From a bacterium (GTDB taxonomy: Bacteria; Patescibacteriota; Minisyncoccia; Phycocordibacterales; VMGT01): a stretch of DNA of 64,000 nucleotides. The notes beneath the pieces are model-generated. The model saw nothing but the letters and a program-made list of their open reading frames with translations, did no database searches and was not told the origin of the DNA. The position numbers were made by a program, and so were the translations under genes. Of this stretch, positions 1 through 64,000 are shown piece by piece. Position 1 is the first letter of the stretch. Each line of letters begins with the position of its first letter. The stretch spans positions 4,301 through 68,300 of the forward strand of contig JAUYPI010000008.1 of the NCBI GenBank assembly GCA_030697645.1, given 5' to 3'.

Positions 1-113
1 CCGACAAGCCGCGGCAGCTTGCAAAGTCGGTGACGGTGGAGTAGCTCTCTTCATCCCTGGCTTATCAACAGCCCTCGCCGTTGTTCCTCTGACCCGCGTG
101 CTATACTATCCGC

Positions 114-368
114 ATGAATGACTCGCTCATTCATGCGGATGCTTTCTTTTTTACGACAACCGTAGCGGTGGTGCTGGTCGCACTTGGGCTCCTCGTGGTG
201 CTTTTCTATCTGATTCGCATCATGCGCGACGCCTCGCAGCTTGCGCGGCGTATGCGAGAGGAAGGCGACGCAATCGCCGATGGCGCAGGGCGATTCCGGC
301 GCACCGTGACGCAATTTTTTGTGCGCACGTCGAGGCGTGCGCGCGGTCGAAAGATACATCATCAGTAG
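114..368 (+). CDS. hypothetical small membrane protein (one TM helix plus charged tail)
   Basis: 84-aa ORF with a hydrophobic segment VAVVLVALGLLVVLFYLI. It is co-directional with the next small ORF. The minus-strand ORF overlapping it has wrong-frame composition. Confidence 0.4.
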   Translation: MNDSLIHADAFFFTTTVAVVLVALGLLVVLFYLIRIMRDASQLARRMREEGDAIADGAGRFRRTVTQFFVRTSRRARGRKIHHQ

Positions 369-379
369 GGTTTATTTTT

Positions 380-802
380 ATGCGACATAAAAAAGCAACG
401 AAAAAACACGCTCGGAGCGTGCGGAGGGCAGAGGCCGCGGGAGTAGGCGCCGGGCTCTCTCTTGCCGCAGCCGCGGCAGGGCTCTACTACCTTGCCGGTA
501 CGCGGCCGGGAAAAAAGGTGCGCCGCACTGTGACGCACATAGCCGAGGATTTGAAACGAGACGTGAGAGGCCGAGTGCGAAAAGTTGGCATCACGACCGA
601 GCGTGCTTATCACCGTCTCGTTGATGAGGCGGCGGGGGCATACGAGCGGGTGAGCGATATAGATACGCGGGAGCTCCGCGCCGCAGCGCGGAAAGTGAAA
701 GGCGAGTGGCGCGCGCTCAGTCGCGACGTCGGCAGCGCGGTGAAAAAGGCACGCCGTGTCGCGAAGCGCGTCGGGGCGAGTCGCAAGGGGGCACGAAGGT
801 AG
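380..802 (+). CDS. hypothetical basic (Lys/Arg-rich) protein with N-terminal hydrophobic segment
   Basis: 140-aa ORF followed by a strong GC hairpin (823-855), consistent with a terminator. No recognisable domain. Confidence 0.4.
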   Translation: MRHKKATKKHARSVRRAEAAGVGAGLSLAAAAAGLYYLAGTRPGKKVRRTVTHIAEDLKRDVRGRVRKVGITTERAYHRLVDEAAGAYERVSDIDTRELRAAARKVKGEWRALSRDVGSAVKKARRVAKRVGASRKGARR

Positions 803-822
803 CACGGATGTACGCGTTTGAT

Positions 823-855
823 CCCCCTCCGACATTCGATGTCGGAGGGGGGGGG
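823..855 (+). terminator. rho-independent terminator-like hairpin (CCCCCTCCGACA-ttcga-TGTCGGAGGGGG)
   Basis: Perfect 12-bp GC-rich stem immediately after the 380-802 ORF. Confidence 0.5.
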
Positions 856-1113
856 ATAACCATGTACTCGTACGGAACGCCCGGCTATTGTTATGGTAGT
901 GCGACGATGCCAGCTTTGGCATCTCGTATCCACAGCATGAGCATGCGTTATGGATATCTTTTCTATAGACAGCAGCATATCTGAATCGTTTCCCGACGAT
1001 CTCAAGGCGCAGCTGTGGGCACTTTGCCTCGATCGGGGAAACATGATTCAATACCTATCGGCGTGAGGTACAGGAACAGCAATGGAAAATCATTCGGGCG
1101 GAAGGAGGTTCCG

Positions 1114-1599
1114 ATGGAGAAGCCTAAAGGCGCAAGCATGTTCTTTATCAACCGAGAGGACAACATCCTGCTCTTTTTACGGGATAAGTATCCTATCGTA
1201 CCCAAGGATAAATATCCGAATATGTGGGACGTGCTCGGCGGGCACGTTGAGGATGAAAGCCCGCTTGAGTGCATCAGGCGCGAGATGCAGGAAGAGCTCG
1301 GGTTGTATATTAGCATGCCGTTGCTGCTCGGTGTTATTGAGTTTCCTGACAGGACGGACCATGTTTTTTGTGAATTCCTGTGGAACGATGATGTGAATCG
1401 ACTAAACAAAAAACTTACAGAGGGTCAGCGTGTCTGTTGGTTTGGCCTTGATGAGATCCGCAAGATGGATCTGGCCTACGGATGGCAACCCCATGTAATC
1501 GCATTTCTTGAACATAAAAAGCGTGTGCGTAGCGCCGATTTTGATCCGTGCTCGCCCGAACAGGCACTCGCCCGCGACCGAGCTTGGGGTTTTAGGTAG
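1114..1599 (+). CDS. NUDIX hydrolase
   Basis: Nudix box GGHVEDESPLECIRREMQEELGL (GX5EX7REUXEEXGU). An AGGAGG Shine-Dalgarno sits 6 nt upstream of the ATG at 1114. Confidence 0.8.
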   Translation: MEKPKGASMFFINREDNILLFLRDKYPIVPKDKYPNMWDVLGGHVEDESPLECIRREMQEELGLYISMPLLLGVIEFPDRTDHVFCEFLWNDDVNRLNKKLTEGQRVCWFGLDEIRKMDLAYGWQPHVIAFLEHKKRVRSADFDPCSPEQALARDRAWGFR

Positions 1600-1849
1600 T
1601 CTTCGATTTACCAACACTCCATACAGTTCTGAACTCTCATGAGAATGGCCCGCAACAGAAGCGCTGTCTCGGCCATCTCTGACGCAGAGCACTCTCAGAT
1701 ACCGCGCACACTTTGCGTGTAAACCCCGATAGTTCGCTGTCGGGGTTTGTCTTTGGTCTACCTTTGATGCATTTTTTAGCATCGACAGGCGGCTGTGTTT
1801 TAGCATCGGCGTAGCATTTACGCATTGTGCTGGCGTTCGATAGCGCGCA

Positions 1850-2030
1850 CCCATTCAAAATTTCATGCCCTAGCGAAAGGCGTTTTTGAAATGGCGAGCC
1901 GAGTAGCAAAATGCAGCTGTCTGAGGCCGAGCCCCGAGGGGGAGGCCGAGTTCTGCATTTTGCGTCAAGCGAGGCGACACCATTTCTAAACGCCGAAGCT
2001 CGAGCATGAAATTTTGAATGGGTAAGCGCC
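1850..2030. repeat. about 180-bp nested imperfect palindrome upstream of mraZ
   Basis: Outer arms ACCCATTCAAAATTTCATGC / GCATGAAATTTTGAATGGGT. Middle arms GCGTTTTTGAAATGGCG / CGACACCATTTCTAAACGCC. Inner arms GCAAAATGCAG / CTGCATTTTGC around a GC core GAGGCCGAGCCCCGAGGGGGAGGCCGAG. Confidence 0.7.
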
Positions 2031-2077
2031 GTTATCCACAGGTTGTCCACTTTTTGTGCACAATGAGGCACTTGCGG

Positions 2078-2127
2078 TGTGGGATGTGGTGGCATACACT
2101 TTCCAATAAGTGGGATACGGTGGGAAG
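2078..2127 (+). promoter_or_regulatory. putative MraZ operator: three in-phase TGGGA direct repeats
   Basis: TGGGA at 2080, 2111 and 2121 (spacings of 31 and 10 bp, in helical phase), directly upstream of mraZ. In E. coli, MraZ binds phased TGGGN repeats. Confidence 0.45.
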
Positions 2128-2144
2128 TAATCCCCACTGGTTGT

Positions 2145-2579
2145 ATGTTAATCGGAGAGTATGTGCACACGCTCGATGCGAAAAAGCGGCTGTCACTGCC
2201 GGCTAAATTCCGCAAAGAGCTCGGCAAGCACGTAGTCGTTACGAACGGGCTCGACGGGTGTTTATTTATCTATCCCCTTGCCGCATGGGAGGTCGTCAGC
2301 AAGAAGTTTGCGGCGCTCTCGATGGGGCAGGCGGATAGGCGCTCTTTGAGCCGCTTCATGCTCGCAGGCGCAGTCGAAGGAGAGATAGATGCGGTCGGGC
2401 GTGTGCTCATCCCCGATTTTCTCAAAGAGTTTGCGAAGTTGAAAAACAAAGTGATTGTCGCCGGCGTCTACGACCGTGTCGAGGTGTGGAACGATAAGCT
2501 TTGGCAGGAGTACAAGCGGCGGGTGGAAAGACAGGCGGATACGCTCGCTGAAAAGTTGGGAGACGTCGGAGCTTTATAG
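2145..2579 (+). CDS. mraZ: transcriptional regulator MraZ
   Basis: MLIGEYVHTLDAKKRLSLPAKFR matches the MraZ N-terminus (D-x-KGR-L-x-P). There are two SpoVT/AbrB-like halves and rsmH follows. Confidence 0.85.
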   Translation: MLIGEYVHTLDAKKRLSLPAKFRKELGKHVVVTNGLDGCLFIYPLAAWEVVSKKFAALSMGQADRRSLSRFMLAGAVEGEIDAVGRVLIPDFLKEFAKLKNKVIVAGVYDRVEVWNDKLWQEYKRRVERQADTLAEKLGDVGAL

Positions 2580-2620
2580 ACGTAAAACCGAGCGTCGAGA
2601 TTTTAATGGAGCATTACAGT

Positions 2621-2752
2621 CAAATTTTCAATTTTCAATGCTCAATTTTCAATAAATTTTCAATGTTTCAATGACGGACGACGTTGGCGTCGTGTTTGAA
2701 AATTGATTCATTGGAAAATTGATTGAAAATTGAAAATTGTGAATTGAAAATT
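2621..2752. repeat. ATTTTCAA-word palindromic element (family A) with ACGACGTTGGCGTCGT core
   Basis: Left arm is tandem (A)ATTTTCAAT units. The centre is GACGGACGACGTTGGCGTCGTGTTTG. The right arm is the reverse complement (ATTGAAAAT units). Confidence 0.8.
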
Positions 2753-2759
2753 GGTACGC

Positions 2760-3647
2760 ATGCACATCCCGGTCTTACTGCACGAAGTTCTCCAGTTCCT
2801 TTCAATTAAAAAAGGCGAGACGGTTCTCGACGCTACCGCGGGCGGCGGCGGGCACACGAGAGCGCTCTCGGATGCAGTCGGCGCGAAGGGAAAAGTCATT
2901 GCGATTGACGCCGACTCGAGCGCGCTCGCGCGGGTGCGCGATGGTCTCCGAGGAGCGGCGTGTCGCGCCGAGTTTATTCACGGAAATTTTCGCGATCTCG
3001 GCGAAATGCTTCAGGGTCGCGGCATCAGTGCGATAGACAAAGCGCTCTTTGACCTCGGTCTCTCGAGCGACCAGCTCGAGTATTCGGGGAGAGGGTTTAG
3101 CTTTGAGCGCGATGAGCCGCTCTTGATGACGTTTGCGGATCGAACGCCCGAGGGTACGCTCACGGCCTACGAGATCGTCAATAGTTGGGGCGAGGGTGAG
3201 CTTGTCGATATCCTGCACGTCTACGGTGAGGAGCGGCGGGCGAGGGGTATTGTGCGGGCAATCGTCGCAGCGCGCAAGATTCGTCCTATTGGAACGACTC
3301 GTGAGCTCGTGCGCGTGATTGAGGGTGTTGCGCCGCCGCGAGAGATGGGGCGCATCCATCCGGCGACGAAAACATTCCAGGCGCTGCGTATAGCGGTCAA
3401 TGATGAGATTGGCGCGCTTGAGGAAGGGCTCGACGCGGCGTTTAAGGCCCTGCGAGCAGGCGGAAGAATGGCGGTCATCTCATTCCACAGCATCGAGGAC
3501 CGAACAGTCAAGCACTACTTTGCTGACCTCGCGCGATCCGGCAGAGTGAACCTTTTAACAAAAAAACCAATCACGCCGACCGAGACGGAAGTCTCCACCA
3601 ACCGCCGTTCACGGAGTGCAAAGATGAGGGCGATCGAGAAAGCGTAA
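2760..3647 (+). CDS. rsmH: 16S rRNA (cytosine1402-N4)-methyltransferase RsmH
   Basis: MHIPVLLHEVL N-terminus and a SAM-binding motif DATAGGGGH. Canonical position after mraZ. Confidence 0.9.
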   Translation: MHIPVLLHEVLQFLSIKKGETVLDATAGGGGHTRALSDAVGAKGKVIAIDADSSALARVRDGLRGAACRAEFIHGNFRDLGEMLQGRGISAIDKALFDLGLSSDQLEYSGRGFSFERDEPLLMTFADRTPEGTLTAYEIVNSWGEGELVDILHVYGEERRARGIVRAIVAARKIRPIGTTRELVRVIEGVAPPREMGRIHPATKTFQALRIAVNDEIGALEEGLDAAFKALRAGGRMAVISFHSIEDRTVKHYFADLARSGRVNLLTKKPITPTETEVSTNRRSRSAKMRAIEKA

Positions 3648-3649
3648 AG

Positions 3650-3762
3650 TGTAAAACGAAAAACGCAAAACAACAACGCAAAACCTAAAACAGAACGAAC
3701 ACAGCAGCCGTTTTGAATTTTGTACTGTTGTTTTTCGCTTTTGCTTTGCATTTTTCGTTGCT
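3650..3762. repeat. CAAAACG-word palindromic element (family F)
   Basis: Left arm GTAAAACGAAAAACGCAAAACAACAACGCAAAACC, right arm CGTTTTGAATTTTGTACTGTTGTTTTTCGCTTTTGC, followed by GCTGACGTCTGACGTTAGG. Confidence 0.6.
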
Positions 3763-3779
3763 GACGTCTGACGTTAGGT

Positions 3780-4145
3780 ATGTCCCATAGATTAACTAGA
3801 TCAAATCAGTCTCATAGTCGAGTTATCGCACTCGCCTACTCTCGCGCGCTGCCGCTCGGTCTTCTTGTCATACTATGCGGTCTTGCGCTGCTGGCGCTCG
3901 CTTCCTATGGGTACTATTTGAATAAGGCCGTCGAGTATGCGTCGTTGCGCGCATCAAGCGAGGAGGAGCGCTCACGGCTCTCTGCGGTGGTCGCCCATCT
4001 TGAGGCTAAGCGCGCTCTGCTCGTCGCCTCGCTTACCCTCGATCGTGCCCGCGAGCTCGGCCTTCTCGAGGCCGCATATCCGATCTTCCTCACCCGCGGC
4101 GAGGAGAGGACGTTGTCGCTTGCTGCAGGCACTGAAGGATTGTAA
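3780..4145 (+). CDS. FtsL-like cell-division protein (single-TM, coiled-coil)
   Basis: 121 aa with an N-terminal TM helix LGLLVILCGLALLALASYGYYL. It sits between rsmH and ftsI, as in dcw clusters. No significant sequence motif was recognised. Confidence 0.5.
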   Translation: MSHRLTRSNQSHSRVIALAYSRALPLGLLVILCGLALLALASYGYYLNKAVEYASLRASSEEERSRLSAVVAHLEAKRALLVASLTLDRARELGLLEAAYPIFLTRGEERTLSLAAGTEGL

Positions 4146-4152
4146 GCAAATT

Positions 4153-4232
4153 TGAGCTTTTAGCTTATAGCTGTTAGCTTTTAGCACGACGTCGGAGCCT
4201 CTCAAGAGCTAACAGCTATAAGCTAAAAGCTT
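4153..4232. repeat. AGCTTTTAGC/AGCTGTTAGCT-word palindromic element (family C) with CACGACGTCGG core
   Basis: GAGCTTTTAGCTTATAGCTGTTAGCTTTTAGCACGACGTCGGAGCCTCTCAAGAGCTAACAGCTATAAGCTAAAAGCTT. Confidence 0.8.
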
Positions 4233-4244
4233 GTACACCGTGGT

Positions 4245-5987
4245 ATGGTTGTTCCCCCGAAGCGCTCGGCCCCTGTGAAGGTGAAGTCGCGCAGTACACG
4301 TCTCGCAATTCTCTCCACTTCGCTCTGCATTGCCGCGCTTGCGCTCGTCCTCCGGCTCTATATGGTGCAGATCGTGCGCGGCGAAGAATTCGCCGAGCGC
4401 GCTGACCGACAGTACGTGCGTCCGCAGTCGCTCTTCGACCGCGGTTCTATTTTTTTTACCGCGCGCGACGGCGAGCGCGTCGCTGCGGCGACGCTTGGAA
4501 GCGGGTTTGCTGTTGCGATCTCCCCGGACGCGATCGTCGACCCCGAGGCGACGTTCTTGAAACTCTCGAGCACTCTTCCTGAGCTCTCTCGCGACGAGTT
4601 TCTTTCGCGCGCATCACGCCGGGGCGATCCGTACGAGCGCATTGCGGAGAAGCTCACCGAGGGCGAAGCCTCAACGATCCGCGCGATGGAGCTTCCGGGG
4701 GTCACGATCGAGCGCGATCGTTGGCGTATATACCCGGGTGGCGCGGGCGCTGCGCATGCGCTGGGCTTTATTGGTTTTGAAGGAGATGAAAGGAAGGGCC
4801 GCTACGGACTCGAACGCTACTATGAGGACGTGCTTGGGCGCAGCGAAGGTGCGCTCGCGGTTAACTTTTTTGCCGAACTTTTCGCCGGGGCAGGCACGGC
4901 GCTCCGCGGTGCGGAGCATGCGCGTGGCGATCTTGAACTCACCATCGAGCCGTCGGTCGAGGCGGCGCTGGAGAGGGAGCTTGCGGAAGTTACCGCAACG
5001 TGGCATACAGCGGGTACTGGCGGGATTATCATGGATCCGAAAACAGGGGCCGTCATGGCGATGGCTGCGGAGCCGACGTTTAATCCCAATGAATTTGCAG
5101 AGGCCGATTCTGCTTCATTCGCAAATCCGTTGGTCGAACATGTATTCGAGATGGGCTCAATAATTAAACCCCTGACTCTTGCCGCCGGGCTCGATGCCGG
5201 TGTTATAACCCCGGAGAGCACGTACTATGACGCCGGTTCGCTCACGCTCGACACCTGGACGATTTCAAACTTCGACGGCAAGGGGCGCGGCAGAGTCTCG
5301 ATGCAGACGGTGCTGAACGAGTCTTTGAACACGGGCGCTGCGTATGTCGCCTTGAAGCTCGGCAGTGCCCGCTTTGCCGAGTATTTTCGCCGATACGGCC
5401 TCGGCGAGGAAACCGGCATAGACGTGCCGAATGAAACGCGGGGCCTCCTCGGCAACCTCGACAGCCCCCGCTCGATTGAGTACGCGACCGCATCTTTCGG
5501 GCAAGGGATCGCGCTCACCCCTATCGGCACCGCACGCGCGCTCGCCTCGCTTGCAAACGGAGGGCTGCTCGTCACGCCTCATGTCGTCGCACGGGTAGCG
5601 ACAGACCTCGGCGTCGCGCAGAGCGCGCCGGCCGCCCATCCACCCGAGCGCATCCTCTCCGCAAAAGCTGCCGAGGAGATCACGCGCATGCTGGTGAAAG
5701 TCGTTGACGAGGCGCTCGTCGGTGGTGCTGCGAGCCTGCCGCACTACTCTATCGCGGCAAAAACAGGCACCGCCCAGATTGCAAATTCAGAGGACGGCGG
5801 CTATTATGAAGACAGGTTCCTCCACGCATTTTTTGGCTATTTTCCGGCGTACGATCCGCGTTTCCTCATTTTTTTCTACGCACGGGAGCCGCAGGGCGTA
5901 CGGTACGCCTCCCAGACGCTCACCACGCCGTTTATGGACCTTGCGAGATTTCTGATCGGGTATTATGAAATAGCGCCGGACCGCTAA
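4245..5987 (+). CDS. ftsI: penicillin-binding protein 2 / FtsI transpeptidase
   Basis: N-terminal TM helix and dimerisation domain. Transpeptidase motifs SIIKP (SxxK), SLN (SxN) and KTGTAQ (KTG). Confidence 0.9.
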   Translation: MVVPPKRSAPVKVKSRSTRLAILSTSLCIAALALVLRLYMVQIVRGEEFAERADRQYVRPQSLFDRGSIFFTARDGERVAAATLGSGFAVAISPDAIVDPEATFLKLSSTLPELSRDEFLSRASRRGDPYERIAEKLTEGEASTIRAMELPGVTIERDRWRIYPGGAGAAHALGFIGFEGDERKGRYGLERYYEDVLGRSEGALAVNFFAELFAGAGTALRGAEHARGDLELTIEPSVEAALERELAEVTATWHTAGTGGIIMDPKTGAVMAMAAEPTFNPNEFAEADSASFANPLVEHVFEMGSIIKPLTLAAGLDAGVITPESTYYDAGSLTLDTWTISNFDGKGRGRVSMQTVLNESLNTGAAYVALKLGSARFAEYFRRYGLGEETGIDVPNETRGLLGNLDSPRSIEYATASFGQGIALTPIGTARALASLANGGLLVTPHVVARVATDLGVAQSAPAAHPPERILSAKAAEEITRMLVKVVDEALVGGAASLPHYSIAAKTGTAQIANSEDGGYYEDRFLHAFFGYFPAYDPRFLIFFYAREPQGVRYASQTLTTPFMDLARFLIGYYEIAPDR

Positions 5988-5989
5988 TT

Positions 5990-6025
5990 TTGAGCTTTTA
6001 GCTTGTAGCTGTTAGCTTTTAGACC
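5990..6025. repeat. family C half-element (left arm only)
   Basis: TTTTGAGCTTTTAGCTTGTAGCTGTTAGCTTTTAGACCG is present but no matching right arm follows. Confidence 0.5.
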
Positions 6026-6133
6026 GTTTGTTTCGATAAATTTTCGCAAACCTGTGTCATTTTGGTATATACAACGCTTGCATAACGTCAAGCTGCTGCT
6101 GCGATGTTATCCACAGCGGCGTTATTTGCGCCT

Positions 6134-6598
6134 ATGCCTCTCCACATAAAAATCATTACCCCCGAGCGCGTGGTGCTTGAGGAAGATGTTGACTCGCTTT
6201 CGCTTCCGACGCCGGATGGCGAGATCACCGTGCTGCCGAACCATCGGCCGCTTGTGTCTCTGCTTGCGACCGGAGCGATGACGTTGCGGAAAGGCGGAGA
6301 AGAATCACACCTTGCCTCTTCCGGCGGCTTTGTCGAGATTCTGCCGGACTCCGAAGTACGCATCCTCGCCGACTCTGCAGAGCGCGCCGAGGAACTTGCG
6401 CTCGAGAAGGTGGAGGAAGCGCGGGTACGTGCCGAGGAGGCGCTCCAAGGCAAGCGGTTCGCCGACGAGGGTGGCCACGCGGCGCTCCTCGGGTCCCTCG
6501 AGCGCGAGCTCGCGCGGCTCAAAGTGCTGCGGCGATCTGCGAGAGTTCGTAGACAGCAGCACGAAGACATGCATACGGGAGGATCAGTGCAGGAATAA
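6134..6598 (+). CDS. atpC: F-type ATP synthase epsilon subunit
   Basis: MPLHIKIITPERVVLEEDVDSLSLPTPDGEITVLPNHRPLVSLL matches the epsilon beta-sandwich, and a C-terminal helical hairpin follows. No other atp genes are adjacent. Confidence 0.75.
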   Translation: MPLHIKIITPERVVLEEDVDSLSLPTPDGEITVLPNHRPLVSLLATGAMTLRKGGEESHLASSGGFVEILPDSEVRILADSAERAEELALEKVEEARVRAEEALQGKRFADEGGHAALLGSLERELARLKVLRRSARVRRQQHEDMHTGGSVQE

Positions 6599-6646
6599 GA
6601 AATTGTCTGGAATCCGTTTTTATCCACATGTCATTAACGAATAGAA

Positions 6647-6682
6647 TTTGCAATAACCATGCGACCGCATTGTTATTGCAAA
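6647..6682. repeat. 36-nt conserved palindrome TTTGCAATAAC-catGCGACCGCat-TGTTATTGCAAA (copy 1 of 3)
   Basis: 11-bp inverted arms around a conserved GCGACCGC loop. Near-identical copies at 35845-35880 and 61963-61998. Confidence 0.8.
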
Positions 6683-6696
6683 TCTCTTAAAACCAC

Positions 6697-7143
6697 ATGG
6701 CGCAACATTACACCTGTCCTGCCGTCGTTTTTCTCTGTATTGATTGGCGTCTCCATCCGGACGCCGATAATTATTTTCGCGAGAAATTCGGGAGCTTTGA
6801 TCCGCCGACGACCGCGGGCGGCATCAAAGATTTTTTTGCCGAGGACGGAGGCGAAGGCTACCTTGTGAGCCAGCTCGTAAAGTCAATCCTGCTCCACGAC
6901 CCGGAGGAGATCGTGCTCACGATCCACACGGACTGCGGCGCTTATGGCGGCTCCAAGGCATTCGACTCGCGCGAGGATGAGCTTGCGCACCATCGCCGTG
7001 AGCTTGCGCGCACCGCGGCGCTCATTCTAGAGAAGTACCCGGCGAAGCACATCTCAACGTACATCCTCGACCTCGCCCCAGCCGAGAGTGGCTGGCACAC
7101 CAGGGCGATTCCGGTTACGACGGAGATGCCCGCATCCATTTAG
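6697..7143 (+). CDS. beta-carbonic-anhydrase-like protein
   Basis: CIDWR and HTDCGAYGG match the beta-carbonic-anhydrase zinc-ligand motifs (CxDxR ... HxxCG). Only 148 aa, so shorter than typical. Confidence 0.5.
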   Translation: MAQHYTCPAVVFLCIDWRLHPDADNYFREKFGSFDPPTTAGGIKDFFAEDGGEGYLVSQLVKSILLHDPEEIVLTIHTDCGAYGGSKAFDSREDELAHHRRELARTAALILEKYPAKHISTYILDLAPAESGWHTRAIPVTTEMPASI

Positions 7144-7270
7144 CACGAGAGTGTTAGCAGCTTCTCTTTGATTCAGTTATACCGTCGCAGTCTTCGCTCT
7201 CGCGGACACCACGCGGTTTGGCATGAAAACGATTACGACGTAGTAGTCCGTCCGTCATGCCGCAGAGCTT

Positions 7271-7330
7271 GCTTGGCGGTTCGTGATTTTGGAAATTGTC
7301 TTCCAAATTGGAGCTTTGGAACTTGGAAAT
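7271..7330. repeat. TTGGAAATT-word short palindromic element (family B)
   Basis: GATTTTGGAAATTGTCTTCCAAATTGGAGCTTTGGAACTTGGAAATTCG, immediately upstream of scpB. Confidence 0.6.
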
Positions 7331-7344
7331 TCGACTTTTGCCCC

Positions 7345-7887
7345 ATGCCTTTTCTCGAAACACACATTGAAGCCATACTATTTTACGTTACCGAACCCAT
7401 GTCGGTCGGCGAGTTAGCATGCCTGTTTGCATGTACGACTGCGGAGATAGAAATAGCGCTCACGGCGCTCGATGCCGCGCTTGCGGAGCGTGGAGTGCGG
7501 TTGGTGCGAATCGGCGAGAGCGTCGAGCTCCGCGCCGCGAGAGAGGCTGCGCCGCTCATTGAGAAACTCCGGCAGGACGAACTCTCGCGCGAGCTCTCGC
7601 GCGCTTCGCTTGAAACGCTCGCGGTCGTACTCTACCAGGGCCCGGTGACGCGATCCGAGATCGAGTATATCCGCGGCGTGCAGTCGCAGAGCTCAATCCG
7701 GTTGCTCGCGGGCCGCGGGCTCATTCAAAAAATATCGGAGTATGGGAGCAAACGCGGCACCTTCTATCGCGCGACCACCGAGGCGCTGGCGCATGTTGGG
7801 TTGAGTAGGGTAGAGGAGTTGCCCGACTACGAGAAGACGCAGGCAGTATTAAAGCAAAACGGGCGTGAAGAAGTGCAGGCATTTTAA
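7345..7887 (+). CDS. scpB: segregation and condensation protein B
   Basis: A winged-helix pair typical of ScpB (EAILFYVTEPMSVGELA ... ETLAVVLYQGPVTRSEIEYIRGV). Confidence 0.8.
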   Translation: MPFLETHIEAILFYVTEPMSVGELACLFACTTAEIEIALTALDAALAERGVRLVRIGESVELRAAREAAPLIEKLRQDELSRELSRASLETLAVVLYQGPVTRSEIEYIRGVQSQSSIRLLAGRGLIQKISEYGSKRGTFYRATTEALAHVGLSRVEELPDYEKTQAVLKQNGREEVQAF

Positions 7888-7895
7888 ATTCGACA

Positions 7896-8903
7896 TTGCG
7901 TCTCATTGAGATGCCACAGTATACTGGCGCTATGCGTAAAAGCCTTGCCCAACTCAATCTTCCGCGCTACTGCAGCGAGCTCGGTGTGCCGCTTGCGTCC
8001 TGCCCGCCGTTTCTTTTTATCATCATGGGCGTCGTGGTTATCGGCGCGATACTCGGTACGTACGCGGTGGCGCAGCGGTACGCAGAACCCGAGATTGCGG
8101 TGCTCATCATGCTTGCGCTCGCCGCGTTTCTGTTTGTCGTCGGGTACCTTATCATTGGCGCGTTTGAAAAATTGGCCGATTCGCGAGCGCGCGAGCGTCG
8201 TCAGGCCACCGAACTTCTCACGCTGAAGGATCAATTTGTGTTCCTCGCTGCCCACGAGCTCCGCGCACCGGCAACGGCAATCAAATGGGCGGTTGAATCC
8301 CTCGAGACCAACACACCAGAACTGGTCTCCAAAAATAAAGAGGAAATCCGACTGATTGTGCAAAATACGATGCGCCTCTTGGGCCTCGTGCATGATATTC
8401 TCGAGACTGCGCGGCTCGAGAGTCAGGCGCTGCGCATTTCTCTCCAGCCGACGCAACTCGGTGATATTATAGAGCAGGCGACCTCTTCAGTGCGTAATCT
8501 TGCTCAGGCACATGGAGTTACCGTTGTCTCCCGGTTGGAGGGGAATGTACCGCGTGTCAGTGCGGACCCCCTGCGACTTGGCGCGGTGTTCACCAATCTT
8601 CTTTCGAACGCGATTAAGTTTAGCGAACGCGGCAGCGAGGTTGAGATTACGGCGCTCACGAGTGAGAAGACCGTCGCCGTGGACGTCGTTGACCACGGGG
8701 TGGGTATCGCGAAGGACGACCAACCACACATTTTTGAAAAATTTTGGCATGGCGTCGGAACGATCGTATCGGTGGAACACAGCGGCCTTGGCCTTTTTAT
8801 CACGAAACAGCTCGTCCAACTTATGGGGGGTTCGATACGATTCGCCTCGGAGCAGGGCGAAGGTTCGACGTTCACCGTTGAGCTCAAGCGCGCGGAGGGG
8901 TGA
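7896..8903 (+). CDS. sensor histidine kinase (2 TM, HisKA + HATPase_c)
   Basis: H-box AAHELRAP, then N/G1/G2 boxes (LLSNAIKFS, DHGVGI, GLGLFITKQLVQLMGG). No response regulator is adjacent. Confidence 0.85.
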   Translation: MRLIEMPQYTGAMRKSLAQLNLPRYCSELGVPLASCPPFLFIIMGVVVIGAILGTYAVAQRYAEPEIAVLIMLALAAFLFVVGYLIIGAFEKLADSRARERRQATELLTLKDQFVFLAAHELRAPATAIKWAVESLETNTPELVSKNKEEIRLIVQNTMRLLGLVHDILETARLESQALRISLQPTQLGDIIEQATSSVRNLAQAHGVTVVSRLEGNVPRVSADPLRLGAVFTNLLSNAIKFSERGSEVEITALTSEKTVAVDVVDHGVGIAKDDQPHIFEKFWHGVGTIVSVEHSGLGLFITKQLVQLMGGSIRFASEQGEGSTFTVELKRAEG

Positions 8904-8904
8904 G

Positions 8905-8940
8905 TTGAGAGAGTAGAAAGTGGAGGGTGAAAAGTAGAAC
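8905..8940. repeat. GAGAGAGTAGAAAGTGGAG motif (copy 1 of 2)
   Basis: Shared with 29143-29176. Both copies directly follow the stop codon of a plus-strand gene (histidine kinase; rpoD). Confidence 0.5.
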
Positions 8941-8943
8941 GCG

Positions 8944-8973
8944 CTGCCCCGCTACTTTTTGGTAGCGGGGCAG
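8944..8973. terminator. bidirectional terminator hairpin between convergent histidine kinase and purM
   Basis: CTGCCCCGCTAC-TTTTTG-GTAGCGGGGCAG, a perfect 12-bp stem with A/T flanks on both sides. Confidence 0.7.
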
Positions 8974-9056
8974 ATGTGTAAAGATTTATGAGCTCTGCTT
9001 CTGTGGGACCGCCAGGTCGTAGAGCTTGAATAGTTCTACGTGGCACTCTGCAGCGC

Positions 9057-10214
9057 TCAACACGCTCGGTAGCAAATCTGTGCGCTCGAGAATTTTGAGT
9101 GGATGCTGATCCCCGGTTCGCGGTTTGCAACGACACGGCCACACACGCGAGCCTCAATGTCGTGCCGAGATGCGAGAGCGAGGAATTGCTCGTGGGTTTC
9201 TTGCGGGACCACGACGAGCCCTCCCTGCCCGCATCCCCAGACGCGGTAGCATTCTTCATCGCTCATGTTAAGCCACTCGGCACACGCTCTTATCGCCGTT
9301 GGCGGCTCCCAAAGGTCATCGAGCTCGACGGAGAGGCCGCGTGCAACAAGAAGCGGCCCGAATTTTTCCGGAATGCCGCCGCCAGTGACGTGCACGATGG
9401 CGTTCATCGGGACGCGCACTCTCTCCTCTGCGTTGGGTAGGAGGTCATACCAGCCGTTAGCCTCGACGAGAAGGCGATCATAGAGTACTGCGGGCTGGGC
9501 CGCCTCGAAGATAAACGTGCGCGCTTTGTCTTTGCGCCACCAGTGTTTGCCGAATTTTTTTCGAAGCGCCATGCGCACCGCGCTCCCCCCGTTTGATCGA
9601 AAACCATACTCGCGGAGCGCGATTATGTTGTCCCCTGCGCCTATGGCCTTGCCCGTAATCATGCGGTCGGACATGTACGCCCCGATCATGACACCGGACC
9701 AGTTGAAACGGGTCACGGAGTGCGCGATCTCTGAGCCGACGCACTGACCCATTTGTGCAGTATCCCCCCGGAGGCAAACAACATTTTGGTACGCGGCGTA
9801 GTGGCGGAGGCCGCGTAAGAGACTTCGATGCATTTCTATAACGTGGCCGCGGTCTTCTGCGGCAAGTGTGGCTACCTCGAGATTGTTAAAGAGCACGAGC
9901 GGCAGGCCGCCCCAGCGCGTGATATCGCCTCCGGTCATCGCGAGAAGGTCCGCTGCGGCACTCACATGCGAGCCCGCAGCGTCTAGGATGATCGTTTTCG
10001 TGCCGATACCGTCCGGGGCCCCGTCGAGCCAGACTTCTCGCGGATCAGGGTGTTTCAATCGAAATCCCCGCGGTCCTCGAAAGTTCTCTGAAAATTCGAC
10101 TACCTCGACAAAGGGAGAGAAGCCATACGTTTCGGCACACACCTTTTTTGCTTCTTCACTCAATTGATGCTCGAGCTCGACGTTAACGCCCGCTTTTGCA
10201 TACGACTTGCTCAT
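9057..10214 (-). CDS. purM: phosphoribosylformylglycinamidine cyclo-ligase (AIR synthetase, PurM family)
   Basis: N-terminus SKSYAKAGVNVE (PurM SYKDAGVDI), DGIGTKT and HVTGGGIPE. purB and purC are also in the window. Confidence 0.65.
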   Translation of the reverse strand: MSKSYAKAGVNVELEHQLSEEAKKVCAETYGFSPFVEVVEFSENFRGPRGFRLKHPDPREVWLDGAPDGIGTKTIILDAAGSHVSAAADLLAMTGGDITRWGGLPLVLFNNLEVATLAAEDRGHVIEMHRSLLRGLRHYAAYQNVVCLRGDTAQMGQCVGSEIAHSVTRFNWSGVMIGAYMSDRMITGKAIGAGDNIIALREYGFRSNGGSAVRMALRKKFGKHWWRKDKARTFIFEAAQPAVLYDRLLVEANGWYDLLPNAEERVRVPMNAIVHVTGGGIPEKFGPLLVARGLSVELDDLWEPPTAIRACAEWLNMSDEECYRVWGCGQGGLVVVPQETHEQFLALASRHDIEARVCGRVVANREPGISIHSKFSSAQICYRAC

Positions 10215-10551
10215 CGCTCTTTCCTTTGCTGTATACGTGTTGCGTCTAGAATCGGTCTTCTCAGCATTGCATAGCGTACATTTTTCCCGCTGTCAACGCA
10301 TAAAACTTGACGTGTTTGTTTTTATAGTGTAAACAACAATAAGAAGAAAAGTAAAGGCCATGTATCGTAACCGCTCACACCTATCACAATGCTCCGTCAC
10401 AGAACCGTCTTTGCGAGGAGTAGCGCGACGAAGCAATCCAGAGCGAGTAACGCAAAACCCCTGGATTGCTTCGCTCCTTTCAGTCGCTCGCAAAGACGGG
10501 CGTGAGTGGTTACCATGTATCTTTCCGACCATCATCTAAAGGGGGAAGGCG

Positions 10552-10839
10552 ATGGAAATCCTCGTGCTCTGGTTTCGGGAAGTTTGGTTGCGTTTTAAGC
10601 TCGCGACGATCGTTCTCCGCAAACGTGAACTGCTGCAGACCGCGACTCCTCTCGTGGCGCACTTGTTAAACATGCCGGACCAGCTTTCAGAGATTGAGAA
10701 CGTATACCGGCAGGGGATGCATGCTGCGCCTACGCAAGGGCAGCGCCAACAATGCCTGGCGATCATACAAGCGGCACGCGAGGCACGAGTTGCCGTGGAA
10801 AAACTTGTAGACGCGATTCGTGCTCTCAAGCAGGCGTAA
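10552..10839 (+). CDS. hypothetical protein
   Basis: 95-aa ORF followed by a perfect 14-bp hairpin terminator at 10864-10905. No recognisable domain. Confidence 0.4.
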   Translation: MEILVLWFREVWLRFKLATIVLRKRELLQTATPLVAHLLNMPDQLSEIENVYRQGMHAAPTQGQRQQCLAIIQAAREARVAVEKLVDAIRALKQA

Positions 10840-10863
10840 TGTTTCTGTTCGCGGTCGTAAAAG

Positions 10864-10905
10864 AATCGAGACAGCTTTCGACAAGCTGTCTCGATTTGTT
10901 TATAT
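10864..10905 (+). terminator. rho-independent terminator (AATCGAGACAGCTT-tcgac-AAGCTGTCTCGATT + TTTGTTTAT)
   Basis: Perfect stem plus a T-rich tail. Confidence 0.7.
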
Positions 10906-10988
10906 AGAGCCCGTTTAAGAGACCGCATTATGCCGTGAGTTCAATCGCGAGTTCAATTCGCAGCACTCCTCTCTTACTGCCGAATCCA

Positions 10989-11028
10989 TCGTCATAATAA
11001 AAATGCGGCCGCATTTTTATTATGACGG
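10989..11028. terminator. perfect 17-bp palindromic hairpin CGTCATAATAAAAATGCGGCCGCATTTTTATTATGACG
   Basis: Lies in the convergent intergenic region and could terminate either strand. Confidence 0.5.
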
Positions 11029-11109
11029 CGTAAAAACATATTTTGCCCGAGTGCCCGAATGTCAGAGGCAATCATGAGTAAAGTATTAAAAGCAATCATG
11101 AGCAAAATA

Positions 11110-11150
11110 AGAACGCGCGGTGAGCATGATGAGCTCACCGCGCGTTTCTT
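11110..11150 (-). terminator. terminator hairpin downstream of the E1 gene (AAGAACGCGCGGTGAGC-atgat-GAGCTCACCGCGCGTTTCTT)
   Basis: 15-bp stem with T/A runs on both sides, just 3' of the minus-strand stop at 11198. Confidence 0.65.
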
Positions 11151-11197
11151 CTTTGTCCTCTGGCTGCTCCAAGGAGGTTTTGGCAGCGTGATACTCG

Positions 11198-13432
11198 CTA
11201 CCACTCATTTTCAAGAACACGTTCCGCTGCTTCTCTGATGCGCCGTTCGTCCGGGATGTGGAAGTGCTGCATTGGGAACCCCGGCATGGTGATGTCCCAG
11301 CCGGTTACCCGCTGAATTGGCGCCTCGAGGTATTCGGGGATCATTTCCCACAGTCGCGCCGCTATTTCCGCGCCCACACCACAATGCCGCGGCGCTTCCT
11401 GGATAATCACCGCCCGGCCAGTCTTGCGGACTGATGCAGCGATCGTTTCCATATCGAGCGGTACCAGTGACGCGACGTCAACGACGTCTGACTCGACCCC
11501 TCTCTCTTCTCGCAGAAGATCTGCCACGGTGAGCGCCTTGTAGACCATTGCGCCCCATGCAATGAACGTGATCTTGGCGTCGATGCTCTCCTCGACGATA
11601 AAAGCGGTATCGAGCGGCAGTGTGTCACCTTGATCCGTGCACACCTCTTTTACCCCTCGGTAGAGGCTTATTGGTTCCAAAAAGATGACAGGGTCCTCAT
11701 CTCGAATAGCTGCGAGCAGGAGGCCGTAGGCTTTCTGTGGCGATGAGGGTACCAGCACGCGCAGCCCAGGGATGCTCGTAAAGAAAGCCTCATTACTCTC
11801 GAGATGGTGCTCCGGTGCGGGCACGCCGCCCCCCCATGGCATGCGCACTACGATCGGGCAGTGCAGCCTGCCGCGTGTGCGTGCCCGCAGACGAGTCGTG
11901 TGATTCACCAACTGGTCAATGATCGGGTACGCAAAGCCGCTGAACTGCATTTCTACGACCACCCTCATGCCGAGCGCGGCAGCGCCTGTGGCCGCACCCA
12001 TGATTCCAAGTTCAGCGAGTGGCGTATCAACGACGCGCGTCTTCCCGAATCGCCCGAGCAATCCTTCTGTTGCCCGGAATACGCCGCGACTCTTTCCCAT
12101 GTCTTCCCCCCAAAGCACCACGCGCTCATCGCGGGACATTTCGTAGACGAGTGCTTGGTTGAGCGCCGTGATCATAGTTATCCCTTTAGGGTCTCCATAG
12201 ATCGTCTCAATTGGTATATTGATAACCCCGCTCGCCTCAGAGGCGAGCTGCTTTCTGGGGCTGTCCCGGATGGTAGAAAGGTTCTTCCCCCCATAGAGCG
12301 CGTGCACTTCCTCACGCTCGGCGAGAATACTCTTCGGCAATTTTTCCATTTGGTAGTCGAAGAGTGTCGTTGGAGATTCCCGCACCGTGGAGAGGTAGCG
12401 ATCTGCCGCTTTTTCAACGAGCTCGCTACTCTCAGCCTGGAGTTTTTCTTCGTCATTTTCGCTCCACAGCCCACGGCCTGTCAAATATGCTCTGAGACGC
12501 CGTATGGGGTCATTCAGGCGTGCCTGCTCTACCTCTTCCTTCGGGCGATAGTGCTCTGGGACATCGGCGGTTGTGTGAGCGCCAAGACGGTAGGTGATCG
12601 CCTCGATGACGCTCGGCCCCATGCCGCGTCGTGCCCGCTCGATAGCGGCGCGCACTACGGTGTAGACCGCGAGGACATCATTACCATCCACTTGTTCGCA
12701 ATGTCTGATGCCGGCGGCAATACCCTTCTGCGCAAGCGTCTCTGCCGCAGTTTGCCCCGTGCGCGGCATCGAGATCGCCCACTGGTTGTTGGTGATGATA
12801 AAAACAATGGGTGCTTGCCAGAGTGCGGCGAAGTTCATCGCCTCATAGGTGTCGCCTTTCGACGTACCACCATCTCCCACCGTGGTGACAACCACTCTCT
12901 TCTCTCGACCTTGCATGAAGTAGCGACATACCCCGGCAGCGCCGCTTGCGTGCAAGGTCTGCGAGGCGATCGGGATTGCCGGTGGAAAATCAAGACTGTG
13001 GTAGAGCGACAGCGGGTCATTTGCCCGCGTGTCTCCTAACCAAAAAAGGAGAGAGCGTACCATGGCGTCGATTTTCTTGTCGCCCTCGGCAAAGGTAATG
13101 AGCGCGGCGGTTTGGCGATAGTGCGGTATGTGGATATCAACCGTACTCATGGCACTTGCATATCCTACCCCGACCGCCTCTTCGCCTTCGGAGCAGGCAA
13201 AGGTGCCGAGCTGCCCCTGCCGCTGCAGCGCAATAGCCTTTTTATCAAAGACCCTGGTAAGTACCATGTCGCGGTACCACACTACCAACCGGTCTGTATC
13301 GTATGTCAACGCTTCTGGTATGTCGGAGGTCACGGTGCCGTCTGGGGAGAGATACTGTGTGTAATTGATCGTAAATCGGGCGACTTCTTTTCTCATACGA
13401 GACACCTCACGTAGGTGTTTTTTCTTATTCAC
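11198..13432 (-). CDS. fused alpha/beta E1 component of a 2-oxoacid (pyruvate/branched-chain) dehydrogenase, TPP-dependent
   Basis: The N-terminal half has the E1-alpha TPP-binding region (GQLGTFACSEGEEAVGVG ... TVGDGGTSKGD). The C-terminal half is E1-beta/transketolase-like (MITALNQALVYEMSRDERVVLWGEDMG ... MQFSGFAYPIIDQLVNH). Confidence 0.85.
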   Translation of the reverse strand: MNKKKHLREVSRMRKEVARFTINYTQYLSPDGTVTSDIPEALTYDTDRLVVWYRDMVLTRVFDKKAIALQRQGQLGTFACSEGEEAVGVGYASAMSTVDIHIPHYRQTAALITFAEGDKKIDAMVRSLLFWLGDTRANDPLSLYHSLDFPPAIPIASQTLHASGAAGVCRYFMQGREKRVVVTTVGDGGTSKGDTYEAMNFAALWQAPIVFIITNNQWAISMPRTGQTAAETLAQKGIAAGIRHCEQVDGNDVLAVYTVVRAAIERARRGMGPSVIEAITYRLGAHTTADVPEHYRPKEEVEQARLNDPIRRLRAYLTGRGLWSENDEEKLQAESSELVEKAADRYLSTVRESPTTLFDYQMEKLPKSILAEREEVHALYGGKNLSTIRDSPRKQLASEASGVINIPIETIYGDPKGITMITALNQALVYEMSRDERVVLWGEDMGKSRGVFRATEGLLGRFGKTRVVDTPLAELGIMGAATGAAALGMRVVVEMQFSGFAYPIIDQLVNHTTRLRARTRGRLHCPIVVRMPWGGGVPAPEHHLESNEAFFTSIPGLRVLVPSSPQKAYGLLLAAIRDEDPVIFLEPISLYRGVKEVCTDQGDTLPLDTAFIVEESIDAKITFIAWGAMVYKALTVADLLREERGVESDVVDVASLVPLDMETIAASVRKTGRAVIIQEAPRHCGVGAEIAARLWEMIPEYLEAPIQRVTGWDITMPGFPMQHFHIPDERRIREAAERVLENEW

Positions 13433-13667
13433 TTTCGTGGAACCTACCCTGTAGCCTTCATACTCTGAAGACCTGGCGCTGTCAACTGCGGGCAGTTATG
13501 CACAACCGCTTGCGACGGAGAAGAGAAGTATGCGTGGTATACTGATCACATGCGCGCGAACTTCCGAGTGTCGAGCGGTTGCGGATTGTTGCATACCCGA
13601 ACGCCATACCCATACAGTGTGCGATACCGAACGGTGATGGTTATCTTCCGAAGTTCCGTGTAAATGT

Positions 13668-14900
13668 GTGCAACACACACCAAAAGTGCTCATGATCGGC
13701 TGGGAACTGCCGCCCTTTAACAGCGGCGGGCTTGGTGTTGCTTGCTACGGGCTCGCCAAAGCGCTTGCCGGACGCGGGACGGACATACTCTTCACGCTCC
13801 CGCACGAGGCAGCAGTCTCGGCGCCGTTCATGAGAGTGTGGTTTGCGGGAAGCGAGGTTTCGAGAGCAGCGGCGAAGTTCACCGCATACAGTTCTGTCGG
13901 GCCGCGAGGCACTCGGGCGCGAGGCATGGAACAGGGCGGTAACACGCTTTTTGATACGGTGTATGCTTACGCTCGCGCGGTGCGCGAGCGTGCGATGAGA
14001 GAGCACTTCGACCTCATCCACGCGCACGACTGGCTCACGTTTCCAGCGGGGCTTGCCGCGGCGGAGGCGACGGGAAAACCTTTGATTACGCACGTCCATG
14101 CGACCGAGTTTGACCGCACCGGCGGCCGGGGCGCGAACAGTGAGGTGTATCGGATTGAACGTGAGGCCTTCGAGGGAGCAGAGCGCGTTGCGACGGTGAG
14201 CAACTACACGCGGGAGCTCGTCGCGCGAAACTACAGTGTCGATCCGGACAAAATTTCAGTGCTGCACAACGGCATTGATCCGGAAGAATTCAAGGCGGGG
14301 CAGGGGAGGATCGAGGCCCTCCGGCGCCTGCGCGAGCGGGGCGCGAAAATTGTTCTTTTTGTCGGACGGCTCACGATACAGAAAGGGCCGGATTATTTTA
14401 TCGCTGCCGCCGCACGCACGCTCGCGCATCGCCCGAACACCTATTTTGTTATCGCGGGATCCGGCGATATGGAACGGCAAATAATAGAAGAGGCCGCCTA
14501 TCGGCGGATCGCGGAGCGGGTGCTCTTTACGGGATTTGTTCGCGGCGATGAGCGCGACGCGCTCTACCGAGCGGCGGATGTCTACGTGATGCCCTCGGTT
14601 TCGGAGCCGTTCGGCATCACGGCGCTTGAAGCTATCGGGTACGGCGTGCCGGCAATCGTCTCGAAGCAAAGCGGCGTGCGCGAAGTCTCGCCGCACATGC
14701 TGCTTGCCGATTTTTGGGACGTCGACGAGCTCGCGAACAAAATTATTGCCGTCATAGACCACCCCGCCCTCACCGACACCCTGCGCGAGCACAGCATCAA
14801 GGACGTCCTGCGGGCCACGTGGGATAGGACGGCGGAGAAATGCCTTGAGATGTATCGGGGCTTACTTGCGGGGCAAGCGTATGCAGCGGGCTGTGCATGA
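13668..14900 (+). CDS. GT4-family glycosyltransferase (glycogen-synthase-like)
   Basis: Retaining GT-B glycosyltransferase motifs: HAHDWLTF, GRLTIQKGPDY, EPFGITALEA. Followed by GH57 and GH15 genes. Confidence 0.8.
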   Translation: MQHTPKVLMIGWELPPFNSGGLGVACYGLAKALAGRGTDILFTLPHEAAVSAPFMRVWFAGSEVSRAAAKFTAYSSVGPRGTRARGMEQGGNTLFDTVYAYARAVRERAMREHFDLIHAHDWLTFPAGLAAAEATGKPLITHVHATEFDRTGGRGANSEVYRIEREAFEGAERVATVSNYTRELVARNYSVDPDKISVLHNGIDPEEFKAGQGRIEALRRLRERGAKIVLFVGRLTIQKGPDYFIAAAARTLAHRPNTYFVIAGSGDMERQIIEEAAYRRIAERVLFTGFVRGDERDALYRAADVYVMPSVSEPFGITALEAIGYGVPAIVSKQSGVREVSPHMLLADFWDVDELANKIIAVIDHPALTDTLREHSIKDVLRATWDRTAEKCLEMYRGLLAGQAYAAGCA

Positions 14901-14925
14901 AGGAACCAATCAGTTCAAGGCGTCT

Positions 14926-15030
14926 AAATTTTCAATTATCAATTTACAATTTTCAATCAATTTTCAATGACACAATTTTCAAACACGACGTCGTCGTTTT
15001 GAAAATTAGAAATTGAAAATTGGTAATTGT
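14926..15030. repeat. family A palindromic element with ACACGACGTCGTCGTTTT core
   Basis: TAAATTTTCAATTATCAATTTACAATTTTCAATCAATTTTCAATGACACAATTTTCAAACACGACGTCGTCGTTTTGAAAATTAGAAATTGAAAATTGGTAATTG. Confidence 0.8.
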
Positions 15031-15036
15031 GTAAAC

Positions 15037-16335
15037 ATGCCTTCCGTCTGCTTCTACTTCCAAGTCCATCAGCCGATGCGCATTCGCCGCTTCAGGGTGT
15101 TTGATGTGGGCAACGACCACGGGTACTTCGACGAGGGGAGCGGTGCGAGAACAGACAATCGCGCGGTGCTCGAAAAGGTGGCGCGCAAGTCATATCTTCC
15201 CACGAACCGACTGCTCCTCGCCCTCCTCGAGCGCCATCCGGAATTTCGCGTGAGTTTTTCGCTCTCGGGAGTTCTCCTCGAGCAGCTCGAGCGCTACGAG
15301 CCGGACGTACTTGCCTCGTTTCAAGCCCTGGTGAAGACCGGCCGCGTCGAGCTCCTCGCCGAGACCTATTACCACTCGCTCTCTTTTCTTTTCTCACGGG
15401 AAGAATTCGAGCGGCAGGTGCGACTCCATGAGCGTTTAATCAAAAGATTGTTCGGCGTTCGGCCGCGCGTGTTCCGCAATACCGAGCTCATTTACCACAA
15501 TGACATCGGGCGAGTGGTGAGTGCGATGGGTTACAGCGGCATACTTGCCGAAGGCGCGGATCACATTCTCGGCTGGCGGAGCCCGTGCTTTCTCTACCGG
15601 CCGAAAGGAGTGTCGCGGACAGCGCTCCTCCTCAAGAATTACCGCCTCTCGGACGATATCGCATTTCGCTTCGGTGAGCGTTCATGGAAAGAGTACCCAC
15701 TGACAGCCGGCAAATTCGCCGATTGGGTCGAATCACACAACGGAGGCGGAAACCTGATCAATCTCTTTATGGACTACGAGACATTCGGGGAGCACCAATG
15801 GGAGGACACCGGCATTTTTGCATTTCTTGAGCATCTGCCTCGCGAGCTCCTGCGCCGCCGCGATACTGATTTTGTGACGCCATCCGAGGCGATCCGCCGG
15901 TACCGGCCGGTCGCCGAGCTCGACGTGCCGCACTACGTCTCGTGGGCCGATATCGAGCGCGATCTCTCAGCATGGCGCGGCAATGCCCTGCAGGAGCAGG
16001 CCTTGAGGGAGCTCTACTCACTTGAGCGCGATGCGCTCGCGAGCCGCGACCCCGTACTCATCGAAGATTGGCGTCGGCTCCAGACCTCCGACCACTTTTA
16101 CTACATGTGCACGAAGTGGTTTGCGGACGGCGATGTGCACAAATACTTCAATCCGTACGAGTCGCCGTATGACGCATTTATCTCATACATGAATGTGCTT
16201 GCGGACCTGCGGCTGCGCCTTGGTGGCGTTTCGGGTCGGAGCCGCGCAGGGCCGATTGCGCGAATACGCGAGTGGGGCACTCTGATCCGCTCCCCGCTAT
16301 CGTTTTTGAAAAACGTCGTATCATTATCAGCGTAA
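15037..16335 (+). CDS. glycoside hydrolase family 57 (alpha-amylase / 4-alpha-glucanotransferase-like)
   Basis: GH57 hallmark N-terminus VCFYFQVHQPMRIRRF (HQP motif). An earlier TTG in the ORF lies inside the palindrome and was not used. Confidence 0.8.
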   Translation: MPSVCFYFQVHQPMRIRRFRVFDVGNDHGYFDEGSGARTDNRAVLEKVARKSYLPTNRLLLALLERHPEFRVSFSLSGVLLEQLERYEPDVLASFQALVKTGRVELLAETYYHSLSFLFSREEFERQVRLHERLIKRLFGVRPRVFRNTELIYHNDIGRVVSAMGYSGILAEGADHILGWRSPCFLYRPKGVSRTALLLKNYRLSDDIAFRFGERSWKEYPLTAGKFADWVESHNGGGNLINLFMDYETFGEHQWEDTGIFAFLEHLPRELLRRRDTDFVTPSEAIRRYRPVAELDVPHYVSWADIERDLSAWRGNALQEQALRELYSLERDALASRDPVLIEDWRRLQTSDHFYYMCTKWFADGDVHKYFNPYESPYDAFISYMNVLADLRLRLGGVSGRSRAGPIARIREWGTLIRSPLSFLKNVVSLSA

Positions 16336-16349
16336 TATAAGTTAATACC

Positions 16350-16655
16350 ATGTCATTTATGGCAACAGTCAAACGAACACTCGGAAGCAAGAAGCTCTCA
16401 AGTAGAGCGATGCACGAGGTGACCGGCGCCGCCTGTTTCTGGGTCAATAACGGACCGATTCTCTGCAGCCTGCGCGATTTGCACACCGCGCTCGGCGTGA
16501 TGACCAAAAAGCAGTTTGAGCACCACGCGCGAGCGCAACACAACGACTTCGCATCATGGGCGGAGGGCGTCTTTGCCGACAAGGCGCTCGCTCTGAGGCT
16601 CCGTCGCGCAAAGACCCCGGCAGGAATGCGCAAGGCGCTCGCGGCGTACCTGTAA
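16350..16655 (+). CDS. hypothetical protein within the glucan cluster
   Basis: 101-aa ORF with genome-typical codon usage, between GH57 and GH15. No recognisable motif. Confidence 0.45.
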   Translation: MSFMATVKRTLGSKKLSSRAMHEVTGAACFWVNNGPILCSLRDLHTALGVMTKKQFEHHARAQHNDFASWAEGVFADKALALRLRRAKTPAGMRKALAAYL

Positions 16656-16658
16656 CGT

Positions 16659-16793
16659 AAATTTCCAATTTTCAATTTTGCAATTTTCAATCAATTTTCA
16701 ATGGATCAATGATTCAATGACGGACGCCGTCGCGTTTGAAAATTGCGTCATTGAAAATTCATTGGAAATTGAAAATTGTACATTGAAAATTTT
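16659..16793. repeat. family A palindromic element with GACGGACGCCGTCGCG core
   Basis: AATTTCCAATTTTCAATTTTGCAATTTTCAATCAATTTTCAATGGATCAATGATTCAATGACGGACGCCGTCGCGTTTGAAAATTGCGTCATTGAAAATTCATTGGAAATTGAAAATTGTACATTGAAAATTTT. Confidence 0.8.
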
Positions 16794-16801
16794 ACACTCC
16801 C

Positions 16802-18757
16802 ATGCCCTTATCCTTAGTCCTCGGCAACGGTGAAATGCTCGTCGGGCTTGACAACAAAGGTCAAGTGCGGGATCTCTATCAGCCGCACCCCGGGCTCGAG
16901 AACCACGTCGGAGCAGCATGCGTGCATCGGATCGGCGTATTCGTTGACGGCAGGTTCTCATGGCTCTCGGAGGAGAGCTGGCGCGTCGGCATTATCTACG
17001 AGCCGCAAACGCTCGTTTCCGAGATACAAGCGGTTCATGCCGGGCTCGGCGTCCAGCTCCATTTCACCGATGTTGTCTACAACGAGGAGCCGATTTTTGT
17101 GCGGCGGCTACGCGTACGGCAGACGGGGAGAGAGCCGCGCACGATCAAAATATTCTTCCACCAACAGTTTCAGATTTACGGCACGGCGTATGGCAATACG
17201 GCGCTCTACGATCCGAAAAACGCCTCGATCGTCCACTATCGCGGTCGGAGAGTATTTTTAGTGAGCGGCATTCGTGGGGGTAAGAGTTTTGACGACTTCA
17301 GCATCGGCGTCGCGGGAATCGAGGGTAAAGAAGGGACCTGGCGGGACGCTGAAGACGGCGCACTCTCGAAAAACGCCGTTGAGCACGGAGCGGTTGATTC
17401 CGTGATTGCGTTTACGCTCCCGACAGGCAGCGAGCAGAGCGAAATCTACTACTGGATCGCTGCCGGGGCGACGCTCGCCGAGGCGCGGGAGCGCCACGAT
17501 CTCATCAAACTTCGCTCGCCGGAGCACATCATCGAGAGTACCGGCGATTTTTGGAGGGCATGGAGCAGGGCTGGCGAGCGAGGTCTCGAGAAACTTCCCG
17601 CAAAGATTGCCGGACTATTTACGACATCGCTCCTCGTGATCCGCGCGCACCTCGATCATGAAGGGGGCATTATTGCATCTGCGGATTCCGAAATGCTGAA
17701 GTATGGCAGGGATAGCTATGCATATGTCTGGATGCGCGATGCCGCATTGGCGGCGAGAGCGCTTGACTGCGCGGGCTACCCCGACACCGCCGAGCCGTTT
17801 TATCAGTTTTGCGCGGACACGCTTATGCCCGAAGGGTACTTTTATCACAAGTATCTACCGGACAAATCGCTCGGAAGCTCCTGGCATCCATGGGTGCGGG
17901 GGGGGAAGGAGCAGCTTGGTATCCAGGAGGACCAGACGGCGACGGTGCTCTTTGAGCTGTGGGGCCACTACGAGTCGAGCCGCAATCTTGAGTTTATTGA
18001 GCGGCTCTACAATCCTCTGATTAAGCGAACGGCCACGTTTCTTGTAACCTACCGTGACCGAGCGACGGGCCTGCCGCTTCCGAGCTATGACCTCTGGGAG
18101 GAGCGCTATGGCGTGTCCACATATACTGCAGCGTCCGTCTTTGGGGGCCTCAGAGCCGCGGCCCGTTTTGCGGAGCTTCTCGGGAAGGAGCAGGACGCGC
18201 GTGATTTTAGCAGCGCGGCAGAAGAAGTTCGGACAGGCATCCTGAAATACCTCATAAACTCCGAGACTGGATACTTCCTCAAGCAGATTTCCTACGAGCA
18301 CGATGAACCGATGTCCGATCCGACGCTTGATACCGCGGGTTTTGCCGGGGTCTTTCGCTTCGGCATCCTAGAGCCCGACGACAAGCGGCTCCGCAAGGCC
18401 GCCGAGTCTCTCAGGGATTGGCTCTGCTGCAAGACCCCGTTTGGCGGCGCAGCGCGCTACGAGGGAGATATGTACTATCGCGCTGATGCGCGGCTGCCGG
18501 GTAACCCCTGGATAATTTCAACGCTCTGGTATGCGCAGTACTTGATTGCAATCGCCGAAAAGACGCGTGAACTTGAAGAAGCGCTGGTTTGGCTGAACTG
18601 GACCGTTGATCGCGCGAATGGCGCCGGCATGCTGCCCGAGCAAGTTGACCCGCATACCGGCGCGCCAGTCTCCGCCTCGCCTCTGGTCTGGAGCCACGCG
18701 GAGTTTGTGTATACCGTTCTCCAATACCTTGCCAAATTGAAAGAATTGGAGAAGTAG
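16802..18757 (+). CDS. glycoside hydrolase family 15 (glucoamylase/glucodextranase-like)
   Basis: (alpha/alpha)6-barrel GH15 signatures (YAYVWMRDAALAARAL, LWEERYGVSTYTAASV) with an N-terminal beta-sandwich domain. Confidence 0.8.
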   Translation: MPLSLVLGNGEMLVGLDNKGQVRDLYQPHPGLENHVGAACVHRIGVFVDGRFSWLSEESWRVGIIYEPQTLVSEIQAVHAGLGVQLHFTDVVYNEEPIFVRRLRVRQTGREPRTIKIFFHQQFQIYGTAYGNTALYDPKNASIVHYRGRRVFLVSGIRGGKSFDDFSIGVAGIEGKEGTWRDAEDGALSKNAVEHGAVDSVIAFTLPTGSEQSEIYYWIAAGATLAEARERHDLIKLRSPEHIIESTGDFWRAWSRAGERGLEKLPAKIAGLFTTSLLVIRAHLDHEGGIIASADSEMLKYGRDSYAYVWMRDAALAARALDCAGYPDTAEPFYQFCADTLMPEGYFYHKYLPDKSLGSSWHPWVRGGKEQLGIQEDQTATVLFELWGHYESSRNLEFIERLYNPLIKRTATFLVTYRDRATGLPLPSYDLWEERYGVSTYTAASVFGGLRAAARFAELLGKEQDARDFSSAAEEVRTGILKYLINSETGYFLKQISYEHDEPMSDPTLDTAGFAGVFRFGILEPDDKRLRKAAESLRDWLCCKTPFGGAARYEGDMYYRADARLPGNPWIISTLWYAQYLIAIAEKTRELEEALVWLNWTVDRANGAGMLPEQVDPHTGAPVSASPLVWSHAEFVYTVLQYLAKLKELEK

Positions 18758-18788
18758 CAACAGATTTGGAAAGATGGGTTGAAGGGTA

Positions 18789-18917
18789 AAATTTTCAATG
18801 TACAATTTTCAATTTTCAATCAATTTTGCAATGACACAATTTTCAAACACGACGTCGTCCGTCACTCAGTCATTGACACGTTGAAAATTGATTGAAAATT
18901 GCAAAATTGAAAATTTT
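18789..18917. repeat. family A palindromic element with ACACGACGTCGTCCGTCA core
   Basis: AAATTTTCAATGTACAATTTTCAATTTTCAATCAATTTTGCAATGACACAATTTTCAAACACGACGTCGTCCGTCACTCAGTCATTGACACGTTGAAAATTGATTGAAAATTGCAAAATTGAAAATTTTT. Confidence 0.8.
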
Positions 18918-18979
18918 TGGCATGCTACGAGTTGGGTATGTGGATAAGTCAACAGTGGTTGATGGTGTATGATTTAATC

Positions 18980-19246
18980 ATGAGCAACAAGATATTATTG
19001 CAAGAGTTGAGCGCTCCCGGCTGCCTGCACTGCAAAGAGTTTGCGGCATTTTGGGAGTCCATAAAGGGTGAGTGGTCGAATGTCGAGTTTCAAGACGTGA
19101 GTGTTGTCACACCCGAGGGTCAAGAGCTCGCGCAAAAGCACATGATCTTCGCGTCGCCGGGAATAATTATCAACGGGGAGTTGTTTAGTACGGGCGGGGT
19201 GGACAAAAAGAAGTTTGTGGAGAAGCTGAAGAAGCTGTCTGCTTAA
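18980..19246 (+). CDS. thioredoxin-fold protein (CxxC)
   Basis: CLHC active-site motif in a thioredoxin/glutaredoxin-like fold. First gene of the copper/redox cluster. The start codon is uncertain (alternatives at 18917 and 18962). Confidence 0.6.
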   Translation: MSNKILLQELSAPGCLHCKEFAAFWESIKGEWSNVEFQDVSVVTPEGQELAQKHMIFASPGIIINGELFSTGGVDKKKFVEKLKKLSA

Positions 19247-19286
19247 TGCAAAAGGACCAAGAGCGTATGGCGGCAAACTTTTTATC

Positions 19287-19670
19287 ATGAACCTCTTCGA
19301 CAAACTCACCCCACAATTGTTCCTCCGTCTCGGCCTCGGCGCGGTGTTTGCGTACTCGGGACTTAATATTCTGCTGCACCCCACTGCGTGGACGTGGGCT
19401 CTGCGCGGGCTGCCGGCGTTCATCCAAACCCAGATCGATCGGGTTGGCCCCGAGATGTATCTTCGCGGTCAGGGCATCGCCGAGCTCGCTATGGCGGCGG
19501 CGTTCCTTGCGTGGTTCCTGCCGCGCTGGCTTGTACGTATCGCGGCGTTTTTTGCGGCCGTTGAAATGGCGGCGATACTGGTTTTTGTCGGCGTCGACGC
19601 CGCGACATTCCGCGACATCGGCCTTCTCGGCGCGGCGCTCGGGGTATTGTTCGGCAGGGCGTTTTATTAG
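19287..19670 (+). CDS. DoxX-family membrane protein
   Basis: Four predicted TM helices with a DoxX-like pattern (LGLGAVFAYSGLNILLHP ... AELAMAAAFLAWF). Confidence 0.7.
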   Translation: MNLFDKLTPQLFLRLGLGAVFAYSGLNILLHPTAWTWALRGLPAFIQTQIDRVGPEMYLRGQGIAELAMAAAFLAWFLPRWLVRIAAFFAAVEMAAILVFVGVDAATFRDIGLLGAALGVLFGRAFY

Positions 19671-19832
19671 ATTTTTAATTGTGGAACAATCAAACAAACT
19701 AAAAAAACCACTCTCGCCGTGACTGCGATCGGCATTTTTGCCGTGATTTTGATGGGTGTGCTTTAGTTATGCACAATATATCGTATCGCATCGTTGAGTT
19801 GTATAGTACAATTTGAATACTAGAAGATATCT

Positions 19833-21983
19833 ATGCCTGAGGAAATTCAATCACAACAAACATCGGCGCAATCACCTAGCCAGAATGTCGTCCCCGAAAG
19901 TCAGAGCGACAATCAGGCCGAGCACCGCACCAAAATACGCATTGCGATGGTAGGTTTTGCCTTGTTTTTTGTTTTTGTCATCGGTCTTTTTTGGCTTGCG
20001 ACGACTCCCCAGCAGACCGTAGGCCTGACTCTCTCTTTTGCCGCGGGCCTTTCAATGATTTTCTTGCCCTGCACTCTGCCGCTTGCGTTTGTGATTGTGC
20101 CGCTCACACTGGGGAAAAATCCTAAGAAGGGGCTTTTCATGGCGCTGTCCTTCACTCTCGGGCTCACCATTACCCTGTCTTTATACGGCGTTTTTATTGC
20201 CGCCGCGGGCAAGGCCTTTGGTTTGAAGTCCGATGCCGAGGTGTACGCGGTTCTTCTTGGAGGGACCGCCGCTTTCCTTTTCGGTTTGTCAGAAATCGGA
20301 TTGCTGAAATTCAGACTTCCTTCATATTCCGGAAAGTTCCCGGATTTTATCCAGCGCCAAAAGGACTATGTCAAGACCTTCCTTTTGGGACTTTTGCTCG
20401 GGAATGCCGGGGTGGGCTGCCCGAACCCGGCTTTTTATGTGCTCCTCGGATATATCGCGACAACAGGAGATATCTTTAACGGATGGTTTTTGGGTTTTGT
20501 CCACGGAATGGGTCGCTCTGTTCCGCTTATCTTTCTTGCCATTCTCGGGACGCTCGGCGTGAACGCCCTCGCGCCGGTTGTGAAGCACAAGGAAACGATT
20601 GCGCGCGCCATGGGATGGATGCTTCTCATCGTCGGTGCTTATCTTCTCACGTTTGGCATTTTCGGCCATGATTGGTTTATTGCGTCGGGAACTCACTCGT
20701 CGTGGGAGCAATTCGTCAATAACATCGGAGGAGAGAGGTTTGGTGAAATAGTACTCGAGCACGAGCATCCGCTTATTGACGCTTCTGGTTTTATCCGATA
20801 CGGCAATATGTTTTTCTTGGGCCTTCTTGCGGTGACGATGCTCACGGCGTTTATCGTCAAACGGCCCTCTAGGCGCACGATAAAATGGCTTGTCGCCGTA
20901 TACATGGGGCTTGCGCTTATCATCGGGTATTCCACGGGATGGACATTTACCCTGGGGAGAAATATGCAGGGACATGGAAAAGAAGCTGCAGAGGCTGGTC
21001 ATGAGCACGGAGACATGATGGATACGCGCGACATGCCGAGCGCCGCGTCGCTCGCTGCGCTCCCGCTCCGCGGACCGTCAAATCGTCTCGAGCGCTTACC
21101 TTTCAGCGTGAGTCCTGACGGCTATAAAGAATTCCGCCTCGAGGCGAGCGAATTCCGTTGGGAGTATGCAGATGGGAAATGGGTGCATGTCTGGGGCTAC
21201 AACGGCCAGGTCCCCGGGCCGGAGATACGCGCGAATGAGGGCGACAAGGTGCGGGTAATTGTAAAAAATAGTTTGCCGGATGCGACCACGATCCACTGGC
21301 ATGGACTCGATGTGCCGTGGCAGATGGACGGCGTTGCAGGGGTTACGCAGAAAGCGATCGAGCCGGGCGCTACGTTTACATACGAATTCGTGGCGACACC
21401 GGCTGGCACGCGCTTTTACCATTCGCACGGGAAAGACCACAGTACTGCGGCGCAGCAGATGGACATGGGGCTCTCGGGGGCGTTTATTGTAGCGCCGGAT
21501 TATGGTGATATTGACATAGATTCCCTTCGTGAGTATACGCTTGTACTTGACGAGTGGGACATTCAGGCAGGCGGTGTTAATTCTGCAATCTCGCACATGC
21601 ACGACACGGGCATGATGGGTGCGGTGCCGGACTTCAATACGTTCACTATCAACGGTCGCATTTTTCCATACGTCCCGAAGCTTGATATTAAGAAAGGGGA
21701 GTCCGTGCTCGTGCGCTTTATCAATGCCGGCACTGCGGCATTCCACCCTATGCATCTCCACGGCCACAGTTTTAAGGTAGTCGCGCGCGACGGCTTCCTG
21801 CTTGAACATCCAGAGGAGCGCAATACGATTACCGTAAACCCCGGTGAGACGGTTGACATATCGGTTGAAGGCAACAATCCGGGCCCGTGGCTCCTGCACT
21901 GCCACCACGTGCACCACGCGGCGGCAGGGATGATTACACTCCTACAGTATGAGGGGTATGAGCCGATACAGTCGCTCAAATGA
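19833..21983 (+). CDS. CcdA/DsbD-like transmembrane thiol-disulfide transporter domain fused to a multicopper oxidase
   Basis: N-terminal six-TM domain with conserved Cys in TM1 (FLPCTLPLAF) and TM4 (NAGVGCPNPAF), as in CcdA. C-terminal multicopper-oxidase copper ligands HWHGLD, YHSHG, HPMHLHGH and HCHHVHH. Confidence 0.8.
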   Translation: MPEEIQSQQTSAQSPSQNVVPESQSDNQAEHRTKIRIAMVGFALFFVFVIGLFWLATTPQQTVGLTLSFAAGLSMIFLPCTLPLAFVIVPLTLGKNPKKGLFMALSFTLGLTITLSLYGVFIAAAGKAFGLKSDAEVYAVLLGGTAAFLFGLSEIGLLKFRLPSYSGKFPDFIQRQKDYVKTFLLGLLLGNAGVGCPNPAFYVLLGYIATTGDIFNGWFLGFVHGMGRSVPLIFLAILGTLGVNALAPVVKHKETIARAMGWMLLIVGAYLLTFGIFGHDWFIASGTHSSWEQFVNNIGGERFGEIVLEHEHPLIDASGFIRYGNMFFLGLLAVTMLTAFIVKRPSRRTIKWLVAVYMGLALIIGYSTGWTFTLGRNMQGHGKEAAEAGHEHGDMMDTRDMPSAASLAALPLRGPSNRLERLPFSVSPDGYKEFRLEASEFRWEYADGKWVHVWGYNGQVPGPEIRANEGDKVRVIVKNSLPDATTIHWHGLDVPWQMDGVAGVTQKAIEPGATFTYEFVATPAGTRFYHSHGKDHSTAAQQMDMGLSGAFIVAPDYGDIDIDSLREYTLVLDEWDIQAGGVNSAISHMHDTGMMGAVPDFNTFTINGRIFPYVPKLDIKKGESVLVRFINAGTAAFHPMHLHGHSFKVVARDGFLLEHPEERNTITVNPGETVDISVEGNNPGPWLLHCHHVHHAAAGMITLLQYEGYEPIQSLK

Positions 21984-23068
21984 AAAATGAAAAAATCAAA
22001 GTGAAAAATGATACTGTGCAATGCAAAATTTTTAATTTTGCATTGTCGTTATTAGTTTTTCATTTGTACTTTCTACCTTTGTTGGTGTTCGCAAACGGCG
22101 GTGACGCCCATGACACGGCATCTCCACACGACGCGGAGCTTCCACATGTCGGCGTAGGGACCGTCATCGAGGAGATATCTGTGCGCGAGGGACTTGTGGT
22201 GCATATGAGTATAACGACGCCGGTGACGACTAGCATGCCGCTTCCGTTCAGTTTTTTGATCAACGAAAAACCTGGCAATACTGTGGTGCCATTCTACGAG
22301 CTCGACGTGGAGCATACAAGACTGATGCACGTCATCGGCGTACGAAGTGATCTCAATGAGTTCCGCCACATCCACCCGGAGCCGTCGCCAGATGATCCGG
22401 CGGTTTTCAGAATCGAGCATACGTTCGATAACCCGGGTGAGTACAAATTTTGGTCCGAGATAGCTCGCGGACAGCAGCATTTTACTTTTGGCCATCCAAT
22501 GTTCATGGTCACGGGCGATGGCGTCGAGTCCAAGAAAGTGATCTCGCTTGCTCGTAACGTGATCGTCGGCGACTACCAAGTAGCGCTCTCGGTACCGCAG
22601 CGCATTGCTACGGGCCGCGCCGCAGACCTGACGTTTGACGTCCATACGCTCGTTGGCGACGGCATCGCGCTCGAGGAATATCTTGGTGAGCCGATGCACC
22701 TCGTGGCGATCAAGGGAGACCTCAGCCAATTTGTCCACGCGCACCCGACGGAAGCGCACACTCATGCGATCAATACACTCGCACCGGTTGCTCACGCTCA
22801 CGGCCCGACCGGCGACGCGCCCGGCTACGAGCCGGTGAATTTTCATGTAGCGTTTCCCACTGCCGGATTTTACAAGCTCTTCGCGCAATTTCGGCCGCAG
22901 GGGGCTAACCTTGACACAGACGAAACATTGACCGCGACTTTTTGGGTTGAGGTTAAAGACAGTACGCTCGCGCCGGCCACGGGGCAGGTTCTGCTCACGA
23001 CAGTCTCACTGGTGTTGATGGCGTTGCTTAGTGTTTGGGTGTATCGGTATATTCATCGCACGGCATAA
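21980..23068 (+). CDS. secreted/membrane-anchored His-rich protein (putative copper-binding)
   Basis: Signal-anchor-like N-terminus, His-rich stretches (HAHPTEAHTHAINTLAPVAHAHGPTGD) and a C-terminal TM helix. It overlaps the previous stop codon (ATGA), which suggests translational coupling. Confidence 0.6.
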   Translation: MKNEKIKVKNDTVQCKIFNFALSLLVFHLYFLPLLVFANGGDAHDTASPHDAELPHVGVGTVIEEISVREGLVVHMSITTPVTTSMPLPFSFLINEKPGNTVVPFYELDVEHTRLMHVIGVRSDLNEFRHIHPEPSPDDPAVFRIEHTFDNPGEYKFWSEIARGQQHFTFGHPMFMVTGDGVESKKVISLARNVIVGDYQVALSVPQRIATGRAADLTFDVHTLVGDGIALEEYLGEPMHLVAIKGDLSQFVHAHPTEAHTHAINTLAPVAHAHGPTGDAPGYEPVNFHVAFPTAGFYKLFAQFRPQGANLDTDETLTATFWVEVKDSTLAPATGQVLLTTVSLVLMALLSVWVYRYIHRTA

Positions 23069-23077
23069 AAGCGAAAA

Positions 23078-23168
23078 GTGTATCTCGTATTTTGTAGCTC
23101 GTATCTTGTATAGTTTGTATAAAACTCCTCATACGAAATATAAGATACACAATACAAAATACAAGGCA
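23078..23168. repeat. ATACAAAATACAAG-word palindromic element (family E)
   Basis: Left arm GTATCTCGTATTTTGTAGCTCGTATCTTGTATAGTTTGTAT, right arm ATACGAAATATAAGATACACAATACAAAATACAAGG. A second copy lies at 34338-34470. Confidence 0.75.
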
Positions 23169-23172
23169 CACT

Positions 23173-23610
23173 ATGAACAAATATCTCATCGTCGGTATTA
23201 TTGCAGTTGTAGTCATCGGCGGCGGCATATTCTACCGCACGACGCTGCTCTCGGAGGATAAGGTGCCGCTCGTGACCGGCGTGGTGCACGAGGTCGCTGT
23301 CGTTGCGAAGAAAAATGAGTGGCGCTTTGTGCCGGAGGAGATAGAGATTAATCACGGTGACCACGTCATAATGACGGTGATTAATGAAGACGACTATGAC
23401 CACGGCATCGCCATAGATTCCTATGGTGTCTCACAGAGAATGCCTGCCAATAGTACAAGAGTCATAGAGTTCGATGCCACCCAGCAGGGCGATTTTCCTT
23501 TTTATTGCTCTGTTCCGTGTGGCGAGGGCGAGGTGGACGGCGTCCTTCGCACCCACTTCGACATGATAGGCAAATTGCACGTTAAGAGTTTAATTTCCGA
23601 GACACGCTAA
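23173..23610 (+). CDS. cupredoxin-like (blue copper / CoxII-like) protein with N-terminal TM anchor
   Basis: Type-1 copper ligand pattern H...C..C..H..M (HGIAIDS ... FYCSVPCGEGEVDGVLRTHFDM). Confidence 0.7.
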   Translation: MNKYLIVGIIAVVVIGGGIFYRTTLLSEDKVPLVTGVVHEVAVVAKKNEWRFVPEEIEINHGDHVIMTVINEDDYDHGIAIDSYGVSQRMPANSTRVIEFDATQQGDFPFYCSVPCGEGEVDGVLRTHFDMIGKLHVKSLISETR

Positions 23611-23686
23611 AATTGAATGCGTACGTTTGACGGTAGACAGTCGATGTGGTACTCTGCTGCAGGGTGAAAAGAGAAAGGAGGCGATA

Positions 23687-24109
23687 ATGCTAGATATACC
23701 AGTAGTGGTCTCAGGTTCTTTCCGTAAACATTTGGCAGAGATTCAGGAGGCGATACGGCAATTCAGAGCGCTTGGGGTGACCGTGCTTTCACCACAACTC
23801 TCGCCAGCGGTAAATCCTGGCGACGACTTCGTTCTCCTCGAGAGCGACGATACAGACGACCCGAGCGTGCTCGAACAACGACACCTTGATGCGATCGCAG
23901 AGGCGCATCTGCTCTATATTTGCAATCCGGGTGGCTATATCGGCCCAACGGTCGCGATGGAGATCGGTTGGGCGAGAGCGCATGAGGTACCTATCGTTGC
24001 AAGCCACACGCTGGCGGACGTCACGCTCATGCACTTTGTTGACCAGACGTTGCTATCACCGAAGGAGGTGGTTGCGGCCTTCCTCCGCTATCGCAGTGGC
24101 ACAAGCTGA
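23687..24109 (+). CDS. nucleoside 2-deoxyribosyltransferase / Rcl (DNPH1)-like protein, paralog 1
   Basis: Rossmann-like NDT-superfamily motifs: VVVSGSF near the N-terminus and YIGPTVAMEIGWA (the D/x-G-x3-E-x-G-x-A loop). A Shine-Dalgarno AAAGGAGG precedes the ATG. Confidence 0.55.
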   Translation: MLDIPVVVSGSFRKHLAEIQEAIRQFRALGVTVLSPQLSPAVNPGDDFVLLESDDTDDPSVLEQRHLDAIAEAHLLYICNPGGYIGPTVAMEIGWARAHEVPIVASHTLADVTLMHFVDQTLLSPKEVVAAFLRYRSGTS

Positions 24110-24135
24110 CGGTATCGAACTCACCTATAAATAGT

Positions 24136-24165
24136 AGCCCGCTCATGTTGTTTCGTGAGCGGGCT
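24136..24165 (+). terminator. terminator hairpin AGCCCGCTCA-tgttgtttcg-TGAGCGGGCT
   Basis: 10-bp stem followed by GTCGTTATTTTATT. Confidence 0.6.
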
Positions 24166-24218
24166 GTCGTTATTTTATTCATCGGGATTATGGGCGTTCG
24201 GTGTGGTACACTGTTGTT

Positions 24219-24665
24219 ATGAAAATCACTATCTGCGGGAGTATTGCGTTTTACAACGAGATGCTTGAAGCGCAGGCGGCGCTCGAAGATTTTGGGCATG
24301 AGGTGAAATTGCCGCCACAGAGCATAAAAGACGAGAACGGCGCCGTGATGTCGGTTCAGGAGTATTACGATCTACGCAAAGCAGCCACGACCGACACGGG
24401 CTGGATATGGGACAGAAAGGCGGAGGCAATCGCAGCCCATTTTGAAAAAGTCGAGTGGGCGGATGCCATCCTCGTGACCAATTACGACAAAAACGATATT
24501 TCGGGCTACATCGGCGGCAATACGCTGATGGAGATGGGCGTGGCGTTCTTTTTACGGAAACCGGTCTATCTTCTCAAACAAATCCCCCTACTCTCCTATA
24601 GAGAAGAAATTATCGGCATGAAGCCGATCGTGATCGAGCACGATTTTGCACGCATCAGTGTGTAA
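24219..24665 (+). CDS. nucleoside 2-deoxyribosyltransferase / Rcl (DNPH1)-like protein, paralog 2
   Basis: ITICGSIAFYN resembles the Rcl IYFCGSIRGG motif. GYIGGNTLMEMGVAF matches the NDT active-site loop. Confidence 0.55.
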   Translation: MKITICGSIAFYNEMLEAQAALEDFGHEVKLPPQSIKDENGAVMSVQEYYDLRKAATTDTGWIWDRKAEAIAAHFEKVEWADAILVTNYDKNDISGYIGGNTLMEMGVAFFLRKPVYLLKQIPLLSYREEIIGMKPIVIEHDFARISV

Positions 24666-24682
24666 CACCGGATGTCGCTAGT

Positions 24683-25852
24683 ATGTCCACTGTTTCTACC
24701 ACTGTGCAGCGTGGCGTCCTGATCGCCTTCGGCGAGTTATTTTTGAAATCCACTGGCGTGCGGCGGCTGATGCTCGGGCGACTTGCGCGGACGATCGAGC
24801 AGCAGCTCAAGAGAGCGGGGATTGGCGCGCATCTTGCGCGCTCACACGACCGCTTTTTTATCCGCCGAGATGAGACGGGGTCTATTGGTGAGATCGTGCG
24901 GCACATCCCCGGCATCGCGTGGTTCGCCGAAGGATACTCTCTTAGAGGTGCGACGCTTGGGAGTGTAGCTACATTTTTGGCCGAATGCGCCGAGGAGTGG
25001 ATACCGAAGAACGCCACCTACGCGCTTGCGCTGCGGCGGGGGGCAGGAGTGACACTCTCGCGCGAGGAGATCATCGAGGTACTCGCGCGTGGCATTGAGA
25101 GGCGTGTTGATCTTTCTTCGCCAGATCGGGAAATTCTCATCGAAGCAGAGCGATATGGGTGGTTTCTCGCCTGCGGCCGAGAGCGCGGAGTTGGGGGTCT
25201 GCCTCTCGGAAGCGAAGGACGGGTCGCGGTGCTTCTCTCTGGCGGGATTGACTCGCCGGTTGCAGCGTATCTTGCGGCAAAGCGCGGCGCGGAAAACGTT
25301 TGGATCCACTTTCACAGCTTTCCACTCGTCTCCCGAAAGAGTATCGAGAAGGTGCGGGAGCTTGCACGGGGCTTCTTGCGCTTTCAGAGAGAACTTCGTG
25401 TACACTTCGTGCCGCTTGGTGACATCCAGCTTCGCGTACGAAGTGGTACCACGGAAAAGTACCGCGTGTTGCTCTATCGTCGCGCGATGATGAAGATCGC
25501 CGAGCACATCGCGCGGCGCGAGCACGTTGGGGCGCTCGTCACCGGCGAGGCGCTCGGGCAAGTCGGCTCCCAGACGCTCACGAACCTCACCATTGTCGAG
25601 CAGGCGACGAAACTTCCCGTGCTTCGGCCAGTCATCGGTTTTGATAAAGAAGAAATTATCGCGCTCGCGCGTCGTATCGGCACCTATGAAATTTCAATAA
25701 AGCCGCAGGAGGACTGCTGCTCACTTTTCGTCCCGAAGCACCCGACCGCCGCGGGGAAGCTCGTAGAAGTCGTGCGCATAGAACGCGAACTTGCGCTCGC
25801 ACCGCTCATCCGTGCTGCGCTTAGCGCGGCAGAAATCGAAACTTTTGTATAG
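24683..25852 (+). CDS. thiI: tRNA 4-thiouridine(8) synthase ThiI (THUMP + PP-loop ATPase, no rhodanese domain)
   Basis: PP-loop VLLSGGIDSPVAAYL, an N-terminal THUMP-like region, and a C-terminal Cys in EDCCSLFVPKHP. Confidence 0.8.
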   Translation: MSTVSTTVQRGVLIAFGELFLKSTGVRRLMLGRLARTIEQQLKRAGIGAHLARSHDRFFIRRDETGSIGEIVRHIPGIAWFAEGYSLRGATLGSVATFLAECAEEWIPKNATYALALRRGAGVTLSREEIIEVLARGIERRVDLSSPDREILIEAERYGWFLACGRERGVGGLPLGSEGRVAVLLSGGIDSPVAAYLAAKRGAENVWIHFHSFPLVSRKSIEKVRELARGFLRFQRELRVHFVPLGDIQLRVRSGTTEKYRVLLYRRAMMKIAEHIARREHVGALVTGEALGQVGSQTLTNLTIVEQATKLPVLRPVIGFDKEEIIALARRIGTYEISIKPQEDCCSLFVPKHPTAAGKLVEVVRIERELALAPLIRAALSAAEIETFV

Positions 25853-25946
25853 CACATGTCCAACAGATGTCCGATACCAGTCTGTTTGAGCCTTCAGACG
25901 GTGACTTTGTAACCTATTAGACGTAGTGGTACTCTGGTGCATACGG

Positions 25947-27698
25947 ATGTCCACTACGACCGAACAAATCAAAGAGCGACTTTCGATAGCGGATCTCATC
26001 AGCGGCTATGTGAAGCTTGAGCGCGCCGGGGCGAACTTCAAGGCGCGTTGCCCGTTCCACAATGAGAAAACTCCTTCGTTTTTTGTCTCGCCGTCGCGCA
26101 ACACCTATTATTGCTTTGGGTGCGGAAAGTCAGGCGACGTCTTTACATTCGTCCAGGAATTTGACGGCCTCGATTTCCGCGGCGCGCTGAAGATGCTCGC
26201 CGAGCGCACGGGCGTGGTCCTGGTGGACGAACCGCGTGAGAGCGCGGACGAACGCGCGCGGCTCTTTGCCGCGCTCGAGAGTGCGTGCGTATTTTTTGAG
26301 CAGGGGCTCGGAAGTGCGCCGGAGGCTCGGGAGTACCTCCTTGGACGCGGCCTCACAGAGGCATCTATTACGCACTGGCGCATCGGCTTTGTGAAAGAAG
26401 GCTGGAGCACGCTCCGCGACGAGCTCGCGCTGCAGGGCTTTCGCGAGCGTGAGCTCGAGGGCGCGGGGCTCATCAAGCGCGGGGAGCGTAGTTTTTATGA
26501 CCGCTTCCGCAGCCGGATTATGTTTCCGATATCGGATAGCGCCGGGCGAGTCGTTGCGTTCTCCGGCAGGATTTTCGGCCAAGCGGGCCAGGAGGGTGAT
26601 GCGGCAAAGTACCTCAACAGTCCCGAGACCGAACTCTTTCACAAATCATCTCTCTTGTATGGATTTGATAAGGCAAAACATACGATTCGTACGCTCCGCT
26701 GTGCTATCGTTGTTGAAGGCCAGATGGACTTAATCCTCTCGCACCAGGCGGGGTTTACGAATACCGTTGCGCTCTCGGGAACGGCGCTCACCGACGTGCA
26801 GTGCAAGCTCCTGAAACGCCTGACGGACAACATGATCATCGCGCTTGACGCGGACAGTGCGGGTATTGCTGCAGCGGGCCGCTCCGCTACCATAGCACTC
26901 GGGCTCGGGATGGACGTGAAGGTGGCCCGGCTCCCCGAGGGAAAGGACCCAGCCGATCTCATCAAAGAGAGCCGCGAGGCGTGGAAGAGCGCGATCCGCT
27001 CCGCGATGCACGTCGTCGAGTTTTACCTTACTGTCTTGGAGCAGAGGCATGCGACAGACCGCCGCGCTCTCCGTCGCGAGGCAGCGCGAGTAGTGATACC
27101 GTTTCTTGCTGCGATGTCTGGTGCCATTGATCGTGCGCATTTCATCTCGCTCGTCGCCGCGCGGCTTGCTCTCCCTGAGAGCGCGATCATGGAAGAGGTA
27201 GTGAAGTACCGCGAGACGGCGCGTCGGATTCCGCCGAGTGCCGAGGAGGCGGGAGGAGCAGCGGCAGATGCCCGTGTGGCTGCGGAGTCGGGCAGTACCG
27301 CAGCACCTACTGAGCACGAGCAGCTCCTGCGGCGGCTCGTTGGCATCTATTATTGGATTGCGGATGACGTGGCGCTTGCCGCGCTCGTCCCGGAGTTCGC
27401 TCGCGCGTTTGTTACTGCCCTCGGCGGCGATCGCGAGTTTCGCGAGACAGCGGTGCGTTTTAGCGAGAATCGTGATACGCTTATTTTTGAAGCCGAGCGC
27501 GCGCTCGGTGAGCATCGGGAGCGGCTCGCCGAAGAAAGCGTATCGCTGTTGCGGCGATTTCAGGCCGCGATACTTCTCGAACGCTACGAGACGGTGATCG
27601 CCGAAGTGCGCGCGGCGGAGCTCTCAGGGGACAACGAAGCGCTCACAGAGGCGATGGCTGCGTGCGCGGAGATATCGAAGGCGATGGCGGCGCTCTGA
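25947..27698 (+). CDS. dnaG: DNA primase
   Basis: CHC2 zinc finger (CPFHNEKTPSFFVSPSRNTYYCFGCGKSGD) and a TOPRIM domain (VVEGQMDLI ... ALDADSAG). Confidence 0.9.
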   Translation: MSTTTEQIKERLSIADLISGYVKLERAGANFKARCPFHNEKTPSFFVSPSRNTYYCFGCGKSGDVFTFVQEFDGLDFRGALKMLAERTGVVLVDEPRESADERARLFAALESACVFFEQGLGSAPEAREYLLGRGLTEASITHWRIGFVKEGWSTLRDELALQGFRERELEGAGLIKRGERSFYDRFRSRIMFPISDSAGRVVAFSGRIFGQAGQEGDAAKYLNSPETELFHKSSLLYGFDKAKHTIRTLRCAIVVEGQMDLILSHQAGFTNTVALSGTALTDVQCKLLKRLTDNMIIALDADSAGIAAAGRSATIALGLGMDVKVARLPEGKDPADLIKESREAWKSAIRSAMHVVEFYLTVLEQRHATDRRALRREAARVVIPFLAAMSGAIDRAHFISLVAARLALPESAIMEEVVKYRETARRIPPSAEEAGGAAADARVAAESGSTAAPTEHEQLLRRLVGIYYWIADDVALAALVPEFARAFVTALGGDREFRETAVRFSENRDTLIFEAERALGEHRERLAEESVSLLRRFQAAILLERYETVIAEVRAAELSGDNEALTEAMAACAEISKAMAAL

Positions 27699-27778
27699 AG
27701 CTGTTAGCTGATAGCTTTTAGCTTTTAGCACGACGGCGTAGCCTCTCAAAAGCTATAAGCTAACAGCTAAAAGCTTAA
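27699..27778. repeat. family C palindromic element with CACGACGGCGTAG core, between dnaG and rpoD
   Basis: GAAGCTGTTAGCTGATAGCTTTTAGCTTTTAGCACGACGGCGTAGCCTCTCAAAAGCTATAAGCTAACAGCTAAAAGCTTAACA. Confidence 0.8.
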
Positions 27779-27780
27779 CA

Positions 27781-29142
27781 ATGGCTACTCTTAAAAAAAT
27801 ATCCAAAAGGAAACTGCCCTCCCGCAGCGGTGCGAGTCGTTTTTTGCGCTCCTCTGCGGTACGGACGCTTCCGAAAGGGAATGTGGGCAGGGGGCGTGTT
27901 CCACCTCGAAGCAGCGCGTTTGGTCGTGCCCGGGGTAGCGTGACGAGTGGAGCGCGTGCTGTGGCAGCGTCGAGCCGCGCTGTGCGCCTCGAGCCATCGC
28001 GTGCGGCGCGTCCGCTAGTGAGGGCAGGGCAGCGCCGCACCACTACGCCGCGCGCGGCGCAGCGGGTGCTCGACCGCGAGGAGAGAGCGGAGCGGCTTAT
28101 AGCGAAGGGTCGGGAGCGCGGGTTCATCGTATACGATGAGATTTTGAAGGAGTTTCCGAATATCGAGACCGACGTCATCTTTCTCGATGAGCTCTACGAG
28201 CGGCTCGCTGCGGCGAGGGTTGACGTGCTCGAGGGCGGTGCCATGCTCTCCGGGGAAGAGGAGGAGCCGCTTCCGGCAACGAAGCGCGGCCGACTTGGCG
28301 GCGAGCGTGGGTATGATTCGATCCAGATGTACCTCAAGGAAATCGGCCAGTACCCGCTGCTCTCGGGGCAGGAGGAGAAGGATCTCGCCAAGCGCGTCGC
28401 GTCGGGGGAGGAGGAAGCGAAGAATCTCCTCGCGCGCGCGAACCTGCGGCTCGTGGTCTCGATCGCAAAAAAGTACGTCGGCCGGAGCGCCGACCTCACA
28501 CTCCTCGATCTCATCCAGGAGGGGAACCTCGGGCTCTTCAAAGCGGTGGAGAAGTTTGACTGGACCAAGGGGTACAAGTTTTCAACCTACGCGACGTGGT
28601 GGATCCGACAGGCGATCACCCGCGCGCTCGCCGACCAGTCGCGCACCATTCGCATTCCGGTCCACATGGTGGAGACCATAGCGAAGTACAAGCAGGTCGT
28701 GCGCCGCCTTGCGCAGGACTTGGGGCGCGATCCGATGAGCGAGGAGGTAGCGCTCGAGATGGGACTCGATGTTGAAAAAATCCGCCAGATTGAGCAGATT
28801 GATCAGAGCACGGTCTCGCTCGAGAGCCCAGTCGGGGACGACGGCGACGATAAGGCCTCGACGCTCGGCGATTTCATCGCGGACGACAAGATTCTCTCGC
28901 CGGATCAAGAGGTCTCGCGCCGGATTCTTGCGGATCAGATAAGGGATATTTTAGGCGAGCTCTCGGAGAAGGAGCGGCGGATCCTTGAGATGCGCCAAGG
29001 GCTCGACGACGGCATCACGCATACGCTCGAGGAAGTGGGGAGGGAATTCGGCGTCACGCGCGAGCGCATTCGCCAGATCGAAGCCAAGGCGCACGAAAAA
29101 ATCCGCTTGCATGAGAAGGCGGAACGGTTGAGAAATTATTGA
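27781..29142 (+). CDS. rpoD: RNA polymerase sigma-70 factor RpoD
   Basis: Region 1.2 to 4.2 signatures ([66 protein letters not shown]). Follows dnaG, as in the conserved macromolecular-synthesis operon. Confidence 0.9.
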
Positions 29143-29176
29143 CGAGAGAGTAGAGAGTAGAAAGTGGAGAGTAGGC
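29143..29176. repeat. GAGAGAGTAGAGAGTAGAAAGTGGAGAGTAGG motif (copy 2)
   Basis: Shares GAGAGAGTAGAAAGTGGAG with 8905-8940. Both copies directly follow a stop codon. Confidence 0.5.
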
Positions 29177-29190
29177 CGCCCGTGTAGTAC

Positions 29191-29949
29191 GTGCATGGCA
29201 CAAAGTGCACGGTGCGTGGTACGAGACGAGGACGGCTGTGCATAGCGGTAAGACAAACGGATTATTTTTTGTACGATATACCGGTTGACCTATTACGACA
29301 CTCTTGTTATCATTATGTCGTGGGGGCCATTCCAGAAAACAAAACCGCTCTGCTCAAGAAGCTGTACTACGAAAAGAAATTCAGTGCTCGAAAGATTGCA
29401 GAGTCTTTCGGCGTATCTTTGGATGCCGTATATTACTTTATGCGGCATCATAAGCTTGCGCGGCGTAGTTTTTCTGAGGAGAATAGATTACGATTCCTGC
29501 GCAAACAGCCATCGTTTACTCTTGCGAGGGGACTATCGAAACGAGAAAGACAACTGAAACTCATCGGGGTCATGCTCTATTGGTGTGAGGGGTATAAAAC
29601 GGGCAAGAGCTCTACCGTTGACTTTGTGAATAGTGACCCGTCGATGGTAAAAATCTTTACTGAGTTTTTAAGAACAGTGTGTGGTATCAATGAGAACAAA
29701 CTGCGCGCGTATCTCTATTACTATTCGAACCAAGACGCCCGTGAGCTTATAAAATTTTGGAGCGCAGTGACGCGCATTCCCCCGAGTCAATTCACCAGGC
29801 CATACATGAGAGAAAGCCTTCATGTCACCCCAAAGCACAAAATGCCCCATGGTCTTGTGCATATCCGCTATTGTGATAAGAAATTATTGCTTCAAATCAT
29901 GGAGTGGATTGAGCAGTATAAGATGGCACAAGAGAGTTTGCGTCGGTAG
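29191..29949 (+). CDS. hypothetical HTH-containing protein in a low-GC patch (possibly homing-endonuclease-like or a mobile-element remnant)
   Basis: Much lower GC than neighbours. A predicted helix-turn-helix (KKFSARKIAESFGVSLDAVYYF). The 3' end overlaps the tRNA-Tyr-like sequence. The start is uncertain (next Met is at residue 84). Confidence 0.3.
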   Translation: MHGTKCTVRGTRRGRLCIAVRQTDYFLYDIPVDLLRHSCYHYVVGAIPENKTALLKKLYYEKKFSARKIAESFGVSLDAVYYFMRHHKLARRSFSEENRLRFLRKQPSFTLARGLSKRERQLKLIGVMLYWCEGYKTGKSSTVDFVNSDPSMVKIFTEFLRTVCGINENKLRAYLYYYSNQDARELIKFWSAVTRIPPSQFTRPYMRESLHVTPKHKMPHGLVHIRYCDKKLLLQIMEWIEQYKMAQESLRR

Positions 29950-30027
29950 TCCCGTAGGGGGCGGGAGCGGACTGTAAATCCGTCGTCTTCAATGGCCCCG
30001 TGAGTTCGACTCTCACCCGACGCACCA
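29940..30027 (+). tRNA. tRNA-Tyr(GUA)-like, with a long variable arm and encoded CCA. The 5' third is non-canonical.
   Basis: Anticodon loop CUGUAAA in GCGGA-CTGTAAA-TCCGT. Perfect T-arm GTGAG-TTCGACT-CTCAC. Acceptor GCGTCGG/CCGACGC + A + CCA. The D-arm only folds as CCCG-TAGGGGG-CGGG with two extra nucleotides after the acceptor stem. Confidence 0.45.
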
Positions 30028-30133
30028 CGTAGTGTTAAGGTCGGCTCGAACTACATTTAATTTTGGGGGAAGAAGTTTTTTAATCATATAAGTTGGGGGT
30101 CGAATTAGTTACAAAGAAGACGATTTTAAAACT

Positions 30134-30811
30134 ATGAAGAAATATTTTCCTACATTATTTTTTGGAGCTTACTGGATTTTTCTTGGTGTTTTAATTTCAC
30201 AGAATGTGGGTTGGGATATGCCGGATAGCAGTCCTGGTGCCTTCTTTATAAAACCCCAGGTTAACTTCATTACGAATATAGTTGAGGACCTGCTTCCCGG
30301 GAGAGGCTTCGTACCAGGAAGATTTTATCCAAGCATGTTCGGGTGGCTCATATCGGCAATTTTCCTTACAGGCGCAATGGCATTTGTAAACATCATTGCA
30401 ATAGTTGTATTGCGTTCACCGAAAGAATATAAGCCGACAATAATTAACGCGATATATCTTCTTGTCGGCGCATTTCTTCCTGCGGATATCACTATTTATA
30501 AAATATTGAGAGCCATTCCCTTGCATGCGGGATACGGAGGACAATGGGGAATTCAAGCGTGTGGGGGGTTTGTTTGTTTTCCGCCACCTACTACTGGCGC
30601 TTGGGCAATTATTGGAGCTGTGGCCATAGGGATAGTTTTTGCTCTAAATCATTTCTCTGTTTCCTTAATAAATTCTGGTAGCACGACTCTAGGAAAAATA
30701 ATACGGAGAACTTTAATGTTCCTGCCCGTGTGGATTTTATTAATAGCAATTTTCGTAACTATTTTTCCGCAAATCCATAAACAACCGCTACCACCGTCAA
30801 TCAACTTATAA
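30134..30811 (+). CDS. hypothetical polytopic membrane protein (AT-rich, likely horizontally acquired)
   Basis: 225 aa with six or more hydrophobic helices. GC is far below the window average. It lies immediately downstream of the tRNA-Tyr-like sequence. Confidence 0.5.
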   Translation: MKKYFPTLFFGAYWIFLGVLISQNVGWDMPDSSPGAFFIKPQVNFITNIVEDLLPGRGFVPGRFYPSMFGWLISAIFLTGAMAFVNIIAIVVLRSPKEYKPTIINAIYLLVGAFLPADITIYKILRAIPLHAGYGGQWGIQACGGFVCFPPPTTGAWAIIGAVAIGIVFALNHFSVSLINSGSTTLGKIIRRTLMFLPVWILLIAIFVTIFPQIHKQPLPPSINL

Positions 30812-31078
30812 AAGGTGAATTCTTTTCACAAAAAAGTTTCTGTATTCAAAATTGTAAAGAACTTTGCCGCCAAAGAAAAACTTGCTTGTCCGCCGTAGCT
30901 CATGATAGCGAAGGCGGGAAATTGTCAGCGGTGCGGCTCCGCCGCTTTTCCGGATTTTCGTCCTCCTTCGCCTTTCGACTTCGGACGGGCAAGCGGGGAG
31001 ACTTCCTCGCCGCCGCAGGCGGCGAAATGCGTTCGAACTATTTTAAGAATGGGCACCAAGCAGTTTTGGTTCGCCTCG

Positions 31079-31816
31079 CTACTGCACCGATGCTTCCGTT
31101 TCGCTTCCCGCCTGCGGCACGTTTTGGAGAATGCTCTCGATGAGAGATCGAATGGAGCTGTAGGGCTGGGCACCTTCGAGGGGGAGCTGGTTACCGGCGA
31201 CGAGTACGACAGTGTGCGGGGTACCCGTGGCGCCGGCGCGCTCGGCATCCGCAACCATCGCCTCGACTTTCTTAGCATATTTGCCGCTCTTGAGGCAGCG
31301 CTCGAATTCGGCACGGTCGAGGCCGATATCTGCAGCGATTGTTGCGAGGAGTGCGGGGTCGAGTTTGTTGTCCGAGGGAGTGATAGTAAAGATGCGGTCG
31401 AGGTAGAGCCAGAATCCGCTGTTTCCCCCGAGCTCCGCCGCGCACTCCGTGGCCTCGGCTTCCTTGGGGGACTTGCTGTGGACCGCCGCGAGCGGAAAGT
31501 GGCGGTACACCCAGGCAACCGCGCCCATCTTCCCGTACTCATCCATGATGCGGTGGAGCGTGGCGTGATAGTTCTTGCAGAACGGGCATTCGGTATCCGA
31601 ATACTCAATGAGAATGATCGGCGCCTGCGGGTTCCCCAGAATATGGTCGTCGCCCGAAATCGGCGCAGCACCCTGCTGCTTTGGTGCTGTGGCGGACTCG
31701 CCGACATTCTCTACCACCGCCGCAGGACGAGAGGCTTTGTTCGAGAAGAAAACCGCGCCGCCGATAAAAACTCCGGCGAGAATAATGGCGGTGGGAATGG
31801 TGAGGGAGCGGGGCAT
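31079..31816 (-). CDS. dsbA: DsbA-family thiol:disulfide oxidoreductase with signal anchor
   Basis: CPFC active site (SDTECPFCKNYH) and an N-terminal TM/signal segment MPRSLTIPTAIILAGVFIGGAVFF. The plus-strand ORF 30902-31840 overlapping it is rejected. Confidence 0.8.
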   Translation of the reverse strand: MPRSLTIPTAIILAGVFIGGAVFFSNKASRPAAVVENVGESATAPKQQGAAPISGDDHILGNPQAPIILIEYSDTECPFCKNYHATLHRIMDEYGKMGAVAWVYRHFPLAAVHSKSPKEAEATECAAELGGNSGFWLYLDRIFTITPSDNKLDPALLATIAADIGLDRAEFERCLKSGKYAKKVEAMVADAERAGATGTPHTVVLVAGNQLPLEGAQPYSSIRSLIESILQNVPQAGSETEASVQ

Positions 31817-31825
31817 GGGAGAACG

Positions 31826-31903
31826 ACATTTGACATGTAACCTTTGACATTTGACGTCGCGTCGCCGGTCGTTCGAAGTCAAATGTCAATGGTCAAATGT
31901 TTA
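31826..31903. repeat. CATTTGACA-word palindromic element (family D) with GACGTCGCGTCGCC core
   Basis: CGACATTTGACATGTAACCTTTGACATTTGACGTCGCGTCGCCGGTCGTTCGAAGTCAAATGTCAATGGTCAAATGTT, between rpsU and dsbA. Confidence 0.8.
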
Positions 31904-31909
31904 TAGGCC

Positions 31910-32164
31910 TTATCCCCTCCTCCCCCCCTTTCTCTTCTTCGGCTCCGGCGTCTTGCCGAGTTTCGCCAGGCGTTCGCGCTCAATCTGCCGCGCGATGAGT
32001 GCAAGGCGACTGCGTTTTTTCGTGTGCTGAGACGCGTCTCGTTTATAGTGCTTGAGTGAGCGGGCGCGAGTGAGCACGCCTGACTCTTGGACGCGTTTAG
32101 AGAATCTCCGGAGCGCGGCGACGTTGTTTTCAGTCTCCGTTTTGGTGACTTCGACGTTGATCAT
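31910..32164 (-). CDS. rpsU: 30S ribosomal protein S21
   Basis: MINVEVTKTETENNVAALRRFSKRVQESGVLTRARSLKHYKR matches the S21 consensus (VxVxENE..ALRRFKR...G.L...R...YEKP), with a basic tail. Confidence 0.85.
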   Translation of the reverse strand: MINVEVTKTETENNVAALRRFSKRVQESGVLTRARSLKHYKRDASQHTKKRSRLALIARQIERERLAKLGKTPEPKKRKGGRRG

Positions 32165-32235
32165 GATAGTGAGACTATACCACGGGGATAACCATGATAC
32201 AAACCTATAGCGATGTGCGCAATATCAAGGTGTGC

Positions 32236-32333
32236 AAGCTTTTAGCTTTTAGCTGATAGCTTTTAGCACGACGACGTAGCTTCTAAAAGCTAACAGCTAA
32301 AAGCTCGTCTGATTAAGTTAACAGCTAAAAGCT
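32236..32333. repeat. family C palindromic element with CACGACGACGTAG core
   Basis: GCTTTTAGCTTTTAGCTGATAGCTTTTAGCACGACGACGTAGCTTCTAAAAGCTAACAGCTAAAAGCTCGTCTGATTAAGTTAACAGCTAAAAGCTG. Confidence 0.8.
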
Positions 32334-32345
32334 GACACGTGCGTT

Positions 32346-33623
32346 TTATCGTACCCGCGCCGTGGTTTTGAAGTACCGTGGCAGGAGCGAGACGGGAATG
32401 GTTTCCTGGGAGCGGGTGGCGGTATTGCGGACGATCGCGGTGCCGTCGAGCGCCTCGCGGTGGCCGATGATCACGGTGTAGGGTATGCTCTCGCGCTCCG
32501 CGCGCACGACCTGCTCCGAGAGCGAGTGGGAGCCGAGCGCCTGAAGCACGGGTATCCGCGCCCGCCGCAGGAGCTCGAGGATGACAAGGCCGCGGCGCAG
32601 CGCGTCCGCTCCGAGCTGGATAAAGAGAATGCGCGGTACGAGCGGTCGCGGGGCCTCGGCGGCACGTTGGCGAGCGTTTTCTGAGGCGATCGTGAGTGAG
32701 AGCGCGACGCCGGAGAGCGCCCCGCGGATTCCCGTGCGCCGGGCGAGTCCCTCGTAGCGGCCGCCGTAGCCGAACGGCTCTTTCTGCCGCGCATCCGCCG
32801 CGCTTGCAGGGCGGAGTTCGAAGATTGTCGCCGCAAAGTTTAGCTTCGGCTCGATGAGCGCTTCGTCGATTGCGTAGGGGATGTCCATCCCCTCAAGATA
32901 CTCGAGCACCTCTTTGAGGTGCCGCCGGTGCGAGTCGTGGAGGTAGCTGATTGATTTCGGGGCGTTTTCGCGCACCTCGCTGCACCGCTCGGTGGTACAG
33001 CGCATGAGCGCGAGCAGGTTCTCGCCGACGCGCGTTCTGCAGCAGGGTGCGAGGGAGCCCGCGTACCGGCGGTAATAGAACGAGAGTTCGTGGAAAAATC
33101 GTCCCGCGGTCTCACGGTCGCCGACGCTGTTTATGTGGATGATGACGCCTCCTTGCTTGAGCTCATCGAGGATGGCCGAGGCGGCGCGAATGAGGAGCGC
33201 TTCGCCGAGCGCGTCTTTCATCCCGAATACTTCGAGCTGTAGCGTGTAGGCGCTTCGGCGGCTCGCCTCGCTCCCGCTTCGGCGAAGCGGGCCCATGCCC
33301 TTTCCGTCCTTCTCGTCGTGGAGGTACCGGTAGAGAAGCGCGGGGGGTGAGACGCTCGTGAGGACGCCGCTTGTGAGACAGGCGATGATAGCGGAAACAT
33401 CCTCTCGACTTCCGGGCGGCGCATGGGGAGGCACCGGGGCGAGCCATCGGCGCTTGTCGGCGCTTCGCACCTCCCGGCGCTCCGCTCTCGCCGCCCGGTA
33501 GCGCTCGTCGAGCGAGACAAAACCATAGTGCTCGGCGATGCCGAGCGCCTGCGCGAGCGGCGCGGGGAGCGCATCATGGCGCGGTCGTGAGACAGGCGCA
33601 TTCATTTTTGATATGGTGTCCAC
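32346..33623 (-). CDS. histidyl-tRNA synthetase-like class II aaRS (HisS/HisZ family) with divergent N-terminal region
   Basis: HisRS motif 3 GYGGRYEGL and a C-terminal class-II anticodon-binding domain (RILFIQLGADALRRGLVILELLRRARIPV ... YTVIIGHREALDGTAIVRN). The N-terminal roughly 100 aa is Arg/Pro-rich and lacks recognisable motifs 1 and 2. Confidence 0.5.
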   Translation of the reverse strand: MDTISKMNAPVSRPRHDALPAPLAQALGIAEHYGFVSLDERYRAARAERREVRSADKRRWLAPVPPHAPPGSREDVSAIIACLTSGVLTSVSPPALLYRYLHDEKDGKGMGPLRRSGSEASRRSAYTLQLEVFGMKDALGEALLIRAASAILDELKQGGVIIHINSVGDRETAGRFFHELSFYYRRYAGSLAPCCRTRVGENLLALMRCTTERCSEVRENAPKSISYLHDSHRRHLKEVLEYLEGMDIPYAIDEALIEPKLNFAATIFELRPASAADARQKEPFGYGGRYEGLARRTGIRGALSGVALSLTIASENARQRAAEAPRPLVPRILFIQLGADALRRGLVILELLRRARIPVLQALGSHSLSEQVVRAERESIPYTVIIGHREALDGTAIVRNTATRSQETIPVSLLPRYFKTTARVR

Positions 33624-33668
33624 CCGGTCGATTCCGTTCGCGCTAATCTAGAGTCTAATACCTAAAAC

Positions 33669-34244
33669 CTAATTACCTCGTCCGACATATCCCGGGAAGA
33701 GCGCAATGTTCTGGAGGGGGAAGAGCCTCGCGAGCGCGCGCCCCACGATGAGGTCGCGTGGCAGGGTCCCCCACGAGCGGGAGTCGAAGCTTGCCGAGCG
33801 GTTGTCGCCGAGCACGAAGTAGTCGCTCTCGCCGAGGGTGACGAGAAACGAACCAGCGGTGCCACCCACGAGATAGGGCTCGTCGAGCACGAATCCGCGA
33901 GGCGTGCCCTCGTTTTTCACCGAGAGCGTGCCATCTTGTATCTCAACGGTTTCTCCAGGGAGTCCGATAATGCGCTTAATGAAGAACTGCGTTCGTTTCT
34001 GTGGGAAGCGGAAAACGATGACGTCGCCGCGTTTCGGCTCGCGAAGTCGGTAGCTGATTTCGTCCACGATGAGGTATTCGCCGTGCGCGAACGTCGGATC
34101 CATTGAGGAGCCGCTGACGATAAAGGGTGTGGCGATATAGAGGCGGATCGCAAACACGACGGCCGAGATAATGACGAGAAAGCGGATGAACTCGAAGAAT
34201 GATCGGCTGTTTTTTTGGTTTTGATTTTGTAGAGGAACGTTCAT
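33669..34244 (-). CDS. lepB: signal peptidase I
   Basis: S26 catalytic Ser box GSSMDPTF, Lys box GDVIVFRFP ... KRIIGLPGE, and the GDNRSASFDSR motif. Confidence 0.85.
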   Translation of the reverse strand: MNVPLQNQNQKNSRSFFEFIRFLVIISAVVFAIRLYIATPFIVSGSSMDPTFAHGEYLIVDEISYRLREPKRGDVIVFRFPQKRTQFFIKRIIGLPGETVEIQDGTLSVKNEGTPRGFVLDEPYLVGGTAGSFLVTLGESDYFVLGDNRSASFDSRSWGTLPRDLIVGRALARLFPLQNIALFPGYVGRGN

Positions 34245-34337
34245 GGAGGTTGAGGAGAAAAAAGATTACTGCTATTGTAGTCGTATTGACGAGAGAGCGC
34301 AAGAGAAATCGGAGAAAATACTGCAGTACAAAATGAA

Positions 34338-34470
34338 AACGTAAAAATCAAAAATCAAACTGTGTATTTTGTAGCTCGTATTTTGTATCTTGTGTCGAAA
34401 ATGTAACCTCATTCACAGAGTTAGAGTGCGTGCAAAAATACAAGATACAAAATACCAAATACAAGGTACC
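34338..34470. repeat. family E palindromic element (ATACAAAATACAAG words)
   Basis: CTGTGTATTTTGTAGCTCGTATTTTGTATCTTGTGTCG ... GCAAAAATACAAGATACAAAATACCAAATACAAGG. Preceded by AAAACGTAAAAATCAAAAATCAAAC. Confidence 0.75.
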
Positions 34471-34491
34471 TAAAACGTCTAAACTTTTGCT

Positions 34492-35133
34492 ATGTTAACA
34501 ATCAAAGAGGAAGGAAAGAGGAAAGCTACATACCTTGTCGTCGGCCTCGGCAATCCGGGGGTGGAGTACGAGCGCACACGGCACAACGCGGGACGGCGGG
34601 CGCTCGAGGCGCTCCGCGAGCGCGGCGAGTTTGAGCCCTGGCGCGAGGACAGAGGGCTCAAAGCCCTGAAAGCAGGAGGTGCAATTGATGGAGCGCGCGT
34701 GACACTTCTCCTGCCGCAGCAATTTATGAACCGCTCGGGGGCTTCCGTGGCTAGTTTAGTCAAGAGTCCGCGTGCCGCCGAGCGGCTTATTGTGGCGTAC
34801 GACGACCTCGACCTACCACTCGGCGTCGTAAAAATTTCCTTCGGCCGGAGCTCGGGCGGGCACAAAGGGCTTGAGTCCGTGATCCGCGCGATCAAAACGC
34901 GCGATTTTACTCGTGTGCGTATCGGCATTGCGCCTCTCGGAGTGCGCGGCAAGCTCGCGAAGCCCCGCGGCGAGCAGGCGGTGCTCGACTTTCTCCTCGG
35001 GGCGTTCAGTAAGCGCGAAGAGGGAGTGCTTACCAGCTCACTTGCGCGTGCCTGCGATGCGATCATGACTCTCATCACCGATGGCCGCGAAAAGGCGATG
35101 AGCGCTTTTAATAGGGTAGTGGGCGAGCAATAA
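34492..35133 (+). CDS. pth: peptidyl-tRNA hydrolase
   Basis: YLVVGLGNPGVEYERTRHNAG matches the Pth N-terminus (GLGNPG ... TRHN). Confidence 0.85.
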   Translation: MLTIKEEGKRKATYLVVGLGNPGVEYERTRHNAGRRALEALRERGEFEPWREDRGLKALKAGGAIDGARVTLLLPQQFMNRSGASVASLVKSPRAAERLIVAYDDLDLPLGVVKISFGRSSGGHKGLESVIRAIKTRDFTRVRIGIAPLGVRGKLAKPRGEQAVLDFLLGAFSKREEGVLTSSLARACDAIMTLITDGREKAMSAFNRVVGEQ

Positions 35134-35328
35134 GCAGCATGAAACAAGGCCCACCTTCGCCAGAGGGTACGGCGGACGAGGCAACAGGCAGTAGACAGTA
35201 TGCACGACTTCTTTGCGACGAATTTCAAAGCCGGCGACCCCTCTGGGTCGCCGGCACATCGTTGTCGGTAGTGCGCAGAACACGTTCAACACTCGGTGTT
35301 CAACAGGTGCTCAACGTTTTTCGGCCTC

Positions 35329-35736
35329 TCACTTCAGGACGCCGACCTCGTACACGTCGTCGAGCGGGATGTCCGCGCTCTTGTGCGCATCCCGAACCGC
35401 CGCCTCGGATGGCGCTTCCGTGATACAGTACGCAACGCCTTTCTCTTTGCTGTAGTAGACCTTCTTCGCTTTGAGACCACTCTCGTCGCACGCTTTTTTA
35501 TACGTATTCCATGCCTGCTCTAATTGCTCTCTCCCGGCGCTACCTGTCGAGTGGAGCCCCATAAAGAGCGACATCGCGCAGGCACACTTTGCTTCCGCCT
35601 CGCCGCAGCCGGAGCATTTTGGCATACAATGCTCTCCGCCACACTCATGCTCGGCGTCATGCTCCTCGGCCTCCGCACCGCACATGTCGCATTTGTACCC
35701 CTCCGTTTCTTGGGCACATTTTTCACATTTTTGCAT
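35329..35736 (-). CDS. small cysteine-rich putative metal-binding protein
   Basis: The start codon was chosen at an internal Met: MQKCEKCAQETEGYKCDMCGAEAEEHDAEHECGGEHCMPKCSGCGEAEAKCAC, i.e. multiple CxxC pairs, followed by a conserved-looking C-terminal domain. The longer ORF upstream runs through the 36-nt palindrome. Confidence 0.5.
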   Translation of the reverse strand: MQKCEKCAQETEGYKCDMCGAEAEEHDAEHECGGEHCMPKCSGCGEAEAKCACAMSLFMGLHSTGSAGREQLEQAWNTYKKACDESGLKAKKVYYSKEKGVAYCITEAPSEAAVRDAHKSADIPLDDVYEVGVLK

Positions 35737-35844
35737 AGGATTTGAAAATGACCGTCTTCTAATGATCGACCTTGCTATACTTATACCATACTCATTGCCT
35801 CGCGCGTGCCCTCCGTTATAGGTCATAAAAAACAGAAAAAGATA

Positions 35845-35880
35845 TTTGCAATAACTCTGCGACCGCATTGTTATTGCAAA
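35845..35880. repeat. 36-nt conserved palindrome (copy 2): TTTGCAATAAC-tctGCGACCGCat-TGTTATTGCAAA
   Basis: Same arms and loop as copies 1 and 3, flanked by AAAAGATA on the left and TTTTCG on the right. Confidence 0.8.
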
Positions 35881-35973
35881 TTTTCGTTCAGTTCGTTTCT
35901 CGGTGAGTGTGTCGGTTCTCTTTTTGGACAGGCCCGCTTCTCGTTTTTGATATTGGCGTATATACTGCAGCGT

Positions 35974-36855
35974 ATGGACGAGACAAAACAAGGCACCGAC
36001 CGCCTCAAAGAACTTGAGGCTCTGATGCAGGCGAGCGATTTTTGGGCTGACAAGGAGCGAGCGCAGACGCTGATCCGTGAATATCAGGCACTAAAAGATA
36101 CCGCAGCCGGTGTCGGCGTGTATGAGAGCGGCGATGCGATCATGACCATTTTTGCCGGAGCCGGGGGTGACGATGCCGAGGATTTTACGCGTATGCTCTC
36201 GGAAATGTACGGGAAATATATCGTCGCACACGGCTGGAGCACTCGAGAGCTCCACGCGCACTCGAGTGAGTCCGGCGGCTACCGCAATATCACGACGGAG
36301 ATTGCGGGGCGCGGGGCGTATGGGACCCTTAAGCACGAGAGCGGGGTACACCGCCTCGTGCGGATCTCGCCCTTTAATGCGTCAAAGAAACGGCAGACGT
36401 CGTTTGCGCTTGTCGAGGTCGTGCCGAAGTTTGAGAAGGTGGGACCTGTGGATATCGCGGAGAGCGACCTTCGGGTCGAGTTCGCGCGATCAGGGGGCGC
36501 AGGCGGGCAGAATGTGAATAAGCGCGAAACTGCCGTGCGTATCGTGCACCTGCCGACCAATATCGCGGTACATGTGTCCTCCGAGCGCAGCCAGCAGCAG
36601 AACAGGGAGAAGGCACTGGCGCTCCTCCGCGGAAAGCTCTATCATAGGGAAGAGGAGGCGCGACACGCGCGCGAGCGCGGCCTCTCGACTGCCGCGACGA
36701 TCTCTGCCGAATGGGGCAACCAGATCCGCTCATACGTGCTGCACCCGTACCGAATGGTGAAAGACCACCGCACCGGGGTCGAAACAAGCGACATCGAGCG
36801 CGTGCTTGAGCGCGGGGAGATCGATGAGTTCATCGAGGCGGAGAAAAATGTGTAG
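35974..36855 (+). CDS. prfB: peptide chain release factor 2, N-terminally short form
   Basis: GGQ motif (SGGAGGQNVNK), RF2-specific SPF tripeptide (RISPFNASKKRQTSFA), and DFWADKERAQ aligning to E. coli DVWNEPERAQ. No upstream CTT-TGA-C frameshift site is seen, and the in-frame upstream translation is not RF-like. Confidence 0.8.
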   Translation: MDETKQGTDRLKELEALMQASDFWADKERAQTLIREYQALKDTAAGVGVYESGDAIMTIFAGAGGDDAEDFTRMLSEMYGKYIVAHGWSTRELHAHSSESGGYRNITTEIAGRGAYGTLKHESGVHRLVRISPFNASKKRQTSFALVEVVPKFEKVGPVDIAESDLRVEFARSGGAGGQNVNKRETAVRIVHLPTNIAVHVSSERSQQQNREKALALLRGKLYHREEEARHARERGLSTAATISAEWGNQIRSYVLHPYRMVKDHRTGVETSDIERVLERGEIDEFIEAEKNV

Positions 36856-36861
36856 GTGAAT

Positions 36862-37227
36862 ATGAAAAATTTTCTGAAGCCGACGAGGGTGACGTGCTTA
36901 GTAATGACACTGTTCTTCTGTGTAGTTCTTATCGGGCTACTTTTTTCTTCGGGCATTTTGCCGGACATTGGGATGGCGACTACTTTTTTTGTTGGAATTG
37001 CAATCGTCGTATTATTGGTACCGGCCGTGTTGTTCGATCAGGTGGGTATTCCAACATTACATCCCAGCAGTGGGGCTTTTCTTGCACTTCCCAACCCAAC
37101 CGTCCTCGGTTTCGCAGCGAGCATTTTTACAAGCACCGTGATTCTCTATCTGGCCGCAAGTACCGTTTCATTACTTTGGTACAAACTGCGATCGAAATCA
37201 AAACTTCCCGACTCAAAGGCGCGTTGA
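36862..37227 (+). CDS. hypothetical small membrane protein (3 TM)
   Basis: ORF abutting the prfB stop, with hydrophobic helices. GC is lower than neighbours. Confidence 0.45.
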   Translation: MKNFLKPTRVTCLVMTLFFCVVLIGLLFSSGILPDIGMATTFFVGIAIVVLLVPAVLFDQVGIPTLHPSSGAFLALPNPTVLGFAASIFTSTVILYLAASTVSLLWYKLRSKSKLPDSKAR

Positions 37228-37236
37228 ACTACTGAA

Positions 37237-37305
37237 TTGGAAGTGAGTAGTTCGTTGTTGGCAGTTGCGTCAGCATGATTTACTTCGACAAAGTTTCAAA
37301 AATAT
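37237..37305 (+). repeat. direct repeat, copy 1 (duplicated ftsE 5' region)
   Basis: TTGGAAGTGAGTAGTTCGTTGTTGGCAGTTGCGTCAGCATGATTTACTTCGACAAAGTTTCAAAAATAT is about 94 % identical to 38033-38100. It includes the ftsE start codon and its first 10 codons ([10 protein letters not shown]). Confidence 0.85.
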
Positions 37306-37633
37306 GGATCAAAAATCAGTTGATAAAAAAATTAAGACCATTGTGGATACGATCGTCCGTACGTTTAAGCCGGAGAAGGTTATTCTCTTTGGCTCGTACG
37401 CGTGGGGCGTACCGACCGAAGACAGCGATGTTGATCTGCTGGTTGTGGGAGAATCCGCGAAGCCGCGGCGTGAGCGGGAGCGTGATATAGATAGGTCACT
37501 GGTTCCGCGTACGATGCCGCTCGATATTCTCGCGTATACACCGAAGGAACTTCGTGAGAAAATAGACGACGATCGAAATTTATTTCTCGAAGATATCGTC
37601 AGTAATGGCACCGTGCTTTATGCCGATGACTAA
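37304..37633 (+). CDS. minimal nucleotidyltransferase (MNT) antitoxin of a HEPN/MNT toxin-antitoxin pair
   Basis: Pol-beta-type nucleotidyltransferase motif GSYAWGVPTEDSDVDLLV (GS-x9-13-DxD). Overlaps the downstream HEPN gene by 8 nt. Confidence 0.8.
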   Translation: MDQKSVDKKIKTIVDTIVRTFKPEKVILFGSYAWGVPTEDSDVDLLVVGESAKPRRERERDIDRSLVPRTMPLDILAYTPKELREKIDDDRNLFLEDIVSNGTVLYADD

Positions 37634-38009
37634 ATACGTCGTGGATTGGTTTCATCGCGCCGATGAAGATTTACAGATGGTTGATTTGGCGCTGAAAGAG
37701 GACGGTCCCGTCAACCCCGTTTGTTTTCATGCGCAACAAGCCGCAGAGAAATACCTGAAAGGGTTTCTTGCTTTCCACGCCCAGAACGTACGGAAAATAC
37801 ACGATCTCAAGGCGCTGCTCCAGGAGTGTCAAAATGTTGACCCCTCGTTCCGCGAGCTTGATGAAGACACAGCGGTGCTCAACCGATTTTATATGACGTC
37901 TCGATACCCCGACGACACGCCAGAGTTTAGCTCTGCTGAATGCAGAGAGGCATCCGAGGCTGCTGTGCGGATCAAAGAGTTTGTGTTGAAAAAAATGGAT
38001 GACAAGTAG
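37626..38009 (+). CDS. HEPN-domain protein (HepT-like toxin)
   Basis: PF05168-like HEPN pattern (AQQAAEKYLKGFL ... RFYMTSRYPD). Partner of the MNT gene. Confidence 0.8.
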   Translation: MTKYVVDWFHRADEDLQMVDLALKEDGPVNPVCFHAQQAAEKYLKGFLAFHAQNVRKIHDLKALLQECQNVDPSFRELDEDTAVLNRFYMTSRYPDDTPEFSSAECREASEAAVRIKEFVLKKMDDK

Positions 38010-38032
38010 ACGAGGGTCGGAAGTTCGTCATT

Positions 38033-38100
38033 GAAAGTGAGTAATTCGTTGTTGGCAGTTGCGTACGCATGATTTACTTCGACAAAGTTTCAAAAATATA
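38033..38100 (+). repeat. direct repeat, copy 2 (native ftsE 5' region)
   Basis: Matches 37237-37305 and here continues into full-length ftsE. Confidence 0.85.
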
Positions 38101-38752
38101 CAATGGCGGCACGGTGGCGCTCGAGGACGTCACGCTCACGGTGGACTCCAAGGAGTTTGTCTCGATCGTTGGCCACAGCGGGGCCGGGAAGACGACGCTT
38201 CTCAAGATGCTGCTTGCCGAGGACTTTCCGACAGCGGGCGCGGTGTATTTTGAGTCTACGGACATCCACTCGCTTCGCCGGAGAGCGATCAGCCGCCTGC
38301 GGCGGCGCATCGGCATGATTTTTCAGGATTTTCGGCTCCTTCCCGCCCGTACCGCCTATGAGAATGTCGCGTTTGCGATGGAGGCCGCAGGCCGCAGTGA
38401 TGAGGAAATCCAGTCCGACGTGCCGTATGCGCTTGGTCTCGTTGATCTCGAGGAACACATGTGGAACTTCCCCCATGAGCTCTCCGGGGGCGAGAAGCAG
38501 CGCGTGGCGATCGCGCGTGCGATCGTGAACCAGCCGGACATTTTGGTCGCCGACGAGCCGACGGGGAACCTCGATCCGGTCAATACCTATGATATCGTGC
38601 AGATTTTGAAAAAAATCAACGGCCTCGGCACAACCGTGCTGCTCACGACGCACAACACCGGCGTCGTGGAATCCCTCAAACGTCGCGTCATTACGATGGA
38701 GCGCGGCAGGGTGGTCGGAGACGAGGCGCATGGACACTATAATAACCACTGA
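38069..38752 (+). CDS. ftsE: cell-division ABC transporter ATP-binding protein FtsE
   Basis: [14 protein letters not shown], Walker [13 protein letters not shown] signature [14 protein letters not shown], Walker B ILVADEPT. Followed by ftsX. Confidence 0.9.
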
Positions 38753-38803
38753 GCTTTTAGCATGGACGGCGACGGCGAAGCTTCTAAAAGCTAACAGCTC
38801 GCA
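38752..38803. repeat. family C short palindromic element between ftsE and ftsX
   Basis: TGAGCTTTTAGCATGGACGGCGACGGCGAAGCTTCTAAAAGCTAACAGCTCGC. Confidence 0.7.
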
Positions 38804-38806
38804 CTT

Positions 38807-39730
38807 ATGTTGATTTCTCTCAAACGCATCTTCCGCTCCGGCTTTCTTGATTTTTGGCGCAATAGCGTCGTGTCATTCTCGTCCGTTTTCGTGCTTACGG
38901 TGACGCTCTTTGTGATCGGTTGCCTGCTTTTCCTCCAGGCGACGCTTGAGTCTACGCTCCAAGAGCTTCGTGATAAAGTGGACGTGAATGTATATTTTAT
39001 TCCGATTGCGGGAGAGGCAGACATCCTTGGGGTGAAAACCCAGATCGAGGCGCTGCCGGAGGTTGAGCGCGTCGAGTATGTGACGCGCGAGCAGGCACTT
39101 GAGAATTTCCGCATCCGCCACGCGGACGACCAGCTCACTCTCCAGGCGCTCGACGAGCTCGGCGATAATCCCCTCGGCGCCGTGCTGAATGTAAAGGCCC
39201 GCGAGCCCTCGCAGTACGAGAGCGTTGCGCGTTTTCTTGAGTCCTCGCCCGCGCTCTCGAAGGGAGAATCCTCGATCGTAGACAACGTTAATTATTTCCA
39301 GAATAAAATCGCGATCGAGCGCCTCGCGGGCTTCATTGACGTCTCCGAGCGCGTCGGACTCCTTGCGACGATCGCGCTTGCAGCGATTTCCGTCCTCATT
39401 ACATTCAACACGATCCGTCTTGCGATCTACACCTCGCGCGATGAGATAGCGGTGATGAAGCTCGTCGGGGCTTCAAGCGCCTATGTGCGGGGACCGTTTA
39501 TTATCGAGGGTGTGCTCGCAGGCGTCGTCGCGGGAGTGCTTGCGCTCGGGCTCTTTTATCCGCTCACCTACTGGCTCGGGCCGATTACCGAGCAGTTTTT
39601 CGCAAGCATTAATCTATTTATCTACTACCGCGCGCATTTTGCGGAAATATTTTTGATCGTGATGGGATCCGGCATCGCCCTCGGCGCCCTCTCGAGCTTC
39701 CTTGCGACGAAGAGGTATCTCAGGGTTTAG
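38807..39730 (+). CDS. ftsX: cell-division permease FtsX
   Basis: One N-terminal TM, a large periplasmic loop, then three C-terminal TM helices (FtsX/MacB-type permease fold). Confidence 0.85.
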   Translation: MLISLKRIFRSGFLDFWRNSVVSFSSVFVLTVTLFVIGCLLFLQATLESTLQELRDKVDVNVYFIPIAGEADILGVKTQIEALPEVERVEYVTREQALENFRIRHADDQLTLQALDELGDNPLGAVLNVKAREPSQYESVARFLESSPALSKGESSIVDNVNYFQNKIAIERLAGFIDVSERVGLLATIALAAISVLITFNTIRLAIYTSRDEIAVMKLVGASSAYVRGPFIIEGVLAGVVAGVLALGLFYPLTYWLGPITEQFFASINLFIYYRAHFAEIFLIVMGSGIALGALSSFLATKRYLRV

Positions 39731-39882
39731 AAATTCGAAATACGAATATCAAATCCGAGCCGAACATTTGACATGTAACATTTGACATTTGACCGCGTCG
39801 CCTCGTCTGTCAAATGTCAATGGTCAATTGTCACATGTTCTGTTCGTGCTTCGATATTCGGATTTAGGCATATTCGGATTTC
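39731..39882. repeat. family D palindromic element (CATTTGACA words) with CGCGTCGCCTCGTC core, nested in outer arms
   Basis: Outer arms GAAATACGAATATCAAATCCGAG / CTTCGATATTCGGATTTAGGCATATTCGGATTTC. Inner AACATTTGACATGTAACATTTGACATTTGACCGCGTCGCCTCGTCTGTCAAATGTCAATGGTCAATTGTCACATGTT. Confidence 0.8.
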
Positions 39883-39930
39883 GTGACTGATAGGTCATCG
39901 GAAGTTGCACAGACTTTTTACGGCTACATC

Positions 39931-41598
39931 ATGGCTAAAAAGACAACGCACAAATACATCTTCGTCGTCGGCGGCGTGATGTCCGGCGTCGGGAAGGGCA
40001 TCGCCGCATCCTCGATAGGAAAGATCTTGCAGGCTCGGGGGTATCGCGTGACCGCTCTTAAGATCGACCCGTACATAAACGTTGATGCGGGCACGATGAA
40101 TCCCACGGAGCACGGGGAAGTTTTTGTGCTCCGCGACGGCATGGAGTGCGATCAGGACATGGGCAACTACGAGCGATTTCTCGGTACTGATCTCACGCGC
40201 GCGAACTATATGACCACGGGGAGCATCTATCTCTCTGTTATCAATCGGGAGCGGAATCTCGGCTACGACGGCAAGTTCGTGAGCGTCGTGCCCTATATCC
40301 CCCTTGAGGTTATTGATCGTATCAATAAGGCGGCAAAAGACTGCGATGCCGAGATCGCCATTACTGAGATAGGCGGCACCGCAGGAGAATATGAAAATTT
40401 GTTATTCCTTGAGGCAGTGAAGATGCTCAAGATCAAACGCCCCGGGAGCGTCGTGCTCGTGCTCGTGACGTTTCTCCCCTTGCTTGATAATGATAACGAG
40501 CTTAAAACGAAGCCGACCCAACATGCCGTTCGCGCCCTGAATGCCGCCGGTCTGCAGCCGGACATCGTCATTGCGCGAGCCCGGGACGGTATCGACAAGA
40601 AGCGCCGCGAAAAGATCGCCTTTTTTTGCAGCGTGCGAAAGGAGGATGTCATATCCGCGCCGAATGTCTACAGCATCTACGAAGTGCCGGTAAACTTTGA
40701 GCGTGATAATTTAAGCGCTTCCATTCTGCGCAAGCTCCACCTGCGCGCGCGCGGGACAGACATGAAGGAGTGGCGCGCATTTGTGGAAAAAATTCATGCT
40801 TCAGAGGAGCCGGTGCGTATTGGCATTGTCGGCAAGTATTTCGGCACCGGTAGTTACATTCTTGCGGATTCATATATTTCCGTAATCGAGGCGGTGAAGC
40901 ACGCCGCGTTCAGCGAGCGTCGCAAACCGCAGATCGAGTGGCTTGACGCCGAGACATTTGAGAAAAAGAAAGGCGTCGCGCTGACCGCGAACCTGGAGAA
41001 GTTGTGTGAGTACGACGGCATCATCGTCCCGGGTGGGTTTGGTGCGCGCGGCGTCGAGGGAAAAATAGCGGTGATTGAGTTCTGCCGCAAAAATAAAATC
41101 CCCTACCTCGGCCTCTGCTACGGCATGCAGCTCTCACTCGTCGAGTATGCGCGGCATGTCGCGGGGCTCACGGGGGCGCATACGACGGAGATCGCGCCCG
41201 ATGCGCCGCACCCGGTGATCGACGTGATGCCCGAGCAGAAGAAGCTCATCGCCGAAGGACGTTACGGCGGCACCATGCGCCTCGGCGCCTACACGGCGCT
41301 CCTCTCGCGCGACACGATCGCACACGAGGCGTACCGTACACATGAGATCAGCGAGCGTCATCGGCATCGCTACGAGGTGAACCCAGAGTACATCGAGCAG
41401 CTTGAAAAGGCAGGGGTGGTCTTCTCCGGCCGCTCGCCCGACGGTACCCTGATGGAAATCGCGGAGCTCCCGCGCTCGGTGCACCCCTTCTTTCTCGGCA
41501 CCCAATTCCACCCCGAGCTCCAGAGCCGTCCGCTGCGTCCGCATCCGCTCTTCGTCGAGTTCATAAAAGCCGCGATCAGCGCCGAGCGTTCGGCCTGA
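39931..41598 (+). CDS. pyrG: CTP synthase
   Basis: KYIFVVGGVMSGVGKGIAASS N-terminus and a class-I glutamine amidotransferase domain (GLCYGMQL ... HPE). Confidence 0.9.
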   Translation: MAKKTTHKYIFVVGGVMSGVGKGIAASSIGKILQARGYRVTALKIDPYINVDAGTMNPTEHGEVFVLRDGMECDQDMGNYERFLGTDLTRANYMTTGSIYLSVINRERNLGYDGKFVSVVPYIPLEVIDRINKAAKDCDAEIAITEIGGTAGEYENLLFLEAVKMLKIKRPGSVVLVLVTFLPLLDNDNELKTKPTQHAVRALNAAGLQPDIVIARARDGIDKKRREKIAFFCSVRKEDVISAPNVYSIYEVPVNFERDNLSASILRKLHLRARGTDMKEWRAFVEKIHASEEPVRIGIVGKYFGTGSYILADSYISVIEAVKHAAFSERRKPQIEWLDAETFEKKKGVALTANLEKLCEYDGIIVPGGFGARGVEGKIAVIEFCRKNKIPYLGLCYGMQLSLVEYARHVAGLTGAHTTEIAPDAPHPVIDVMPEQKKLIAEGRYGGTMRLGAYTALLSRDTIAHEAYRTHEISERHRHRYEVNPEYIEQLEKAGVVFSGRSPDGTLMEIAELPRSVHPFFLGTQFHPELQSRPLRPHPLFVEFIKAAISAERSA

Positions 41599-41938
41599 AC
41601 TACGCGGGGCTTGCTCCCGCGTGGTTCAGGGATTTGGACAGAAATAAAAATTGAAGTAATTTTAGACCTACGCAAAATGTAAAAAATGGCTTAATCGGCA
41701 TGTGCAAACTTGTTTTAGTGGCTTGCTTGTATCGCTTATCAACTATTTTGCGTAGGTCCTATAATTAAAATCTTGGTCACCAAGTAGCTGGAAGCCGACT
41801 TAATTTTTTGCGATGATTGACAGGCTGTTCCATGAATGTTACTTTTATAGACAGCGATCAGTGCTGATGAGGTGTGGTTCGAGCTTCTGTTGCAGCCATT
41901 GTATTTGATATATTATTCGCAAAATTTTTTACGCTATC

Positions 41939-42145
41939 ATGCAAGAAGGAACAATCGCCCGCCTCATTGCGGGCAAAGGCTTCGGCTTTATAAAGTGCGA
42001 AGGCCAAGAAAGGGATCTCTTTTTCCACTCGAACGAACTTGTGGGTGTACGGTTCGACGAACTTCACGAAGGTGACAAGGTGACATTTGAAATCGCCGAC
42101 AGTCCGAAAGGGCCGAACGCGATTAGGGTAAACAAGGTATCCTAA
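41939..42145 (+). CDS. cspA: cold-shock protein (CspA family)
   Basis: RNP1/RNP2 motifs GKGFGFI and DLFFHSN. 68 aa. Confidence 0.85.
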   Translation: MQEGTIARLIAGKGFGFIKCEGQERDLFFHSNELVGVRFDELHEGDKVTFEIADSPKGPNAIRVNKVS

Positions 42146-42161
42146 GGGCTCATCCACTAAT

Positions 42162-42190
42162 CGCTGCGGGACATCCGATGTCCCGCAGCG
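42162..42190 (+). terminator. csp terminator hairpin CGCTGCGGGACAT-ccga-TGTCCCGCAGCG
   Basis: Perfect 12- to 13-bp stem just after the csp stop. Confidence 0.65.
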
Positions 42191-42267
42191 ATAGTGCTAT
42201 CTCGCATTCCGAACCGCAGTCTTGATGTGCTATAGTACAAGCGCGCATGCATGCGCGCTTTCTATTT

Positions 42268-42341
42268 TGCCGGGTCGTCTAAAGGTAGGACAATTGCCTC
42301 TGGAGCAATTTATCTTGGTTCGAGTCCAAGCCCGGCAGCCA
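42268..42341 (+). tRNA. tRNA-Gln(CUG)
   Basis: Cloverleaf: acceptor TGCCGGG/CCCGGCA, D-arm GTC-TAAAGGTAG-GAC, anticodon arm ATTGC-CTCTGGA-GCAAT (anticodon CUG), T-arm CTTGG-TTCGAGT-CCAAG, discriminator G, then CCA. Confidence 0.75.
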
Positions 42342-42351
42342 GTGTGGAGAA

Positions 42352-42373
42352 GCGGCGGCGAGAGCCGCTTTTT
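42352..42373 (+). terminator. terminator hairpin GCGGC-ggcgaga-GCCGC + TTTTT after tRNA-Gln
   Basis: GC stem followed by T5. Confidence 0.6.
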
Positions 42374-42789
42374 GGCTTGCTATAGAGCCAGATTTTGTAG
42401 GTTCGAACCATGGCTGTTGGGCCTAAACCGCGATACGTGACTCTTTACTGAGGCAATGCACATATAGGATTTTTTTGAAAAATAGCGGTTCGAAAGCGTA
42501 GAGACGGTGGTAGACGAGAAACCATTGACTTAGGTGTGCGGTTATGTATACTAGAACGAGGTTAACAACTACATATGGTGTATCCAGAGTACGGAGATGC
42601 GAAGGGTAATGGCCCAATGCTCCGTCCGCAACCTGTTCGCCGAGTGGCGAAAAAGGTGCGAACTCCATCCTTCAGACTTCCTGTTTGAAGGAAAGATACG
42701 TTCTAAAATTGGATGTCTGGATACACCGCCTTCGTGGGCGGTGTATTTGTTTGGTAGAAGGTCCTTGACAATACTATAAGGAACAACGC

Positions 42790-44208
42790 ATGGTACAAAA
42801 ACATAGTACGGCCGAACCAAGCATCCTTCAGTTGCTTGGAATCGTTGGATACGACTCAGTTGAGTCGGTAGTCATCGCCGCGCTCGCGACGGAAGCTCCG
42901 CTGCTCATTATCGGCCCACACGGGACTGCAAAATCATTGCTGCTGAATTTGCTCGCGGAGGCACTTCGTCTTGAACATCGCCATTATAATGCAGCGATGA
43001 TCAATTTCGACGACCTCATCGGGTTTCCGTATCCGAACGAAAGCAAGACTGGCCTTGAGTATATACCAACGAAAGGCTCTATATGGGGAGTAGAGTCTGT
43101 GTTTATTGACGAAATATCACGCACTCGCGTTGATATGCAAAACCGGCTGTTCCCAATCATCCACGAGAAGATGATCCAAGGCATTCCGCTTTCGGGTCTT
43201 CGTTTCAGATGGGCGGCCATGAACCCTCCACGAAAGGACGAGGAAGAAGAGCGCGGGTGGACGTACGAAGGCTCGGAGCCACTTGATGTGGCGTTGGCGG
43301 ACCGATTTCCGTTTATTCTTTCACTTCCGTCTTTTGCAGCGTTTTCCGAGAGCCACAAGCTCGCGGTCATTCGCGGCCAGCCGGAAGTGGAAGCTGCAAA
43401 AGTTGGCACTCTGCTCTCTCAGCGAATTAACCTCGCGAGAGTTGCGGCAGGGGAAGTAAGGAAAACTTTGAGCGAGAGTATCGGCTCCTATGTCCTTGCC
43501 ATTCATGCGCTTCTTGAAAAGATGAAACGGCCAATATCACCGAGACGCGCCCGCATGCTCCACGATGCCATTGTTGGGGTTATCGCGGCGGAATCGGTTG
43601 CCGGTCGCCACGATTCAAAGTCCGCGACATTCATGGCGCTTACGAACGCCTTACCGCATCCCGCGTACGGCGAGGTTATAGATGCGTTAGAATTACTCAC
43701 GGCCCATAACCAGGCGTGGAAATTAGCCGAAATTCCTGCAACGGATCCAAGGCGACTCATCTTTGCCGAACCCAATCCGGTGAAGCGGGTGGCGTTGGGA
43801 TTATCACTCTCGATTCCGGATTTGGATATGTCGATCCTAGTGCAGGACGCGTACGCCTCGCTTGAGGCAGTTGAGCGCATCTGCTTTGGGGTTGCGCTCT
43901 ATCCTATAGTGAGTACCACGAAAAATCTGACAGCCGTTGCGTTCGAGGCTCTAGCCGACGAATGGTTCGAGGTTGAGAATCAATCGGCGCGCAGACATCA
44001 AGTGGCGAGCGGGTCGAAACGGCATCGGCAGTGGCAAAAACTGGTCGATTGGATCAGTGAGCAGACGACGAACACCTTAGAAGAAAGTGTGAAAGTTAAT
44101 ATCGCACTTGTCCTCTTTGAGCGGGAAGTCGAGTTTGAACCGGAAATCGTCGCACTGACCTTCAACAAGTTTAACGAGTTATTCCCCTGGAGAAAGGAAA
44201 ACGTATGA
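42790..44208 (+). CDS. MoxR-like AAA+ ATPase with C-terminal extension
   Basis: Walker A LLIIGPHGTAKS, Walker B VFIDEISR, sensor and arginine-finger region. Lower GC than the core genome. The stop overlaps the next start (ATGA). Confidence 0.8.
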   Translation: MVQKHSTAEPSILQLLGIVGYDSVESVVIAALATEAPLLIIGPHGTAKSLLLNLLAEALRLEHRHYNAAMINFDDLIGFPYPNESKTGLEYIPTKGSIWGVESVFIDEISRTRVDMQNRLFPIIHEKMIQGIPLSGLRFRWAAMNPPRKDEEEERGWTYEGSEPLDVALADRFPFILSLPSFAAFSESHKLAVIRGQPEVEAAKVGTLLSQRINLARVAAGEVRKTLSESIGSYVLAIHALLEKMKRPISPRRARMLHDAIVGVIAAESVAGRHDSKSATFMALTNALPHPAYGEVIDALELLTAHNQAWKLAEIPATDPRRLIFAEPNPVKRVALGLSLSIPDLDMSILVQDAYASLEAVERICFGVALYPIVSTTKNLTAVAFEALADEWFEVENQSARRHQVASGSKRHRQWQKLVDWISEQTTNTLEESVKVNIALVLFEREVEFEPEIVALTFNKFNELFPWRKENV

Positions 44209-44711
44209 GAGAAATCGCCCGTGCGCTGCACAACATGAGCTCATCTTCACGCTCAACCGCGTATGTCAAACCGCGTCGAGTCGAATCACCCCCGACTCTG
44301 GCCCATGGAGCAAGCGTAAGAAGTAATAGAGGTGTGACGATCTCGCTCCGCACGTCCGCTGATGAAGAGAGTTTTCTCAAAGGGCTTCATGACGAGATTC
44401 TCTTAGGCGCACTATGCACGACCATTGAGGAGGATTTGAGAGACATTGCCAACAGGACTGTTATCGAACACGGCCTCATTGGTTGCGTTCTGGTGCATCT
44501 TTACTCTGGCACATTGAGTAAAGCGACCTCATTGAGGTCATTAACGTGCCCCAAACTGAAACTAGCTCTCTTATCGAAAAGTTCAGATCGTTTGTTTGTG
44601 GCATCAAAAACGCCAAATCTTTCGATCAGCTTGCTTTACCGAGAGCTGGTTACCTTCGATTCACGGATCGTAGCGCTACAGGAGAAACTACATGAAGAGA
44701 CCGGAGCATAA
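44205..44711 (+). CDS. hypothetical protein (middle gene of the MoxR/vWA operon)
   Basis: 168 aa, translationally coupled at both ends. No recognisable domain. Confidence 0.45.
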   Translation: MREIARALHNMSSSSRSTAYVKPRRVESPPTLAHGASVRSNRGVTISLRTSADEESFLKGLHDEILLGALCTTIEEDLRDIANRTVIEHGLIGCVLVHLYSGTLSKATSLRSLTCPKLKLALLSKSSDRLFVASKTPNLSISLLYRELVTFDSRIVALQEKLHEETGA

Positions 44712-46140
44712 CGAGGATGCCGGGAATGCGCTCCGCGGACGCATTCTTGCGGCTTTCCCGGCAGGTCACTACGCGCTTGACGCATTCTTTCGCCTCACTG
44801 ACATCGTTGTCACAGACCGCGTGGATACGGCAGCGGTAGAGTGTGTTGCGGCACCACGGATGCTCGTCAATGGGCAGTTCGTCTCAAAACACTGCGCCAC
44901 CGATGAACACCTCTTCATGCTTATCCTGCATGAACTTCACCACGTGCTCATGGGGCATACCACTCTGTTCAAGCGAACAACAGTGCTCGATAACATCGCT
45001 TTTGACGCTGTGATAAATGCAATTCTCTCACAGCTCTTCAGAGAACCGATGTACTACTCGTTCTTCCAAAAGCTGTACAAGCCGGACAGATTACCGGATG
45101 CACTGCTTCGGCCGCCCGACGGTTGGCCGAAGGAATGGGACATCCCGATGAGTCTTCCGAAACCCGTATCAGAAATGATCCGAGTACTCTATTCGGAGGC
45201 AAGCGGTACCTACAAGGAGGTCTACGACCTCTTCAAGAAAGACACCGCGCTCAAAGAACACCTTGCCGGTGCAGGCATACCGCTTGACGGGAGAGGCCAA
45301 GATGGAACGTTGGGTACGGGGGGCGATGCTCAGTGCCCTCTTTTAGGGGATCATTCTCCTGAAGGAATAGTTGGACGAGGCGAGTCGGCCGCGAACAGCC
45401 CGGCCCTGGAGGGGGCTGTCCGCTCAATCGTTGAGAAGTGGCCAATGCCGCCGGATCCCATACGCGGCAGAAGCTCTGGCAGAGAACTCAGGGAGATCCT
45501 GCTTGAGAAGGTGAAAACTCCGCCTACGGCACAGAGGATCCTGGAGCGACTCATCAGGAAGATGGTTGAAGAGGGCCCTGCCGGCGGCGTGACGCGATAT
45601 ACGCTTCAAGACGTGGATCGAACGATCGAGCATCCCCTGCCGACACTACGCGATCGGCGGGCGCTTGTGGCCGCCAGTTTCGGCTGGCAACCGCTCGTGT
45701 ATCGAACCTCACTTGAAATAAGACGGCGACGTAAGGAACGAGGTATCACGTCGGTCTACGTTGATGTAAGTGGGAGCGTGGCTCGGTATCGATCACTTAT
45801 GGCTTCTCTTGTGAAGCCGTATGTTCTGAGAAAACGTGCTCGGCTCTTCGTATTCAGCGAAGTGGTGGATGCGGTCACCCCCGACGCGCTCAAGCGCGGC
45901 ATATACAAAACAACGGACGGCACGGATGCTGTCTGTATTTGGAAACACGCGAGTGAAAATGGCTTCAGAAAGATTGTCGTGCTCACTGACGGGTATGTCG
46001 GCAAGCCACCTCGGTATTGGTCTCATGAGCTATCAAAGAACGGCGTTCGAATATGTGTGGCGCTGGTCGCTGACGGCTATATGTGTGATCTTGAAGACAT
46101 TGCCGATGAGATCATAGAGTTACCACTGGAGTTAACCTGA
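44692..46140 (+). CDS. putative metallopeptidase (HExxH) domain fused to a vWA domain (DUF2201-like vWA partner of MoxR)
   Basis: N-terminal HELHHVLMGH zinc-binding motif. C-terminal von Willebrand A domain with MIDAS DVSGSV ... TDG. Confidence 0.75.
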   Translation: MKRPEHNEDAGNALRGRILAAFPAGHYALDAFFRLTDIVVTDRVDTAAVECVAAPRMLVNGQFVSKHCATDEHLFMLILHELHHVLMGHTTLFKRTTVLDNIAFDAVINAILSQLFREPMYYSFFQKLYKPDRLPDALLRPPDGWPKEWDIPMSLPKPVSEMIRVLYSEASGTYKEVYDLFKKDTALKEHLAGAGIPLDGRGQDGTLGTGGDAQCPLLGDHSPEGIVGRGESAANSPALEGAVRSIVEKWPMPPDPIRGRSSGRELREILLEKVKTPPTAQRILERLIRKMVEEGPAGGVTRYTLQDVDRTIEHPLPTLRDRRALVAASFGWQPLVYRTSLEIRRRRKERGITSVYVDVSGSVARYRSLMASLVKPYVLRKRARLFVFSEVVDAVTPDALKRGIYKTTDGTDAVCIWKHASENGFRKIVVLTDGYVGKPPRYWSHELSKNGVRICVALVADGYMCDLEDIADEIIELPLELT

Positions 46141-46196
46141 GAAGCAGAAGGTGAGACATTCGCTCGCGCATGCTTCACCCATAGAGAGGAAGAAGA

Positions 46197-47366
46197 ATGA
46201 AAACGTATGGAGAATGGGTATTCCCTGGGCATCCCGATAAGCTGTCCGACCGCATAGCGGATTCGATTGTTGATGAGGCGCTCATCGACGACCCCGATGC
46301 GCTCGTCGGTATCGAAGTTGCTGTACACCGAAATAAGGTCTTCATCGATGGTCGAATCGCGTGTCCACATGCAGAGACATTCGACTGTTCCGAGATTGCG
46401 CGAAGGGTATTTCGCGAAAGCGGGTACAGTTCGGTATTTCTGCCTGATCCCACAAGACTCTCGATAGACACCGATCTGTGCGTTGGTGACTTTCGTGAAG
46501 ATGAACGGCGCATTCGCTCTATCTCCGACGATCAAAACATCGTCACGGGATATGCGGAACTAAATCCGGACACCAACTTTCTCCCGATCGCGCACTTTGT
46601 CGCTTATACAATCGCGCGAGAGTTTTGTGATCAGAGGAAGGAAAACATCCGGATCGGTCCTGACGGCAAGGTACTTGTAGTGATTGAAAGTGAAGGGCGG
46701 TCATCTGGAGTGCGGACAGAGTATCGTCTCGAGGCGGTGAGTTTTTCGGTTCACCATCAGTCCGAACTCAACACTATAGAGATCGTGAAAACCGCCAAGC
46801 AGGTTCTTGAATGTGCTATGGTTAAACTCCCTTCGGTACACACCAGGTGGAACGGCGGAAGCGGGAAGACGGAGGTTATTGTCAACGGCGCAGGAGACTT
46901 TGCGGTTGGCGGACCTGAAGGAGATAACGGTCTTGCCGGCAAGAAGCTTGTCGTAGATGCATACGGGCCGCACATTCCGATTGGGGGAGGAGCACTATCC
47001 GGTAAAGATCCCCACAAGATCGATCGGGCGATGGCGCTTCGTGCCAGGCAAATTGCAAAGCATATCGTCATCTCCGGAGTCGCCGAGCGTGCCTTGGTCT
47101 GGCTCGCGTTCGTGCCAGGTGAGCGGGAACCACGGTGGAAGAACATCACGCTTTTTAAGGAGGGTGCCGACGGATCGGCGCGAATGTGGCCAATGGATGC
47201 GGTGCTGTCTCGTCGATGGCTGGCCGGCTATGATCTGACCATCGAGGGTACCTTTCGAGACTTGCGCTTAGACGCGGTATGGTGGTCTGAATTTGCCGCG
47301 TGGGGACACTTCACAAACCCCAATGCTTCATGGGAGAGGTGGTTTCCGGGGAGAACCTCGGTGTAG
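46197..47366 (+). CDS. divergent S-adenosylmethionine synthetase (MetK)-like protein
   Basis: Full-length collinearity with MetK: GHPDKLSDRIADSIVDEAL (MetK GHPDKIADQISDAVLDAIL), GAGDFAVGGPEGDNGLAGKKLVVDAYG (MetK [25 protein letters not shown]), GGGALSGKDPHKIDRAMALRARQIAKHIV (MetK [29 protein letters not shown]). The GAGDQG loop is replaced by SDDQNIV. Confidence 0.7.
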   Translation: MKTYGEWVFPGHPDKLSDRIADSIVDEALIDDPDALVGIEVAVHRNKVFIDGRIACPHAETFDCSEIARRVFRESGYSSVFLPDPTRLSIDTDLCVGDFREDERRIRSISDDQNIVTGYAELNPDTNFLPIAHFVAYTIAREFCDQRKENIRIGPDGKVLVVIESEGRSSGVRTEYRLEAVSFSVHHQSELNTIEIVKTAKQVLECAMVKLPSVHTRWNGGSGKTEVIVNGAGDFAVGGPEGDNGLAGKKLVVDAYGPHIPIGGGALSGKDPHKIDRAMALRARQIAKHIVISGVAERALVWLAFVPGEREPRWKNITLFKEGADGSARMWPMDAVLSRRWLAGYDLTIEGTFRDLRLDAVWWSEFAAWGHFTNPNASWERWFPGRTSV

Positions 47367-47604
47367 TCTCCACAGGTGGCCTCACAGAGCAGATGCACTG
47401 GTAAAAATCCGTGCTCACTGCGGCCACGAATCGCCGAGAAAAATAAGATAGTTCTTTATTACCTCGAGTTCGGAGAGTTCCTGCTTTAAACTCTCCTCTG
47501 TTTCGGGGTGCGTATCTCGACTGATGAGCCACAATAACGAAACAGGAAATGTGTTTTTGGGCAAACCGGCTCTATACGAGCTCCTAGGAAGAGACAGGTG
47601 ACAT

Positions 47605-47979
47605 ATGAGTGTGGAACGACGAGGCAAACCTATGTTTCGAGTGGAAAAATTCCTTCCGAACGAGTGTCCGAAATGTAGGCATCATTTTCTGAAGGAAGGA
47701 GAAGACTATGTCCGATTATTTGGAGACATCATAGACGGTCGTAAGATTCTGCGGGAAACAACGGGGTACGACATTATCATCTGTGATAAGTGCAAGAATT
47801 GTACTGCCCGGGTGATGATCGAAGCATACCACGTTTCCGATCGAACCAAAGCGGAGGCTCTCTTCCGAGAAGGATTTATCAATCTGCAACCGGTTGAATC
47901 TTTCGGGAGTCATATTGAGGATGCGCACGAAATTTTTACCGAGATACCGGGGCTTCGAGTGAGGTCTCTGAAACTCTAA
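47605..47979 (+). CDS. hypothetical zinc-ribbon protein
   Basis: CPKC ... CDKCKNC pairs. No other recognisable domain. The start is uncertain (alternative Met at 47632). Confidence 0.45.
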   Translation: MSVERRGKPMFRVEKFLPNECPKCRHHFLKEGEDYVRLFGDIIDGRKILRETTGYDIIICDKCKNCTARVMIEAYHVSDRTKAEALFREGFINLQPVESFGSHIEDAHEIFTEIPGLRVRSLKL

Positions 47980-48179
47980 AGAGTTCGCGCCATTCAGTCA
48001 CAAAAGGTCGTAAAATCTCAAAGCGCCTGACCAGCGCTTTTTTCTTTTTTGACCTCTCACTATAAACAAAAATTGTACATGCAGGTTAGACGTTATTTTC
48101 CATGCTCAATAGCTCCTCCAACTGCTCCATAGTATACTGCGGATATACAATGATTTTTCATTAATCTCGGTCAATAACT

Positions 48180-48524
48180 ATGGGCTCATTACGAACTCCG
48201 GAAGGAAAGGAGAGGTACGAGGAATATTTGTCTCTTGCCGATCTATCGGCCTGCCCGCTTTGTGGGAAGGAGTCGATAGAGACTTTCCAGTTTTGGAAGG
48301 TTACTGAAAATTCTTTCCCGTACGATCTGATTGCCAAGGTGCACCATATGCTGGTGCCAAAACGGCATGCTGTTGAAAACGAGCTGACGCCGGAGGAGTT
48401 GGGTGAGTTGGCAGTGATTAAGGAATCGTTCGTGCACCAGCACTACGAATGGATAGTTGAACCGACGCACCCTAGTAAATCAATCCCGAGCCACTTCCAT
48501 CTCCACCTCATTGTGGGGAAATAG
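48180..48524 (+). CDS. HIT-family (histidine triad) protein
   Basis: Histidine triad HFHLHLI near the C-terminus and an N-terminal CPLC. 114 aa. Confidence 0.6.
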   Translation: MGSLRTPEGKERYEEYLSLADLSACPLCGKESIETFQFWKVTENSFPYDLIAKVHHMLVPKRHAVENELTPEELGELAVIKESFVHQHYEWIVEPTHPSKSIPSHFHLHLIVGK

Positions 48525-49347
48525 CTCCATTAGAATTTTCCGCGACCTCGCGCAGGCGAGGGAGGGTCTATTTTGGTTACGTTTCCGTCTCATTCCCCCC
48601 GTTTTTTATACACCAATGCAGATGGAAAAGAAGCTTGACTCTCATCATAACAACAGCAAACCAGCGCTCGGAGCGAAGCGCTGGTTTCGTTTGGGGAAAA
48701 GGCTCACGCCGGAAATTGCCTCTATTCTATAGGCAGCTTCCACTTATACGGCGTCATGCGACGCAACCATACATTGAGCTTTTATAGCCTCCCCGGTATC
48801 TTTTATATCTTTGTAAGCACACTCCAGCCGCACGCAGTACCACTGCCACATCAGGTAGAGTATCAGACTCCCATATTCTAAAGAAAGCGGCTCGGGAACA
48901 GAAACGCTGCCAGTGCGTACACCATACCTCTTCGTGCGATGCGGCAAAATAGGACTGCTCCAACAGCTCAACAAATAGATGCCAAGAGGCACGCTTGTGG
49001 GCGTCAAAGAAAAAATGTGCCCGAGATTTCACCAAAGTTTCCACCTCTCTGTCTTCAGGAATGACAATCCACCTCAGCGAAAATTCCTGCACCACCCTTC
49101 TGCCACGGACGTAAAAAACTACAGGCAGTACTGCGGGCAATACCGGGTATCGCTCCGCTACGCAACGGCAGATACCAAATCTCAATTCCCGTATCGATCC
49201 CATGACACACCTCTAGGTAAGCGAGACCCCATGGAACAATATCGGTTATTCTCTAAAATGAGACTAGCACATATGCATGGCGCTGGAAAGCGTTTGAGGT
49301 TAAGGGTGTCTTTTGTCAGGAAATTTTCGTGGTACCATAATGACTGT

Positions 49348-49986
49348 ATGAAAAAGACGCCTCTGGCTCTTGGTACTTTTGCTTTTGTTCTGCTTTTCAT
49401 AATCGGCTCTATTTTTTCTCTCCTGTGGTTCTTTAAACCTGGGCCGGAAATCCGCAATTATCCTTCGGCAGGGAAAGATATTATTGCATTTGGGGACAGT
49501 TTGGTGGAAGGGATCGGCTCGACCGCGGGCGGGGGTTTTGTACCTATTCTCTCGGAACGGATCGGGCGCAGGATTGTGAATCTCGGCCGCTCCGGGGACA
49601 CAACGGCTTCCGGTCTTGCTCGTGTGGAGGAAATTTTCCGCTACGACCCTCAAGTGGTCATACTCGTTCTCGGTGGCAATGACTTTTTGCGGAAAATAGC
49701 CCAAGAGACCACGTTCGCCAACCTTGAGCGCATCATAGAGCGTGTCCAGGAAAAGGGCGCCATAGTGTTATTGCTCGGTGTTAAGGGCACGCTTCTCGGC
49801 GATAAGGCGGAGTCATATTTCAAGGAACTCTCGGAGCGTCGAGGCACTGCGTATGTGCCCAATATTCTAGACGGTATTTTTGGGAAGCCGGGTTTGATGT
49901 ATGACAGCATTCATCCGAATGATGCGGGCTATACGCGTATCGCGGACAGACTATACCCGGAACTTAAAAAACTTATAGATAGTTGA
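49348..49986 (+). CDS. SGNH/GDSL-family hydrolase with N-terminal TM anchor
   Basis: Block I AFGDSL, block III GGND, block V DSIHPND. Confidence 0.75.
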   Translation: MKKTPLALGTFAFVLLFIIGSIFSLLWFFKPGPEIRNYPSAGKDIIAFGDSLVEGIGSTAGGGFVPILSERIGRRIVNLGRSGDTTASGLARVEEIFRYDPQVVILVLGGNDFLRKIAQETTFANLERIIERVQEKGAIVLLLGVKGTLLGDKAESYFKELSERRGTAYVPNILDGIFGKPGLMYDSIHPNDAGYTRIADRLYPELKKLIDS

Positions 49987-50058
49987 ACGCCTTCTCGGAT
50001 ATTGTCGAGGTGGGGATAGCGTTGTTGCTCGAAGTTTTGCGGCTGGTTCCGTGTCGAT

Positions 50059-51348
50059 TCACTCCGGCAGAGCCTCGAGGGTGACTCGGACGATTTTTTC
50101 TTCGCCGCGGTGGAGAATGACAAGCGTGACGCTCTCGCCGACGTTTTTGCGCCGAATCGCCGAGGCGAGCGAGTGATTCTCGTCGAGCTTGACGCCGTCA
50201 ATTGTGAGAATGATGTCGTTTTCGACGATGCCGGCTTTGTCCGCAGGGGAGCCGGGCATCACCGCAAGCTCCTCGCGGCCCTCGCCTCGTCCGACAAGCG
50301 CGCCGTAATCTACCGTGAGATTATTCGCTTGCTTGATGCGCTCGGTTATCATCGTGTAACGCACGCCAAGGTACGGCCGCACGATCTTTCCGGTCGTCTT
50401 CACCGACTCGACGACGCTTGCGACCGTGTTTGAAGGAAGGGCAAAACCGATATTCTCCGAGCCCTGCGCGACGGCGACGTTGACGCCGATGACCAAACCG
50501 CCAAGGTTGAGCAGGGGGCCTCCGGAGTTGCCTGGGTTGATCGCGGCGTCGGTCTGGATCACTTCCTCAAGGAGCTCGAAGCGGCCTCGGGAGTCACCGG
50601 CGACAATCGAGCGCGCGAGACCCGAGATGACGCCGACTGAGACGGTGTTGCGAAACTCGCCGAGCGCGTTTCCGATCGCGATCACCTTCTGGCCGACGTC
50701 GAGCACCGCGGAGTCGCCAAAGGATAGGGCAGGGAATGAGCCGCCGCCCTTGAGACGAATCACAGCGATGTCGAGCATCGGGTCTTTTGCCACGACCTCG
50801 ACGTCGTATTTTTTGCCGTCGTTGGTGAAGGCGGTATAGGAGGCGTTTGTGTCCTCGACTACGTGGCGGTTCGTCACGGCAAGCCCGTCCGTCCCGATGA
50901 TGAAGCCCGAGCCGCTCCCGATATCCCTGCGCTCGGTTCCGCGCTCGCGCAAACGCGGCATCTGGAAGCCGCCCCCGAAGTTATCGCCGAAGAAATCAAA
51001 AAACGGATCCTCTTCAAAGTATTGCTCAATAATGGGAACATCTTTGCTGACCACGATCGAGATCACCGCAGGAGACGCGCGTTTGACGGCGCTGATCACA
51101 CGTTCTTCTTCGCTCTGGAGCGCTTTGGCAAAACCGCTACGCTCGACTGGGGCCCCACTCGTTGAAGTTGCGGTCGCGTCGCCATCTTCGCCACCTGCTT
51201 CTTCGAGGATCTCCGACGCGAAGTAGTTAAAAATTGCGCCCCGGTTAAGATAAACGTATCCGCCGAGCGCCGCGAGGACGATTCCGAGCACCAAGGCACT
51301 CGTCGCAGCGCTCACGAGAATGGTTTTTTTGTAGTAGGACATACTCAC
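50059..51348 (-). CDS. htrA: HtrA/DegP-family serine endoprotease with PDZ domain
   Basis: Catalytic triad context (TNRHVV, D, GNSGGPLLN) and a C-terminal PDZ domain. N-terminal TM anchor. Confidence 0.85.
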   Translation of the reverse strand: MSMSYYKKTILVSAATSALVLGIVLAALGGYVYLNRGAIFNYFASEILEEAGGEDGDATATSTSGAPVERSGFAKALQSEEERVISAVKRASPAVISIVVSKDVPIIEQYFEEDPFFDFFGDNFGGGFQMPRLRERGTERRDIGSGSGFIIGTDGLAVTNRHVVEDTNASYTAFTNDGKKYDVEVVAKDPMLDIAVIRLKGGGSFPALSFGDSAVLDVGQKVIAIGNALGEFRNTVSVGVISGLARSIVAGDSRGRFELLEEVIQTDAAINPGNSGGPLLNLGGLVIGVNVAVAQGSENIGFALPSNTVASVVESVKTTGKIVRPYLGVRYTMITERIKQANNLTVDYGALVGRGEGREELAVMPGSPADKAGIVENDIILTIDGVKLDENHSLASAIRRKNVGESVTLVILHRGEEKIVRVTLEALPE

Positions 51349-51497
51349 TGCCTTTTATGCGTGGATTATATACCGGCCTTTTTGTTGCTCGCAAGTCAAA
51401 ACAGAGGTCGCCCCAGCGTGAATATTTTTATACAGCAGCCCCGCGTGCATGCACGCGGGGCTTAATAATGTAGCGGGGTTCTACGTTCATGTCGGCG

Positions 51498-52331
51498 TTA
51501 CCGAAAAGGACAGCTCGTGCCATCCTGGGGTTTATAGCCAAGCGTGCGCTCGGCGTCCGAGATGTTGAACGGGTTGCAGGCGTTGTCGGAGACGGTGAAG
51601 AATGTCGAGAATGACCGGAGGTTCTTCGCCGAAAGGCATCGCTCAATAAACTGAACGCAATCACGGTGCGAGAGGTAAAACGGGTATTCGCTCTGAGCCG
51701 CGTTGTCGTCCGGACGGACGTTGCCGAAGCGAACGGCGATTGCAGTGAGCGCGCCGCCTGCTTCCGCTGCCGCCGCGCGGGCTGCTTCCTCCATCCAGAC
51801 TTTCGTTGCGCCGTAGAGCCCTGAGGCCGCGGGGCCATCCGAGACCCTGATTTTGGTTTTGCGGTGGAAAGCGCCGTGTCGGTCTTTCTCACGGATACTT
51901 GCCGGATACTCGTAGCCGCCGAGGTGGCCGATTGCGGCATGCACACTGCTGGCGAGGATGAGGCGTGGCACCTTATGCGTCGTCGTTGCCATGAGCACTG
52001 TCCGTACCATGCGCTCATTCATCTCGTGCGCGTCCCACGTCGCATAGTCAAGCCGACCGGGTAGGCCACCACCACCCTCGCGTATATTCCACGCAAGGTG
52101 GATGATAGCGTCTGGCTCTGTCTCTGCGACAAGCGTCTTGAAGCGCACTGCTTCATGCACGAGGTTGAGCGCTATGCATTGCTCGTCGTCTTTGCCGAGC
52201 CTAGCCCCATAATATTCAGAATCAACACCAACAATCTCGTATCGGGTCGTGAGCCCGCGCACGAGGACTCTCCCGATCGTTCCTGCTGAACCGGTGATAA
52301 TGATTCGCATACTCCTATTCCTTTCCGCCAT
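51498..52331 (-). CDS. NAD(P)-dependent epimerase/dehydratase family protein
   Basis: Rossmann motif IIITGSAGTIGRVL, a short-chain dehydrogenase/reductase (SDR) catalytic-Tyr-like region YGATKVWME (Y-x3-K). Confidence 0.8.
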   Translation of the reverse strand: MAERNRSMRIIITGSAGTIGRVLVRGLTTRYEIVGVDSEYYGARLGKDDEQCIALNLVHEAVRFKTLVAETEPDAIIHLAWNIREGGGGLPGRLDYATWDAHEMNERMVRTVLMATTTHKVPRLILASSVHAAIGHLGGYEYPASIREKDRHGAFHRKTKIRVSDGPAASGLYGATKVWMEEAARAAAAEAGGALTAIAVRFGNVRPDDNAAQSEYPFYLSHRDCVQFIERCLSAKNLRSFSTFFTVSDNACNPFNISDAERTLGYKPQDGTSCPFR

Positions 52332-52406
52332 TCTAGCATGTTTCGGCCGGCACCATTGTTGGTGCCGCCCGAAACTCTGGCTCCGCGATGGCCGTACTTC
52401 TACGGG

Positions 52407-52997
52407 CTACTTGCTGCGCGCACGCCGTATACTCGCGATAGTACACAGCCCTTCGCAGAGGAGCTTGGCGAGCTCTTTTGGCAGCTCTTTTGCAAGAGAG
52501 CGCCAGGAAAGTTTCGTACGGGCCATGGAGACACGGATCGGCCGGTGAAAAATGATGAACGCAGCAAGCCATACGCGTGGCGCGTGCCACCACGAGGTCA
52601 CGATCCGAACGCGTATGCTTTTTTCGCCGCCCCACCGTAAGCGTCTGTCCCACCGCTCCACTTGTCTGATCGCGAGAAGCTCCGTGCGGGTGTTGTTGCC
52701 TTTCGGATTTTTTATGATCTGGAGCGGCTCCCACGCGCGATTGATCAGCCACCGCTCGGCGAGATCTGCGAGTGTTTGCTCGCCGAACGGCTCGCCATAG
52801 CGATGCGGTATGGCGGCCCCGAGCAGGATCCAGACGCTATCACGCCTATCGCCAATTTTCTTCGCGAGCCGGAATGCTTTTTCGCATCGGCTCCCTCCCT
52901 CCGGATCCGGTACTGGAATTTCTCTGTCTCGCCCAAACGCCATTGGTACGATAAACCAGCGCTTCTGTGCCACGCGCACTTCCTTCACTGTTTGCAT
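52407..52997 (-). CDS. hypothetical protein (possibly DUF218/YdcF-like)
   Basis: 196-aa ORF. No motif confidently recognised. Confidence 0.35.
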   Translation of the reverse strand: MQTVKEVRVAQKRWFIVPMAFGRDREIPVPDPEGGSRCEKAFRLAKKIGDRRDSVWILLGAAIPHRYGEPFGEQTLADLAERWLINRAWEPLQIIKNPKGNNTRTELLAIRQVERWDRRLRWGGEKSIRVRIVTSWWHAPRVWLAAFIIFHRPIRVSMARTKLSWRSLAKELPKELAKLLCEGLCTIASIRRARSK

Positions 52998-53052
52998 CTA
53001 CTACCCTCCAGGGAAGACATTTGCCAAGGAACAACCCGTGTCAATCGAATCA

Positions 53053-54108
53053 TTAAATTTTATCTGCGTCAAATTTCAAAACAACGAGCGTCCGGTCGTG
53101 GGAGTAGAGAGCGCCGTTTTCGTGCGCTTTTTCCTCACTGAAGTGATGGAGTTCTTTTTTTAGATTGTGGGGCCAGCGGCGGAAAAGGTCGATGAATTCT
53201 GGGAGGTCGAAGTAACGCTCGAAGCCATCGGTATAGAGAAAGACAAGGTCGCCTGGCGCGACTCTGAGCGTGCCGGTGTTAAGGTAGGGCTCCGCGGCGT
53301 CCTCGCCAGTCGCGACGCCGTAGCCGATGAGTTCGCCTTTCGGCCCCAAGCCGTTGCGGTAGAGGCGGCGGAGTTCTTTTTTGCGCTCTTCTTCCGGCCG
53401 TGATTCCCAGTCTTTGGGAAAGCAGCGGCGCTCGGGAGTACTCGGCCAGCATTCGGGAGAGCGGAATTTGAGGGAGCCATGTGAGTCGTAGTGCGCGACA
53501 AAGCTGTCGCAAATTGAGGCCCAGTAAAGTAACCGTTTACTGTTTCCTGATCGGTGGACATCGGATGTCCACCGACGTGGCGGTGCGAGAATCGCAAAAG
53601 CAGCCGTCGTGGTGAAGAGATCTTTTCCCCAGTAGTCGAGCGCGCCGGGGACTCTACCTCGGGAGTGATTGTACTCGCTCACGGCTGCATTTCCAGCGCG
53701 AAAGATGGCGGGGAGGTCGCTTGTGCTAAAATGTTTATATCGCCGCCGCGCGCTCTTGAGCGCGTCCATACAAAAGAGGCGGGCCGCACGAGCGGCTCCG
53801 GAGGGCAGGGGATAGGTGCCGTCCGGATTGAACTCAAGCGTCACTCCGTCGGCAACCACAAAAATCGGGCGGCGCGGGTCGGCGAGCAGGAAGTCTTCAT
53901 TCGGGTGCGCGAGCGCCTCGAGTCGGTCGAGATTATGGTGAAGTTTCTCCTCGATAAAGTGATCGAGCGCGTGCGCAAGCGGAGCAAAGAAGCGCGTTAC
54001 GCTCCGGTGCTCTCGTATGAACGAAGCGACAGCGTTCGCGGGGAGCGGGGCGCGAAAGGTAATGATACGATAGCGCATGAACCTTATCGTATCAGGCGGC
54101 CGCTTCAT
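53053..54108 (-). CDS. PP2C-family (SpoIIE-like) Ser/Thr protein phosphatase
   Basis: Metal-binding Asp motifs FVVADGV, DLVFLYTDGF and DRTLVVL. The start is uncertain (alternative Met at 54075). Confidence 0.7.
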   Translation of the reverse strand: MKRPPDTIRFMRYRIITFRAPLPANAVASFIREHRSVTRFFAPLAHALDHFIEEKLHHNLDRLEALAHPNEDFLLADPRRPIFVVADGVTLEFNPDGTYPLPSGAARAARLFCMDALKSARRRYKHFSTSDLPAIFRAGNAAVSEYNHSRGRVPGALDYWGKDLFTTTAAFAILAPPRRWTSDVHRSGNSKRLLYWASICDSFVAHYDSHGSLKFRSPECWPSTPERRCFPKDWESRPEEERKKELRRLYRNGLGPKGELIGYGVATGEDAAEPYLNTGTLRVAPGDLVFLYTDGFERYFDLPEFIDLFRRWPHNLKKELHHFSEEKAHENGALYSHDRTLVVLKFDADKI

Positions 54109-54269
54109 TTTTTCTTGTCAGACAGCATATAAAGCCTTGCGTCAAGTGTTTTTTCTTTTTGTGGTTGTGCACTATACTTAATACTTATGAGTAATAATGA
54201 GTCCAGCAGTGTGCAACGAGCAACTTTTTCTTGGTAACTGTTTGCCGCTGACCGAGACAGTTTTTATTT

Positions 54270-56711
54270 ATGTCAGACGACACAGGAGAAAATTTCTCTT
54301 CACTAGAGAGCGATAGCGGGGCGCAGTCTCACAGAAAACGAGATGGCTTTTTGTCGCGCCTACCATTTTGGTCTCTGGTGGGGCTTACGTTTCTGCTGCC
54401 GGTTTTTTTCCTCCCCTCGCCCGCGTCCCACTTTCAGCTCACGAAGGTAGTCCTGCTCGCGGTGTTTGTTGTCGGAGCATTGGTCATGTGGATTGTGGGG
54501 CGTCTCCGCACCGCGGAGGTGACCCTCCCCCGCGTTCTATTCTTCTATGCGCTGCTCTTCCTTCCGATTGTCTCGCTCCTTTCAGCCGTTTGGGCGCGTT
54601 CATTCAGTACCGCGCTTTTTGGCGGTGGGTTTGAGACGGATACGGTCGCGTTCCTCCTGCTATGCGCGCTGTTTACATTGGTCACCGCGGTCTCCGTGCG
54701 TACCCGCGAACACGCCATTAAAATCTATGCAGCGCTGCTCGCTTCGTTTTTTGTCGTCGCGCTCTTTCAGATGGCTCGACTCTCCTTCGGGTTTGATACG
54801 CTCGCTTTCAGCGGCACGTTTACGACGAGCATTGCGAATCTTATCGGCAAATGGAATGATCTCGGCATTTTTTTTGGGCTCATCGCGATCCTCACGCTCA
54901 CATCGCTCGAGTTTCTGACCGTGCGTCCGTTGGTCCGCGTCCTGCTCTCGATCCTGCTTGCGTTCGCGCTGTTTCTGCTTGCGGTGGTGAATTTCCTTGC
55001 GGTCTGGACCGTGCTCGGTGCTCTTGCAATCGTTTTCGCCGTGTACCGATTTTCACTGAGGCGCGGCGTCCGCAGAGCCGCGCGAGCGAGCGAGGGTAAG
55101 AGCGAGGCGCCCCGACTTGCGGACATTCGCCGCGAGCTGCCGATCGCGACACTTGCGGTACTTGTGGTAGCATCGGTCTTTATCTTTACCGGAAATATGG
55201 ACGATAACCGGCTCGGCTCGGCGATCTCATCCGCGTTCAAGGTCGTGCACCTTGAGGCACGGCCGTCCTGGACCTCAACGCTCGCTGTTGCGCGGCAGAC
55301 GCTCCTGGCGCACCCGATACTCGGCGTCGGGCCGAACCACTTCCTCGCCGAGTGGCACAGGCTTAAGCCCGAAGGCATCAACAGCACTCCATTCTGGGCC
55401 GTCGACTTCTCGCTTGGTGTTGGACTTCTGCCGACGATGCTGATTACCACCGGGCTCCTCGGCGCTGCCGTGCTTCTCACTGTGCTTATCGGATTTTGCT
55501 ACCATGGTTTTCGAGCTCTCTTTGTGCTGCGCGAGGATCCTCTCGGTTTCTATCTCCTGGTTTCATCCTTTGTCGGCGCGCTTTACGGCTGGATCATTCT
55601 CGTGATCTATGTGCCAAGCCCGCCGACGGTCGCGCTCACATTCCTTTTCACCGGACTTTTTCTTGCGGTACTTGTGTCTGAGAAGATGCTCGGGGAGCGC
55701 ACGATCAGTTTTTTGAGCCCGAGGGCGAGCCTCGTAGGCGCAACGATACTGGTCTCACTCGGGATTGTCAGTCTCGTTGGCGTTGGTGCCTATGCAAAAC
55801 GTGCTCTCGCGATGTACTACTATCAACGGGCGACGATCGTCCGTGCCGCCGGTGCGGGCGTTGAGGAAACTGACGCACCCCTCACTCGTGCCCGAAAAAT
55901 TCACGCTTTTACGATCATAGATCGCGCTCGCGCGCAGCTCGGGCTTGCGGCGCTCTCGGAGCTCCTCGCTCGTGAAGAGATCAATACCGACGCGGGGAGA
56001 GAGGCATTTCGCGCGACGCTCGGCACTACTATAGACCGCGCGCGCGCGGCTATGGAGCGCAATGAATACGAATACCAGAACTGGCTTGTGCTCGGCGATG
56101 TCTATACGAGCATTGTGCCGCTCAAGATTGAAGGTGCGTACGGGCAGGCGAAGGATGCCTATGATCGGGCTCGTGCCCTGAATCCGACACATCCGGCGAT
56201 CCTCCTTGCTCTAGCGCGGCTCGAGGCGGCACGAGGGGAAAACGGCTCGGCGCGGGATCTCGTCAAGGATGCGCTCAATATGAAAAATAATTACTCAGAA
56301 GCCATCTTTTTCCTCTCGCAACTCGATATCGCCGCAGGCAATCTCGACGAGGCTCTCAAGAGCGTCGAATCCGCCTCACTCCTTGAGCCGAACAACCCCC
56401 TTATCTTCTTCCAACTCGGGCTTCTGCGCTACAATGGAGAATCATGGGATAACGCGATTGCCGCCTTCGAGCGTGCGGTCTTGCTCAATGACGTGTATGC
56501 AAATGCGCGCTACTTCCTTGGCCTCTCGTATGCAAGAGTGGGCCGCACCGCCGACGCCCTTACGCAGTTTGAGGTCGTCGCGCGGTACAATCCGGACAAC
56601 GCGGAAGTGAAAACGGTTGTGGCCAATTTGCGTGCGGGCCGCGAACCGTTCGCGGGTGCCGACGTTAAGCCGCCGGAGGAGCGGGAGGAGCTGCCGATTG
56701 CGGAAGAGTAA
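54270..56711 (+). CDS. O-antigen ligase/polymerase-like (Wzy_C) membrane protein with C-terminal TPR repeats
   Basis: At least ten TM helices, a periplasmic-loop motif region (LGVGPNHFLAEWH), then about six TPR units. Confidence 0.75.
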   Translation: MSDDTGENFSSLESDSGAQSHRKRDGFLSRLPFWSLVGLTFLLPVFFLPSPASHFQLTKVVLLAVFVVGALVMWIVGRLRTAEVTLPRVLFFYALLFLPIVSLLSAVWARSFSTALFGGGFETDTVAFLLLCALFTLVTAVSVRTREHAIKIYAALLASFFVVALFQMARLSFGFDTLAFSGTFTTSIANLIGKWNDLGIFFGLIAILTLTSLEFLTVRPLVRVLLSILLAFALFLLAVVNFLAVWTVLGALAIVFAVYRFSLRRGVRRAARASEGKSEAPRLADIRRELPIATLAVLVVASVFIFTGNMDDNRLGSAISSAFKVVHLEARPSWTSTLAVARQTLLAHPILGVGPNHFLAEWHRLKPEGINSTPFWAVDFSLGVGLLPTMLITTGLLGAAVLLTVLIGFCYHGFRALFVLREDPLGFYLLVSSFVGALYGWIILVIYVPSPPTVALTFLFTGLFLAVLVSEKMLGERTISFLSPRASLVGATILVSLGIVSLVGVGAYAKRALAMYYYQRATIVRAAGAGVEETDAPLTRARKIHAFTIIDRARAQLGLAALSELLAREEINTDAGREAFRATLGTTIDRARAAMERNEYEYQNWLVLGDVYTSIVPLKIEGAYGQAKDAYDRARALNPTHPAILLALARLEAARGENGSARDLVKDALNMKNNYSEAIFFLSQLDIAAGNLDEALKSVESASLLEPNNPLIFFQLGLLRYNGESWDNAIAAFERAVLLNDVYANARYFLGLSYARVGRTADALTQFEVVARYNPDNAEVKTVVANLRAGREPFAGADVKPPEEREELPIAEE

Positions 56712-56719
56712 AGGTTCAC

Positions 56720-56883
56720 GAATTTCCAATTTCCAAATTCACAATTTCCAAATAATTTCCAAAACTTCAAGTTCCAATTTCCAAACACGACGCGGCTACT
56801 CGTAATGGTAGTGGTGTTTGGGATTTAATTTTTTGGAATTTGAGATTTGTTTGGAAATTGGTTACTTGGAAATTGGAAATTTA
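56720..56883. repeat. AATTTCCAA-word palindromic element (family B) with ACACGACGCGGCTACTCG core
   Basis: AATTTCCAATTTCCAAATTCACAATTTCCAAATAATTTCCAAAACTTCAAGTTCCAATTTCCAAACACGACGCGG ... TTTGGAAATTGGTTACTTGGAAATTGGAAATTT. Confidence 0.8.
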
Positions 56884-56924
56884 GATACTCGGTGGTGTTT
56901 GAATTCTCCAACGGGCAACCACGT

Positions 56925-58601
56925 ATGGTTCGCAAACTGTTTTCATTTTTGTCTCGAGAAACGAGCGGCCTTCACTCGGCCGCTCTTCTTTTGGCCGGCT
57001 CGGCACTGGCCTCGCAGCTCCTCGGCCTTCTGCGCGACCGACTCCTCGCGCATACCTTCGGCGCAAGTACCGAGCTTGACCTCTACTTTGCGGCATTCAG
57101 GATCCCGGATTTGATTTTCGTCGGCTTCACCTCGCTCGTTTCACTCTCGGTCCTGATCCCCGTGCTTGCACGGGTGCTTGAGCGCGGCTCGGAGGAGGCA
57201 CGGCGTTTTCTTGACAGCATGTTTACGGTCTTTCTCGTCGCGATGCTCCTCGTGTGCACTCTGGCTTATCTTGCGCTGCCGGCACTCGTGCGGATTTTCT
57301 TCAGCGGCTTCCCCACGGAGCTCGCGGCGCGCGAGCTCGTAGAGCTCTCGCGCATGCTCCTACTCTCACCGCTTCTCCTTGGCATCTCGAGCCTCTTTGC
57401 GGGCATCACACAGACGCACCGCGTGTTTATGCTCTATGCGCTCTCGCCGCTTTTCTATAATGTCGGCATTATCTGCGGCGTGCTGTTTTTGTATCCTATC
57501 TACGGTCTCGGAGGGCTTGGCGCTGGCGTTATTCTGGGGGCCTTGTTCCATGCATCGATCCAGCTACCGTTTCTCCTGCGGCGCGGCTTACTGCCGCGCC
57601 TTACTCTGCGGCCGGCGTTTAGGAACGTGCGCCGCGTATTCGTGCTTTCGCTTCCACGCTCGCTCGCGCTCTCAGCGCAGCAGATCGCCATGCTCGTTCT
57701 CGTCTCTCTTGCGACACGTCTCTCCCAAGGCTCGGTTGCTGCCCTCTCGCTTAGCTTCAACCTCCAGTCCGTGCCGCTCTCTATCATCGGCGTTGCGTAC
57801 GCGACTGCGGCATTCCCGACACTCGCGCGCCTTGCGGCGCGTGGCGAGCGTGAGGTGTTCCTCGAGCGAGTGGCGTCAGCGCTGCGCCACGTTATTTTTT
57901 GGTCATTGCCGGTTTTAGTTTTGTTTATTGTTCTCCGGGCGCACCTCGTGCGGCTTATCCTCGGGAGCGGGGCGTTTGATTGGGACGCCACGCGGCTCGT
58001 TGCAGCCCTGCTCGCCGCGTTCGGACTCTCAATCGTCGCGCAGTCGGTGAATATACTCTTATTACGCGCATGGTACGCTCTCGGCGAAACGTGGAAGCCG
58101 CTCATGGCCCAATTTTTTTCCGCATTTATTACGATCGCCTTTGCAATGCTCGCGGTGCGATCTTTTGAGGAACACACTGCTCTTCGTACACTCGTCGAAC
58201 AGATCTTTCGAATCGAGGGAGTGCGCGGGAGCGGCACGCTTGCGCTCGCGCTCTCCTTCAGCATCGGGTCACTCGCGGGCGCTACGGCGCTCTGGATATT
58301 TTTTGAGAGGAAAGTCGGCGGGCTTTTTCGCGAGATACGCGGAAGCCTCTTTGAGAGCGCACTCGCGAGCGTCCTCCTCGGCGGCACCGTGCTTCTCATC
58401 CTACGGCTCTTTGCTGGAGCGGTCACCCTCTCGACATTCTGGGGAGTGCTCACCCACGTCGCTCTTGCCGCACTCGGCGGCGTCACTGTAGCGCTCTCGG
58501 CCCTCATCGCGCTCCGCAACCGCGAGCTTCTCGAGCTTGTGCACGCGCTCAAGAGTCGCATCCGCAGTCCCACCCCCATCGCCGTCGAGATGCGGATGTA
58601 G
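56925..58601 (+). CDS. murJ: lipid II flippase MurJ
   Basis: 14-TM MOP (multidrug/oligosaccharidyl-lipid/polysaccharide exporter) superfamily pattern. N-terminus MVRKLFSFLSRETSGLHSAALLLAGSALASQLLGLLRDRLLAHTFG matches the MurJ consensus. Confidence 0.85.
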   Translation: MVRKLFSFLSRETSGLHSAALLLAGSALASQLLGLLRDRLLAHTFGASTELDLYFAAFRIPDLIFVGFTSLVSLSVLIPVLARVLERGSEEARRFLDSMFTVFLVAMLLVCTLAYLALPALVRIFFSGFPTELAARELVELSRMLLLSPLLLGISSLFAGITQTHRVFMLYALSPLFYNVGIICGVLFLYPIYGLGGLGAGVILGALFHASIQLPFLLRRGLLPRLTLRPAFRNVRRVFVLSLPRSLALSAQQIAMLVLVSLATRLSQGSVAALSLSFNLQSVPLSIIGVAYATAAFPTLARLAARGEREVFLERVASALRHVIFWSLPVLVLFIVLRAHLVRLILGSGAFDWDATRLVAALLAAFGLSIVAQSVNILLLRAWYALGETWKPLMAQFFSAFITIAFAMLAVRSFEEHTALRTLVEQIFRIEGVRGSGTLALALSFSIGSLAGATALWIFFERKVGGLFREIRGSLFESALASVLLGGTVLLILRLFAGAVTLSTFWGVLTHVALAALGGVTVALSALIALRNRELLELVHALKSRIRSPTPIAVEMRM

Positions 58602-58639
58602 GTTGAGTATGCGTTACTCAAAAATGCCGCAGCGTTATA

Positions 58640-58915
58640 GTATGCCGACTGCAATGAAACGTATGTATAATCACAAGCGAGCGGAAAGCGAAAAGAGGAC
58701 TTTTACCAAAGATGAGAAAAGATGCACTGTTCGGAAAGGTGCGAAAAGCACGGGGAACAATCCTTCACGCACTGGCAAAACAGAAGGAATGTGAAATAAT
58801 CGAAGGACACGTGATGCCCGATCATGTCCACGTGCTCACTGAAATGACGTTATGGTGCCGATGGGAGGAATCGGACCTCCTTCTGAGCTTTATGAGGGCT
58901 CTGCTTTACCATTAA
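58640..58915 (+). pseudogene. degenerate IS200/IS605-family (Y1/HuH) transposase TnpA fragment, possibly a remnant REP-associated tyrosine transposase (RAYT)
   Basis: KECEIIEGHVMPDHVHVL matches the IS200 TnpA HuH motif (ieghvmpDHVHLL). The ORF is short, and downstream motifs and the catalytic Tyr are absent. An AT-rich non-coding flank follows. Confidence 0.5.
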
Positions 58916-59486
58916 GCTACATCGGCGTCTTCCATTCTTCATCGCTTCTATAAGCCCTACTATGCGATATCGTAGGTATGTGTTTCGTCGTATTCGCAAA
59001 GATAGTATACCCTAGAAGTAGTTCCGACTTTCCCCCAATCACGCTATACTGTATAGGCATTATCAGCCTTAATGGCTAGGGTTGGTATAAAAGCGTACAC
59101 CGTACAAACTTAATAGTCTGTGGCTTGACACGAATGGACATGTGAATGTGGAATGTGAATGGGGTCAGACAGCACTTCAGTATGTCTATGCTATAATATA
59201 CTGCTTAACAAAAATATCTATACAAAAAAACTGCCTGAATATTGAGTTTACTCTTGTAGACTGATTTTGTATACCAACCGTCGCCAAAAATCCCGTCCGT
59301 CCCCGCAAGAACACGGCGGAATGGTGTGGGAGGAATTCCGCCGCGCCCGAGCGTTCCGCCGGAGCGCCTGCCCGCCGAAGCCTCGGCGCAGGCGGGAAGC
59401 GGAGGCGGTCAGTTCCCTTCAAAAAATGTTCGAGCAGAGTTGTATAATTCTACCATCTCACGAAAAATATCGCTCCAATCAAGTGT

Positions 59487-59999
59487 ATGCTAGATAAAGG
59501 ACCGGTTTTCCCACCAAAAAGACGAGTCAGGCGCTTACAGGCACTGGTCGGCACCGTACTTGTTGTGCTTGCTGCCATATTATTTATCGTTTCGCGCTAT
59601 TCCGCGGGGGAAGGAGATGCTATTGCGCTTGATTTTATCCCAAAAACTGCTTATTTTGAGCGCCCAGACACCCTAATCGAGCTCGAGGTAGCAACATCAA
59701 CCGAGGCACGTACCCGAGGCCTTAGTGGGCGCGAGAAGCTCGCGGAAAATAAAGCTCTGCTCATGGTGTTCCCGGAGGATGGTGCGTACGGAATCTGGAT
59801 GAAAGACATGCTCTTCTCGATTGATGTGCTCTGGCTCGATTCAAAGGGCAGGATCACTGACTTTGTGGAGCGGATGGCGCCGGAGACGTATCCGCTGTCA
59901 TTTGTGCCGAGCGGGAAAGTGCGCTATGTCATTGAGGCGAGCGCGGGGTTTGTCGCGGAGCACGGAATAGCCGCCGGCGACGTGGTTGTTTTTGAGTAA
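59487..59999 (+). CDS. DUF192-domain protein with N-terminal TM anchor
   Basis: DUF192-like core (LMVFPEDGAYGIWMKDMLFSIDVLWLDSKGRI). Confidence 0.6.
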   Translation: MLDKGPVFPPKRRVRRLQALVGTVLVVLAAILFIVSRYSAGEGDAIALDFIPKTAYFERPDTLIELEVATSTEARTRGLSGREKLAENKALLMVFPEDGAYGIWMKDMLFSIDVLWLDSKGRITDFVERMAPETYPLSFVPSGKVRYVIEASAGFVAEHGIAAGDVVVFE

Positions 60000-60109
60000 G
60001 CGTCAATAGTAAAAAAAAGGTTATTCTGAAATGCTCGTGCCTGACCGGCGCCCCATATTTCCGCCGCCCTCGGCTCGATCGTAGGAAGCGTGGGGGGCTA
60101 CAGTTGTGT

Positions 60110-60150
60110 CGGCAGCGTGTTTTTATACCCGCTGCCGATTTTGTTTTTTG
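60110..60150 (+). terminator. terminator hairpin TCGGCAGCG-tgtttttatac-CGCTGCCGA + TTTTGTTTTTTG
   Basis: 9-bp stem plus a T-rich tail after the DUF192 gene. Confidence 0.65.
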
Positions 60151-60192
60151 TGCTACACTCACTGTAGAAAAAAACTATCAATGGAGGACACG

Positions 60193-60534
60193 ATGATGTC
60201 GACTTTGATCATTAACGGTTTTGAGTTTCCTGTCACTAATTACACGGTGACGTCACCGAGCGAGGTGCTCGTCAAACGGCTTGGTTTGGAGCGCGTTGAC
60301 CTCCATCGTGCCGAGATGCCTTTTGAAACGATGTTTGGAAAGTCACGGCCGGCTCTCCGCATGTTCATTTTTTATACACGATGCGTGGTACGCGCCGGTG
60401 AGAGAGTGTGGGCACCGTTTGCCGCATGGTGCTGGGGGTTGCCGGGGTTTGGTCTGAAGATTGGTGTTGTATACCACGGGGGCAACGATATAGTGCCGTA
60501 CCAGACGTTTTACCTCTGCGGCACTCTTGGTTGA
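60193..60534 (+). CDS. hypothetical protein
   Basis: 114 aa. A strong Shine-Dalgarno GGAGGA sits 4 nt upstream of the ATG, and an extended -10-like TGCTACACT lies upstream. Confidence 0.5.
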   Translation: MMSTLIINGFEFPVTNYTVTSPSEVLVKRLGLERVDLHRAEMPFETMFGKSRPALRMFIFYTRCVVRAGERVWAPFAAWCWGLPGFGLKIGVVYHGGNDIVPYQTFYLCGTLG

Positions 60535-60738
60535 ACAATGGCGATACGTCTTGGAAAGACGCTCTTTCGCATGAATGATGTGCAGAACCCCACGCTCAGC
60601 GTATTTACGCTCCTTGACCAAGACCGCCGTCCTCTTGGCGATGATATTGGCGTTGACGATACGCCGATCGAGTTTTTCTGTCGCCAGTATGGCAAGGGTG
60701 ATCGATTTTAGTACGCCGCAGAGTGAAGGAGGTACTTT

Positions 60739-60990
60739 ATGCCGAATGTTATGTACACGATCGAAGCGCCAGATGGTCAGCCGACAATGGCCGAGGTAGC
60801 GCAGCTGTTGCAAGTGCAAGAGTCTGATCTCGATTCGAGCTTTAGCGTCGTCCTCATCGACCCCAAGCGTGGCCTCTACACAGTGCGCATACGTGAGCAG
60901 TCGGGTGCCCATCCCTATACGACCGGCCCGCGGCTCAAAGGTCCATTTGCCGATCCTGGCATTGCCCATTTCGGACCGTTGCAGTCCTAG
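60739..60990 (+). CDS. hypothetical protein
   Basis: 83 aa. A strong Shine-Dalgarno AAGGAGG sits 7 nt upstream of the ATG, and a hairpin plus T7 terminator follows (61031-61064). Confidence 0.5.
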   Translation: MPNVMYTIEAPDGQPTMAEVAQLLQVQESDLDSSFSVVLIDPKRGLYTVRIREQSGAHPYTTGPRLKGPFADPGIAHFGPLQS

Positions 60991-61069
60991 GCGTTTAGTC
61001 CCGCGTACCGGGTTCCGCCGTCCAACCATTGGCGCCTCATTACGGATAGTGGGGCGCTTTTTTTGTATA

Positions 61070-61906
61070 ATGGAGCGCGTTATGAAGCCGGACCGCATCA
61101 GAGTGTTGCGTCGCGTTGTCTGGCGTTATTATCGTCGGGCGGGGCGGGATTTGCCGTGGCGACGGACAAGAAATCCGTACCGGATTTTGGTCTCCGAAGT
61201 GATGCTCCAACAGACGCAAGCTGAACGAGTGCTGTCGAAGTATCGCGAGTTTCTCCATCGCTTCCCGACTGTTCGTGCCCTTGCCGAGGCGTCGCTCTCC
61301 GAGGTACTTCGTGCCTGGTCCGGCCTCGGGTACAACCGCCGTGCGCTTTTCCTCAAGACAGCGGCGGAAATTATTCTGGCCGAGCATGGCGGCCGCGTGC
61401 CGCGGCGCTCTGCGGCGCTCGAGCGGCTTCCGGGCGTCGGCGCGTACACGGCGCGGGCGATCCTCTGTTTTGCGTTTGACGAGCCGACGGTGTTCCTCGA
61501 GACGAACATCCGCACGGTTTTTATCCACCATTTTTTTGCTGAGCGCATCAGGCGGGGAAGTGGAGTGAGCGACCGTGAGCTCCTACCGCTCATTGGAGCG
61601 TCGCTTGATCGCCGCGATCCTCGCGAGTGGTACTTCGCGCTCATGGACTATGGCGCACATCTCAAACAAACGGTCGGGAACGTCTCGCGCGCGAGCACAC
61701 AATACGCGCGGCAGAGCGCGTTTCGCGGCTCCGCGCGCGAAGCGCGCGGCCGCACGCTGAAGCTTCTTGTCGTTCGCGCGATGTCGGAGACTGAGCTCGT
61801 GCGTCTTTCGACGCTGCCGCGCGATCGGATCCGTCGCGCGCTCGCCTCGCTCGCGCGCGACGGACTCGTCGAAAAGACGGGGAAGCGCTACGCACTCACG
61901 GCGTAG
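61070..61906 (+). CDS. HhH-GPD base-excision glycosylase (MutY/Nth family), apparently lacking the 4Fe-4S cysteine cluster
   Basis: DLPWRRTRNPYRILVSEVMLQQTQAERV matches the MutY N-terminus. HhH-GPD motif LPGVGAYTARAI. No C-x6-C-x2-C-x5-C motif is present. Alternative start at 61082. Confidence 0.75.
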   Translation: MERVMKPDRIRVLRRVVWRYYRRAGRDLPWRRTRNPYRILVSEVMLQQTQAERVLSKYREFLHRFPTVRALAEASLSEVLRAWSGLGYNRRALFLKTAAEIILAEHGGRVPRRSAALERLPGVGAYTARAILCFAFDEPTVFLETNIRTVFIHHFFAERIRRGSGVSDRELLPLIGASLDRRDPREWYFALMDYGAHLKQTVGNVSRASTQYARQSAFRGSAREARGRTLKLLVVRAMSETELVRLSTLPRDRIRRALASLARDGLVEKTGKRYALTA

Positions 61907-61962
61907 CGTCGTCTGACTGCTTCCTTTTAATGAAACTGATGATGAAACTGAAAAATAAAAGA

Positions 61963-61998
61963 TTTGCAATAACTATGCGATCGCATTATTATTGCAAA
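61963..61998. repeat. 36-nt conserved palindrome (copy 3): TTTGCAATAAC-tatGCGATCGCat-TATTATTGCAAA
   Basis: Same architecture, with a single substitution in the loop (GCGATCGC) and in the right arm. Confidence 0.8.
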
Positions 61999-62148
61999 TT
62001 TTTCAACTCGTTCAGAATAGACCTCTTGCATAACCCCCCCCTCGCGCGAAAATGGTTTGGCTCGCAAAAGGTGGCTAAAATAGACAGAAGTGGTAAATTA
62101 CAATTGGTGCAGTGACCTTTGATAATTGCATAAGACAGGAGAACACAC

Positions 62149-63525
62149 GTGAAAATGCGTGATGTATTCGACAGTCTCTCGCCGGCTGACTACCGGTACT
62201 GGGATAAAGAAGTGGCGAAGTATCTCTCCGAGAACGGGTTCACTCGCTACAAGCTCCTCGTGGAGCGTGCTCTCGTGAGAGCTCTCGCGCGCCGCGGACT
62301 GTGTTCCACGGAAGTTGTCCAAGAAGTTGAGACGGCTTGCGGCCAAGTAACCACCGAGGAAGTGTACGAGGAAGAAGATCGAATTCGACATGACATCCGT
62401 GCGCTCGTAAATCGTATTCTCGTCAAAGTCAGTAAAAGTGCAAAGCCGTACGTGCACATGACGGCGACTTCGTGCGATATTATTGATTCGGCGAATGCCG
62501 CTCGCTACAAAGACGTCGTCGAGCAAGTACTGGTTCCTTCGCTCACAAAACTGGAAGGAGTGCTCATCGACATCTCGCTCCGCGAAGCGGAAACGGTGCA
62601 GGTCGGCAGGACGCACGGCCAGCACGCGGTGCCGATTACGTTTGGCTTCGCGCTCGCCGAATATGTCAGTCGTCTTGGCGGGTCCATTGAAGCACTGAAA
62701 GCACTCGCCGCGAATCTTCCGGGCAAGTTTTCAGGGGCGGTTGGAGCGTACAATGCTTCCTCGCTGTTCTTCGACGACCCCGAAGGTTTCGAGGCGGAAG
62801 TGCTTGCCGAGTTGGGACTCGTGCCAGCCGAGCACTCGACGCAAATCGTGCCGCCGGAGGCACTGACACGTCTTTTCTGCGAAATTACAATCGCAGCGGG
62901 TATTCTCGCCAATTTGTCCGATGACATGCGACATCTCCAGCGGACGGAGATCGGAGAAGTGGGCGAGGAGTTTGAGGCGGCGCAAGTCGGTTCTTCAACC
63001 ATGCCGCAAAAACGAAACCCTATAAACTTCGAGAACGCCAAGAGTTTATGGAAGGTGGTCCTGCCGCGAATCATAACGGTGTTCCTGGACCAGATCAGCG
63101 AACACCAGCGCGACCTAACCAACTCTGCGTCTGGGCGGACGTATGGCGAGATCATCGCATACGTCGTTTCGATGGCCAAGCGGCTCACGCGAACAATGAG
63201 CAAGCTCAAGGTTGATCGCGGGAACCTTCTGAAGAACCTCGAGATGACAAAAGGAGCAATTGTCGCCGAGCCGTTGCAGCTCATTCTTGCCGCGCAGGGA
63301 CACCCCGATGCGCACGAGAAGGTGCGGACGCTTACTCTTCAAGCGGAGCGCGAGAAGCGACCGCTTGAAGAAGTGGTCGTCGGCGATGTTGAGGTGAAGG
63401 ACTACCTCAAAAAGATGACGCCGTACCAACGGCAGATTCTGTCGAGTCCGTCTCTCTACACCGGCATCGCCGCCAAGAAAGCAAGAGCTGTCGCCGAGCG
63501 GTGGAAACAGAAACTCGAATTATAG
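62149..63525 (+). CDS. purB: adenylosuccinate lyase
   Basis: Fumarate-lyase signature GSSTMPQKRNP. Full-length PurB-like. Confidence 0.9.
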   Translation: MKMRDVFDSLSPADYRYWDKEVAKYLSENGFTRYKLLVERALVRALARRGLCSTEVVQEVETACGQVTTEEVYEEEDRIRHDIRALVNRILVKVSKSAKPYVHMTATSCDIIDSANAARYKDVVEQVLVPSLTKLEGVLIDISLREAETVQVGRTHGQHAVPITFGFALAEYVSRLGGSIEALKALAANLPGKFSGAVGAYNASSLFFDDPEGFEAEVLAELGLVPAEHSTQIVPPEALTRLFCEITIAAGILANLSDDMRHLQRTEIGEVGEEFEAAQVGSSTMPQKRNPINFENAKSLWKVVLPRIITVFLDQISEHQRDLTNSASGRTYGEIIAYVVSMAKRLTRTMSKLKVDRGNLLKNLEMTKGAIVAEPLQLILAAQGHPDAHEKVRTLTLQAEREKRPLEEVVVGDVEVKDYLKKMTPYQRQILSSPSLYTGIAAKKARAVAERWKQKLEL

Positions 63526-63544
63526 ACCAAAAAGGAAGGGTGAA

Positions 63545-64000
63545 ATGGACAGTGTACGCGCAGGAAGATTAGCATCAGAAGGGAAGACGAAAAGAATTTG
63601 GGAAACAAAAGGACAGCCGTTGCACGTTGTCGTCGAGTCGAAAGATGATTTGACTGCCGGTGACGGCGCAAAGCACGATGTCATCAACGGTAAAGCGTCG
63701 CTCTCGAACCGAACGACATCGAACGTCTTCCGGCTTCTCAAAGAATGCGGACTGCCGGTGGCGTTTGTCGAGGAAATAGACGAGACACGATTTCTCGCCG
63801 AGCGCTGCGCCATGATCCCCTACGAGGTAGTGGTGAGGCGAGAAGCGCACGGTTCTTTCCTCAAACGGCATCCGGGACTTCCGAAGGGGCATATCTTTCC
63901 GCGTCTGCTCCTCGAGTTTTTTCTCAAGACGTCGGGGAGGCACTGGAAAGACATTGATCTCCCCAAAGACGACCCATTCCTACGCTTCGATGGAGACCGC
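63545..64000 (+). CDS. purC: phosphoribosylaminoimidazole-succinocarboxamide synthase (SAICAR synthetase), 3'-truncated by the window end
   Basis: EGKTKRIWET ... ESKDDLTAGDGAKHDVINGKASL ... MIPYEVVVRREAHGS matches PurC. A Shine-Dalgarno AAGGAAGGG lies upstream. No stop codon before the window end. Confidence 0.8.
   Translation, partial: MDSVRAGRLASEGKTKRIWETKGQPLHVVVESKDDLTAGDGAKHDVINGKASLSNRTTSNVFRLLKECGLPVAFVEEIDETRFLAERCAMIPYEVVVRREAHGSFLKRHPGLPKGHIFPRLLLEFFLKTSGRHWKDIDLPKDDPFLRFDGDR

Follow-up and report, generated by a model that had tools for sequence, protein, structure and literature searches.

Tandem heptanucleotide repeats are known from several bacterial groups, among them the STRR repeats of cyanobacteria, the GGGGAYT repeat of Nostoc, the GGGAATC repeat of Xanthomonas and the TAACTGA repeat of Beggiatoaceae and cyanobacteria (PMC4692102, PMC4679880). 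Their role is unexplained, and polymerase slippage has been proposed to account for the size of the unit (PMC4692102, PMC4679880). The REPIN is a different kind of element: it consists of two inverted REPs of 20–40 nt, each of them palindromic and marked by a conserved tag, and is linked to a RAYT gene (PMC3116915, PMC3333891).

We analysed a stretch of 64,000 nucleotides (the window) from the small genome of a member of the Parcubacteria (candidate phyla radiation, CPR), which carries palindromes of about 55–170 bp whose arms are runs of 7-base repeats; all copy counts for the host genome refer to these 64 kb. With moderate confidence, we interpret these elements as several families of dispersed, non-coding repeats of the foldback type, similar in kind to MITEs or REPINs and built from heptamer arrays, which spread to new gene junctions, are replaced and decay. 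An initial annotation of the window had listed 16 sites as long hairpins with one modular architecture divided into sub-families. The anatomy of arms and apex bears out this architecture, and AT-rich long hairpin palindromes are found at 14 of the 16 sites (dG −18 to −65 kcal/mol, z about −2 to −10), although the one at 3650 is weak; at 5990 and 7271 the heptad arrays have a single arm or are degenerate. The 13 strong palindromes all fold better than their dinucleotide shuffles (z −2.1 to −9.7). The arm words had been given as 8–14 nt long, whereas the unit is a heptad in every family: AATTTTC in A, AATTTCC in B, AGCTNTT in C, CATTTGA in D, GTATNTT in E and GCAAAAC in F. The autocorrelation of the elements peaks at 7 and 14, Tandem Repeats Finder gives period 7 in 34 of 77 rows and period 14 or 21 in 7 more, and an array scan of the window recovers 15 period-7 arrays against none for period 6 and for periods 8–12. 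The conserved ACGACG(N)CGTCG core that the initial annotation ascribed to all elements holds for families A, B and C, which share a CACGACG-type apex, and in variant form for D, but E and F have no such core. An exact CACGACG stands at the inner arm end of seven elements (three of A, one of B and three of C), variants are seen in A at 16659, in C at 38752 and in both D copies, and the motif occurs 23 times in the whole window against 13 expected.

Family A (arms AATTTTC/GAAAATT) is represented by palindromes, which are given here without strand, at the mraZ/mraW junction (2623–2752, apex GACGGACGACGTTGGCGTCGTG, −49.5 kcal/mol, z −6.0), in reverse orientation at the GT4/GH57 junction (14926–15030, apex CACGACGTCGTCG, z −3.7), and 5' (16657–16795, z −6.5) and 3' (18786–18916, z −3.1) of GH15. 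The latter two lie in opposite orientation, and one is 91% identical to the reverse complement of the other over 130 nt, including the asymmetric loop. The family B palindrome is at the junction of a TPR gene and murJ (56720–56885, arms AATTTCC/GGAAATT, apex CACGACGCGG, −65.4 kcal/mol, z −8.2), and degenerate B-like TTGGAAA words without a hairpin lie 5' of scpB (7285–7330, plus strand, z −0.05). Family C (arms AGCTNTT/AANAGCT) includes a palindrome at the ftsL/PBP junction with apex CACGACGTCGG and arms complementary at 25 of 25 positions (4155–4231, z −9.7), one that spans from the dnaG stop codon to the rpoD start codon (27698–27776, z −5.1), one between the S21 gene and a minus-strand hisS-like gene that is followed by an additional right-arm fragment (palindrome 32237–32305, whole element 32237–32335, z −4.6), and a short one at ftsE/ftsX that overlaps the ftsE stop codon (38750–38801, z −2.1). 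Three of the family C copies are 84–89% identical over 70–78 nt, and a solo left arm, a half element that forms no hairpin (5993–6027, plus strand, z +0.39), is 97% identical to the left arm of 4155–4231. One family D palindrome (31825–31901, arms CATTTGA/TCAAATG, apex GACGTCGCGTCGCC, z −3.3) occupies a convergent junction, its left arm overlapping the 3' end of the ORF 30902–31840; the other forms the inner arms (39764–39840) of a nested palindrome between ftsX and pyrG (39731–39882, z −6.1), within outer heptad arms of ATTCGAA/AATCCGA. Family E (arms GTATNTT/AANATAC) is found at 23081–23166, without the GC core (z −8.6), and at 34362–34470, with a large non-GC loop and minus-strand genes on both sides (z −3.0). 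The family F palindrome at mraW/ftsL (3650–3760, arms GCAAAAC/GTTTTGC) lacks the CACGACG core and is weak on the sense strand (z −1.1; antisense −35.1 kcal/mol). Besides the outer arms at 39731, the initial annotation had overlooked a palindrome with AAATGAA arms flanking CAATGCAAAATTTTTAATTTTGCATTG (21978–22070, z −3.7) and two non-palindromic heptad arrays of the GAGAGTA type on the plus strand, one directly 3' of the rpoD stop codon (29143–29176) and one that lies 3' of a histidine kinase gene and is followed by a GC hairpin (8904–8945). Like 5993, these two arrays are solo arms of the window. All elements except one fall within its 2.6–40 kb portion.

The elements sit in the short spacers that follow genes on their 3' side and are absent from divergent promoter regions. 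Of about 40 co-directional junctions that are 40 nt or longer, 15 (about a third) hold heptad elements, and so does one convergent junction, against none of four divergent ones. Hairpin bases enclose or adjoin stop and start codons, and Shine-Dalgarno (SD)-like motifs are rare. That copies sit inside operons, as initially proposed, is confirmed for the dcw cluster, dnaG/rpoD and ftsE/ftsX; the rpsU/dsbA junction, which had been included among the co-transcribed ones, is convergent and its neighbouring ORF has no Pfam match. The further claim that the elements are not just terminators agrees with a terminator consensus scan of the window, which catches only the core of the 21978 element, while conventional GC hairpins are present elsewhere.

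Comparison with relatives favours the mobile-family reading that the initial annotation had offered. Family A occurs in both orientations while all its flanking genes are on the plus strand, and a single consensus with the ends AATTTTC…GAAAATT describes 16 copies from 12 genomes with unrelated flanks, the hosts including Paceibacterota, Staskawiczbacteria and Nomurabacteria MAGs. Families A and B recur at non-orthologous junctions of other Parcubacteria genomes, and the family B element at TPR/murJ is homologous to the element at ftsL/PBP in a sister species, the left arms being about 90% identical by eye, with the same order of variant heptads. In that sister species (PBP 87% identical in amino acids) the palindromes at mraZ/mraW, mraW/ftsL and ftsL/PBP belong to families H, H and B, versus A, F and C in the window. 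In one relative, with an FtsE from the same 90%-identity cluster, ftsE is followed by a different, long family, and one with 79% identity in GH15 has only a half element, 5' of that gene. The elements are also present in a second assembly (99.97% identity over 16.5 kb), and six independent metagenome contigs of the sister species carry elements of this kind without any change. This rules out assembly artefacts, a possibility that the initial annotation had named as refuting. In 80 loci from more distant Parcubacteria (888 kb) there are almost no such palindromes, and the expansion is therefore lineage-specific, yet these loci show a specific excess of period-7 arrays. An unbiased set, the RpoD loci, contains 26 period-7 arrays against 5 of period 6 and 2 of period 8, with none in shuffles; at the position directly after rpoD, other Parcubacteria have heptads of a different word. 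These observations are best explained if the intergenic DNA of Parcubacteria generally carries heptamer arrays that are prone to slippage.

On this background, each element can be described as a palindromic apex, short, rich in GC and in its ancestral form close to AAACACGACG/CGTCGTGTTT, with an inverted array of 4–9 imperfect 7-bp repeats on both sides. Heptamer arrays would in this lineage have taken the form of palindromes, which spread to further junctions between genes, were replaced by other families and decayed to one-armed remnants. The spread may have involved a transposase, or replication template switching or gene conversion between heptad arrays. The elements are probably co-transcribed with their neighbours, and the base of the RNA hairpin would bring the stop codon of the upstream gene next to the start codon of the downstream one; insertions might be tolerated in essential operons because of this geometry, which could also couple downstream translation to the termination of the upstream gene. 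No target-site duplication is definable at the element ends, which are 4-nt palindromes (AATT, AGCT) that would hide one. No transposase or autonomous partner whose ends match came to light, an unlinked IS200 fragment being the sole transposase trace, and no clean empty site was recovered. The occupation of three dcw junctions in both species could mean that a hairpin is required there, which counts against mobility.

This last point leads to the view that the hairpins are RNA structures selected by the host, namely intercistronic hairpins that would act as attenuators or terminators, block 3' exonucleases, serve as RNase III processing sites or mask start codons until upstream translation, the repeat-family appearance being secondary. 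Their constant position 3' of a gene, with none where two genes diverge, their very stable folds, the stop and start codons at the hairpin base and the filling of the dcw junctions in both species although the family changed all accord with it, as does the rarity of SD-like motifs, with which re-initiation may matter. The order of variant heptads, read directly from the sequences, is mirrored between the arms of family C copies, and in a related genome a conserved loop is enclosed by arms of unique sequence that pair perfectly; all this hints that pairing is maintained in some families. However, the sense strand shows no G·U bias, nor does it stand out as the one with the better fold (better in 11 of 18 elements, by −1.4 kcal/mol on average), and the G·U excess tracks the orientation of the element itself rather than the direction of transcription. 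In family A, complementarity between arms is no higher within than between elements (permutation p 0.61), each arm being conserved towards the family consensus and not towards its partner; this is consistent with copies decaying from a master sequence. In addition, the canonical terminator shape is lacking, the same junctions are without elements in most related Parcubacteria, and the apex is a perfect, loop-less DNA palindrome, which an RNA role does not need. We therefore consider host-selected RNA structure unlikely as the primary explanation, and the suggestion in the initial annotation of hairpins for RNA processing or stability gains no specific support.

In an origin in place without mobility, polymerase slippage would expand a local heptamer array, and fold-back (snap-back) copying would then proceed across a short CGACGTCG palindrome. 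The over-representation of heptamer arrays across Parcubacteria, with words that differ at one position such as that directly 3' of rpoD, the existence of one-armed arrays and the perfect palindrome at the apex, as fold-back priming predicts, are in keeping with such a process, and PMC4692102 (citing Mrazek 2007) describes an excess of heptamers among bacterial simple sequence repeats and an explanation of it by slippage. Slippage and fold-back cannot, however, account for a complex order of variant heptads and an asymmetric loop that recur identically at junctions with no relation to one another and between genomes; they also leave the two orientations unexplained, and families A, B and C already point to recent common ancestry of copies at different loci. 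This makes an origin in place improbable.

The arms might instead be double-stranded DNA arrays for a protein that reads 7-bp units, comparable to the heptads of the ribbon-helix-helix omega repressor or the 8-bp boxes of MetJ, and serve as operators or as nucleoid or partition sites. The strict period of 7 in all families, the conservation of arms towards the family consensus rather than the partner arm, and the retention of AATTTTC/GAAAATT in many genomes, with contigs labelled Opitutae and FCPU426 among them, would be expected of such sites. We take AATTTTC and GAAAATT to be the half-sites of the Firmicute CodY box, an analogy that would point the same way. Yet at least seven unrelated heptads within 64 kb would require many specificities, the words differ at orthologous sites of relatives, no candidate binding protein was found among the ORFs of the window, and the sites lie at the 3' ends of genes and not in promoter regions, so that we regard protein-binding arrays as decidedly improbable.

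Mobilisation as REP/BIME or REPIN elements by a RAYT or IS200-type Y1 transposase, on which the initial annotation had speculated, appears very improbable. The degraded IS200-like TnpA that it placed at 58640–58915 is real: a truncated Y1 transposase fragment (…GHVMPDHVHVL…; 58712–58846, plus strand; Pfam Y1_Tnp, E 1.5e-8) adjoins a tRNA-Met gene. The elements, moreover, are extragenic, hairpin-forming and located at 3' ends, their apex includes CGTC, a REP tag motif (PMC3733652), and the tracking of element orientation by the G·U asymmetry might weakly recall a strand-specific single-stranded DNA substrate. Against this, no element flanks the fragment, the nearest being 1.8 kb away, and a search with it for homologues gave no matches; the elements are single foldbacks of 55–170 bp and not 20–40 nt REPs or REP doublets, their arms are tandem heptads, and the stem foot carries neither a GTAG nor a CGTC tag. 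TIGR arrays, the guide RNA arrays of TIGR-Tas systems that are common in CPR and whose stem-loop arrays are known in Patescibacteria (bioRxiv 10.64898/2026.09.09.750476), and assembly artefacts, for which the breaking of short-read Logan contigs inside elements might speak, are both rejected, as the elements are single dispersed hairpins and not tandem spacer-pair arrays, no box C/D motifs were seen on reading the sequences and no Nop or Tas domain among about 50 ORFs scanned, and independent assemblies agree.

As dispersed foldback repeats, the elements share with the REPINs and REP/BIMEs of Pseudomonas and E. coli their non-coding, extragenic nature, their position at gene 3' ends and inside operons, long hairpins, within-genome families and decay to singlets, but differ from REPINs in that the arms are tandem heptads, there is no tag and a RAYT was not found. 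The ERIC/IRU, Neisseria Correia/NEMIS and RUP elements are 100–170 bp long, fold end to end, and lie in either orientation in transcribed intergenic DNA, with many copies and decayed forms. These whole-length palindromic bacterial MITEs, a group reviewed in PMC10969869, resemble the elements of the window in size, folding, orientation and decay. They have, however, terminal inverted repeats of unique sequence, a TA duplication and, for some, a known parent insertion sequence (IS), whereas here the arms are low-complexity heptad arrays, with no definable duplication and no parent IS. Foldback elements, such as FB of Drosophila and the FB-like ends of Galileo, have inverted arms built of short sub-repeats in tandem, with a loop in the centre, some copies being little beyond arms. 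In Galileo the inverted repeats are internally repetitive (PMC3573991). Foldback elements are nonetheless kilobase-scale and eukaryotic, with a transposase known from full-length copies, and the likeness is architectural only. The attC sites of integrons, such as the Vibrio cholerae repeats, are imperfect palindromes of 55–140 bp that stand behind every gene of a co-oriented series and, within one genome, resemble one another. Imperfect palindromes placed serially 3' of co-oriented genes are common to both, but the genes here are core housekeeping genes and the elements lie in both orientations; reading of the element ends revealed no RYYYAAC…GTTRRRY boundary motifs, and no integrase was found among the ORFs scanned.

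The initial annotation had set the elements apart from classic REP/BIME elements and MITEs; this stands for REP, but a precedent does exist in the heptamer arrays of Xanthomonas, Nostoc and Beggiatoaceae, some of which are inverted (PMC4692102, PMC4679880). Shared features are the 7-nt unit, the nearly exclusively intergenic location close 3' of an upstream ORF, the preference for junctions between co-oriented genes and scarcity at divergent ones, the occurrence of some inverted arrays, the occupation of the same junction in close relatives with large changes in length and sequence, and the position 5' of start codons that lack a Shine-Dalgarno sequence (PMC4692102, PMC4679880). In the known systems one or few words dominate a genome, mostly as direct repeats, whereas in the window at least seven word families stand side by side, the arrays pair systematically into palindromes that share a GC apex, entire units of 80–130 bp have been copied to other loci and genomes, and the elements belong to a CPR bacterium. 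Of the systems compared, the heptamer repeats found between genes in cyanobacteria, Xanthomonas and Beggiatoaceae come nearest, and the elements of the window are a new form of them.

The window has a GC content of ~55% and a gene content typical of Parcubacteria (candidate phyla radiation, CPR), with mraZ-mraW-ftsL-PBP, scpB, dnaG-rpoD, ftsE-ftsX, pyrG, murJ, GH57/GH15 and a multicopper oxidase. Long AT-rich palindromes lie at the coordinates assigned to them in the initial annotation and were recovered by inverted-repeat, AT-island and reverse-complement BLAST scans; the last two were used for finding elements, a sliding-window MFE scan being swamped by GC-rich coding DNA. The elements are 55-170 bp long with arms that are inverted repeats, and number four copies in family A, four to five in C, two each in D and E, and one to two in B. 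They fold stably, as had been proposed, with energies of -18 to -65 kcal/mol and z-scores of -2.1 to -9.7 for 14 elements against dinucleotide shuffles. Three of the sites originally listed fall short of their description: the element at 3650 folds poorly on the sense strand (z -1.1), that at 5990 is a single left arm (z +0.39), and at 7271 B-like words form a degenerate run (z -0.05). Conversely, some features had been overlooked. These are a palindrome (21978-22070), the outer arms of a nested element (39731-39882) and two arrays that are not palindromic, one immediately 3' of the rpoD stop (29143-29176) and the other at 8904-8945. The same elements are present in a second assembly, GCA_034376905.1, which is 99.97% identical over 16.5 kb (locus L203), and short-read Logan contigs terminate within them; hence they are genuine sequence that disrupts assembly and not an artefact of it. 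Their tendency to break short-read assemblies affects the contiguity of MAGs, and also the calling of gene starts, because several of the longest ORFs extend into the arms.

The arms of every family are built from a unit of seven nucleotides, the words of 8-14 nt in the initial annotation being misparsings of this unit. Each arm, whatever its family, shows autocorrelation peaks at periods 7 and 14, and Tandem Repeats Finder reports period 7 in 34 of 77 rows and period 14 or 21 in seven more. Scanned uniformly for arrays of at least four units, the window has 15 with period 7 but none with period 6 or 8-12, and all heptad arrays of this length are intergenic or overlap a stop codon. The units are AATTTTC in family A, AATTTCC in B, AGCTNTT in C, CATTTGA in D, GTATNTT in E and GCAAAAC in F, with GAGAGTA in the solo arrays (one-armed, non-palindromic runs). 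At least seven words coexist in the window; the arrays are mostly in palindromic pairs, and entire units are dispersed. In 80 unbiased rpoD loci there are 26 period-7 arrays, versus five at period 6 and two at period 8, and shuffled controls of these loci contain none at periods 6-8. Several of these arrays lie directly 3' of the rpoD stop, with a different word each time, as does the GAGAGTA array of the window. Heptads are general in the Parcubacteria group, with a conserved period and a non-conserved sequence. A role of the heptads as a source of stop codons in every reading frame was rejected: families C, D and G fit it, but A (top strand) and B do not.

The GC-rich core that the initial annotation regarded as common to all elements holds for families A, B and C and, more loosely, for D, whose apex shows variants of the GACGTCGCGTCG type; a GC core is lacking in E and F. 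The 16-copy consensus of family A has the perfect palindrome GACGACGTCGTG at its center. For exact CACGACG, the window has 23 occurrences where 13 ± 3.6 are expected; seven of the 23 fall precisely on the inner arm end, in three copies of A, in B and in three copies of C.

The copies in the window behave as dispersed repeats. The A copy at 16657-16795 is 91% identical over 130 nt to the reverse complement of that at 18786-18916, the asymmetric loop included, and these two copies flank the GH15 gene in inverted orientation. The four A copies occur in two orientations, though their neighboring genes are all on the + strand, and the C copies share 84-89% identity over 70-78 nt. Such a pattern cannot be produced by in-place growth of low-complexity DNA. 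The best explanation is that the elements are dispersed foldback repeats, built from heptamer arrays on either side of a shared GC apex.

When GTDB genomes were scanned for the pattern arm…CGACG…arm, the matches listed included true arm-core-arm elements from many MAGs of Patescibacteria, among them Paceibacterota, Buchananbacteria, Staskawiczbacteria, Nomurabacteria, Parcubacteria and others. Sixteen family A copies from 12 genomes conform to a single consensus with sharp ends, AATTTTC…GAAAATT, and unrelated flanks. Family-A-like AATTTTC palindromes were also observed on a 110-kb, 66% GC contig labelled Opitutae (L095, 7270-7385 and 7820-7945, ~570 nt apart) and on a 1.2-Mb contig labelled FCPU426 (L043, 5346-5442), which suggests either spread beyond the CPR or mislabelled bins. 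A contig labelled Acidobacteriota (L100) carries GC-rich heptad palindromes (ACACGGA, CACGGAG) at 2752-2849 and 5273-5585, as well as 64-nt TTTGATn heptad arrays at 6-69 and 7789-7852, inverted repeats 7.7 kb apart that may be the ends of a large element. Hairpins of another family occur on a related Parcubacteria contig (L166, 11073-11171, 17622-17718, 18784-18886 and 19664-19778), with a conserved GC-rich loop of ~27 nt, CGCTCCGGGCCGCTTGGCCAAGTCTTA, between arms of 31-44 nt; these arms differ between copies and are 97-100% complementary within a copy, the opposite of the pattern in family A. Dozens of copies of a nested palindromic repeat around CAAATTTTCAATCATT(A/T)CGACGTAC… (inner match ~50 nt, whole hairpin >100 nt) on the CAWIEU01 and CAVSJK01 contigs (L002-L118), from two MAGs labelled 'delta proteobacterium', belong to an unrelated REPIN/MITE-like family that matched the search pattern by chance.

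Comparison with close relatives points to rapid turnover of these elements. In a sister species (six contigs from NCBI, JGI and ENA; PBP 87% identical at the amino acid level), heptad palindromes occupy all three junctions of the mraZ-PBP (dcw) region, and are of families other than those in the window: a GTCAAAA-type element (family H) in place of A between mraZ and mraW, H in place of F between mraW and ftsL, and B in place of C between ftsL and PBP. As the apex …AAAAC(C)ACAGC… is common to the F and H elements between mraW and ftsL, the latter is probably a diverged orthologue of the former. The B element of the sister species matches the B element of the window that lies between the TPR gene and murJ, down to the order of variant heptads. 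In a relative with an FtsE from the same 90%-identity cluster, a long ATTCGAA/AATCCGA palindrome with the apex AAACACGACGCCCCGTGTTT lies 3' of ftsE, whereas the window has a short C element there; in a further relative with 79% GH15 identity (L202), only a right arm and half a core are present upstream of GH15. The 80 rpoD loci of distant Parcubacteria (888 kb) are almost devoid of such palindromes. Taken together, the difference in position (B), the half element, the replacement of families at orthologous junctions and the near-absence from distant loci argue that the palindromes are a lineage-specific expansion with rapid replacement and decay. Population SNPs of the sister species provide a test without power, with none across the mraZ-PBP region and all variation clustered in holB.

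In functional terms, a role of the elements in RNA or translational coupling is plausible but hypothetical. Of the ~40 junctions between co-directional genes that measure 40 nt or more, 15 carry an element, as does one convergent junction; the four divergent ones carry none. Copies reside inside essential operons (dcw and, as first noted, dnaG-rpoD and ftsEX), such that any influence they had on coupling or stoichiometry would touch core cell biology. In most cases the base of the hairpin encloses or abuts the upstream stop and the downstream start codon, a geometry that fits an element filling a short spacer and equally fits start-codon masking relieved by termination of the upstream ribosome. 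Variant heptads of family C are mirrored between its arms, and pairing may therefore be maintained in some families. Selection on an RNA hairpin was looked for in three ways, by arm complementarity, strand bias in folding and terminator form, each with a negative result. RNAalifold found no consensus structure for 16 family A copies, whose differing numbers of heptads put the pairing out of register from one copy to the next; a comparison of complementarity within and between elements of family A, used instead, revealed no arm compensation (mean scores 28.7 and 28.9, respectively; permutation p 0.61). Nor is there a sense-strand folding bias: the sense strand folds better in 11 of 18 cases, with a mean difference of -1.4 kcal/mol, and the G·U excess tracks the element's own orientation (6 vs 1 in 16659, reversed in 18789). 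Shine-Dalgarno (SD) usage after elements does not differ from that elsewhere in the window, as SD-like motifs are rare throughout. No Rfam family matched any element at the gathering score, and the E-value mode on 14880-18960, which spans three A copies, returned only a sub-threshold likeness to plant miRNA-precursor hairpins. In a sigma-70 scan, both strands of the outer A arms match TTGAAA-N17-GAAAAT, an automatic consequence of the period of seven, and the overall counts of the scan equal those of shuffles. The elements are not plain terminators, in agreement with the initial annotation: the form of an intrinsic (Rho-independent) terminator, with a GC-rich stem of 5-20 bp, a loop of 3-8 nt and a T run, is seen only in the core of 21978-22070, the sole element listed by consensus scans covering 1-40 kb of the window.

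Canonical terminators do occur elsewhere in the window (e.g. 24134-24167 and 11111-11147). A perfect 38-nt palindrome at 10990-11027, with the halves CGTCATAATAAAAATGCGG and CCGCATTTTTATTATGACG, adjoins a canonical bidirectional terminator at 11103-11155; this region and the terminator-like hairpin at 24134-24167 show that ordinary hairpins are also in use in the genome. Beyond pyrG, the convergent junction (41640-41775) contains a long hairpin whose arms, …TTTTAGACCTACGCAAAATGT … ACTATTTTGCGTAGGTCCTATAATTAAAA…, are unique and not made of heptads; its only Rfam likeness is a sub-threshold RAGATH-15 (17 bits vs 199.5 needed). Upstream of mraZ (1849-2023), 135 nt lie between the halves of a perfect 20-nt inverted repeat, ACCCATTCAAAATTTCATGC … GCATGAAATTTTGAATGGGT; this may be a structured RNA or a regulatory region, and an Rfam search at E <= 1 gave a single match at chance level. 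A near-perfect 38-nt palindrome, ATTTGCAATAACnATGCGAnCGCATTnTTATTGCAAAT, is present in three copies (6646-6683, 35844-35881 and 61962-61999) in AT-rich DNA upstream of genes and looks like the operator of a dimeric regulator, unrelated to the heptad elements. The DnaA-box TTATCCACA is enriched, with 17 matches at up to one mismatch, four of them exact, versus 7.2 expected. Matches (e.g. 2032-2040, 6107-6115, 6620-6628 and 18939-18947) are located in intergenic DNA and include a pair upstream of mraZ that the sister species shares; further sites occur on the loci L213 (~7700), L202 and L219. A leader of ~30 nt, GAAGTGAGTA(G/A)TTCGTTGTTGGCAGTTGCGT, is duplicated before a nucleotidyltransferase/HEPN pair (37235-37264) and before ftsE (38035-38068), and this toxin-antitoxin-like pair may have been inserted into the ftsE upstream region. 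The window also contains a SAM riboswitch (42577-42702; 46.9 bits vs 44.4 needed) upstream of an ORF at 42790-44208, and tRNA genes for Tyr, Gln and Met (29940-30027, 42268-42341 and 58853-58926). Between 42 and 56 kb, GC is lower and heptad palindromes are absent.

A more radical reading, to which we give little credence, is that heptad-array foldbacks with a CACGACG-type apex constitute an unrecognised class of bacterial mobile DNA that has no dedicated transposase. Slippage-prone 7-bp arrays might seed their spread through replication template switching or gene conversion; alternatively, an apex-specific enzyme might drive it. The class would be common to the Parcubacteria and perhaps to other phyla (the contigs labelled Opitutae, FCPU426 and Acidobacteriota). 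In a variant, the host would have adopted them as operon punctuation, coupling translation of an SD-less downstream gene to upstream termination. If true, this reading would explain both the extreme inverted-repeat density of some CPR phyla and the long-noted excess of heptamers in bacteria.

Among known repeat classes, the elements resemble MITEs in being <300 bp, non-coding and multicopy, with terminal inverted repeats and positional polymorphism between relatives. Neither the 16 aligned A copies nor the C copies display a target-site duplication, though the palindromic terminal AATT/AGCT could hide one, and no autonomous element with the same ends and a transposase was found in the window or the other loci examined. 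Scans of viral contigs for the A and C patterns gave chance hairpins only, or nothing; plasmids searched with an A element yielded no match either, for which low-complexity masking may be the reason. In architecture the elements are also like REPINs, whole-length palindromic MITEs (ERIC, Correia) and eukaryotic Foldback elements, though each class has key features that they lack or may lack. REP/REPIN sequences are imperfect palindromes of 20-40 nt with a GTAG/CGTC foot tag, whereas the elements here are single foldbacks of 55-170 bp with CGTC at the apex only, and the window has no RAYT (Y1 transposase) gene flanked by elements, so that size, tag and gene all speak against a REP/REPIN-RAYT identity. 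The degraded IS200-like TnpA that had prompted this idea exists as 45 residues encoded at 58712-58846 (Pfam Y1_Tnp, E 1.5e-8, profile positions 16-60 of 121), cut off beside tRNA-Met; no heptad element flanks it to tie it to the palindromes, a homologue search with the 45-aa fragment found nothing, and the REP/RAYT link remains speculation. Integron attC sites are disfavored by the occurrence of both orientations, the housekeeping flanks, the lack of an integrase among the ORFs scanned and the absence of R''/R' motifs on reading the ends. A TIGR array (TIGR-Tas) does not fit dispersed, single hairpins compared by eye with its published description (tandem units, box C/D, paired spacers, tas neighbour), and the ~50 ORFs scanned yielded no Nop-domain Pfam match.

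Heptamer repeats have been known from cyanobacteria since 1990, and their general excess in bacteria since 2007. A literature search found no paper on heptad palindromes in CPR. Heptamers are over-represented among bacterial simple repeats according to a statement in PMC4692102 that cites Mrazek 2007, and polymerase slippage is relayed there as a hypothesis for the unit size. The Xanthomonas GGGAATC and Nostoc GGGGAYT arrays are ~90% intergenic, lie ~28 nt behind the upstream ORF, mostly between co-oriented and rarely between divergent genes, and are in some cases inverted; their junctions are kept with wide variation between close relatives, and their function is unknown (PMC4692102). A survey of 118,019 genomes found the highest inverted-repeat density in CPR phyla (Campbellbacteria, Kaiserbacteria) and gave no cause (PMC13155455), for which the elements described here are a plausible candidate. 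Occurring in a minimal CPR genome as palindromes of several word families with a common apex and visible turnover, they make the origin and function of heptamer repeats testable by comparison. Like STRR-like heptameric repeats, they have a 7-nt unit, are intergenic and close to the upstream ORF, and favor co-oriented over divergent junctions; unlike them, with one dominant word per genome in direct arrays, they use at least seven words and are mostly palindromic. Intergenic heptamer repeats are the closest precedent, and the elements are a palindromic form of this known kind of repeat.

Follow-up and report, generated by a model that had tools for sequence, protein, structure and literature searches.

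A conserved intergenic palindrome in a Parcubacteria clade as the possible core of a REP/BIME-like interspersed repeat

Introduction

Patescibacteria genomes are tiny and gene-dense, and persistent non-coding repeats in such reduced genomes are unexpected and, to our knowledge, hardly described. In the 64,000-nt stretch of DNA that we analyzed (the window), which belongs to the metagenome-assembled genome of an uncultured member of the Patescibacteria/Parcubacteria, the same palindrome stands between genes at three places, which raises the question of what kind of element it is and what holds its sequence constant. Here, we describe its structure, its distribution among related genomes and its gene contexts, and we weigh the functions that these features might suggest.

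Results

The three copies listed in an earlier note on this DNA are real: the pattern matches exactly at 6647-6682, 35845-35880 and 61963-61998, has no match in 100 dinucleotide-preserving shuffles, and is thus non-random in the window. Conservation extends by one further base on each side, giving a 38-nt unit, ATTTGCAATAAY-N3-GCGRYCGC-N3-RTTATTGCAAAT, at 6646-6683, 35844-35881 and 61962-61999. This unit is an imperfect palindrome of three boxes, with a 12-nt arm and an N3 spacer on either side of the GCGRYCGC center; it is flanked by (A/G)AGAT at one end and ATTTTTCAAYTCGTTCA at the opposite end, and many copies carry a one-sided, directional tail, ATTTTTCAAYTCGTTCAGAAT. The window copies are solitary, lie 26-29 kb apart and vary internally over stretches of just 3 nt. 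Their density is one per ~21 kb, with none in coding DNA, and three copies in 64 kb, the part of the source genome that was scanned, would extrapolate to ~40-50 per Mb. Open reading frames do run through the palindrome as recurring pseudo-peptides, as the same note had warned, appearing in the ORF lists as FAITLRPHCYCKF, MRPHCYCKS and FAITMRSHYYCKF. We rejected a small protein or peptide gene through the palindrome, as there is no conservation outside the repeat.

The gene contexts given previously for the three copies were also borne out. Copy 1 (6646-6683, minus strand; ATTTGCAATAAC CAT GCGACCGC ATT GTTATTGCAAAT; 66.8 bits against our covariance model) lies 49 nt after the stop codon of atpC, identified by a PF02823 match, and 15 nt before an ORF at 6697 that has no Pfam match and in which CxDxR/HxxC motifs like those of beta-carbonic anhydrases can be seen by eye. 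Its tail lies to the left, so that the tail-downstream orientation is on the minus strand. Attached to this copy are the tail, in a degenerate form, ttaacgaatagaa, at 6634-6645, and a separate module that we call Y at 6599-6633 (together 6599-6645, minus strand). Module Y begins immediately behind the stop codon of atpC and includes, at 6620-6628, a perfect DnaA-box-like sequence, TTATCCACA; it is found on four copies, and the composite of Y, tail and core also aligns at the metagenome loci L121, L135 and L123, which are among those described below. Copy 2 (35844-35881, plus strand; 64.0 bits) occupies the divergent intergenic region between a SCO4226-like gene on the minus strand and a release-factor gene on the plus strand that starts at 35974, and comparison with other copies in the same orientation reveals a degenerate tail, tttcgttcagttcgtttc, at 35882-35899 (plus strand). 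Copy 3 (61962-61999, plus strand; 76.8 bits), centered on GCGATCGC, lies 57 nt after a MutY-like gene and 151 nt before purB. Its tail, TTTTCAACTCGTTCAGAAT, occupies 62000-62018 (plus strand), homology with L121 ending exactly at 62018, and is followed by a module Z, AGACCTCTTGCATAAC, at 62019-62034 (plus strand), which also follows the core in L124, L125 and L133 and, more weakly, in L127 and L128. Some copies of the core thus occur in mosaic composites with module Y, with module Z or with another family of palindromes, centered on CGATCG, which lies within 150 nt of the motif at three loci (L121, L122 and L130).

One further palindrome in the window, CGTCATAATAAAAATGCGGCCGCATTTTTATTATGACG at 10989-11028, has AT-rich arms and a TGCGNNCGCA tip, scores 31 bits against the covariance model and folds at -16.4 kcal/mol as DNA; it is a distant relative of the 38-nt unit by architecture only. 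Further hairpin repeats, of several families, directly follow stop codons in the window, and the genome is therefore repeat-rich.

The unit forms a hairpin in which the GCGAYCGC center, previously taken for an 8-nt loop, is instead closed by its outer G-C and C-G pairs over a loop of 4 nt. Below these pairs are AT/AT pairs, parted from the 10-11-bp arms by a T.T mismatch. An AT-rich stem of this length had been considered a weak terminator, but the hairpin is not thermodynamically weak: predicted folds reach -20 to -23 kcal/mol as RNA in a context of 71-73 nt (z -3.4 to -6.0) and -11.4 to -13.3 kcal/mol as single-stranded DNA over 44 nt (z -5 to -7). The pattern of conservation agrees with the earlier claim that it is sequence-specific and exceeds that of a generic hairpin. 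The arms, the GCGRYCGC center and the AT flanks are conserved at 17 independent sites in related genomes, arm invariance among the metagenome matches being partly by construction because that search required exact arms; GCG/CGC and the flanking AT are invariant across copies, though the search did not specify all of these positions. The T.T mismatch (pair 23-36 unpaired) is kept in 15 of 18 copies, and the N3 spacers are variable, mostly unpaired and without compensatory changes. The stem base is AT-rich, a consensus terminator scan makes no call, and the outer flanks keep pairing through A-U to G-C changes.

The repeat is restricted to one narrow Parcubacteria clade, where it occurs roughly once per 20 kb in intergenic DNA. 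The metagenome search yielded 17 matches that represent 14 distinct loci, and L130 holds a second copy; gene contexts differ throughout. The family therefore does not consist of the three window copies alone but includes 15 more at 14 loci, and every copy scores 50-77 bits. In ~230 kb from more distant Parcubacteria relatives, nothing exceeds 20 bits. The possibility that the motif is a fragment of an IS terminal repeat found no support, as no known IS contains it and collections of plasmid, phage and viral sequences returned no match. A loose scan of a genome collection with TTGCAATAA-N10-22-TTATTGCAA returned 120 chance matches in unrelated taxa, none with the full motif; Rfam has no match to the window at the gathering threshold, and relaxing the cutoff to E up to 10 added nothing beyond miRNA and snoRNA matches at chance level. 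Literature searches on the motif sequence and on CPR repeats returned nothing relevant.

Copy 3 has an orthologue after mutY in L121, in which core and tail are identical at 55 of 56 positions while the flanking coding DNA is ~84% identical. Because the non-coding stretch that separates mutY from the core is itself fairly conserved (~88%, one indel), the case for extra conservation of the core rests on few sites in one orthologous pair. Similarity between L121 and the window is lost abruptly, and synteny is broken, exactly at the element edge. No motif copy lies upstream of purB orthologues that are 82-88% identical (L139-L148), nor after mutY in relatives whose MutY is 73-74% identical (L154 and L155). 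Synteny is also altered in these contigs, which yield no clean empty site, and no filled-versus-empty pair was found. The paralogous window copies differ from one another and therefore show no sign of recent spread.

The copies are all intergenic and lack positional or functional bias. Among 17 sites, 13 gaps are tandem, 2 convergent (recR/alaS in L133, and L136) and 2 divergent (window copy 2 and L132), close to the ~46:7:8 of all gaps in the window. Six copies point toward the downstream gene, six point backward, two lie in the convergent gaps and the rest are ambiguous. Most lie 10-250 nt after a stop codon, and one lies within the atp operon, between atpE and atpF. The neighbors (atpC, RF2, purB, recR, alaS, secF, transketolase, a DEAD helicase, relA, glycosyltransferases, aspS, pepA and others) are unrelated housekeeping genes with no common function. 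The suggestion that the site is placed upstream of particular functional classes is thus not sustained, and the background gap types, random orientation and unrelated neighbors together speak against the motif being the operator of a regulon, a promoter or an element dedicated to termination.

Discussion

An interspersed repeat family, which was not among the readings first offered for this motif, is its best description. We propose, with a probability of roughly 50%, that a REP/BIME-like interspersed repeat, specific to this lineage, is built around the palindrome as its core, and that a putative factor recognizes the hairpin sequence-specifically. In single-stranded DNA or RNA, the unit would function as a stem-loop whose T.T mismatch is conserved and whose tip is GC-clamped. 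It would be bound by a trans-acting protein, the foremost candidate being a transposase- or nuclease-like enzyme of the sort known from REP-RAYT systems. Such recognition would account for conservation and, if the element is or was mobile, for dispersal. In transcripts that continue from the upstream gene through a copy, the hairpin may secondarily serve as a 3'-end or intercistronic structure.

Other functions should be weighed against this proposal. It is conceivable, though we consider it doubtful, that the motif is a factor-independent and possibly bidirectional terminator, or a hairpin stabilizing mRNA 3' ends, whose copies are alike only by common descent. The stability of the hairpin, the position of most copies shortly past a stop codon, the A-rich run before the core and the ATTTTT after it in many copies, the two copies in convergent gaps and the other hairpin families of the window that also directly follow stop codons would all fit this idea. 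Against it, the terminator scan calls none of the three window copies, whose stem base is AT-rich, and copy 1 lacks a T-run in the direction of atpC, ATTTTT being on one side in most copies. Divergent promoter regions, where no transcript end is expected, hold two of the 17 copies and are not avoided relative to background, and another copy sits inside the atp operon. Furthermore, changes in the inner stem are uncompensated while unpaired and loop positions are kept, the opposite of what selection on structure alone would leave. The inverted 10-12-bp arms at a fixed 14-bp spacing, the conserved center and the position of all three window copies upstream of plus-strand genes, at 15, 93 and 151 nt, instead recall the operator of a dimeric DNA-binding regulator, a CIRCE-like inverted repeat controlling downstream genes. 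We find this improbable in view of functionally incoherent neighbors, two copies between convergent genes, a directional consensus (T/T and C/A asymmetry and the one-sided tail), and the missing copies upstream of purB and after mutY in the relatives noted above.

That positions are independent of transcription units would suit a chromosomal site acting at the DNA level for replication, segregation or a nucleoid protein, for example a DnaA-associated module. Three of 18 copies have a DnaA-box-like TGTGGATAA (at most 1 mismatch) 20-50 nt beyond the tail, always on the same side and in the same orientation; such matches number 4 against ~1 expected, and 2 of the 8 perfect boxes in 208 kb lie within 50 nt of a copy. 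Yet the boxes accompany a minority of copies, their enrichment is weak (an estimated p of about 0.01) and stems partly from one repeated module, Y, and the three window copies show no orientation pattern relative to GC skew, so that we give this explanation little credence. A sigma-70-type promoter within the palindrome (TTGCAA as -35, a 17-nt spacer and TATTAT as -10) is very improbable. Copy 3 does match a promoter scan on the plus strand, toward purB, and the A that makes TATTAT is commoner in the tail-downstream orientation (8 C/A against 1 T/G copies), but copies 1 and 2 read TGTTAT, without the key A at -11, and are not called by the scan. Because orientation relative to the downstream gene is random, with some copies in convergent gaps, we rejected this reading.

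If the repeat is indeed REP-like, a RAYT-like partner is a possibility, and one locus offers a candidate. In L130, a Y1_Tnp gene (PF01797, E 2.9e-15; NCBIfam NF047646 "REP-associated tyrosine transposase", 64.5 bits) lies 310 nt downstream of a motif copy. Its homologues on five other contigs have in their flanks their own inverted AAATGGGGATA[A/C]GTCC repeats (AAATGGGGATAMGTCC), unlike the motif, and the link between the L130 gene and the motif is therefore unproven. No motif copy lies within 10 kb of these homologues, and the window contains no Y1 gene. With 34 neighboring genes, we estimate the chance of such an adjacency at roughly 3-7%, and it may have arisen by chance. Two bolder readings we regard as quite unlikely. 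In one, the palindrome, with its conserved mismatch, GC-clamped tip and directional tail, is the hairpin recognized by a domesticated HUH/Y1 (RAYT-like) enzyme or by another enzyme specific to the lineage; if true, this would be, together with the genome's other hairpin repeats, the first REP-RAYT-type partnership of repeat and enzyme described in the Candidate Phyla Radiation. In the other, the modules of core, tail and DnaA box are dispersed DnaA-related sites.

A conserved repeat confined to one clade could be used as a marker in binning and strain typing, and it is also a source of assembly breaks and spurious ORF calls, such as the ...ITLRPHCYCKF... read-throughs. The repeat is a likely rearrangement hotspot, since its edge is exactly where synteny with the sister genome is lost. 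Should the motif have a cognate protein, it would offer a way to learn how partnerships between repeats and transposases endure in reduced genomes; as nothing more than a hairpin repeat, it would be ordinary.

Comparison with known systems

Several known classes of short repeat share individual features with the motif. The octamer GCGATCGC, which forms the center of copy 3 and of several metagenome copies, recalls the cyanobacterial HIP1, but the center is often GCGACCGC and the conserved unit is 38 nt rather than 8 nt long. We rejected a HIP1 or restriction-site reading, as the octamer occurs 4 times in the 64-kb window against 4.2 expected. MITEs such as Correia/NEMIS and the Rickettsia palindromic elements are likewise small, non-coding and dispersed, with inverted-repeat ends, whereas the motif is much shorter, never inside genes, and without a detectable target-site duplication or related full-length IS; its arms could serve as terminal inverted repeats, and the flanking AT is indistinguishable from the palindrome itself. 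DNA uptake sequences (DUS/USS) occur at about one copy per kb, also within coding regions, and were rejected on the density and strictly non-coding placement given above. TIGR arrays are tandem repeats with spacers of at least 8 nt (PMC12045711); solitary copies far apart, with 3-nt variable parts, match neither these nor CRISPR arrays. An integron attC site was rejected because the R''/R' boxes do not fit and the neighbors are housekeeping genes, and parS or dif sites were rejected on copy number and arrangement. With intrinsic terminators the motif shares a hairpin between an A-run and a T-run after genes, but it differs in a sequence conserved across loci and species, in the conserved internal mismatch above its AT-rich stem base, and in its presence in divergent promoter regions. 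With CIRCE/HrcA it shares a fixed-spacing inverted repeat with ~10-bp arms that could act in both DNA and mRNA, but it is directionally asymmetric, occurs at many more sites and defines no coherent regulon.

REP and BIME elements are the closest counterparts. REPs number tens to hundreds per genome, and in REPIN-RAYT systems a single-copy RAYT (Y1/HUH) gene is flanked by the same repeats. The motif differs in its density of ~1 per 20 kb, in its AT-rich arms with a GC tip where the REP stem is GC-rich, in its copies being single units where REPINs are inverted doublets, and in its host, a member of the Patescibacteria (CPR), for which we found no description of REP-like elements in the literature. 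One end of a REP palindrome also typically bears a GTAG or CGTC tag that is unpaired (PMC3733652), and neither tetranucleotide is present in the motif alignment. REP elements are nevertheless 20-40 bp long, extragenic and mostly downstream of ORFs (PMC3733652), and the motif resembles them as a 38-nt imperfect palindrome that is strictly extragenic, lies mostly after ORFs and occurs in either orientation (PMC3733652, PMC5581495). A RAYT-like Y1 gene is found in the same clade, but the only one near a copy has flanking repeats of its own, unrelated to the motif. Like REPs, the motif has a lineage-specific sequence and persists at orthologous sites; like BIMEs, it forms mosaics with other short modules and a second palindrome type.

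Results

Copies in the window and their immediate setting

Reading of the sequence confirmed the palindrome at 6647-6682, 35845-35880 and 61963-61998, and a search of the window allowing up to three mismatches returned these three sites only, each on both strands as its palindromic form entails. The three positions proposed in the earlier note are thus borne out, and 100 dinucleotide-preserving shuffles gave no match. The conserved stretch includes one extra base per side, making a 38-nt unit, ATTTGCAATAAY-N3-GCGRYCGC-N3-RTTATTGCAAAT, hereafter the core. Copy 1 lies next to atpC (PF02823); the ORF at 6697, once described as carbonic-anhydrase-like, has no Pfam match. Copy 2 lies near a release-factor gene (35974-36855; PCRF and RF-1 domains), on the side of that gene where a divergent SCO4226-like gene is found, and copy 3 has a MutY-like glycosylase gene and purB as neighbours. 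The release factor is short (293 aa), position 97 of the PCRF profile being the first that it matches, and the gene showed no sign of a frameshift segment upstream. The pseudo-peptides expected from reading through the palindrome do appear in the ORF lists; a long ORF from 35806 that crosses it is an ORF-extension artefact.

Hairpin structure and pattern of conservation

In each copy a hairpin folds on either strand. Its A/T-rich stem of 10-12 bp is followed, beyond a mismatch, by two A-T pairs and then two G-C pairs, which close a 4-nt loop. Such an AT-rich stem had been judged to make a weak terminator. The base of the stem is indeed A/T-rich, but the hairpin is not weak, because RNA folds in a 71-73-nt context reach -20 to -23 kcal/mol (z -3.4 to -6.0) and single-stranded DNA folds of 44 nt reach -11.4 to -13.3 kcal/mol (z -5 to -7). 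A simple terminator scan called none of the three window copies, and a promoter scan called copy 3 alone (TTGCAA-17-TATTAT).

The metagenome search that supplied further copies required exact arms, so the invariance of the arms among those matches is partly by construction, and the information lies in the positions that the pattern left free. Across 18 copies, the flanking A and T are retained in 16-18, the central dinucleotide is always AC, AT or GT, and the N3 spacers vary without compensation. Pair 23-36 is unpaired in 15 of 18, mostly as T.T, pair 22-37 is C.A in half of them (9/18), and 4-6 copies have mismatches at pairs 24-35 and 25-34. In the outer flanks, beyond the search pattern, pairing is preserved where A-U has changed to G-C; covariation overall scores 0.116 versus 0.085 in shuffles, with 14 of 500 shuffles reaching the observed value. 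With the mismatch and the tip conserved and the spacers free to vary, the alignment looks as expected if a specific hairpin, or specific boxes, were being recognised; selection for stem stability alone does not account for it.

Copies elsewhere and the host lineage

The purB of the window is 100% identical to MDZ4285002.1, and its closest named relatives are Patescibacteria/Parcubacteria, namely Kaiser-, Sung- and Yonathbacteria. Scanning a genome collection with a loose pattern gave chance matches only; a strict pattern recovered 17 stretches among metagenome contigs from five JGI samples. Once near-identical contigs were collapsed (L124 = L125 = L133; L127 = L128), 14 distinct loci of 49-58% GC remained, so that the family is not confined to the three window copies. 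One of these loci, L130, has a second copy with one mismatch, and another, L121, has an additional decayed copy. A covariance model built from 18 copies scored all copies at 50-77 bits and found nothing reaching 20 bits in ~230 kb from less closely related Parcubacteria, retrieved by way of purB, MutY and Y1 homologues. Only two weak relatives emerged: at L130 9781-9838 a member of a second palindrome family, centred on CGATCG (33.5 bits), and at window 10984-11033 a palindrome tipped with GCGGCCGC (31 bits). Viral contigs, plasmids, phages and Rfam gave no match to the motif, which on these searches is part of no known IS, and our literature searches returned no description of such repeats in Patescibacteria.

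Tail, modules and related palindromes

Once the copies are co-oriented, many carry a one-sided tail, ATTTTTCAAYTCGTTCAGAAT, and (A/G)AGAT is frequent on the opposite side; in L130 the tail stands on both sides of the core. Further short blocks are attached to some copies: module Y (...ATGACATGCGTGGATAAAAA-GCGG-TTT-AGACA...) in window copy 1, L121, L135 and L123, and module Z (ATAGACYTCTTGCATAA) in window copy 3 and L133, more weakly in L127. The second palindrome family, TTGTAAATAAY-N-TACGATCGTA-N-GTTATTTRCAA, is related in architecture to the studied motif and occurs at L121 127-160, L122 6242-6275, L130 9793-9826 and L132 6142, lying less than 150 nt from the core in the first three; the window holds no copy. 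The weak relative in the window, a solitary perfect palindrome with a 17-bp stem, CGTCATAATAAAAATGCGGCCGCATTTTTATTATGACG, in a -|- intergenic region at 10989-11028, shares the design of AT-rich arms and a TGCGNNCGCA tip. DnaA-box-like TGTGGATAA lies 20-50 nt past the tail, with constant side and orientation, in 3 of 18 copies (window 6620-6628; L132 ~9510-9535; L135 ~9600). With 4 matches near copies against ~1 expected, the association is weak. In L132, two such sequences, one perfect and one with a single mismatch, stand 13 nt apart.

An orthologous copy at a rearrangement breakpoint

The locus L121 is orthologous to window 60141-62018, with genes at 78-84% nucleotide identity and the intergenic DNA after the mutY stop ~88% identical with one 13-nt indel. 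Because the core and tail of copy 3 are orthologous there and identical at 55 of 56 positions, this copy is older than the divergence of the two genomes and has hardly changed since. Similarity stops abruptly at window 62018 (L121 263), the last base of the tail; beyond it the window continues with module Z and purB, and L121 with module Y and other DNA. A breakpoint exactly at the edge of the element suggests, from this alignment, repeat-mediated rearrangement. No copy follows mutY in the next relatives, whose MutY is 73-74% identical; because synteny differs there too, insertion and loss are indistinguishable in them.

Other repeats and features in the window

The host genome holds several other hairpin repeat families and is unusually rich in structured intergenic repeats. 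Family A (window 2622-2756, 14926-15025, 16657-16795, 18783-18915 and 56721-56883) consists of long hairpins with arms of tandem 8-mers, (AATTTTCA)n, and a GC-rich tip, CACGACGTCGTCG / CGGACGCC, that begin ~0-30 nt from stop codons and have relatives in L129, L131, L132 and L137. Three more families, B with AGCTTTTAGCT-type 7-mer arms, C with ACATTTGAC arms and a GTATCTCGTATTTTGTA family, all stand directly after genes (jointly at 4148-4232, 5986-6022, 27692-27776, 32230-32333, 38752-38799; 31805-31928, 39756-39846; 23075-23172, 34390-34470). A non-coding intergenic block at 7169-7290, between the ORF at 6697-7143 and scpB, is 88-93% identical to L134 3105-3224 and L135 9927-9981, both unrelated loci. 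It has no Rfam match up to E 1, an overlapping 69-aa minus-strand ORF has no Pfam match, and the block may represent a further repeat or a small RNA not yet described. Direct repeats of 70 nt (37236-37305 and 38030-38099, 94% identical) bracket a nucleotidyltransferase/HEPN gene pair (PF01909 + PF05168). The window also carries a SAM riboswitch at 42577-42702 (RF00162, 46.9 bits, barely over the gathering score), upstream of the gene at 42790, and tRNA-Gln (42268-42341), tRNA-Tyr (29940-30027) and tRNA-Met (58853-58926).

Discussion

The surroundings of the copies, with ORFs scored by a codon-usage model and flanking genes annotated with Pfam, speak against a regulon operator, a promoter and a dedicated terminator alike. 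All 17 independent sites are intergenic. Their gaps are co-directional in 13, convergent in 2 (recR/alaS in L133; L136) and divergent in 2 (window copy 2; the P-type ATPase/YqeY gap in L132), proportions equal to those of the window's own gaps (~46 tandem, 7 convergent, 8 divergent). Of the tails, 6 face the downstream gene and 6 the upstream gene, with 2 sites convergent and the rest ambiguous. The earlier note asked about enrichment upstream of particular functional classes; across the 17 sites the neighbours are unrelated housekeeping genes, including atpC, atpE/atpF, RF2, purB, mutY, recR, alaS and secF, as well as transketolase, DEAD helicase, relA/spoT, glycosyltransferases, glutaredoxin/tRNA, aspS/pepA and others. 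Such placement would result if insertions were tolerated wherever DNA is intergenic, or from a DNA-level function independent of transcription units. Other known repeats are excluded: HIP1, as GCGATCGC is not over-represented (4 observed versus 4.2 expected); DNA uptake sequences, by one copy per ~21 kb and none in genes; and CRISPR or TIGR arrays, by solitary copies whose variable parts are 3 nt.

The best-supported reading is that the motif is a REP/BIME-like extragenic palindromic element confined to a narrow Parcubacteria clade. The sequence-specific conservation first proposed for it stands, and the gene-specific site gives way to an interspersed repeat family. Most likely, a trans-acting protein would recognise the mismatched, GC-tipped hairpin, and effects on transcripts would be incidental, arising where the element is co-transcribed.

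A candidate for such a partner is a Y1_Tnp gene at L130 9997-10689, whose 230-aa protein carries HxH and tyrosine motifs and matches PF01797 (E 2.9e-15). Against NCBIfam NF047646 'REP-associated tyrosine transposase' the protein scores 64.5 bits, where the curated cut-off is 80. A motif copy stands 310 nt, and a copy of the second palindrome family 170 nt, before the start of the gene. Throughout Parcubacteria its family is common and conserved to an unusual degree, with 1763 matches at E <= 1e-20 and identities of 65-78% among Kaiser-, Taylor-, Sung- and Pacebacteria. In five other contigs, however, the gene has its own inverted AAATGGGGATA[A/C]GTCC repeats on both flanks and no copy of the studied motif within 10 kb, and neither the window nor the other loci hold a Y1 gene; the REP-RAYT link is therefore only a lead. 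This Parcubacteria-wide, RAYT-like gene of ~223 aa always has the inverted flanks (L130, L149-L153), tandemly multiplied in L130 (9868-9950 and 10700-10800) and with additional inverted copies at L152 5310-5711 and L153 12375-12677. Many Y1-bearing contigs are only ~1 kb, as expected if repeats break assemblies, and the gene may encode a transposase that has been domesticated and has a repeat family of its own.

Compared with known systems, the motif falls short of strict REP-RAYT membership: it lacks the end tag, its copies form no doublets with one another, three loci pairing it with the second palindrome family, and the Y1 gene is a candidate enzyme. Its core, tail and modules form a mosaic similar in make-up to that of BIMEs.

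Follow-up and report, generated by a model that had tools for sequence, protein, structure and literature searches.

A CcdA-like membrane module fused to a putative two-domain multicopper oxidase in a Patescibacterial gene cluster probably involved in copper management at the cell surface

Results

Gene cluster and palindromes

The window analysed here, a 64-kb (64,000-nucleotide) stretch of DNA, belongs to a tiny, uncultured, Patescibacteria-type bacterium. An ORF check of the window recovered five co-directional ORFs (Table 1), each where a preliminary description of this DNA had placed it. That description also took two palindromes as the borders of the cluster, and this was not borne out. 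The downstream palindrome falls between genes 4 and 5 and therefore marks no boundary, and the upstream one, with the core TTTTCAATTTTCAATCAATTTT (7 matches in the window vs 0 expected), represents a dispersed family of intergenic repeats that is not confined to this cluster. A copper ATPase, CopZ and a regulator were all absent from the 64-kb window, and its copper context is therefore borrowed from relatives.

Table 1. Features of the cluster (window positions)
Feature	Position	Strand	Basis or description
Compound palindrome	18788-18917	.	5' of gene 1; inverted repeats I1-I6
Trx gene (gene 1)	18980-19246	+	PF13192, 30.3 bits vs gathering cut-off 24.8
DoxX-like gene	19287-19670	+	PF07681, 18.6 bits vs cut-off 23.6 (below)
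Fusion gene, 716 aa	19833-21983	+	DsbD_TM, Cu-oxidase_3 and Cu-oxidase_2 matches
Membrane module, aa 1-371	19833-20945	+	TM0, CcdA-like TM1-6, TM7-8
TM6-TM7 extracytoplasmic loop (predicted), aa 278-317	20664-20783	+	Acidic; His cluster H279, W281, H288, H310-E-H312
Linker TM8-oxidase, aa 372-425	20946-21107	+	His/Met/acid-rich; includes GHGKEAAEAGHEHGDMMDTRDM
Putative two-domain multicopper oxidase, aa 426-716	21108-21983	+	Pfam and NCBIfam matches, MCO structure alignment
His-rich gene (gene 4)	21980-23068	+	ATGA overlap with fusion stop codon
Imperfect palindrome, 35-nt arms	23077-23172	.	Intergenic, genes 4/5
Cupredoxin gene (gene 5)	23173-23610	+	PF13473, 34.4 bits vs cut-off 27

Thioredoxin and DoxX-like proteins

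The first two genes were confirmed as encoding a CxxC thioredoxin-fold protein and a DoxX-like membrane protein. The former has a Thioredoxin_3 fold above the gathering cut-off and an SPGCxxC motif (C15-x-x-C18) kept across 7 loci, and is predicted to have neither a TM helix nor a signal peptide. In neighbourhood counts over 80 GTDB species loci, a Trx gene occurred near the membrane module in 66 (within 500 bp in 55), and we infer that this small cytoplasmic thioredoxin is the dedicated electron donor to the module. The DoxX-like protein scores below its own Pfam cut-off, yet it can be aligned with the DoxX N-domains of DoxX-TM-HisR fusions at 35-39% identity, and in some fused relatives the DoxX domain matches PF07681, with E-values as low as 7.6e-6.

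Authenticity and rarity of the fusion

Three independent assemblies (one NCBI MAG contig and two Logan assemblies) contain the 716-aa ORF in identical form, and its architecture is common to at least 24 homologues with 33-70% identity. The preliminary description had allowed that an unrecognised stop or frameshift might separate the two halves; all three assemblies carry the ORF intact. A frameshift or assembly artefact joining two genes was ruled out on these grounds. That the fusion arose by assembly or annotation, two genes being joined via a sequencing frameshift, is vanishingly improbable, since the same ORF recurs in the three assemblies and the 24 homologous fusions lie on other contigs; no evidence for an artefact was found. 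The architecture had been called non-standard, and among 1.84 billion representatives it is indeed confined to a handful of 50%-identity clusters. Literature searches found no paper describing a family of membrane-module/copper-protein fusions.

Membrane module

DsbD_TM (PF02683) spans residues 65-272 of the fusion protein (49.5 bits vs a cut-off of 27.1). Conserved membrane cysteines had been claimed for TM1 and TM4, and both were located in Pro-flanked motifs: Cys80 (nt 20070-20072) in PCTLP and Cys196 (nt 20418-20420) in GVGCPNP. In the AF2 model (pLDDT 80.8) both motifs break helices, and Foldseek returned CcdA (5vkv, probability 0.98) as the sole structural relative. Identity to annotated dsbD genes is 25%, the NCBIfam DsbD equivalog model scored 56 bits vs a cut-off of 330, and no NCBIfam equivalog was reached. 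These data show that the module belongs to the DsbD/CcdA superfamily and that its two membrane cysteines are conserved. The likeness to CcdA/DsbD thus stood, but the count of six helices did not, as ~9 TM helices are predicted: an extra N-terminal TM0, the CcdA-like six-TM core, and TM7-8.

The predicted extracytoplasmic loop between TM6 and TM7 contains 7 D+E and 1 K+R. Its W281 and H288 are invariant at 80 of 80 GTDB loci; H224 and R228 are also invariant, and all four residues lie outside the patterns used in locus retrieval. The HEH motif of the loop occurs in 22 of 23 fused members vs 5 of 57 TM-only members. The conserved outer His cluster beside the Cys pair is not accounted for if the module is purely a protein-disulfide reductase.

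These residues bear on an alternative in which the module, in place of relaying electrons, translocates copper or serves as a membrane metallochaperone. Cu(I) would then be bound and moved by the alternating-access Cys pair together with H224 and the outer His cluster, the fused domain (YtkA-like, oxidase or cupredoxin) would receive or donate copper, and the small CxxC protein would be a cytoplasmic copper partner. The invariant residues, the co-occurrence of HEH with fused copper domains and the lack of Cys in the commonest fusion partner would all fit, as would the DsbD_TM family's place in a LysE-type clan which we take to include several metal-ion transporters. A parallel architecture is that of YcnJ, in which a CopD membrane domain is combined with CopC and YtkA (PMC13344008). 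We nevertheless consider this reading unlikely: the conserved adjoining partner is a thioredoxin-fold CxxC protein, as is canonical for an electron donor, CopA is already there together with a separate CopZ-like HMA chaperone, both cysteines sit in Pro-flanked motifs typical of redox-active DsbD/CcdA proteins, and CcdA is the only structural relative found.

The linker that follows TM8 has His/Met-rich counterparts at the equivalent position in all fused relatives, and the C-terminal tails of longer relatives are likewise His/Met-rich; such composition is typical of copper-binding segments.

Multicopper oxidase

Cu-oxidase_3 matches residues 442-555 and Cu-oxidase_2 residues 602-703, and the motifs are H488-W-H490, H530-S-H532, H638-x2-H641-x-H643 and H689-C690-H691-x3-H695-x4-M700. 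The domain aligns over its full length with the two-domain MCO structures 3g5w, 2zwn and 3gdc, with which it shares a size of ~290 aa, the four copper motifs and a T1 copper site in the second domain. Its ligands are 100% conserved across 24 fused and 23 stand-alone relatives. By sequence, it is assigned as a two-domain (SLAC-type) MCO with all 12 ligands. The preliminary description had it as a complete multicopper oxidase with four motifs; the ligand set holds, but there are only two cupredoxin domains, and the enzyme would therefore need to trimerise. The only Cys of the domain is the T1 ligand C690, which therefore makes it incapable of thiol-disulfide exchange.

The oxidase domain is predicted to face outward, as had been proposed. 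The predicted loops contain 20 K+R inside vs 2 outside (positive-inside bias), and in one relative (P0003) the oxidase is joined directly to an exported His-rich domain. Candidate substrates are Cu(I), Fe(II), Mn(II) or an organic compound.

Gene 4 protein and cupredoxin

Gene 4 had been described as a secreted His-rich protein translationally coupled by ATGA. The export signal and the overlap stand; additionally, the protein has a predicted C-terminal TM anchor behind its N-terminal signal peptide. Its exact start is uncertain (ATG 21980, GTG 22001 or GTG 22016), and the later start annotated by NCBI would delete the export signal that is present in all homologues. The AF2 model (pLDDT 84.9) contains two Ig-like domains in a tandem beta-sandwich, with two 3-His motifs (H117/H130/H132 and H240/H253/H255) whose His residues are conserved and with no Cys in the ectodomain. 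The protein itself has no Pfam match; its homologues P0139 and P0156 exceed the PF13115 gathering cut-off. It is predicted to be a tandem, divergent YtkA/CtaK-like copper-binding module.

Gene 5 encodes, as described, a membrane-anchored cupredoxin, predicted to be N-terminally anchored and extracytoplasmic. Its CuA-type ligand pattern (H77, C112-x3-C116, H128-x2-M131) is conserved in 8 sequences, and it matches the CuA domains of NosZ and COX2 with His and Cys ligands lined up. An 8-aa insertion precedes H128 inside the CuA motif. C112/C116 is the only Cys pair among the exported proteins of the cluster. In relative P0099, a cupredoxin is fused after TM8 of the membrane module. Together, the data place the products of genes 4 and 5, like the oxidase domain, outside the membrane.

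Relatives: fusion network and operon context

A Rosetta-stone fusion network was drawn from 120 homologues, with ~25 TM-2dMCO, ~45 TM-HisR, ~14 DoxX-TM-HisR and ~14 TM-large MCO proteins, one TM-2dMCO-HisR and one TM-cupredoxin. The YtkA-like domain, fused to the membrane module in ~60 proteins, is the commonest partner, and the network shows the same module joined variously to YtkA-like, DoxX, cupredoxin or oxidase sequences. Most family members are TM-only (57 of the 80 GTDB loci). A cupredoxin accompanies TM-HisR at 16 of 16 of these loci, TM-MCO at 3 of 4 and DoxX-TM-HisR at 2 of 3; 52 of the 57 TM-only members are without one.

A P-type ATPase is found at 40 of the 80 GTDB loci. A conserved operon with Trx, (DoxX), TM-X, cupredoxin, HMA ATPase and HMA protein was seen at 5 of 6 loci examined outside this genome; at locus L004, the contig stops inside the ATPase gene. 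The relatives' ATPases score 562-633 bits against TIGR01511 (cut-off 397) and contain CPC, YNx4P and MxxSS motifs, which marks them as putative P1B-1 Cu(I)-type pumps encoded beside a CopZ-like HMA protein. These clusters strongly back the copper role given to the locus in the preliminary description. The 716-aa fusion is a real but rare variant of a previously undescribed modular family, located in copper-export operons, and this family probably manages copper at the cell surface. Other neighbours are also metal-related: 18 loci have a repressor of the CsoR/RcnR family, and there are regulators of the ArsR type as well as secreted proteins rich in Met.

The network also bears on whether the fusion is functionally neutral, neighbouring operon genes having merged via stop loss, with TM8 an old signal anchor of the downstream gene and the halves working independently. 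TM-only relatives mostly end after one extra helix, TM8 of some fusions has F(I/V)Y-x-LP-x-RF, a motif also seen where stand-alone oxidases and His-rich proteins are anchored at the N-terminus, and stand-alone anchored oxidases reach 86% identity to the fused domain. Neutrality is very unlikely, however, given four different partners and at least two oxidase lineages kept down to 33% identity, and given that HEH co-varies with the fused state, which implies functional adaptation. That the fusions fall into at least two lineages, which differ in their TM8 motifs and show discordant identities between the halves, argues that physical coupling has been selected for.

Discussion

Proposed function

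We give an even chance to the reading that the five genes form the surface half of a cop-type copper-homeostasis system in Patescibacteria, of which the 716-aa protein is one modular variant, with the relay keeping cysteines reduced and the oxidase converting Cu(I) to Cu(II). Cu(I) would be pumped to the outer face by a CopA-type ATPase encoded elsewhere in the genome and captured by the CuA-type cupredoxin, the His/Met-rich linker, the YtkA-like 3-His sites and the membrane module's conserved His loop. The two-domain oxidase on its tether, probably as a trimer, would then use O2 to oxidise it to less toxic Cu(II) in a CueO-like manner. Thioredoxin and the CcdA-like relay would send reducing equivalents outward and could thereby maintain exposed cysteines, copper ligands among them, in the reduced state despite copper-catalysed oxidation. 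This would parallel the action of CcdA/TlpA on CuA sites and the part of ScsB in copper tolerance: CcdA carries electrons from cytoplasmic thioredoxin outward, TlpA maintains reduced CuA cysteines and CtaK/YtkA takes part in CuA metallation (PMC9145763, PMC13344008), and ScsB ties a DsbD-type relay to copper tolerance (PMC3322552). Several features weigh against this reading. The cluster encodes no extracytoplasmic thioredoxin-like acceptor, as used by every characterised DsbD-family relay (PMC3322552), the window's cupredoxin has the 8-residue insertion in its CuA motif, the window has no copper ATPase, CopZ or regulator of its own, the outer His cluster does not fit a purely protein-disulfide reductase role, and the oxidase scores far below the CueO equivalog cut-off. 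Given its absence from most TM-only members, the cupredoxin Cys pair cannot be a universal acceptor.

The preliminary description had the CcdA half feeding the oxidase directly. We do not retain this, since MCO electrons come from the substrate and the oxidase has its one Cys, C690. Moreover, the membrane module is far more often fused to the Cys-free YtkA-like domain, or unfused, which argues that fusion tethers co-workers on copper with no wire into the oxidase. The fusion would serve co-localisation on one substrate, copper.

A strong form of the same idea is a trans-membrane electron path from NAD(P)H via a reductase, thioredoxin, the Cys pair, His-loop/YtkA-like copper, the cupredoxin and T1 to O2, yielding water. 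Such a non-energy-conserving thioredoxin:O2 oxidoreductase would remove O2 or return cofactors to the oxidised state where respiratory chains are lacking, and CopA/CopZ would merely supply copper cofactors. All needed redox elements are present and physically linked through fusions, CuA centres are classical one-electron carriers whose NosZ and COX2 ligands align with those of the cupredoxin, the His cluster lies beside an outward-facing Cys pair with HEH specific to copper-domain-fused members, and locus L007 has a Pyr_redox_2 flavoprotein after the Trx gene. The reduction of Cu(II) by thiols is, moreover, established chemistry. We regard this path as quite unlikely all the same, because most family members, including most full cop-type operons, are without the oxidase, the oxidase domain has no thiol partner, the His/Met-rich linkers and tails indicate copper as substrate, a free-running thiol/Cu/O2 cycle would squander reductant, and literature searches found no precedent.

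Relation to known systems

Several known systems resemble the cluster in part. With the DsbD superfamily (CcdA, DsbD, ScsB), the cluster shares PF02683 above cut-off, Pro-flanked cysteines on broken TM1 and TM4, a structural match to CcdA and an adjoining thioredoxin gene; as in DsbD and ScsB, two helices after the six-TM core put the C-terminal domain outside, and ScsB shares the link to copper tolerance (PMC3322552). It differs in the extra N-terminal helix, in outside domains that are copper proteins and not thioredoxin-like alpha/gamma domains, in the missing exported acceptor, and in the outer His cluster, dedicated small Trx_3 and cop-operon context.

In E. coli, cueO and copA are co-regulated, and in the relatives the oxidase is co-encoded with CopA. 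However, the fusion oxidase falls far below the CueO equivalog cut-off (124.7 vs 525). Unlike CueO and two-domain MCOs, the oxidases here are attached to a polytopic membrane protein or a signal anchor, with no release by their own export signal, and have His/Met-rich tethers on one or both sides. With this covalent membrane attachment, the oxidase must cross unfolded and gain its metal outside the cell.

Bacillus subtilis YcnJ (CopC-CopD-YtkA) likewise joins a polytopic membrane domain to a C-terminal extracytoplasmic YtkA-family domain. Membrane tethering, conserved His residues and a functional link to a CuA-type site are further features in common with YcnJ and with CtaK, a lipoprotein of CuA assembly (PMC13344008, PMC9145763). 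Here, however, the membrane domain resembles CcdA and not CopD, the YtkA-like domain has been duplicated and has diverged strongly, the context is copper export whereas YcnJ is an importer, and no cytochrome oxidase is in evidence. CuA assembly by CcdA/TlpA/Sco/PCuAC similarly co-encodes a supply of reductant across the membrane, a copper chaperone and a client with a CuA-type Cys pair (PMC9145763), but the present cluster has no TlpA or Sco thioredoxin-fold intermediary, and in place of oxidase subunit II its client is an anchored cupredoxin that stands free. The cluster may serve detoxification or biogenesis.

Relatives encode a membrane-anchored cupredoxin with Cys ligands directly upstream of copA. 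In Streptococcus pneumoniae cupA-copA, a cupredoxin-fold Cu(I) chaperone, CupA, is similarly encoded next to CopA and faces the cytoplasm. The match to CupA reaches only E = 0.72 and the ligands here are full CuA-type, and the P0099 fusion places the cupredoxin outside the cell.

The gene cluster and the fusion protein

The five co-directional genes of the preliminary description were found as open reading frames exactly as it had listed them, including the overlap that couples the His-rich gene to the fusion gene; coordinates are collected in the table below. The thioredoxin-fold product of gene 1 has neither a signal peptide nor a transmembrane (TM) helix. Gene 2 is homologous to the DoxX-annotated N-terminal domains of fused relatives, and its own PF07681 score is sub-threshold. 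The gene 3 fusion is not an artefact. The possibility of a split gene or frameshift was checked, and the identical fusion reading frame is present in an NCBI metagenome-assembled genome and in two independent Logan assemblies. The same architecture occurs in 24 other proteins at 33-70% identity.

Features of the cluster, its surroundings and loci of other genomes. Positions are those of the window unless a locus is named.
Feature	Coordinates	Strand	Remarks
Gene 1, Trx_3	18980-19246	+	30.3 bits, gathering cut-off 24.8; C15-x-x-C18
Gene 2, DoxX-like	19287-19670	+	PF07681 18.6 bits, below cut-off of 23.6
Gene 3, fusion, 716 aa	19833-21983	+	DsbD_TM 65-272 (49.5 bits), Cu-oxidase_3 442-555, Cu-oxidase_2 602-703
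Gene 4	21980-23068	+	ATGA overlap with gene 3; no Pfam or NCBIfam match
Gene 5, Cupredoxin_1	23173-23610	+	N-terminal anchor; PF13473 34.4 bits, cut-off 27
Part of gene 4 skipped by NCBI	21980-22078		
Palindrome in gene 4	22018-22046		GCAATGCAAAATT-TTT-AATTTTGCATTGT
Copies of dispersed repeat	2639-2736, 14943-14964, 16677-16775, 18806-18905		
Glycogen/alpha-glucan genes	13668-18757		
First small downstream gene	23627-24109		
Terminator-like hairpin	24134-24167		14 base pairs
Second small downstream gene	24201-24665		
Region of negative AT skew	54001-58000		-0.22 to -0.27
813-aa reading frame	54270-56711		TPR protein
L007, flavoprotein	11835-13447		415 aa, Pyr_redox_2
L004, lipoprotein	7358-8185		DsbA/Thioredoxin_4-like, Rcas_1661 family
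L044, unfused module	7677-9332		
L075, unfused module	2-2539		
L088, unfused module	7333-9426		

The membrane module

The N-terminal half of the fusion had been described as a CcdA-like unit of six TM helices; about nine were found by hydropathy and in an AlphaFold model (pLDDT 80.8), among them TM0 (residues 25-57), TM7 (318-343) and TM8 (347-367). In the model, TM1 is broken at P79-C80-T-L-P83 and TM4 at G-V-G-C196-P-N-P, and an acidic 40-residue loop with two short helices lies between TM6 and TM7. The conserved cysteines previously noted in TM1 and TM4 are C80 and C196, both in Pro-containing motifs. Among 93 sequences C196 never varies, and conservation of C80 reaches at least 90%. In the GTDB set, the invariance of the cysteines follows partly from the retrieval patterns, which include the PCTLP and GVGCPNP-type motifs. 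Outside these patterns, H224, R228, W281 and H288 show no or almost no variation across the best 80 GTDB loci. The outer-loop motif H310-E-H312 is present in 22 of 23 fused versus 5 of 57 unfused members of the same best 80 loci.

The PF02683 (DsbD_TM) match lies well above the curated cut-off of 27.1 bits, and tblastn aligned residues 56-270 with annotated dsbD genes at 25% identity; on plasmids, dsbD genes are the only annotated relatives. A sequence-only search of the PDB with the membrane half gave no match. Foldseek retrieved the CcdA NMR structure 5vkv (probability 0.98, 24% identity, target-normalised TM-score 0.46), and every other match was at a probability of 0.30 or below. Three classes of the DsbD superfamily have been described (PMC3322552). 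On these comparisons the membrane half is assigned to the superfamily and fits none of the three. The CcdA class has six TM helices and no extra domains, in contrast to the approximately nine helices and 345-aa outside domain of the fusion. The DsbD and ScsB classes share an 8-TM core with the fusion but carry an N-terminal alpha and a C-terminal, thioredoxin-like gamma domain in the periplasm, both of which the fusion lacks, its C-terminal domain being a multicopper oxidase (MCO). The DsbD equivalog model NF001419 scores 56 bits on the fusion against a cut-off of 330.

Twenty Lys and Arg residues fall in predicted cytoplasmic segments versus two in predicted outside loops, and the C-terminal domain is therefore predicted to lie outside. 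Independent support for this location comes from two homologues in other genomes: in P0003 the oxidase is joined to the exported gene 4 domain without an intervening helix, and in P0099 a cupredoxin of the gene 5 type sits after TM8. Charge bias and fusions thus agree with the extracytoplasmic oxidase that had been proposed.

The oxidase half

The oxidase, approximately 290 aa in length, aligns over its full length to the two-domain MCO structures 3g5w, 2zwn and 3gdc. The complete MCO with four His-rich copper motifs that had been claimed is present with all of its ligands: H488-W-H490, H530-S-H532, H638-P-M-H641-L-H643 and H689-C690-H691-x3-H695-x4-M700 supply eight His residues for the trinuclear cluster and the His, Cys, His and Met ligands of the T1 copper. 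These ligands are 100% conserved in 24 fused and 23 stand-alone relatives (47). As the first oxidase domain has no Cys, the T1 copper is placed in the second domain only, a SLAC-like arrangement. In two-domain MCOs the active site lies at the subunit interfaces of a trimer. By sequence, this is an ordinary two-domain multicopper oxidase.

A reading of the C-terminal half as the nitrite reductase NirK was rejected: the first domain lacks Cys, the full MCO trinuclear ligand set is present, and at 70 bits the TIGR02376 match stays below the cut-off of 296. The cut-off of the CueO equivalog NF008205 was likewise not reached (124.7 against 525 bits). In all fused relatives, TM8 and the oxidase are joined by a linker rich in His, Met and acidic residues, and longer relatives have His/Met-rich C-terminal tails plus a second anchor. 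Such His/Met-rich segments are typical of copper-binding regions, and for a cuprous-oxidase role the linkers are suggestive only.

The exported partner proteins

The secreted His-rich protein of the preliminary description does have a signal peptide and 3-His motifs, and in addition a C-terminal anchor. Its model (pLDDT 84.9) places two Ig-like beta-sandwiches between signal peptide and anchor, each with one conserved 3-His motif (H117/H130/H132 and H240/H253/H255); M116 is also conserved, and the ectodomain is Cys-free. Gene 4 itself does not match PF13115 (YtkA-like), but its homologues P0139 (45% identity, 26.6 bits) and P0156 (39%, 32.3 bits) pass the cut-off of 25.9 bits, with matches that span the first beta-sandwich, and weak YtkA matches were seen for 15 of the 49 fused members. 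PDB searches by sequence, with the gene 4 protein and the A1 profile as queries, returned nothing useful. Foldseek with the model gave only generic tandem Ig matches and a weak match to Zcp/DUF4198 (PMC12663993). We classify the gene 4 product as a probable, divergent member of the YtkA family on the basis of its homologues. YtkA/CtaK takes part in the assembly of CuA sites; it is a lipoprotein, tethered to the membrane, in which His and Met residues are conserved (PMC9145763, PMC13344008).

The NCBI annotation of gene 4 (hypothetical protein Q8R39_02150, 329 aa) starts 33 codons later. This start was rejected and is probably wrong, because it would remove the export signal common to all homologues. 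Inside the 5' end of the long reading frame lies a perfect palindrome with a 13-bp stem. The peptide encoded across it, VQCKIFNFAL, is nevertheless conserved in the homologue P0123.

Gene 5 was confirmed as a membrane-anchored cupredoxin by its Cupredoxin_1 match and N-terminal anchor. The gene product and its relatives share H77, C112-x3-C116 and H128-x2-M131, which was compared with the CuA-type ligand pattern H...C-x3-C-x3-H-x2-M on a cupredoxin fold. Relatives L003, L004 and P0099 have the canonical CuA spacing; the window's gene 5 has C-x3-C-x11-H-x2-M, owing to an 8-aa insertion found in its subgroup. H77, C112 and C116 align with the CuA ligands of NosZ, and the His and Cys residues also with those of oxidase subunit II. 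The gene 5 product is thus assigned as a probable CuA-type cupredoxin with an 8-residue insertion in the motif, and it holds the only Cys pair among the exported proteins of the cluster. A CupA-like cytoplasmic chaperone was considered and rejected, as the CupA match has an E value of 0.72 and P0099 puts the domain outside.

The fusion network

When the window's genes were compared by BLASTP with the 120 best homologues of the fusion, genes that are separate in the window were found fused elsewhere. The membrane module is joined to a YtkA-like domain in approximately 45 of the 120, to both DoxX and a YtkA-like domain in approximately 14, to a two-domain oxidase in approximately 25 and to a larger oxidase in approximately 14; single proteins combine it with oxidase and YtkA-like domain (P0003) or with cupredoxin (P0099). 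Stand-alone anchored oxidases also exist, at up to 86% identity to the fused domain.

The window's membrane module is 65-79% identical to the modules of YtkA-fused proteins. A second group of oxidase fusions is 36-42% identical to the window in the membrane module and 53-71% in the oxidase. TM8 ends in GYSTGWTF in one oxidase-fusion group, as in YtkA fusions, and in F(I/V)Y-x-LP-x-RF in the other, as in the N-terminal anchors of stand-alone oxidases. The discordant identities of the two halves and the two TM8 motifs argue that the oxidase fusion arose at least twice. Most unfused relatives stop after a single additional helix, so TM8 probably derives from what was once the signal anchor of the downstream gene.

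The CcdA-MCO fusion had been called a non-standard architecture, and the full oxidase fusion indeed forms only a handful of 50%-identity clusters among 17,801 relatives. Database names are generic ("multicopper oxidase domain-containing protein", "cytochrome c biogenesis protein CcdA", "hypothetical protein"). Literature searches on CcdA-MCO fusions, Patescibacteria MCOs, CcdA with CopA/CopZ and DoxX-CcdA-copper combinations brought up no description of the family. The MauE, MauD and MauF proteins of methylamine utilisation may be a parallel, for which the one supporting data point is a weak MauE/DoxX match in the related locus L003.

Genomic context of the relatives

A common set of genes was seen in five of the six related loci examined in other genomes: Trx_3, in some cases DoxX, the fused membrane module, Cupredoxin_1, an HMA P-type ATPase and an HMA protein. 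From the sixth locus, L004, only the HMA protein is missing, and the contig ends within the ATPase gene. A P1B-1 ATPase is present in 6/6 loci and an HMA chaperone in 5/6. The ATPases score 562-633 bits on TIGR01511 (copper ATPase; cut-off 397) and carry the CPC, YN-x4-P and M-x2-SS motifs. A cop operon has the P1B-1 Cu(I) ATPase and HMA chaperone adjacent, whereas the window cluster has neither within 64 kb; no copper ATPase, CopZ or copper regulator was found within the window. An 813-aa reading frame considered as the missing CopA encodes a TPR protein, and there is no P-type ATPase in the window. What is new is the combination of a DsbD-type relay with outside copper-protein partners and its own thioredoxin in copper-export operons.

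Among GTDB species representatives, 478 relatives of the membrane module were found, mostly in Patescibacteria; other hosts are DPANN archaea, Methanoperedens, Bathyarchaeota, Thermodesulfobacteriota, Verrucomicrobiia and further groups. Context was counted in the best 80 of these 478 loci, which hold 57 unfused, 16 YtkA-fused, 4 oxidase-fused and 3 DoxX-YtkA-fused modules. An adjacent gene for a cytoplasmic thioredoxin (Trx_3), a candidate electron donor to the module, occurs in 66/80 (at most 500 bp away in 55/80), a P-type ATPase in 40/80 and a neighbouring CsoR/RcnR-family repressor in 18. A cupredoxin accompanies all 16 YtkA-fused, 3/4 oxidase-fused and 2/3 DoxX-YtkA-fused modules, versus 5/57 unfused ones. 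Further recurrent neighbours are ArsR-type regulators, DUF302, a DUF1573-rhodanese protein, Met-rich secreted proteins and a second DsbD_TM paralogue.

The unfused modules of loci L021-L088 (e.g. L044, L075 and L088), from DPANN archaea, Methanoperedens, Desulfobulbia and others, have as neighbours a CsoR/RcnR-family repressor, DUF302, a protein with two DUF1573 domains and a rhodanese, and the second DsbD_TM paralogue. This setting hints at a metal or sulfur-stress role for the unfused modules, which may differ from that of the fused forms. In locus L007, a flavoprotein gene with only weak matches to CoA-disulfide reductase-type models follows Trx_3; its product is a possible dedicated reductase for the thioredoxin. 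The lipoprotein encoded in the oxidase-fusion locus L004 recalls ScsC and may be an exported thiol acceptor.

Proposed function

The analysis establishes which domains are present, that the three copper-type proteins lie outside, how the components are fused in other genomes and that relatives have a cop-type context. As to function, we hypothesize that the cluster forms the surface portion of a system for copper homeostasis. Exported Cu(I) would be caught by the cupredoxin, by His/Met-rich tethers and by three-His sites, and the tethered oxidase, probably trimeric, would turn Cu(I) into Cu(II). The dedicated thioredoxin and the CcdA-like relay would supply reductant that keeps copper-ligand cysteines reduced, with C112/C116 of the cupredoxin as the clearest candidate client. 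CcdA/TlpA acting on CuA sites and ScsB in copper tolerance are parallels for the relay step (PMC9145763, PMC3322552). Every characterised DsbD-family relay passes electrons to thioredoxin-like partners (PMC3322552); here, by comparison, the thioredoxin-like partner is replaced by copper-binding and copper-oxidising domains, and the relay stands in copper-export operons of Patescibacteria. Among the products of the window cluster there is no exported thioredoxin-like acceptor. The reductant-supply step fits P0099, since in that protein the Cys-pair cupredoxin takes the place of DsbD's thioredoxin-like gamma domain. The oxidase would be translocated unfolded and copper-loaded outside, so an adjacent pump and chaperones suit detoxification and cuproprotein metallation alike.

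Two rival readings are kept because the surface-copper model leaves the outer His cluster and the cupredoxin-less unfused members unexplained. The membrane module may be a copper translocator or metallochaperone, by analogy with YcnJ, a membrane copper importer that carries a fused YtkA domain (PMC9145763, PMC13344008). Alternatively, the cluster may be an electron path from thioredoxin through copper to oxygen. The relay had earlier been suggested to feed electrons directly into the oxidase, a step that is not supported because the T1 Cys is the sole cysteine of the oxidase and the relay's usual fusion partner is Cys-free. A further-reaching version of the electron path, which we regard as improbable, would make the family a fourth DsbD-type relay class, with its membrane dithiol hard-wired to copper centres and not to a thioredoxin-like protein. 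The Cys pair would reduce copper at the conserved outer His cluster, and oxidase variants such as the window's fusion would pass electrons on to O2, first through the cupredoxin of CuA type and then through the two-domain oxidase. If true, this would be a minimal trans-membrane thioredoxin-to-oxygen chain in ultra-small bacteria and archaea without respiratory chains.

The natural fusions provide an unusually direct guilt-by-association link among five poorly understood components, namely DoxX, the CcdA-like relay, YtkA-like domains, the free CuA-type cupredoxin and the anchored two-domain oxidase, and thereby make their roles directly testable. The family bears on how surface cuproproteins are metallated and protected in single-membrane, ultra-small cells that have no periplasm, and could reveal an unrecognised route by which reducing power reaches the cell surface or oxygen.

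Repeats and flanking sequence

Palindromes had been taken as borders of the cluster. The upstream one belongs to a dispersed repeat family, which also led us to reject it as a cluster-specific operator, and the second is internal to the cluster. The family is AT-rich and palindromic with the core TTTTCAATTTTCAATCAATTTT, has 7 matches in 64 kb versus 0 expected, and usually occurs as intergenic inverted pairs. A role as terminator, REP-like element or regulatory site is possible. The palindrome inside gene 4 and the repeat upstream of the cluster have the core ATTTTGCAAT in common.

Directly upstream of the cluster are glycogen/alpha-glucan genes (GT4/GT5-like glycosyltransferase, GH57 and GH15). 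Downstream, two small proteins are encoded in tandem, the first weakly similar to nucleoside 2-deoxyribosyltransferase, with a strong terminator-like hairpin between their genes. A marked negative AT skew extends over the genes for the 813-aa TPR protein and MurJ.
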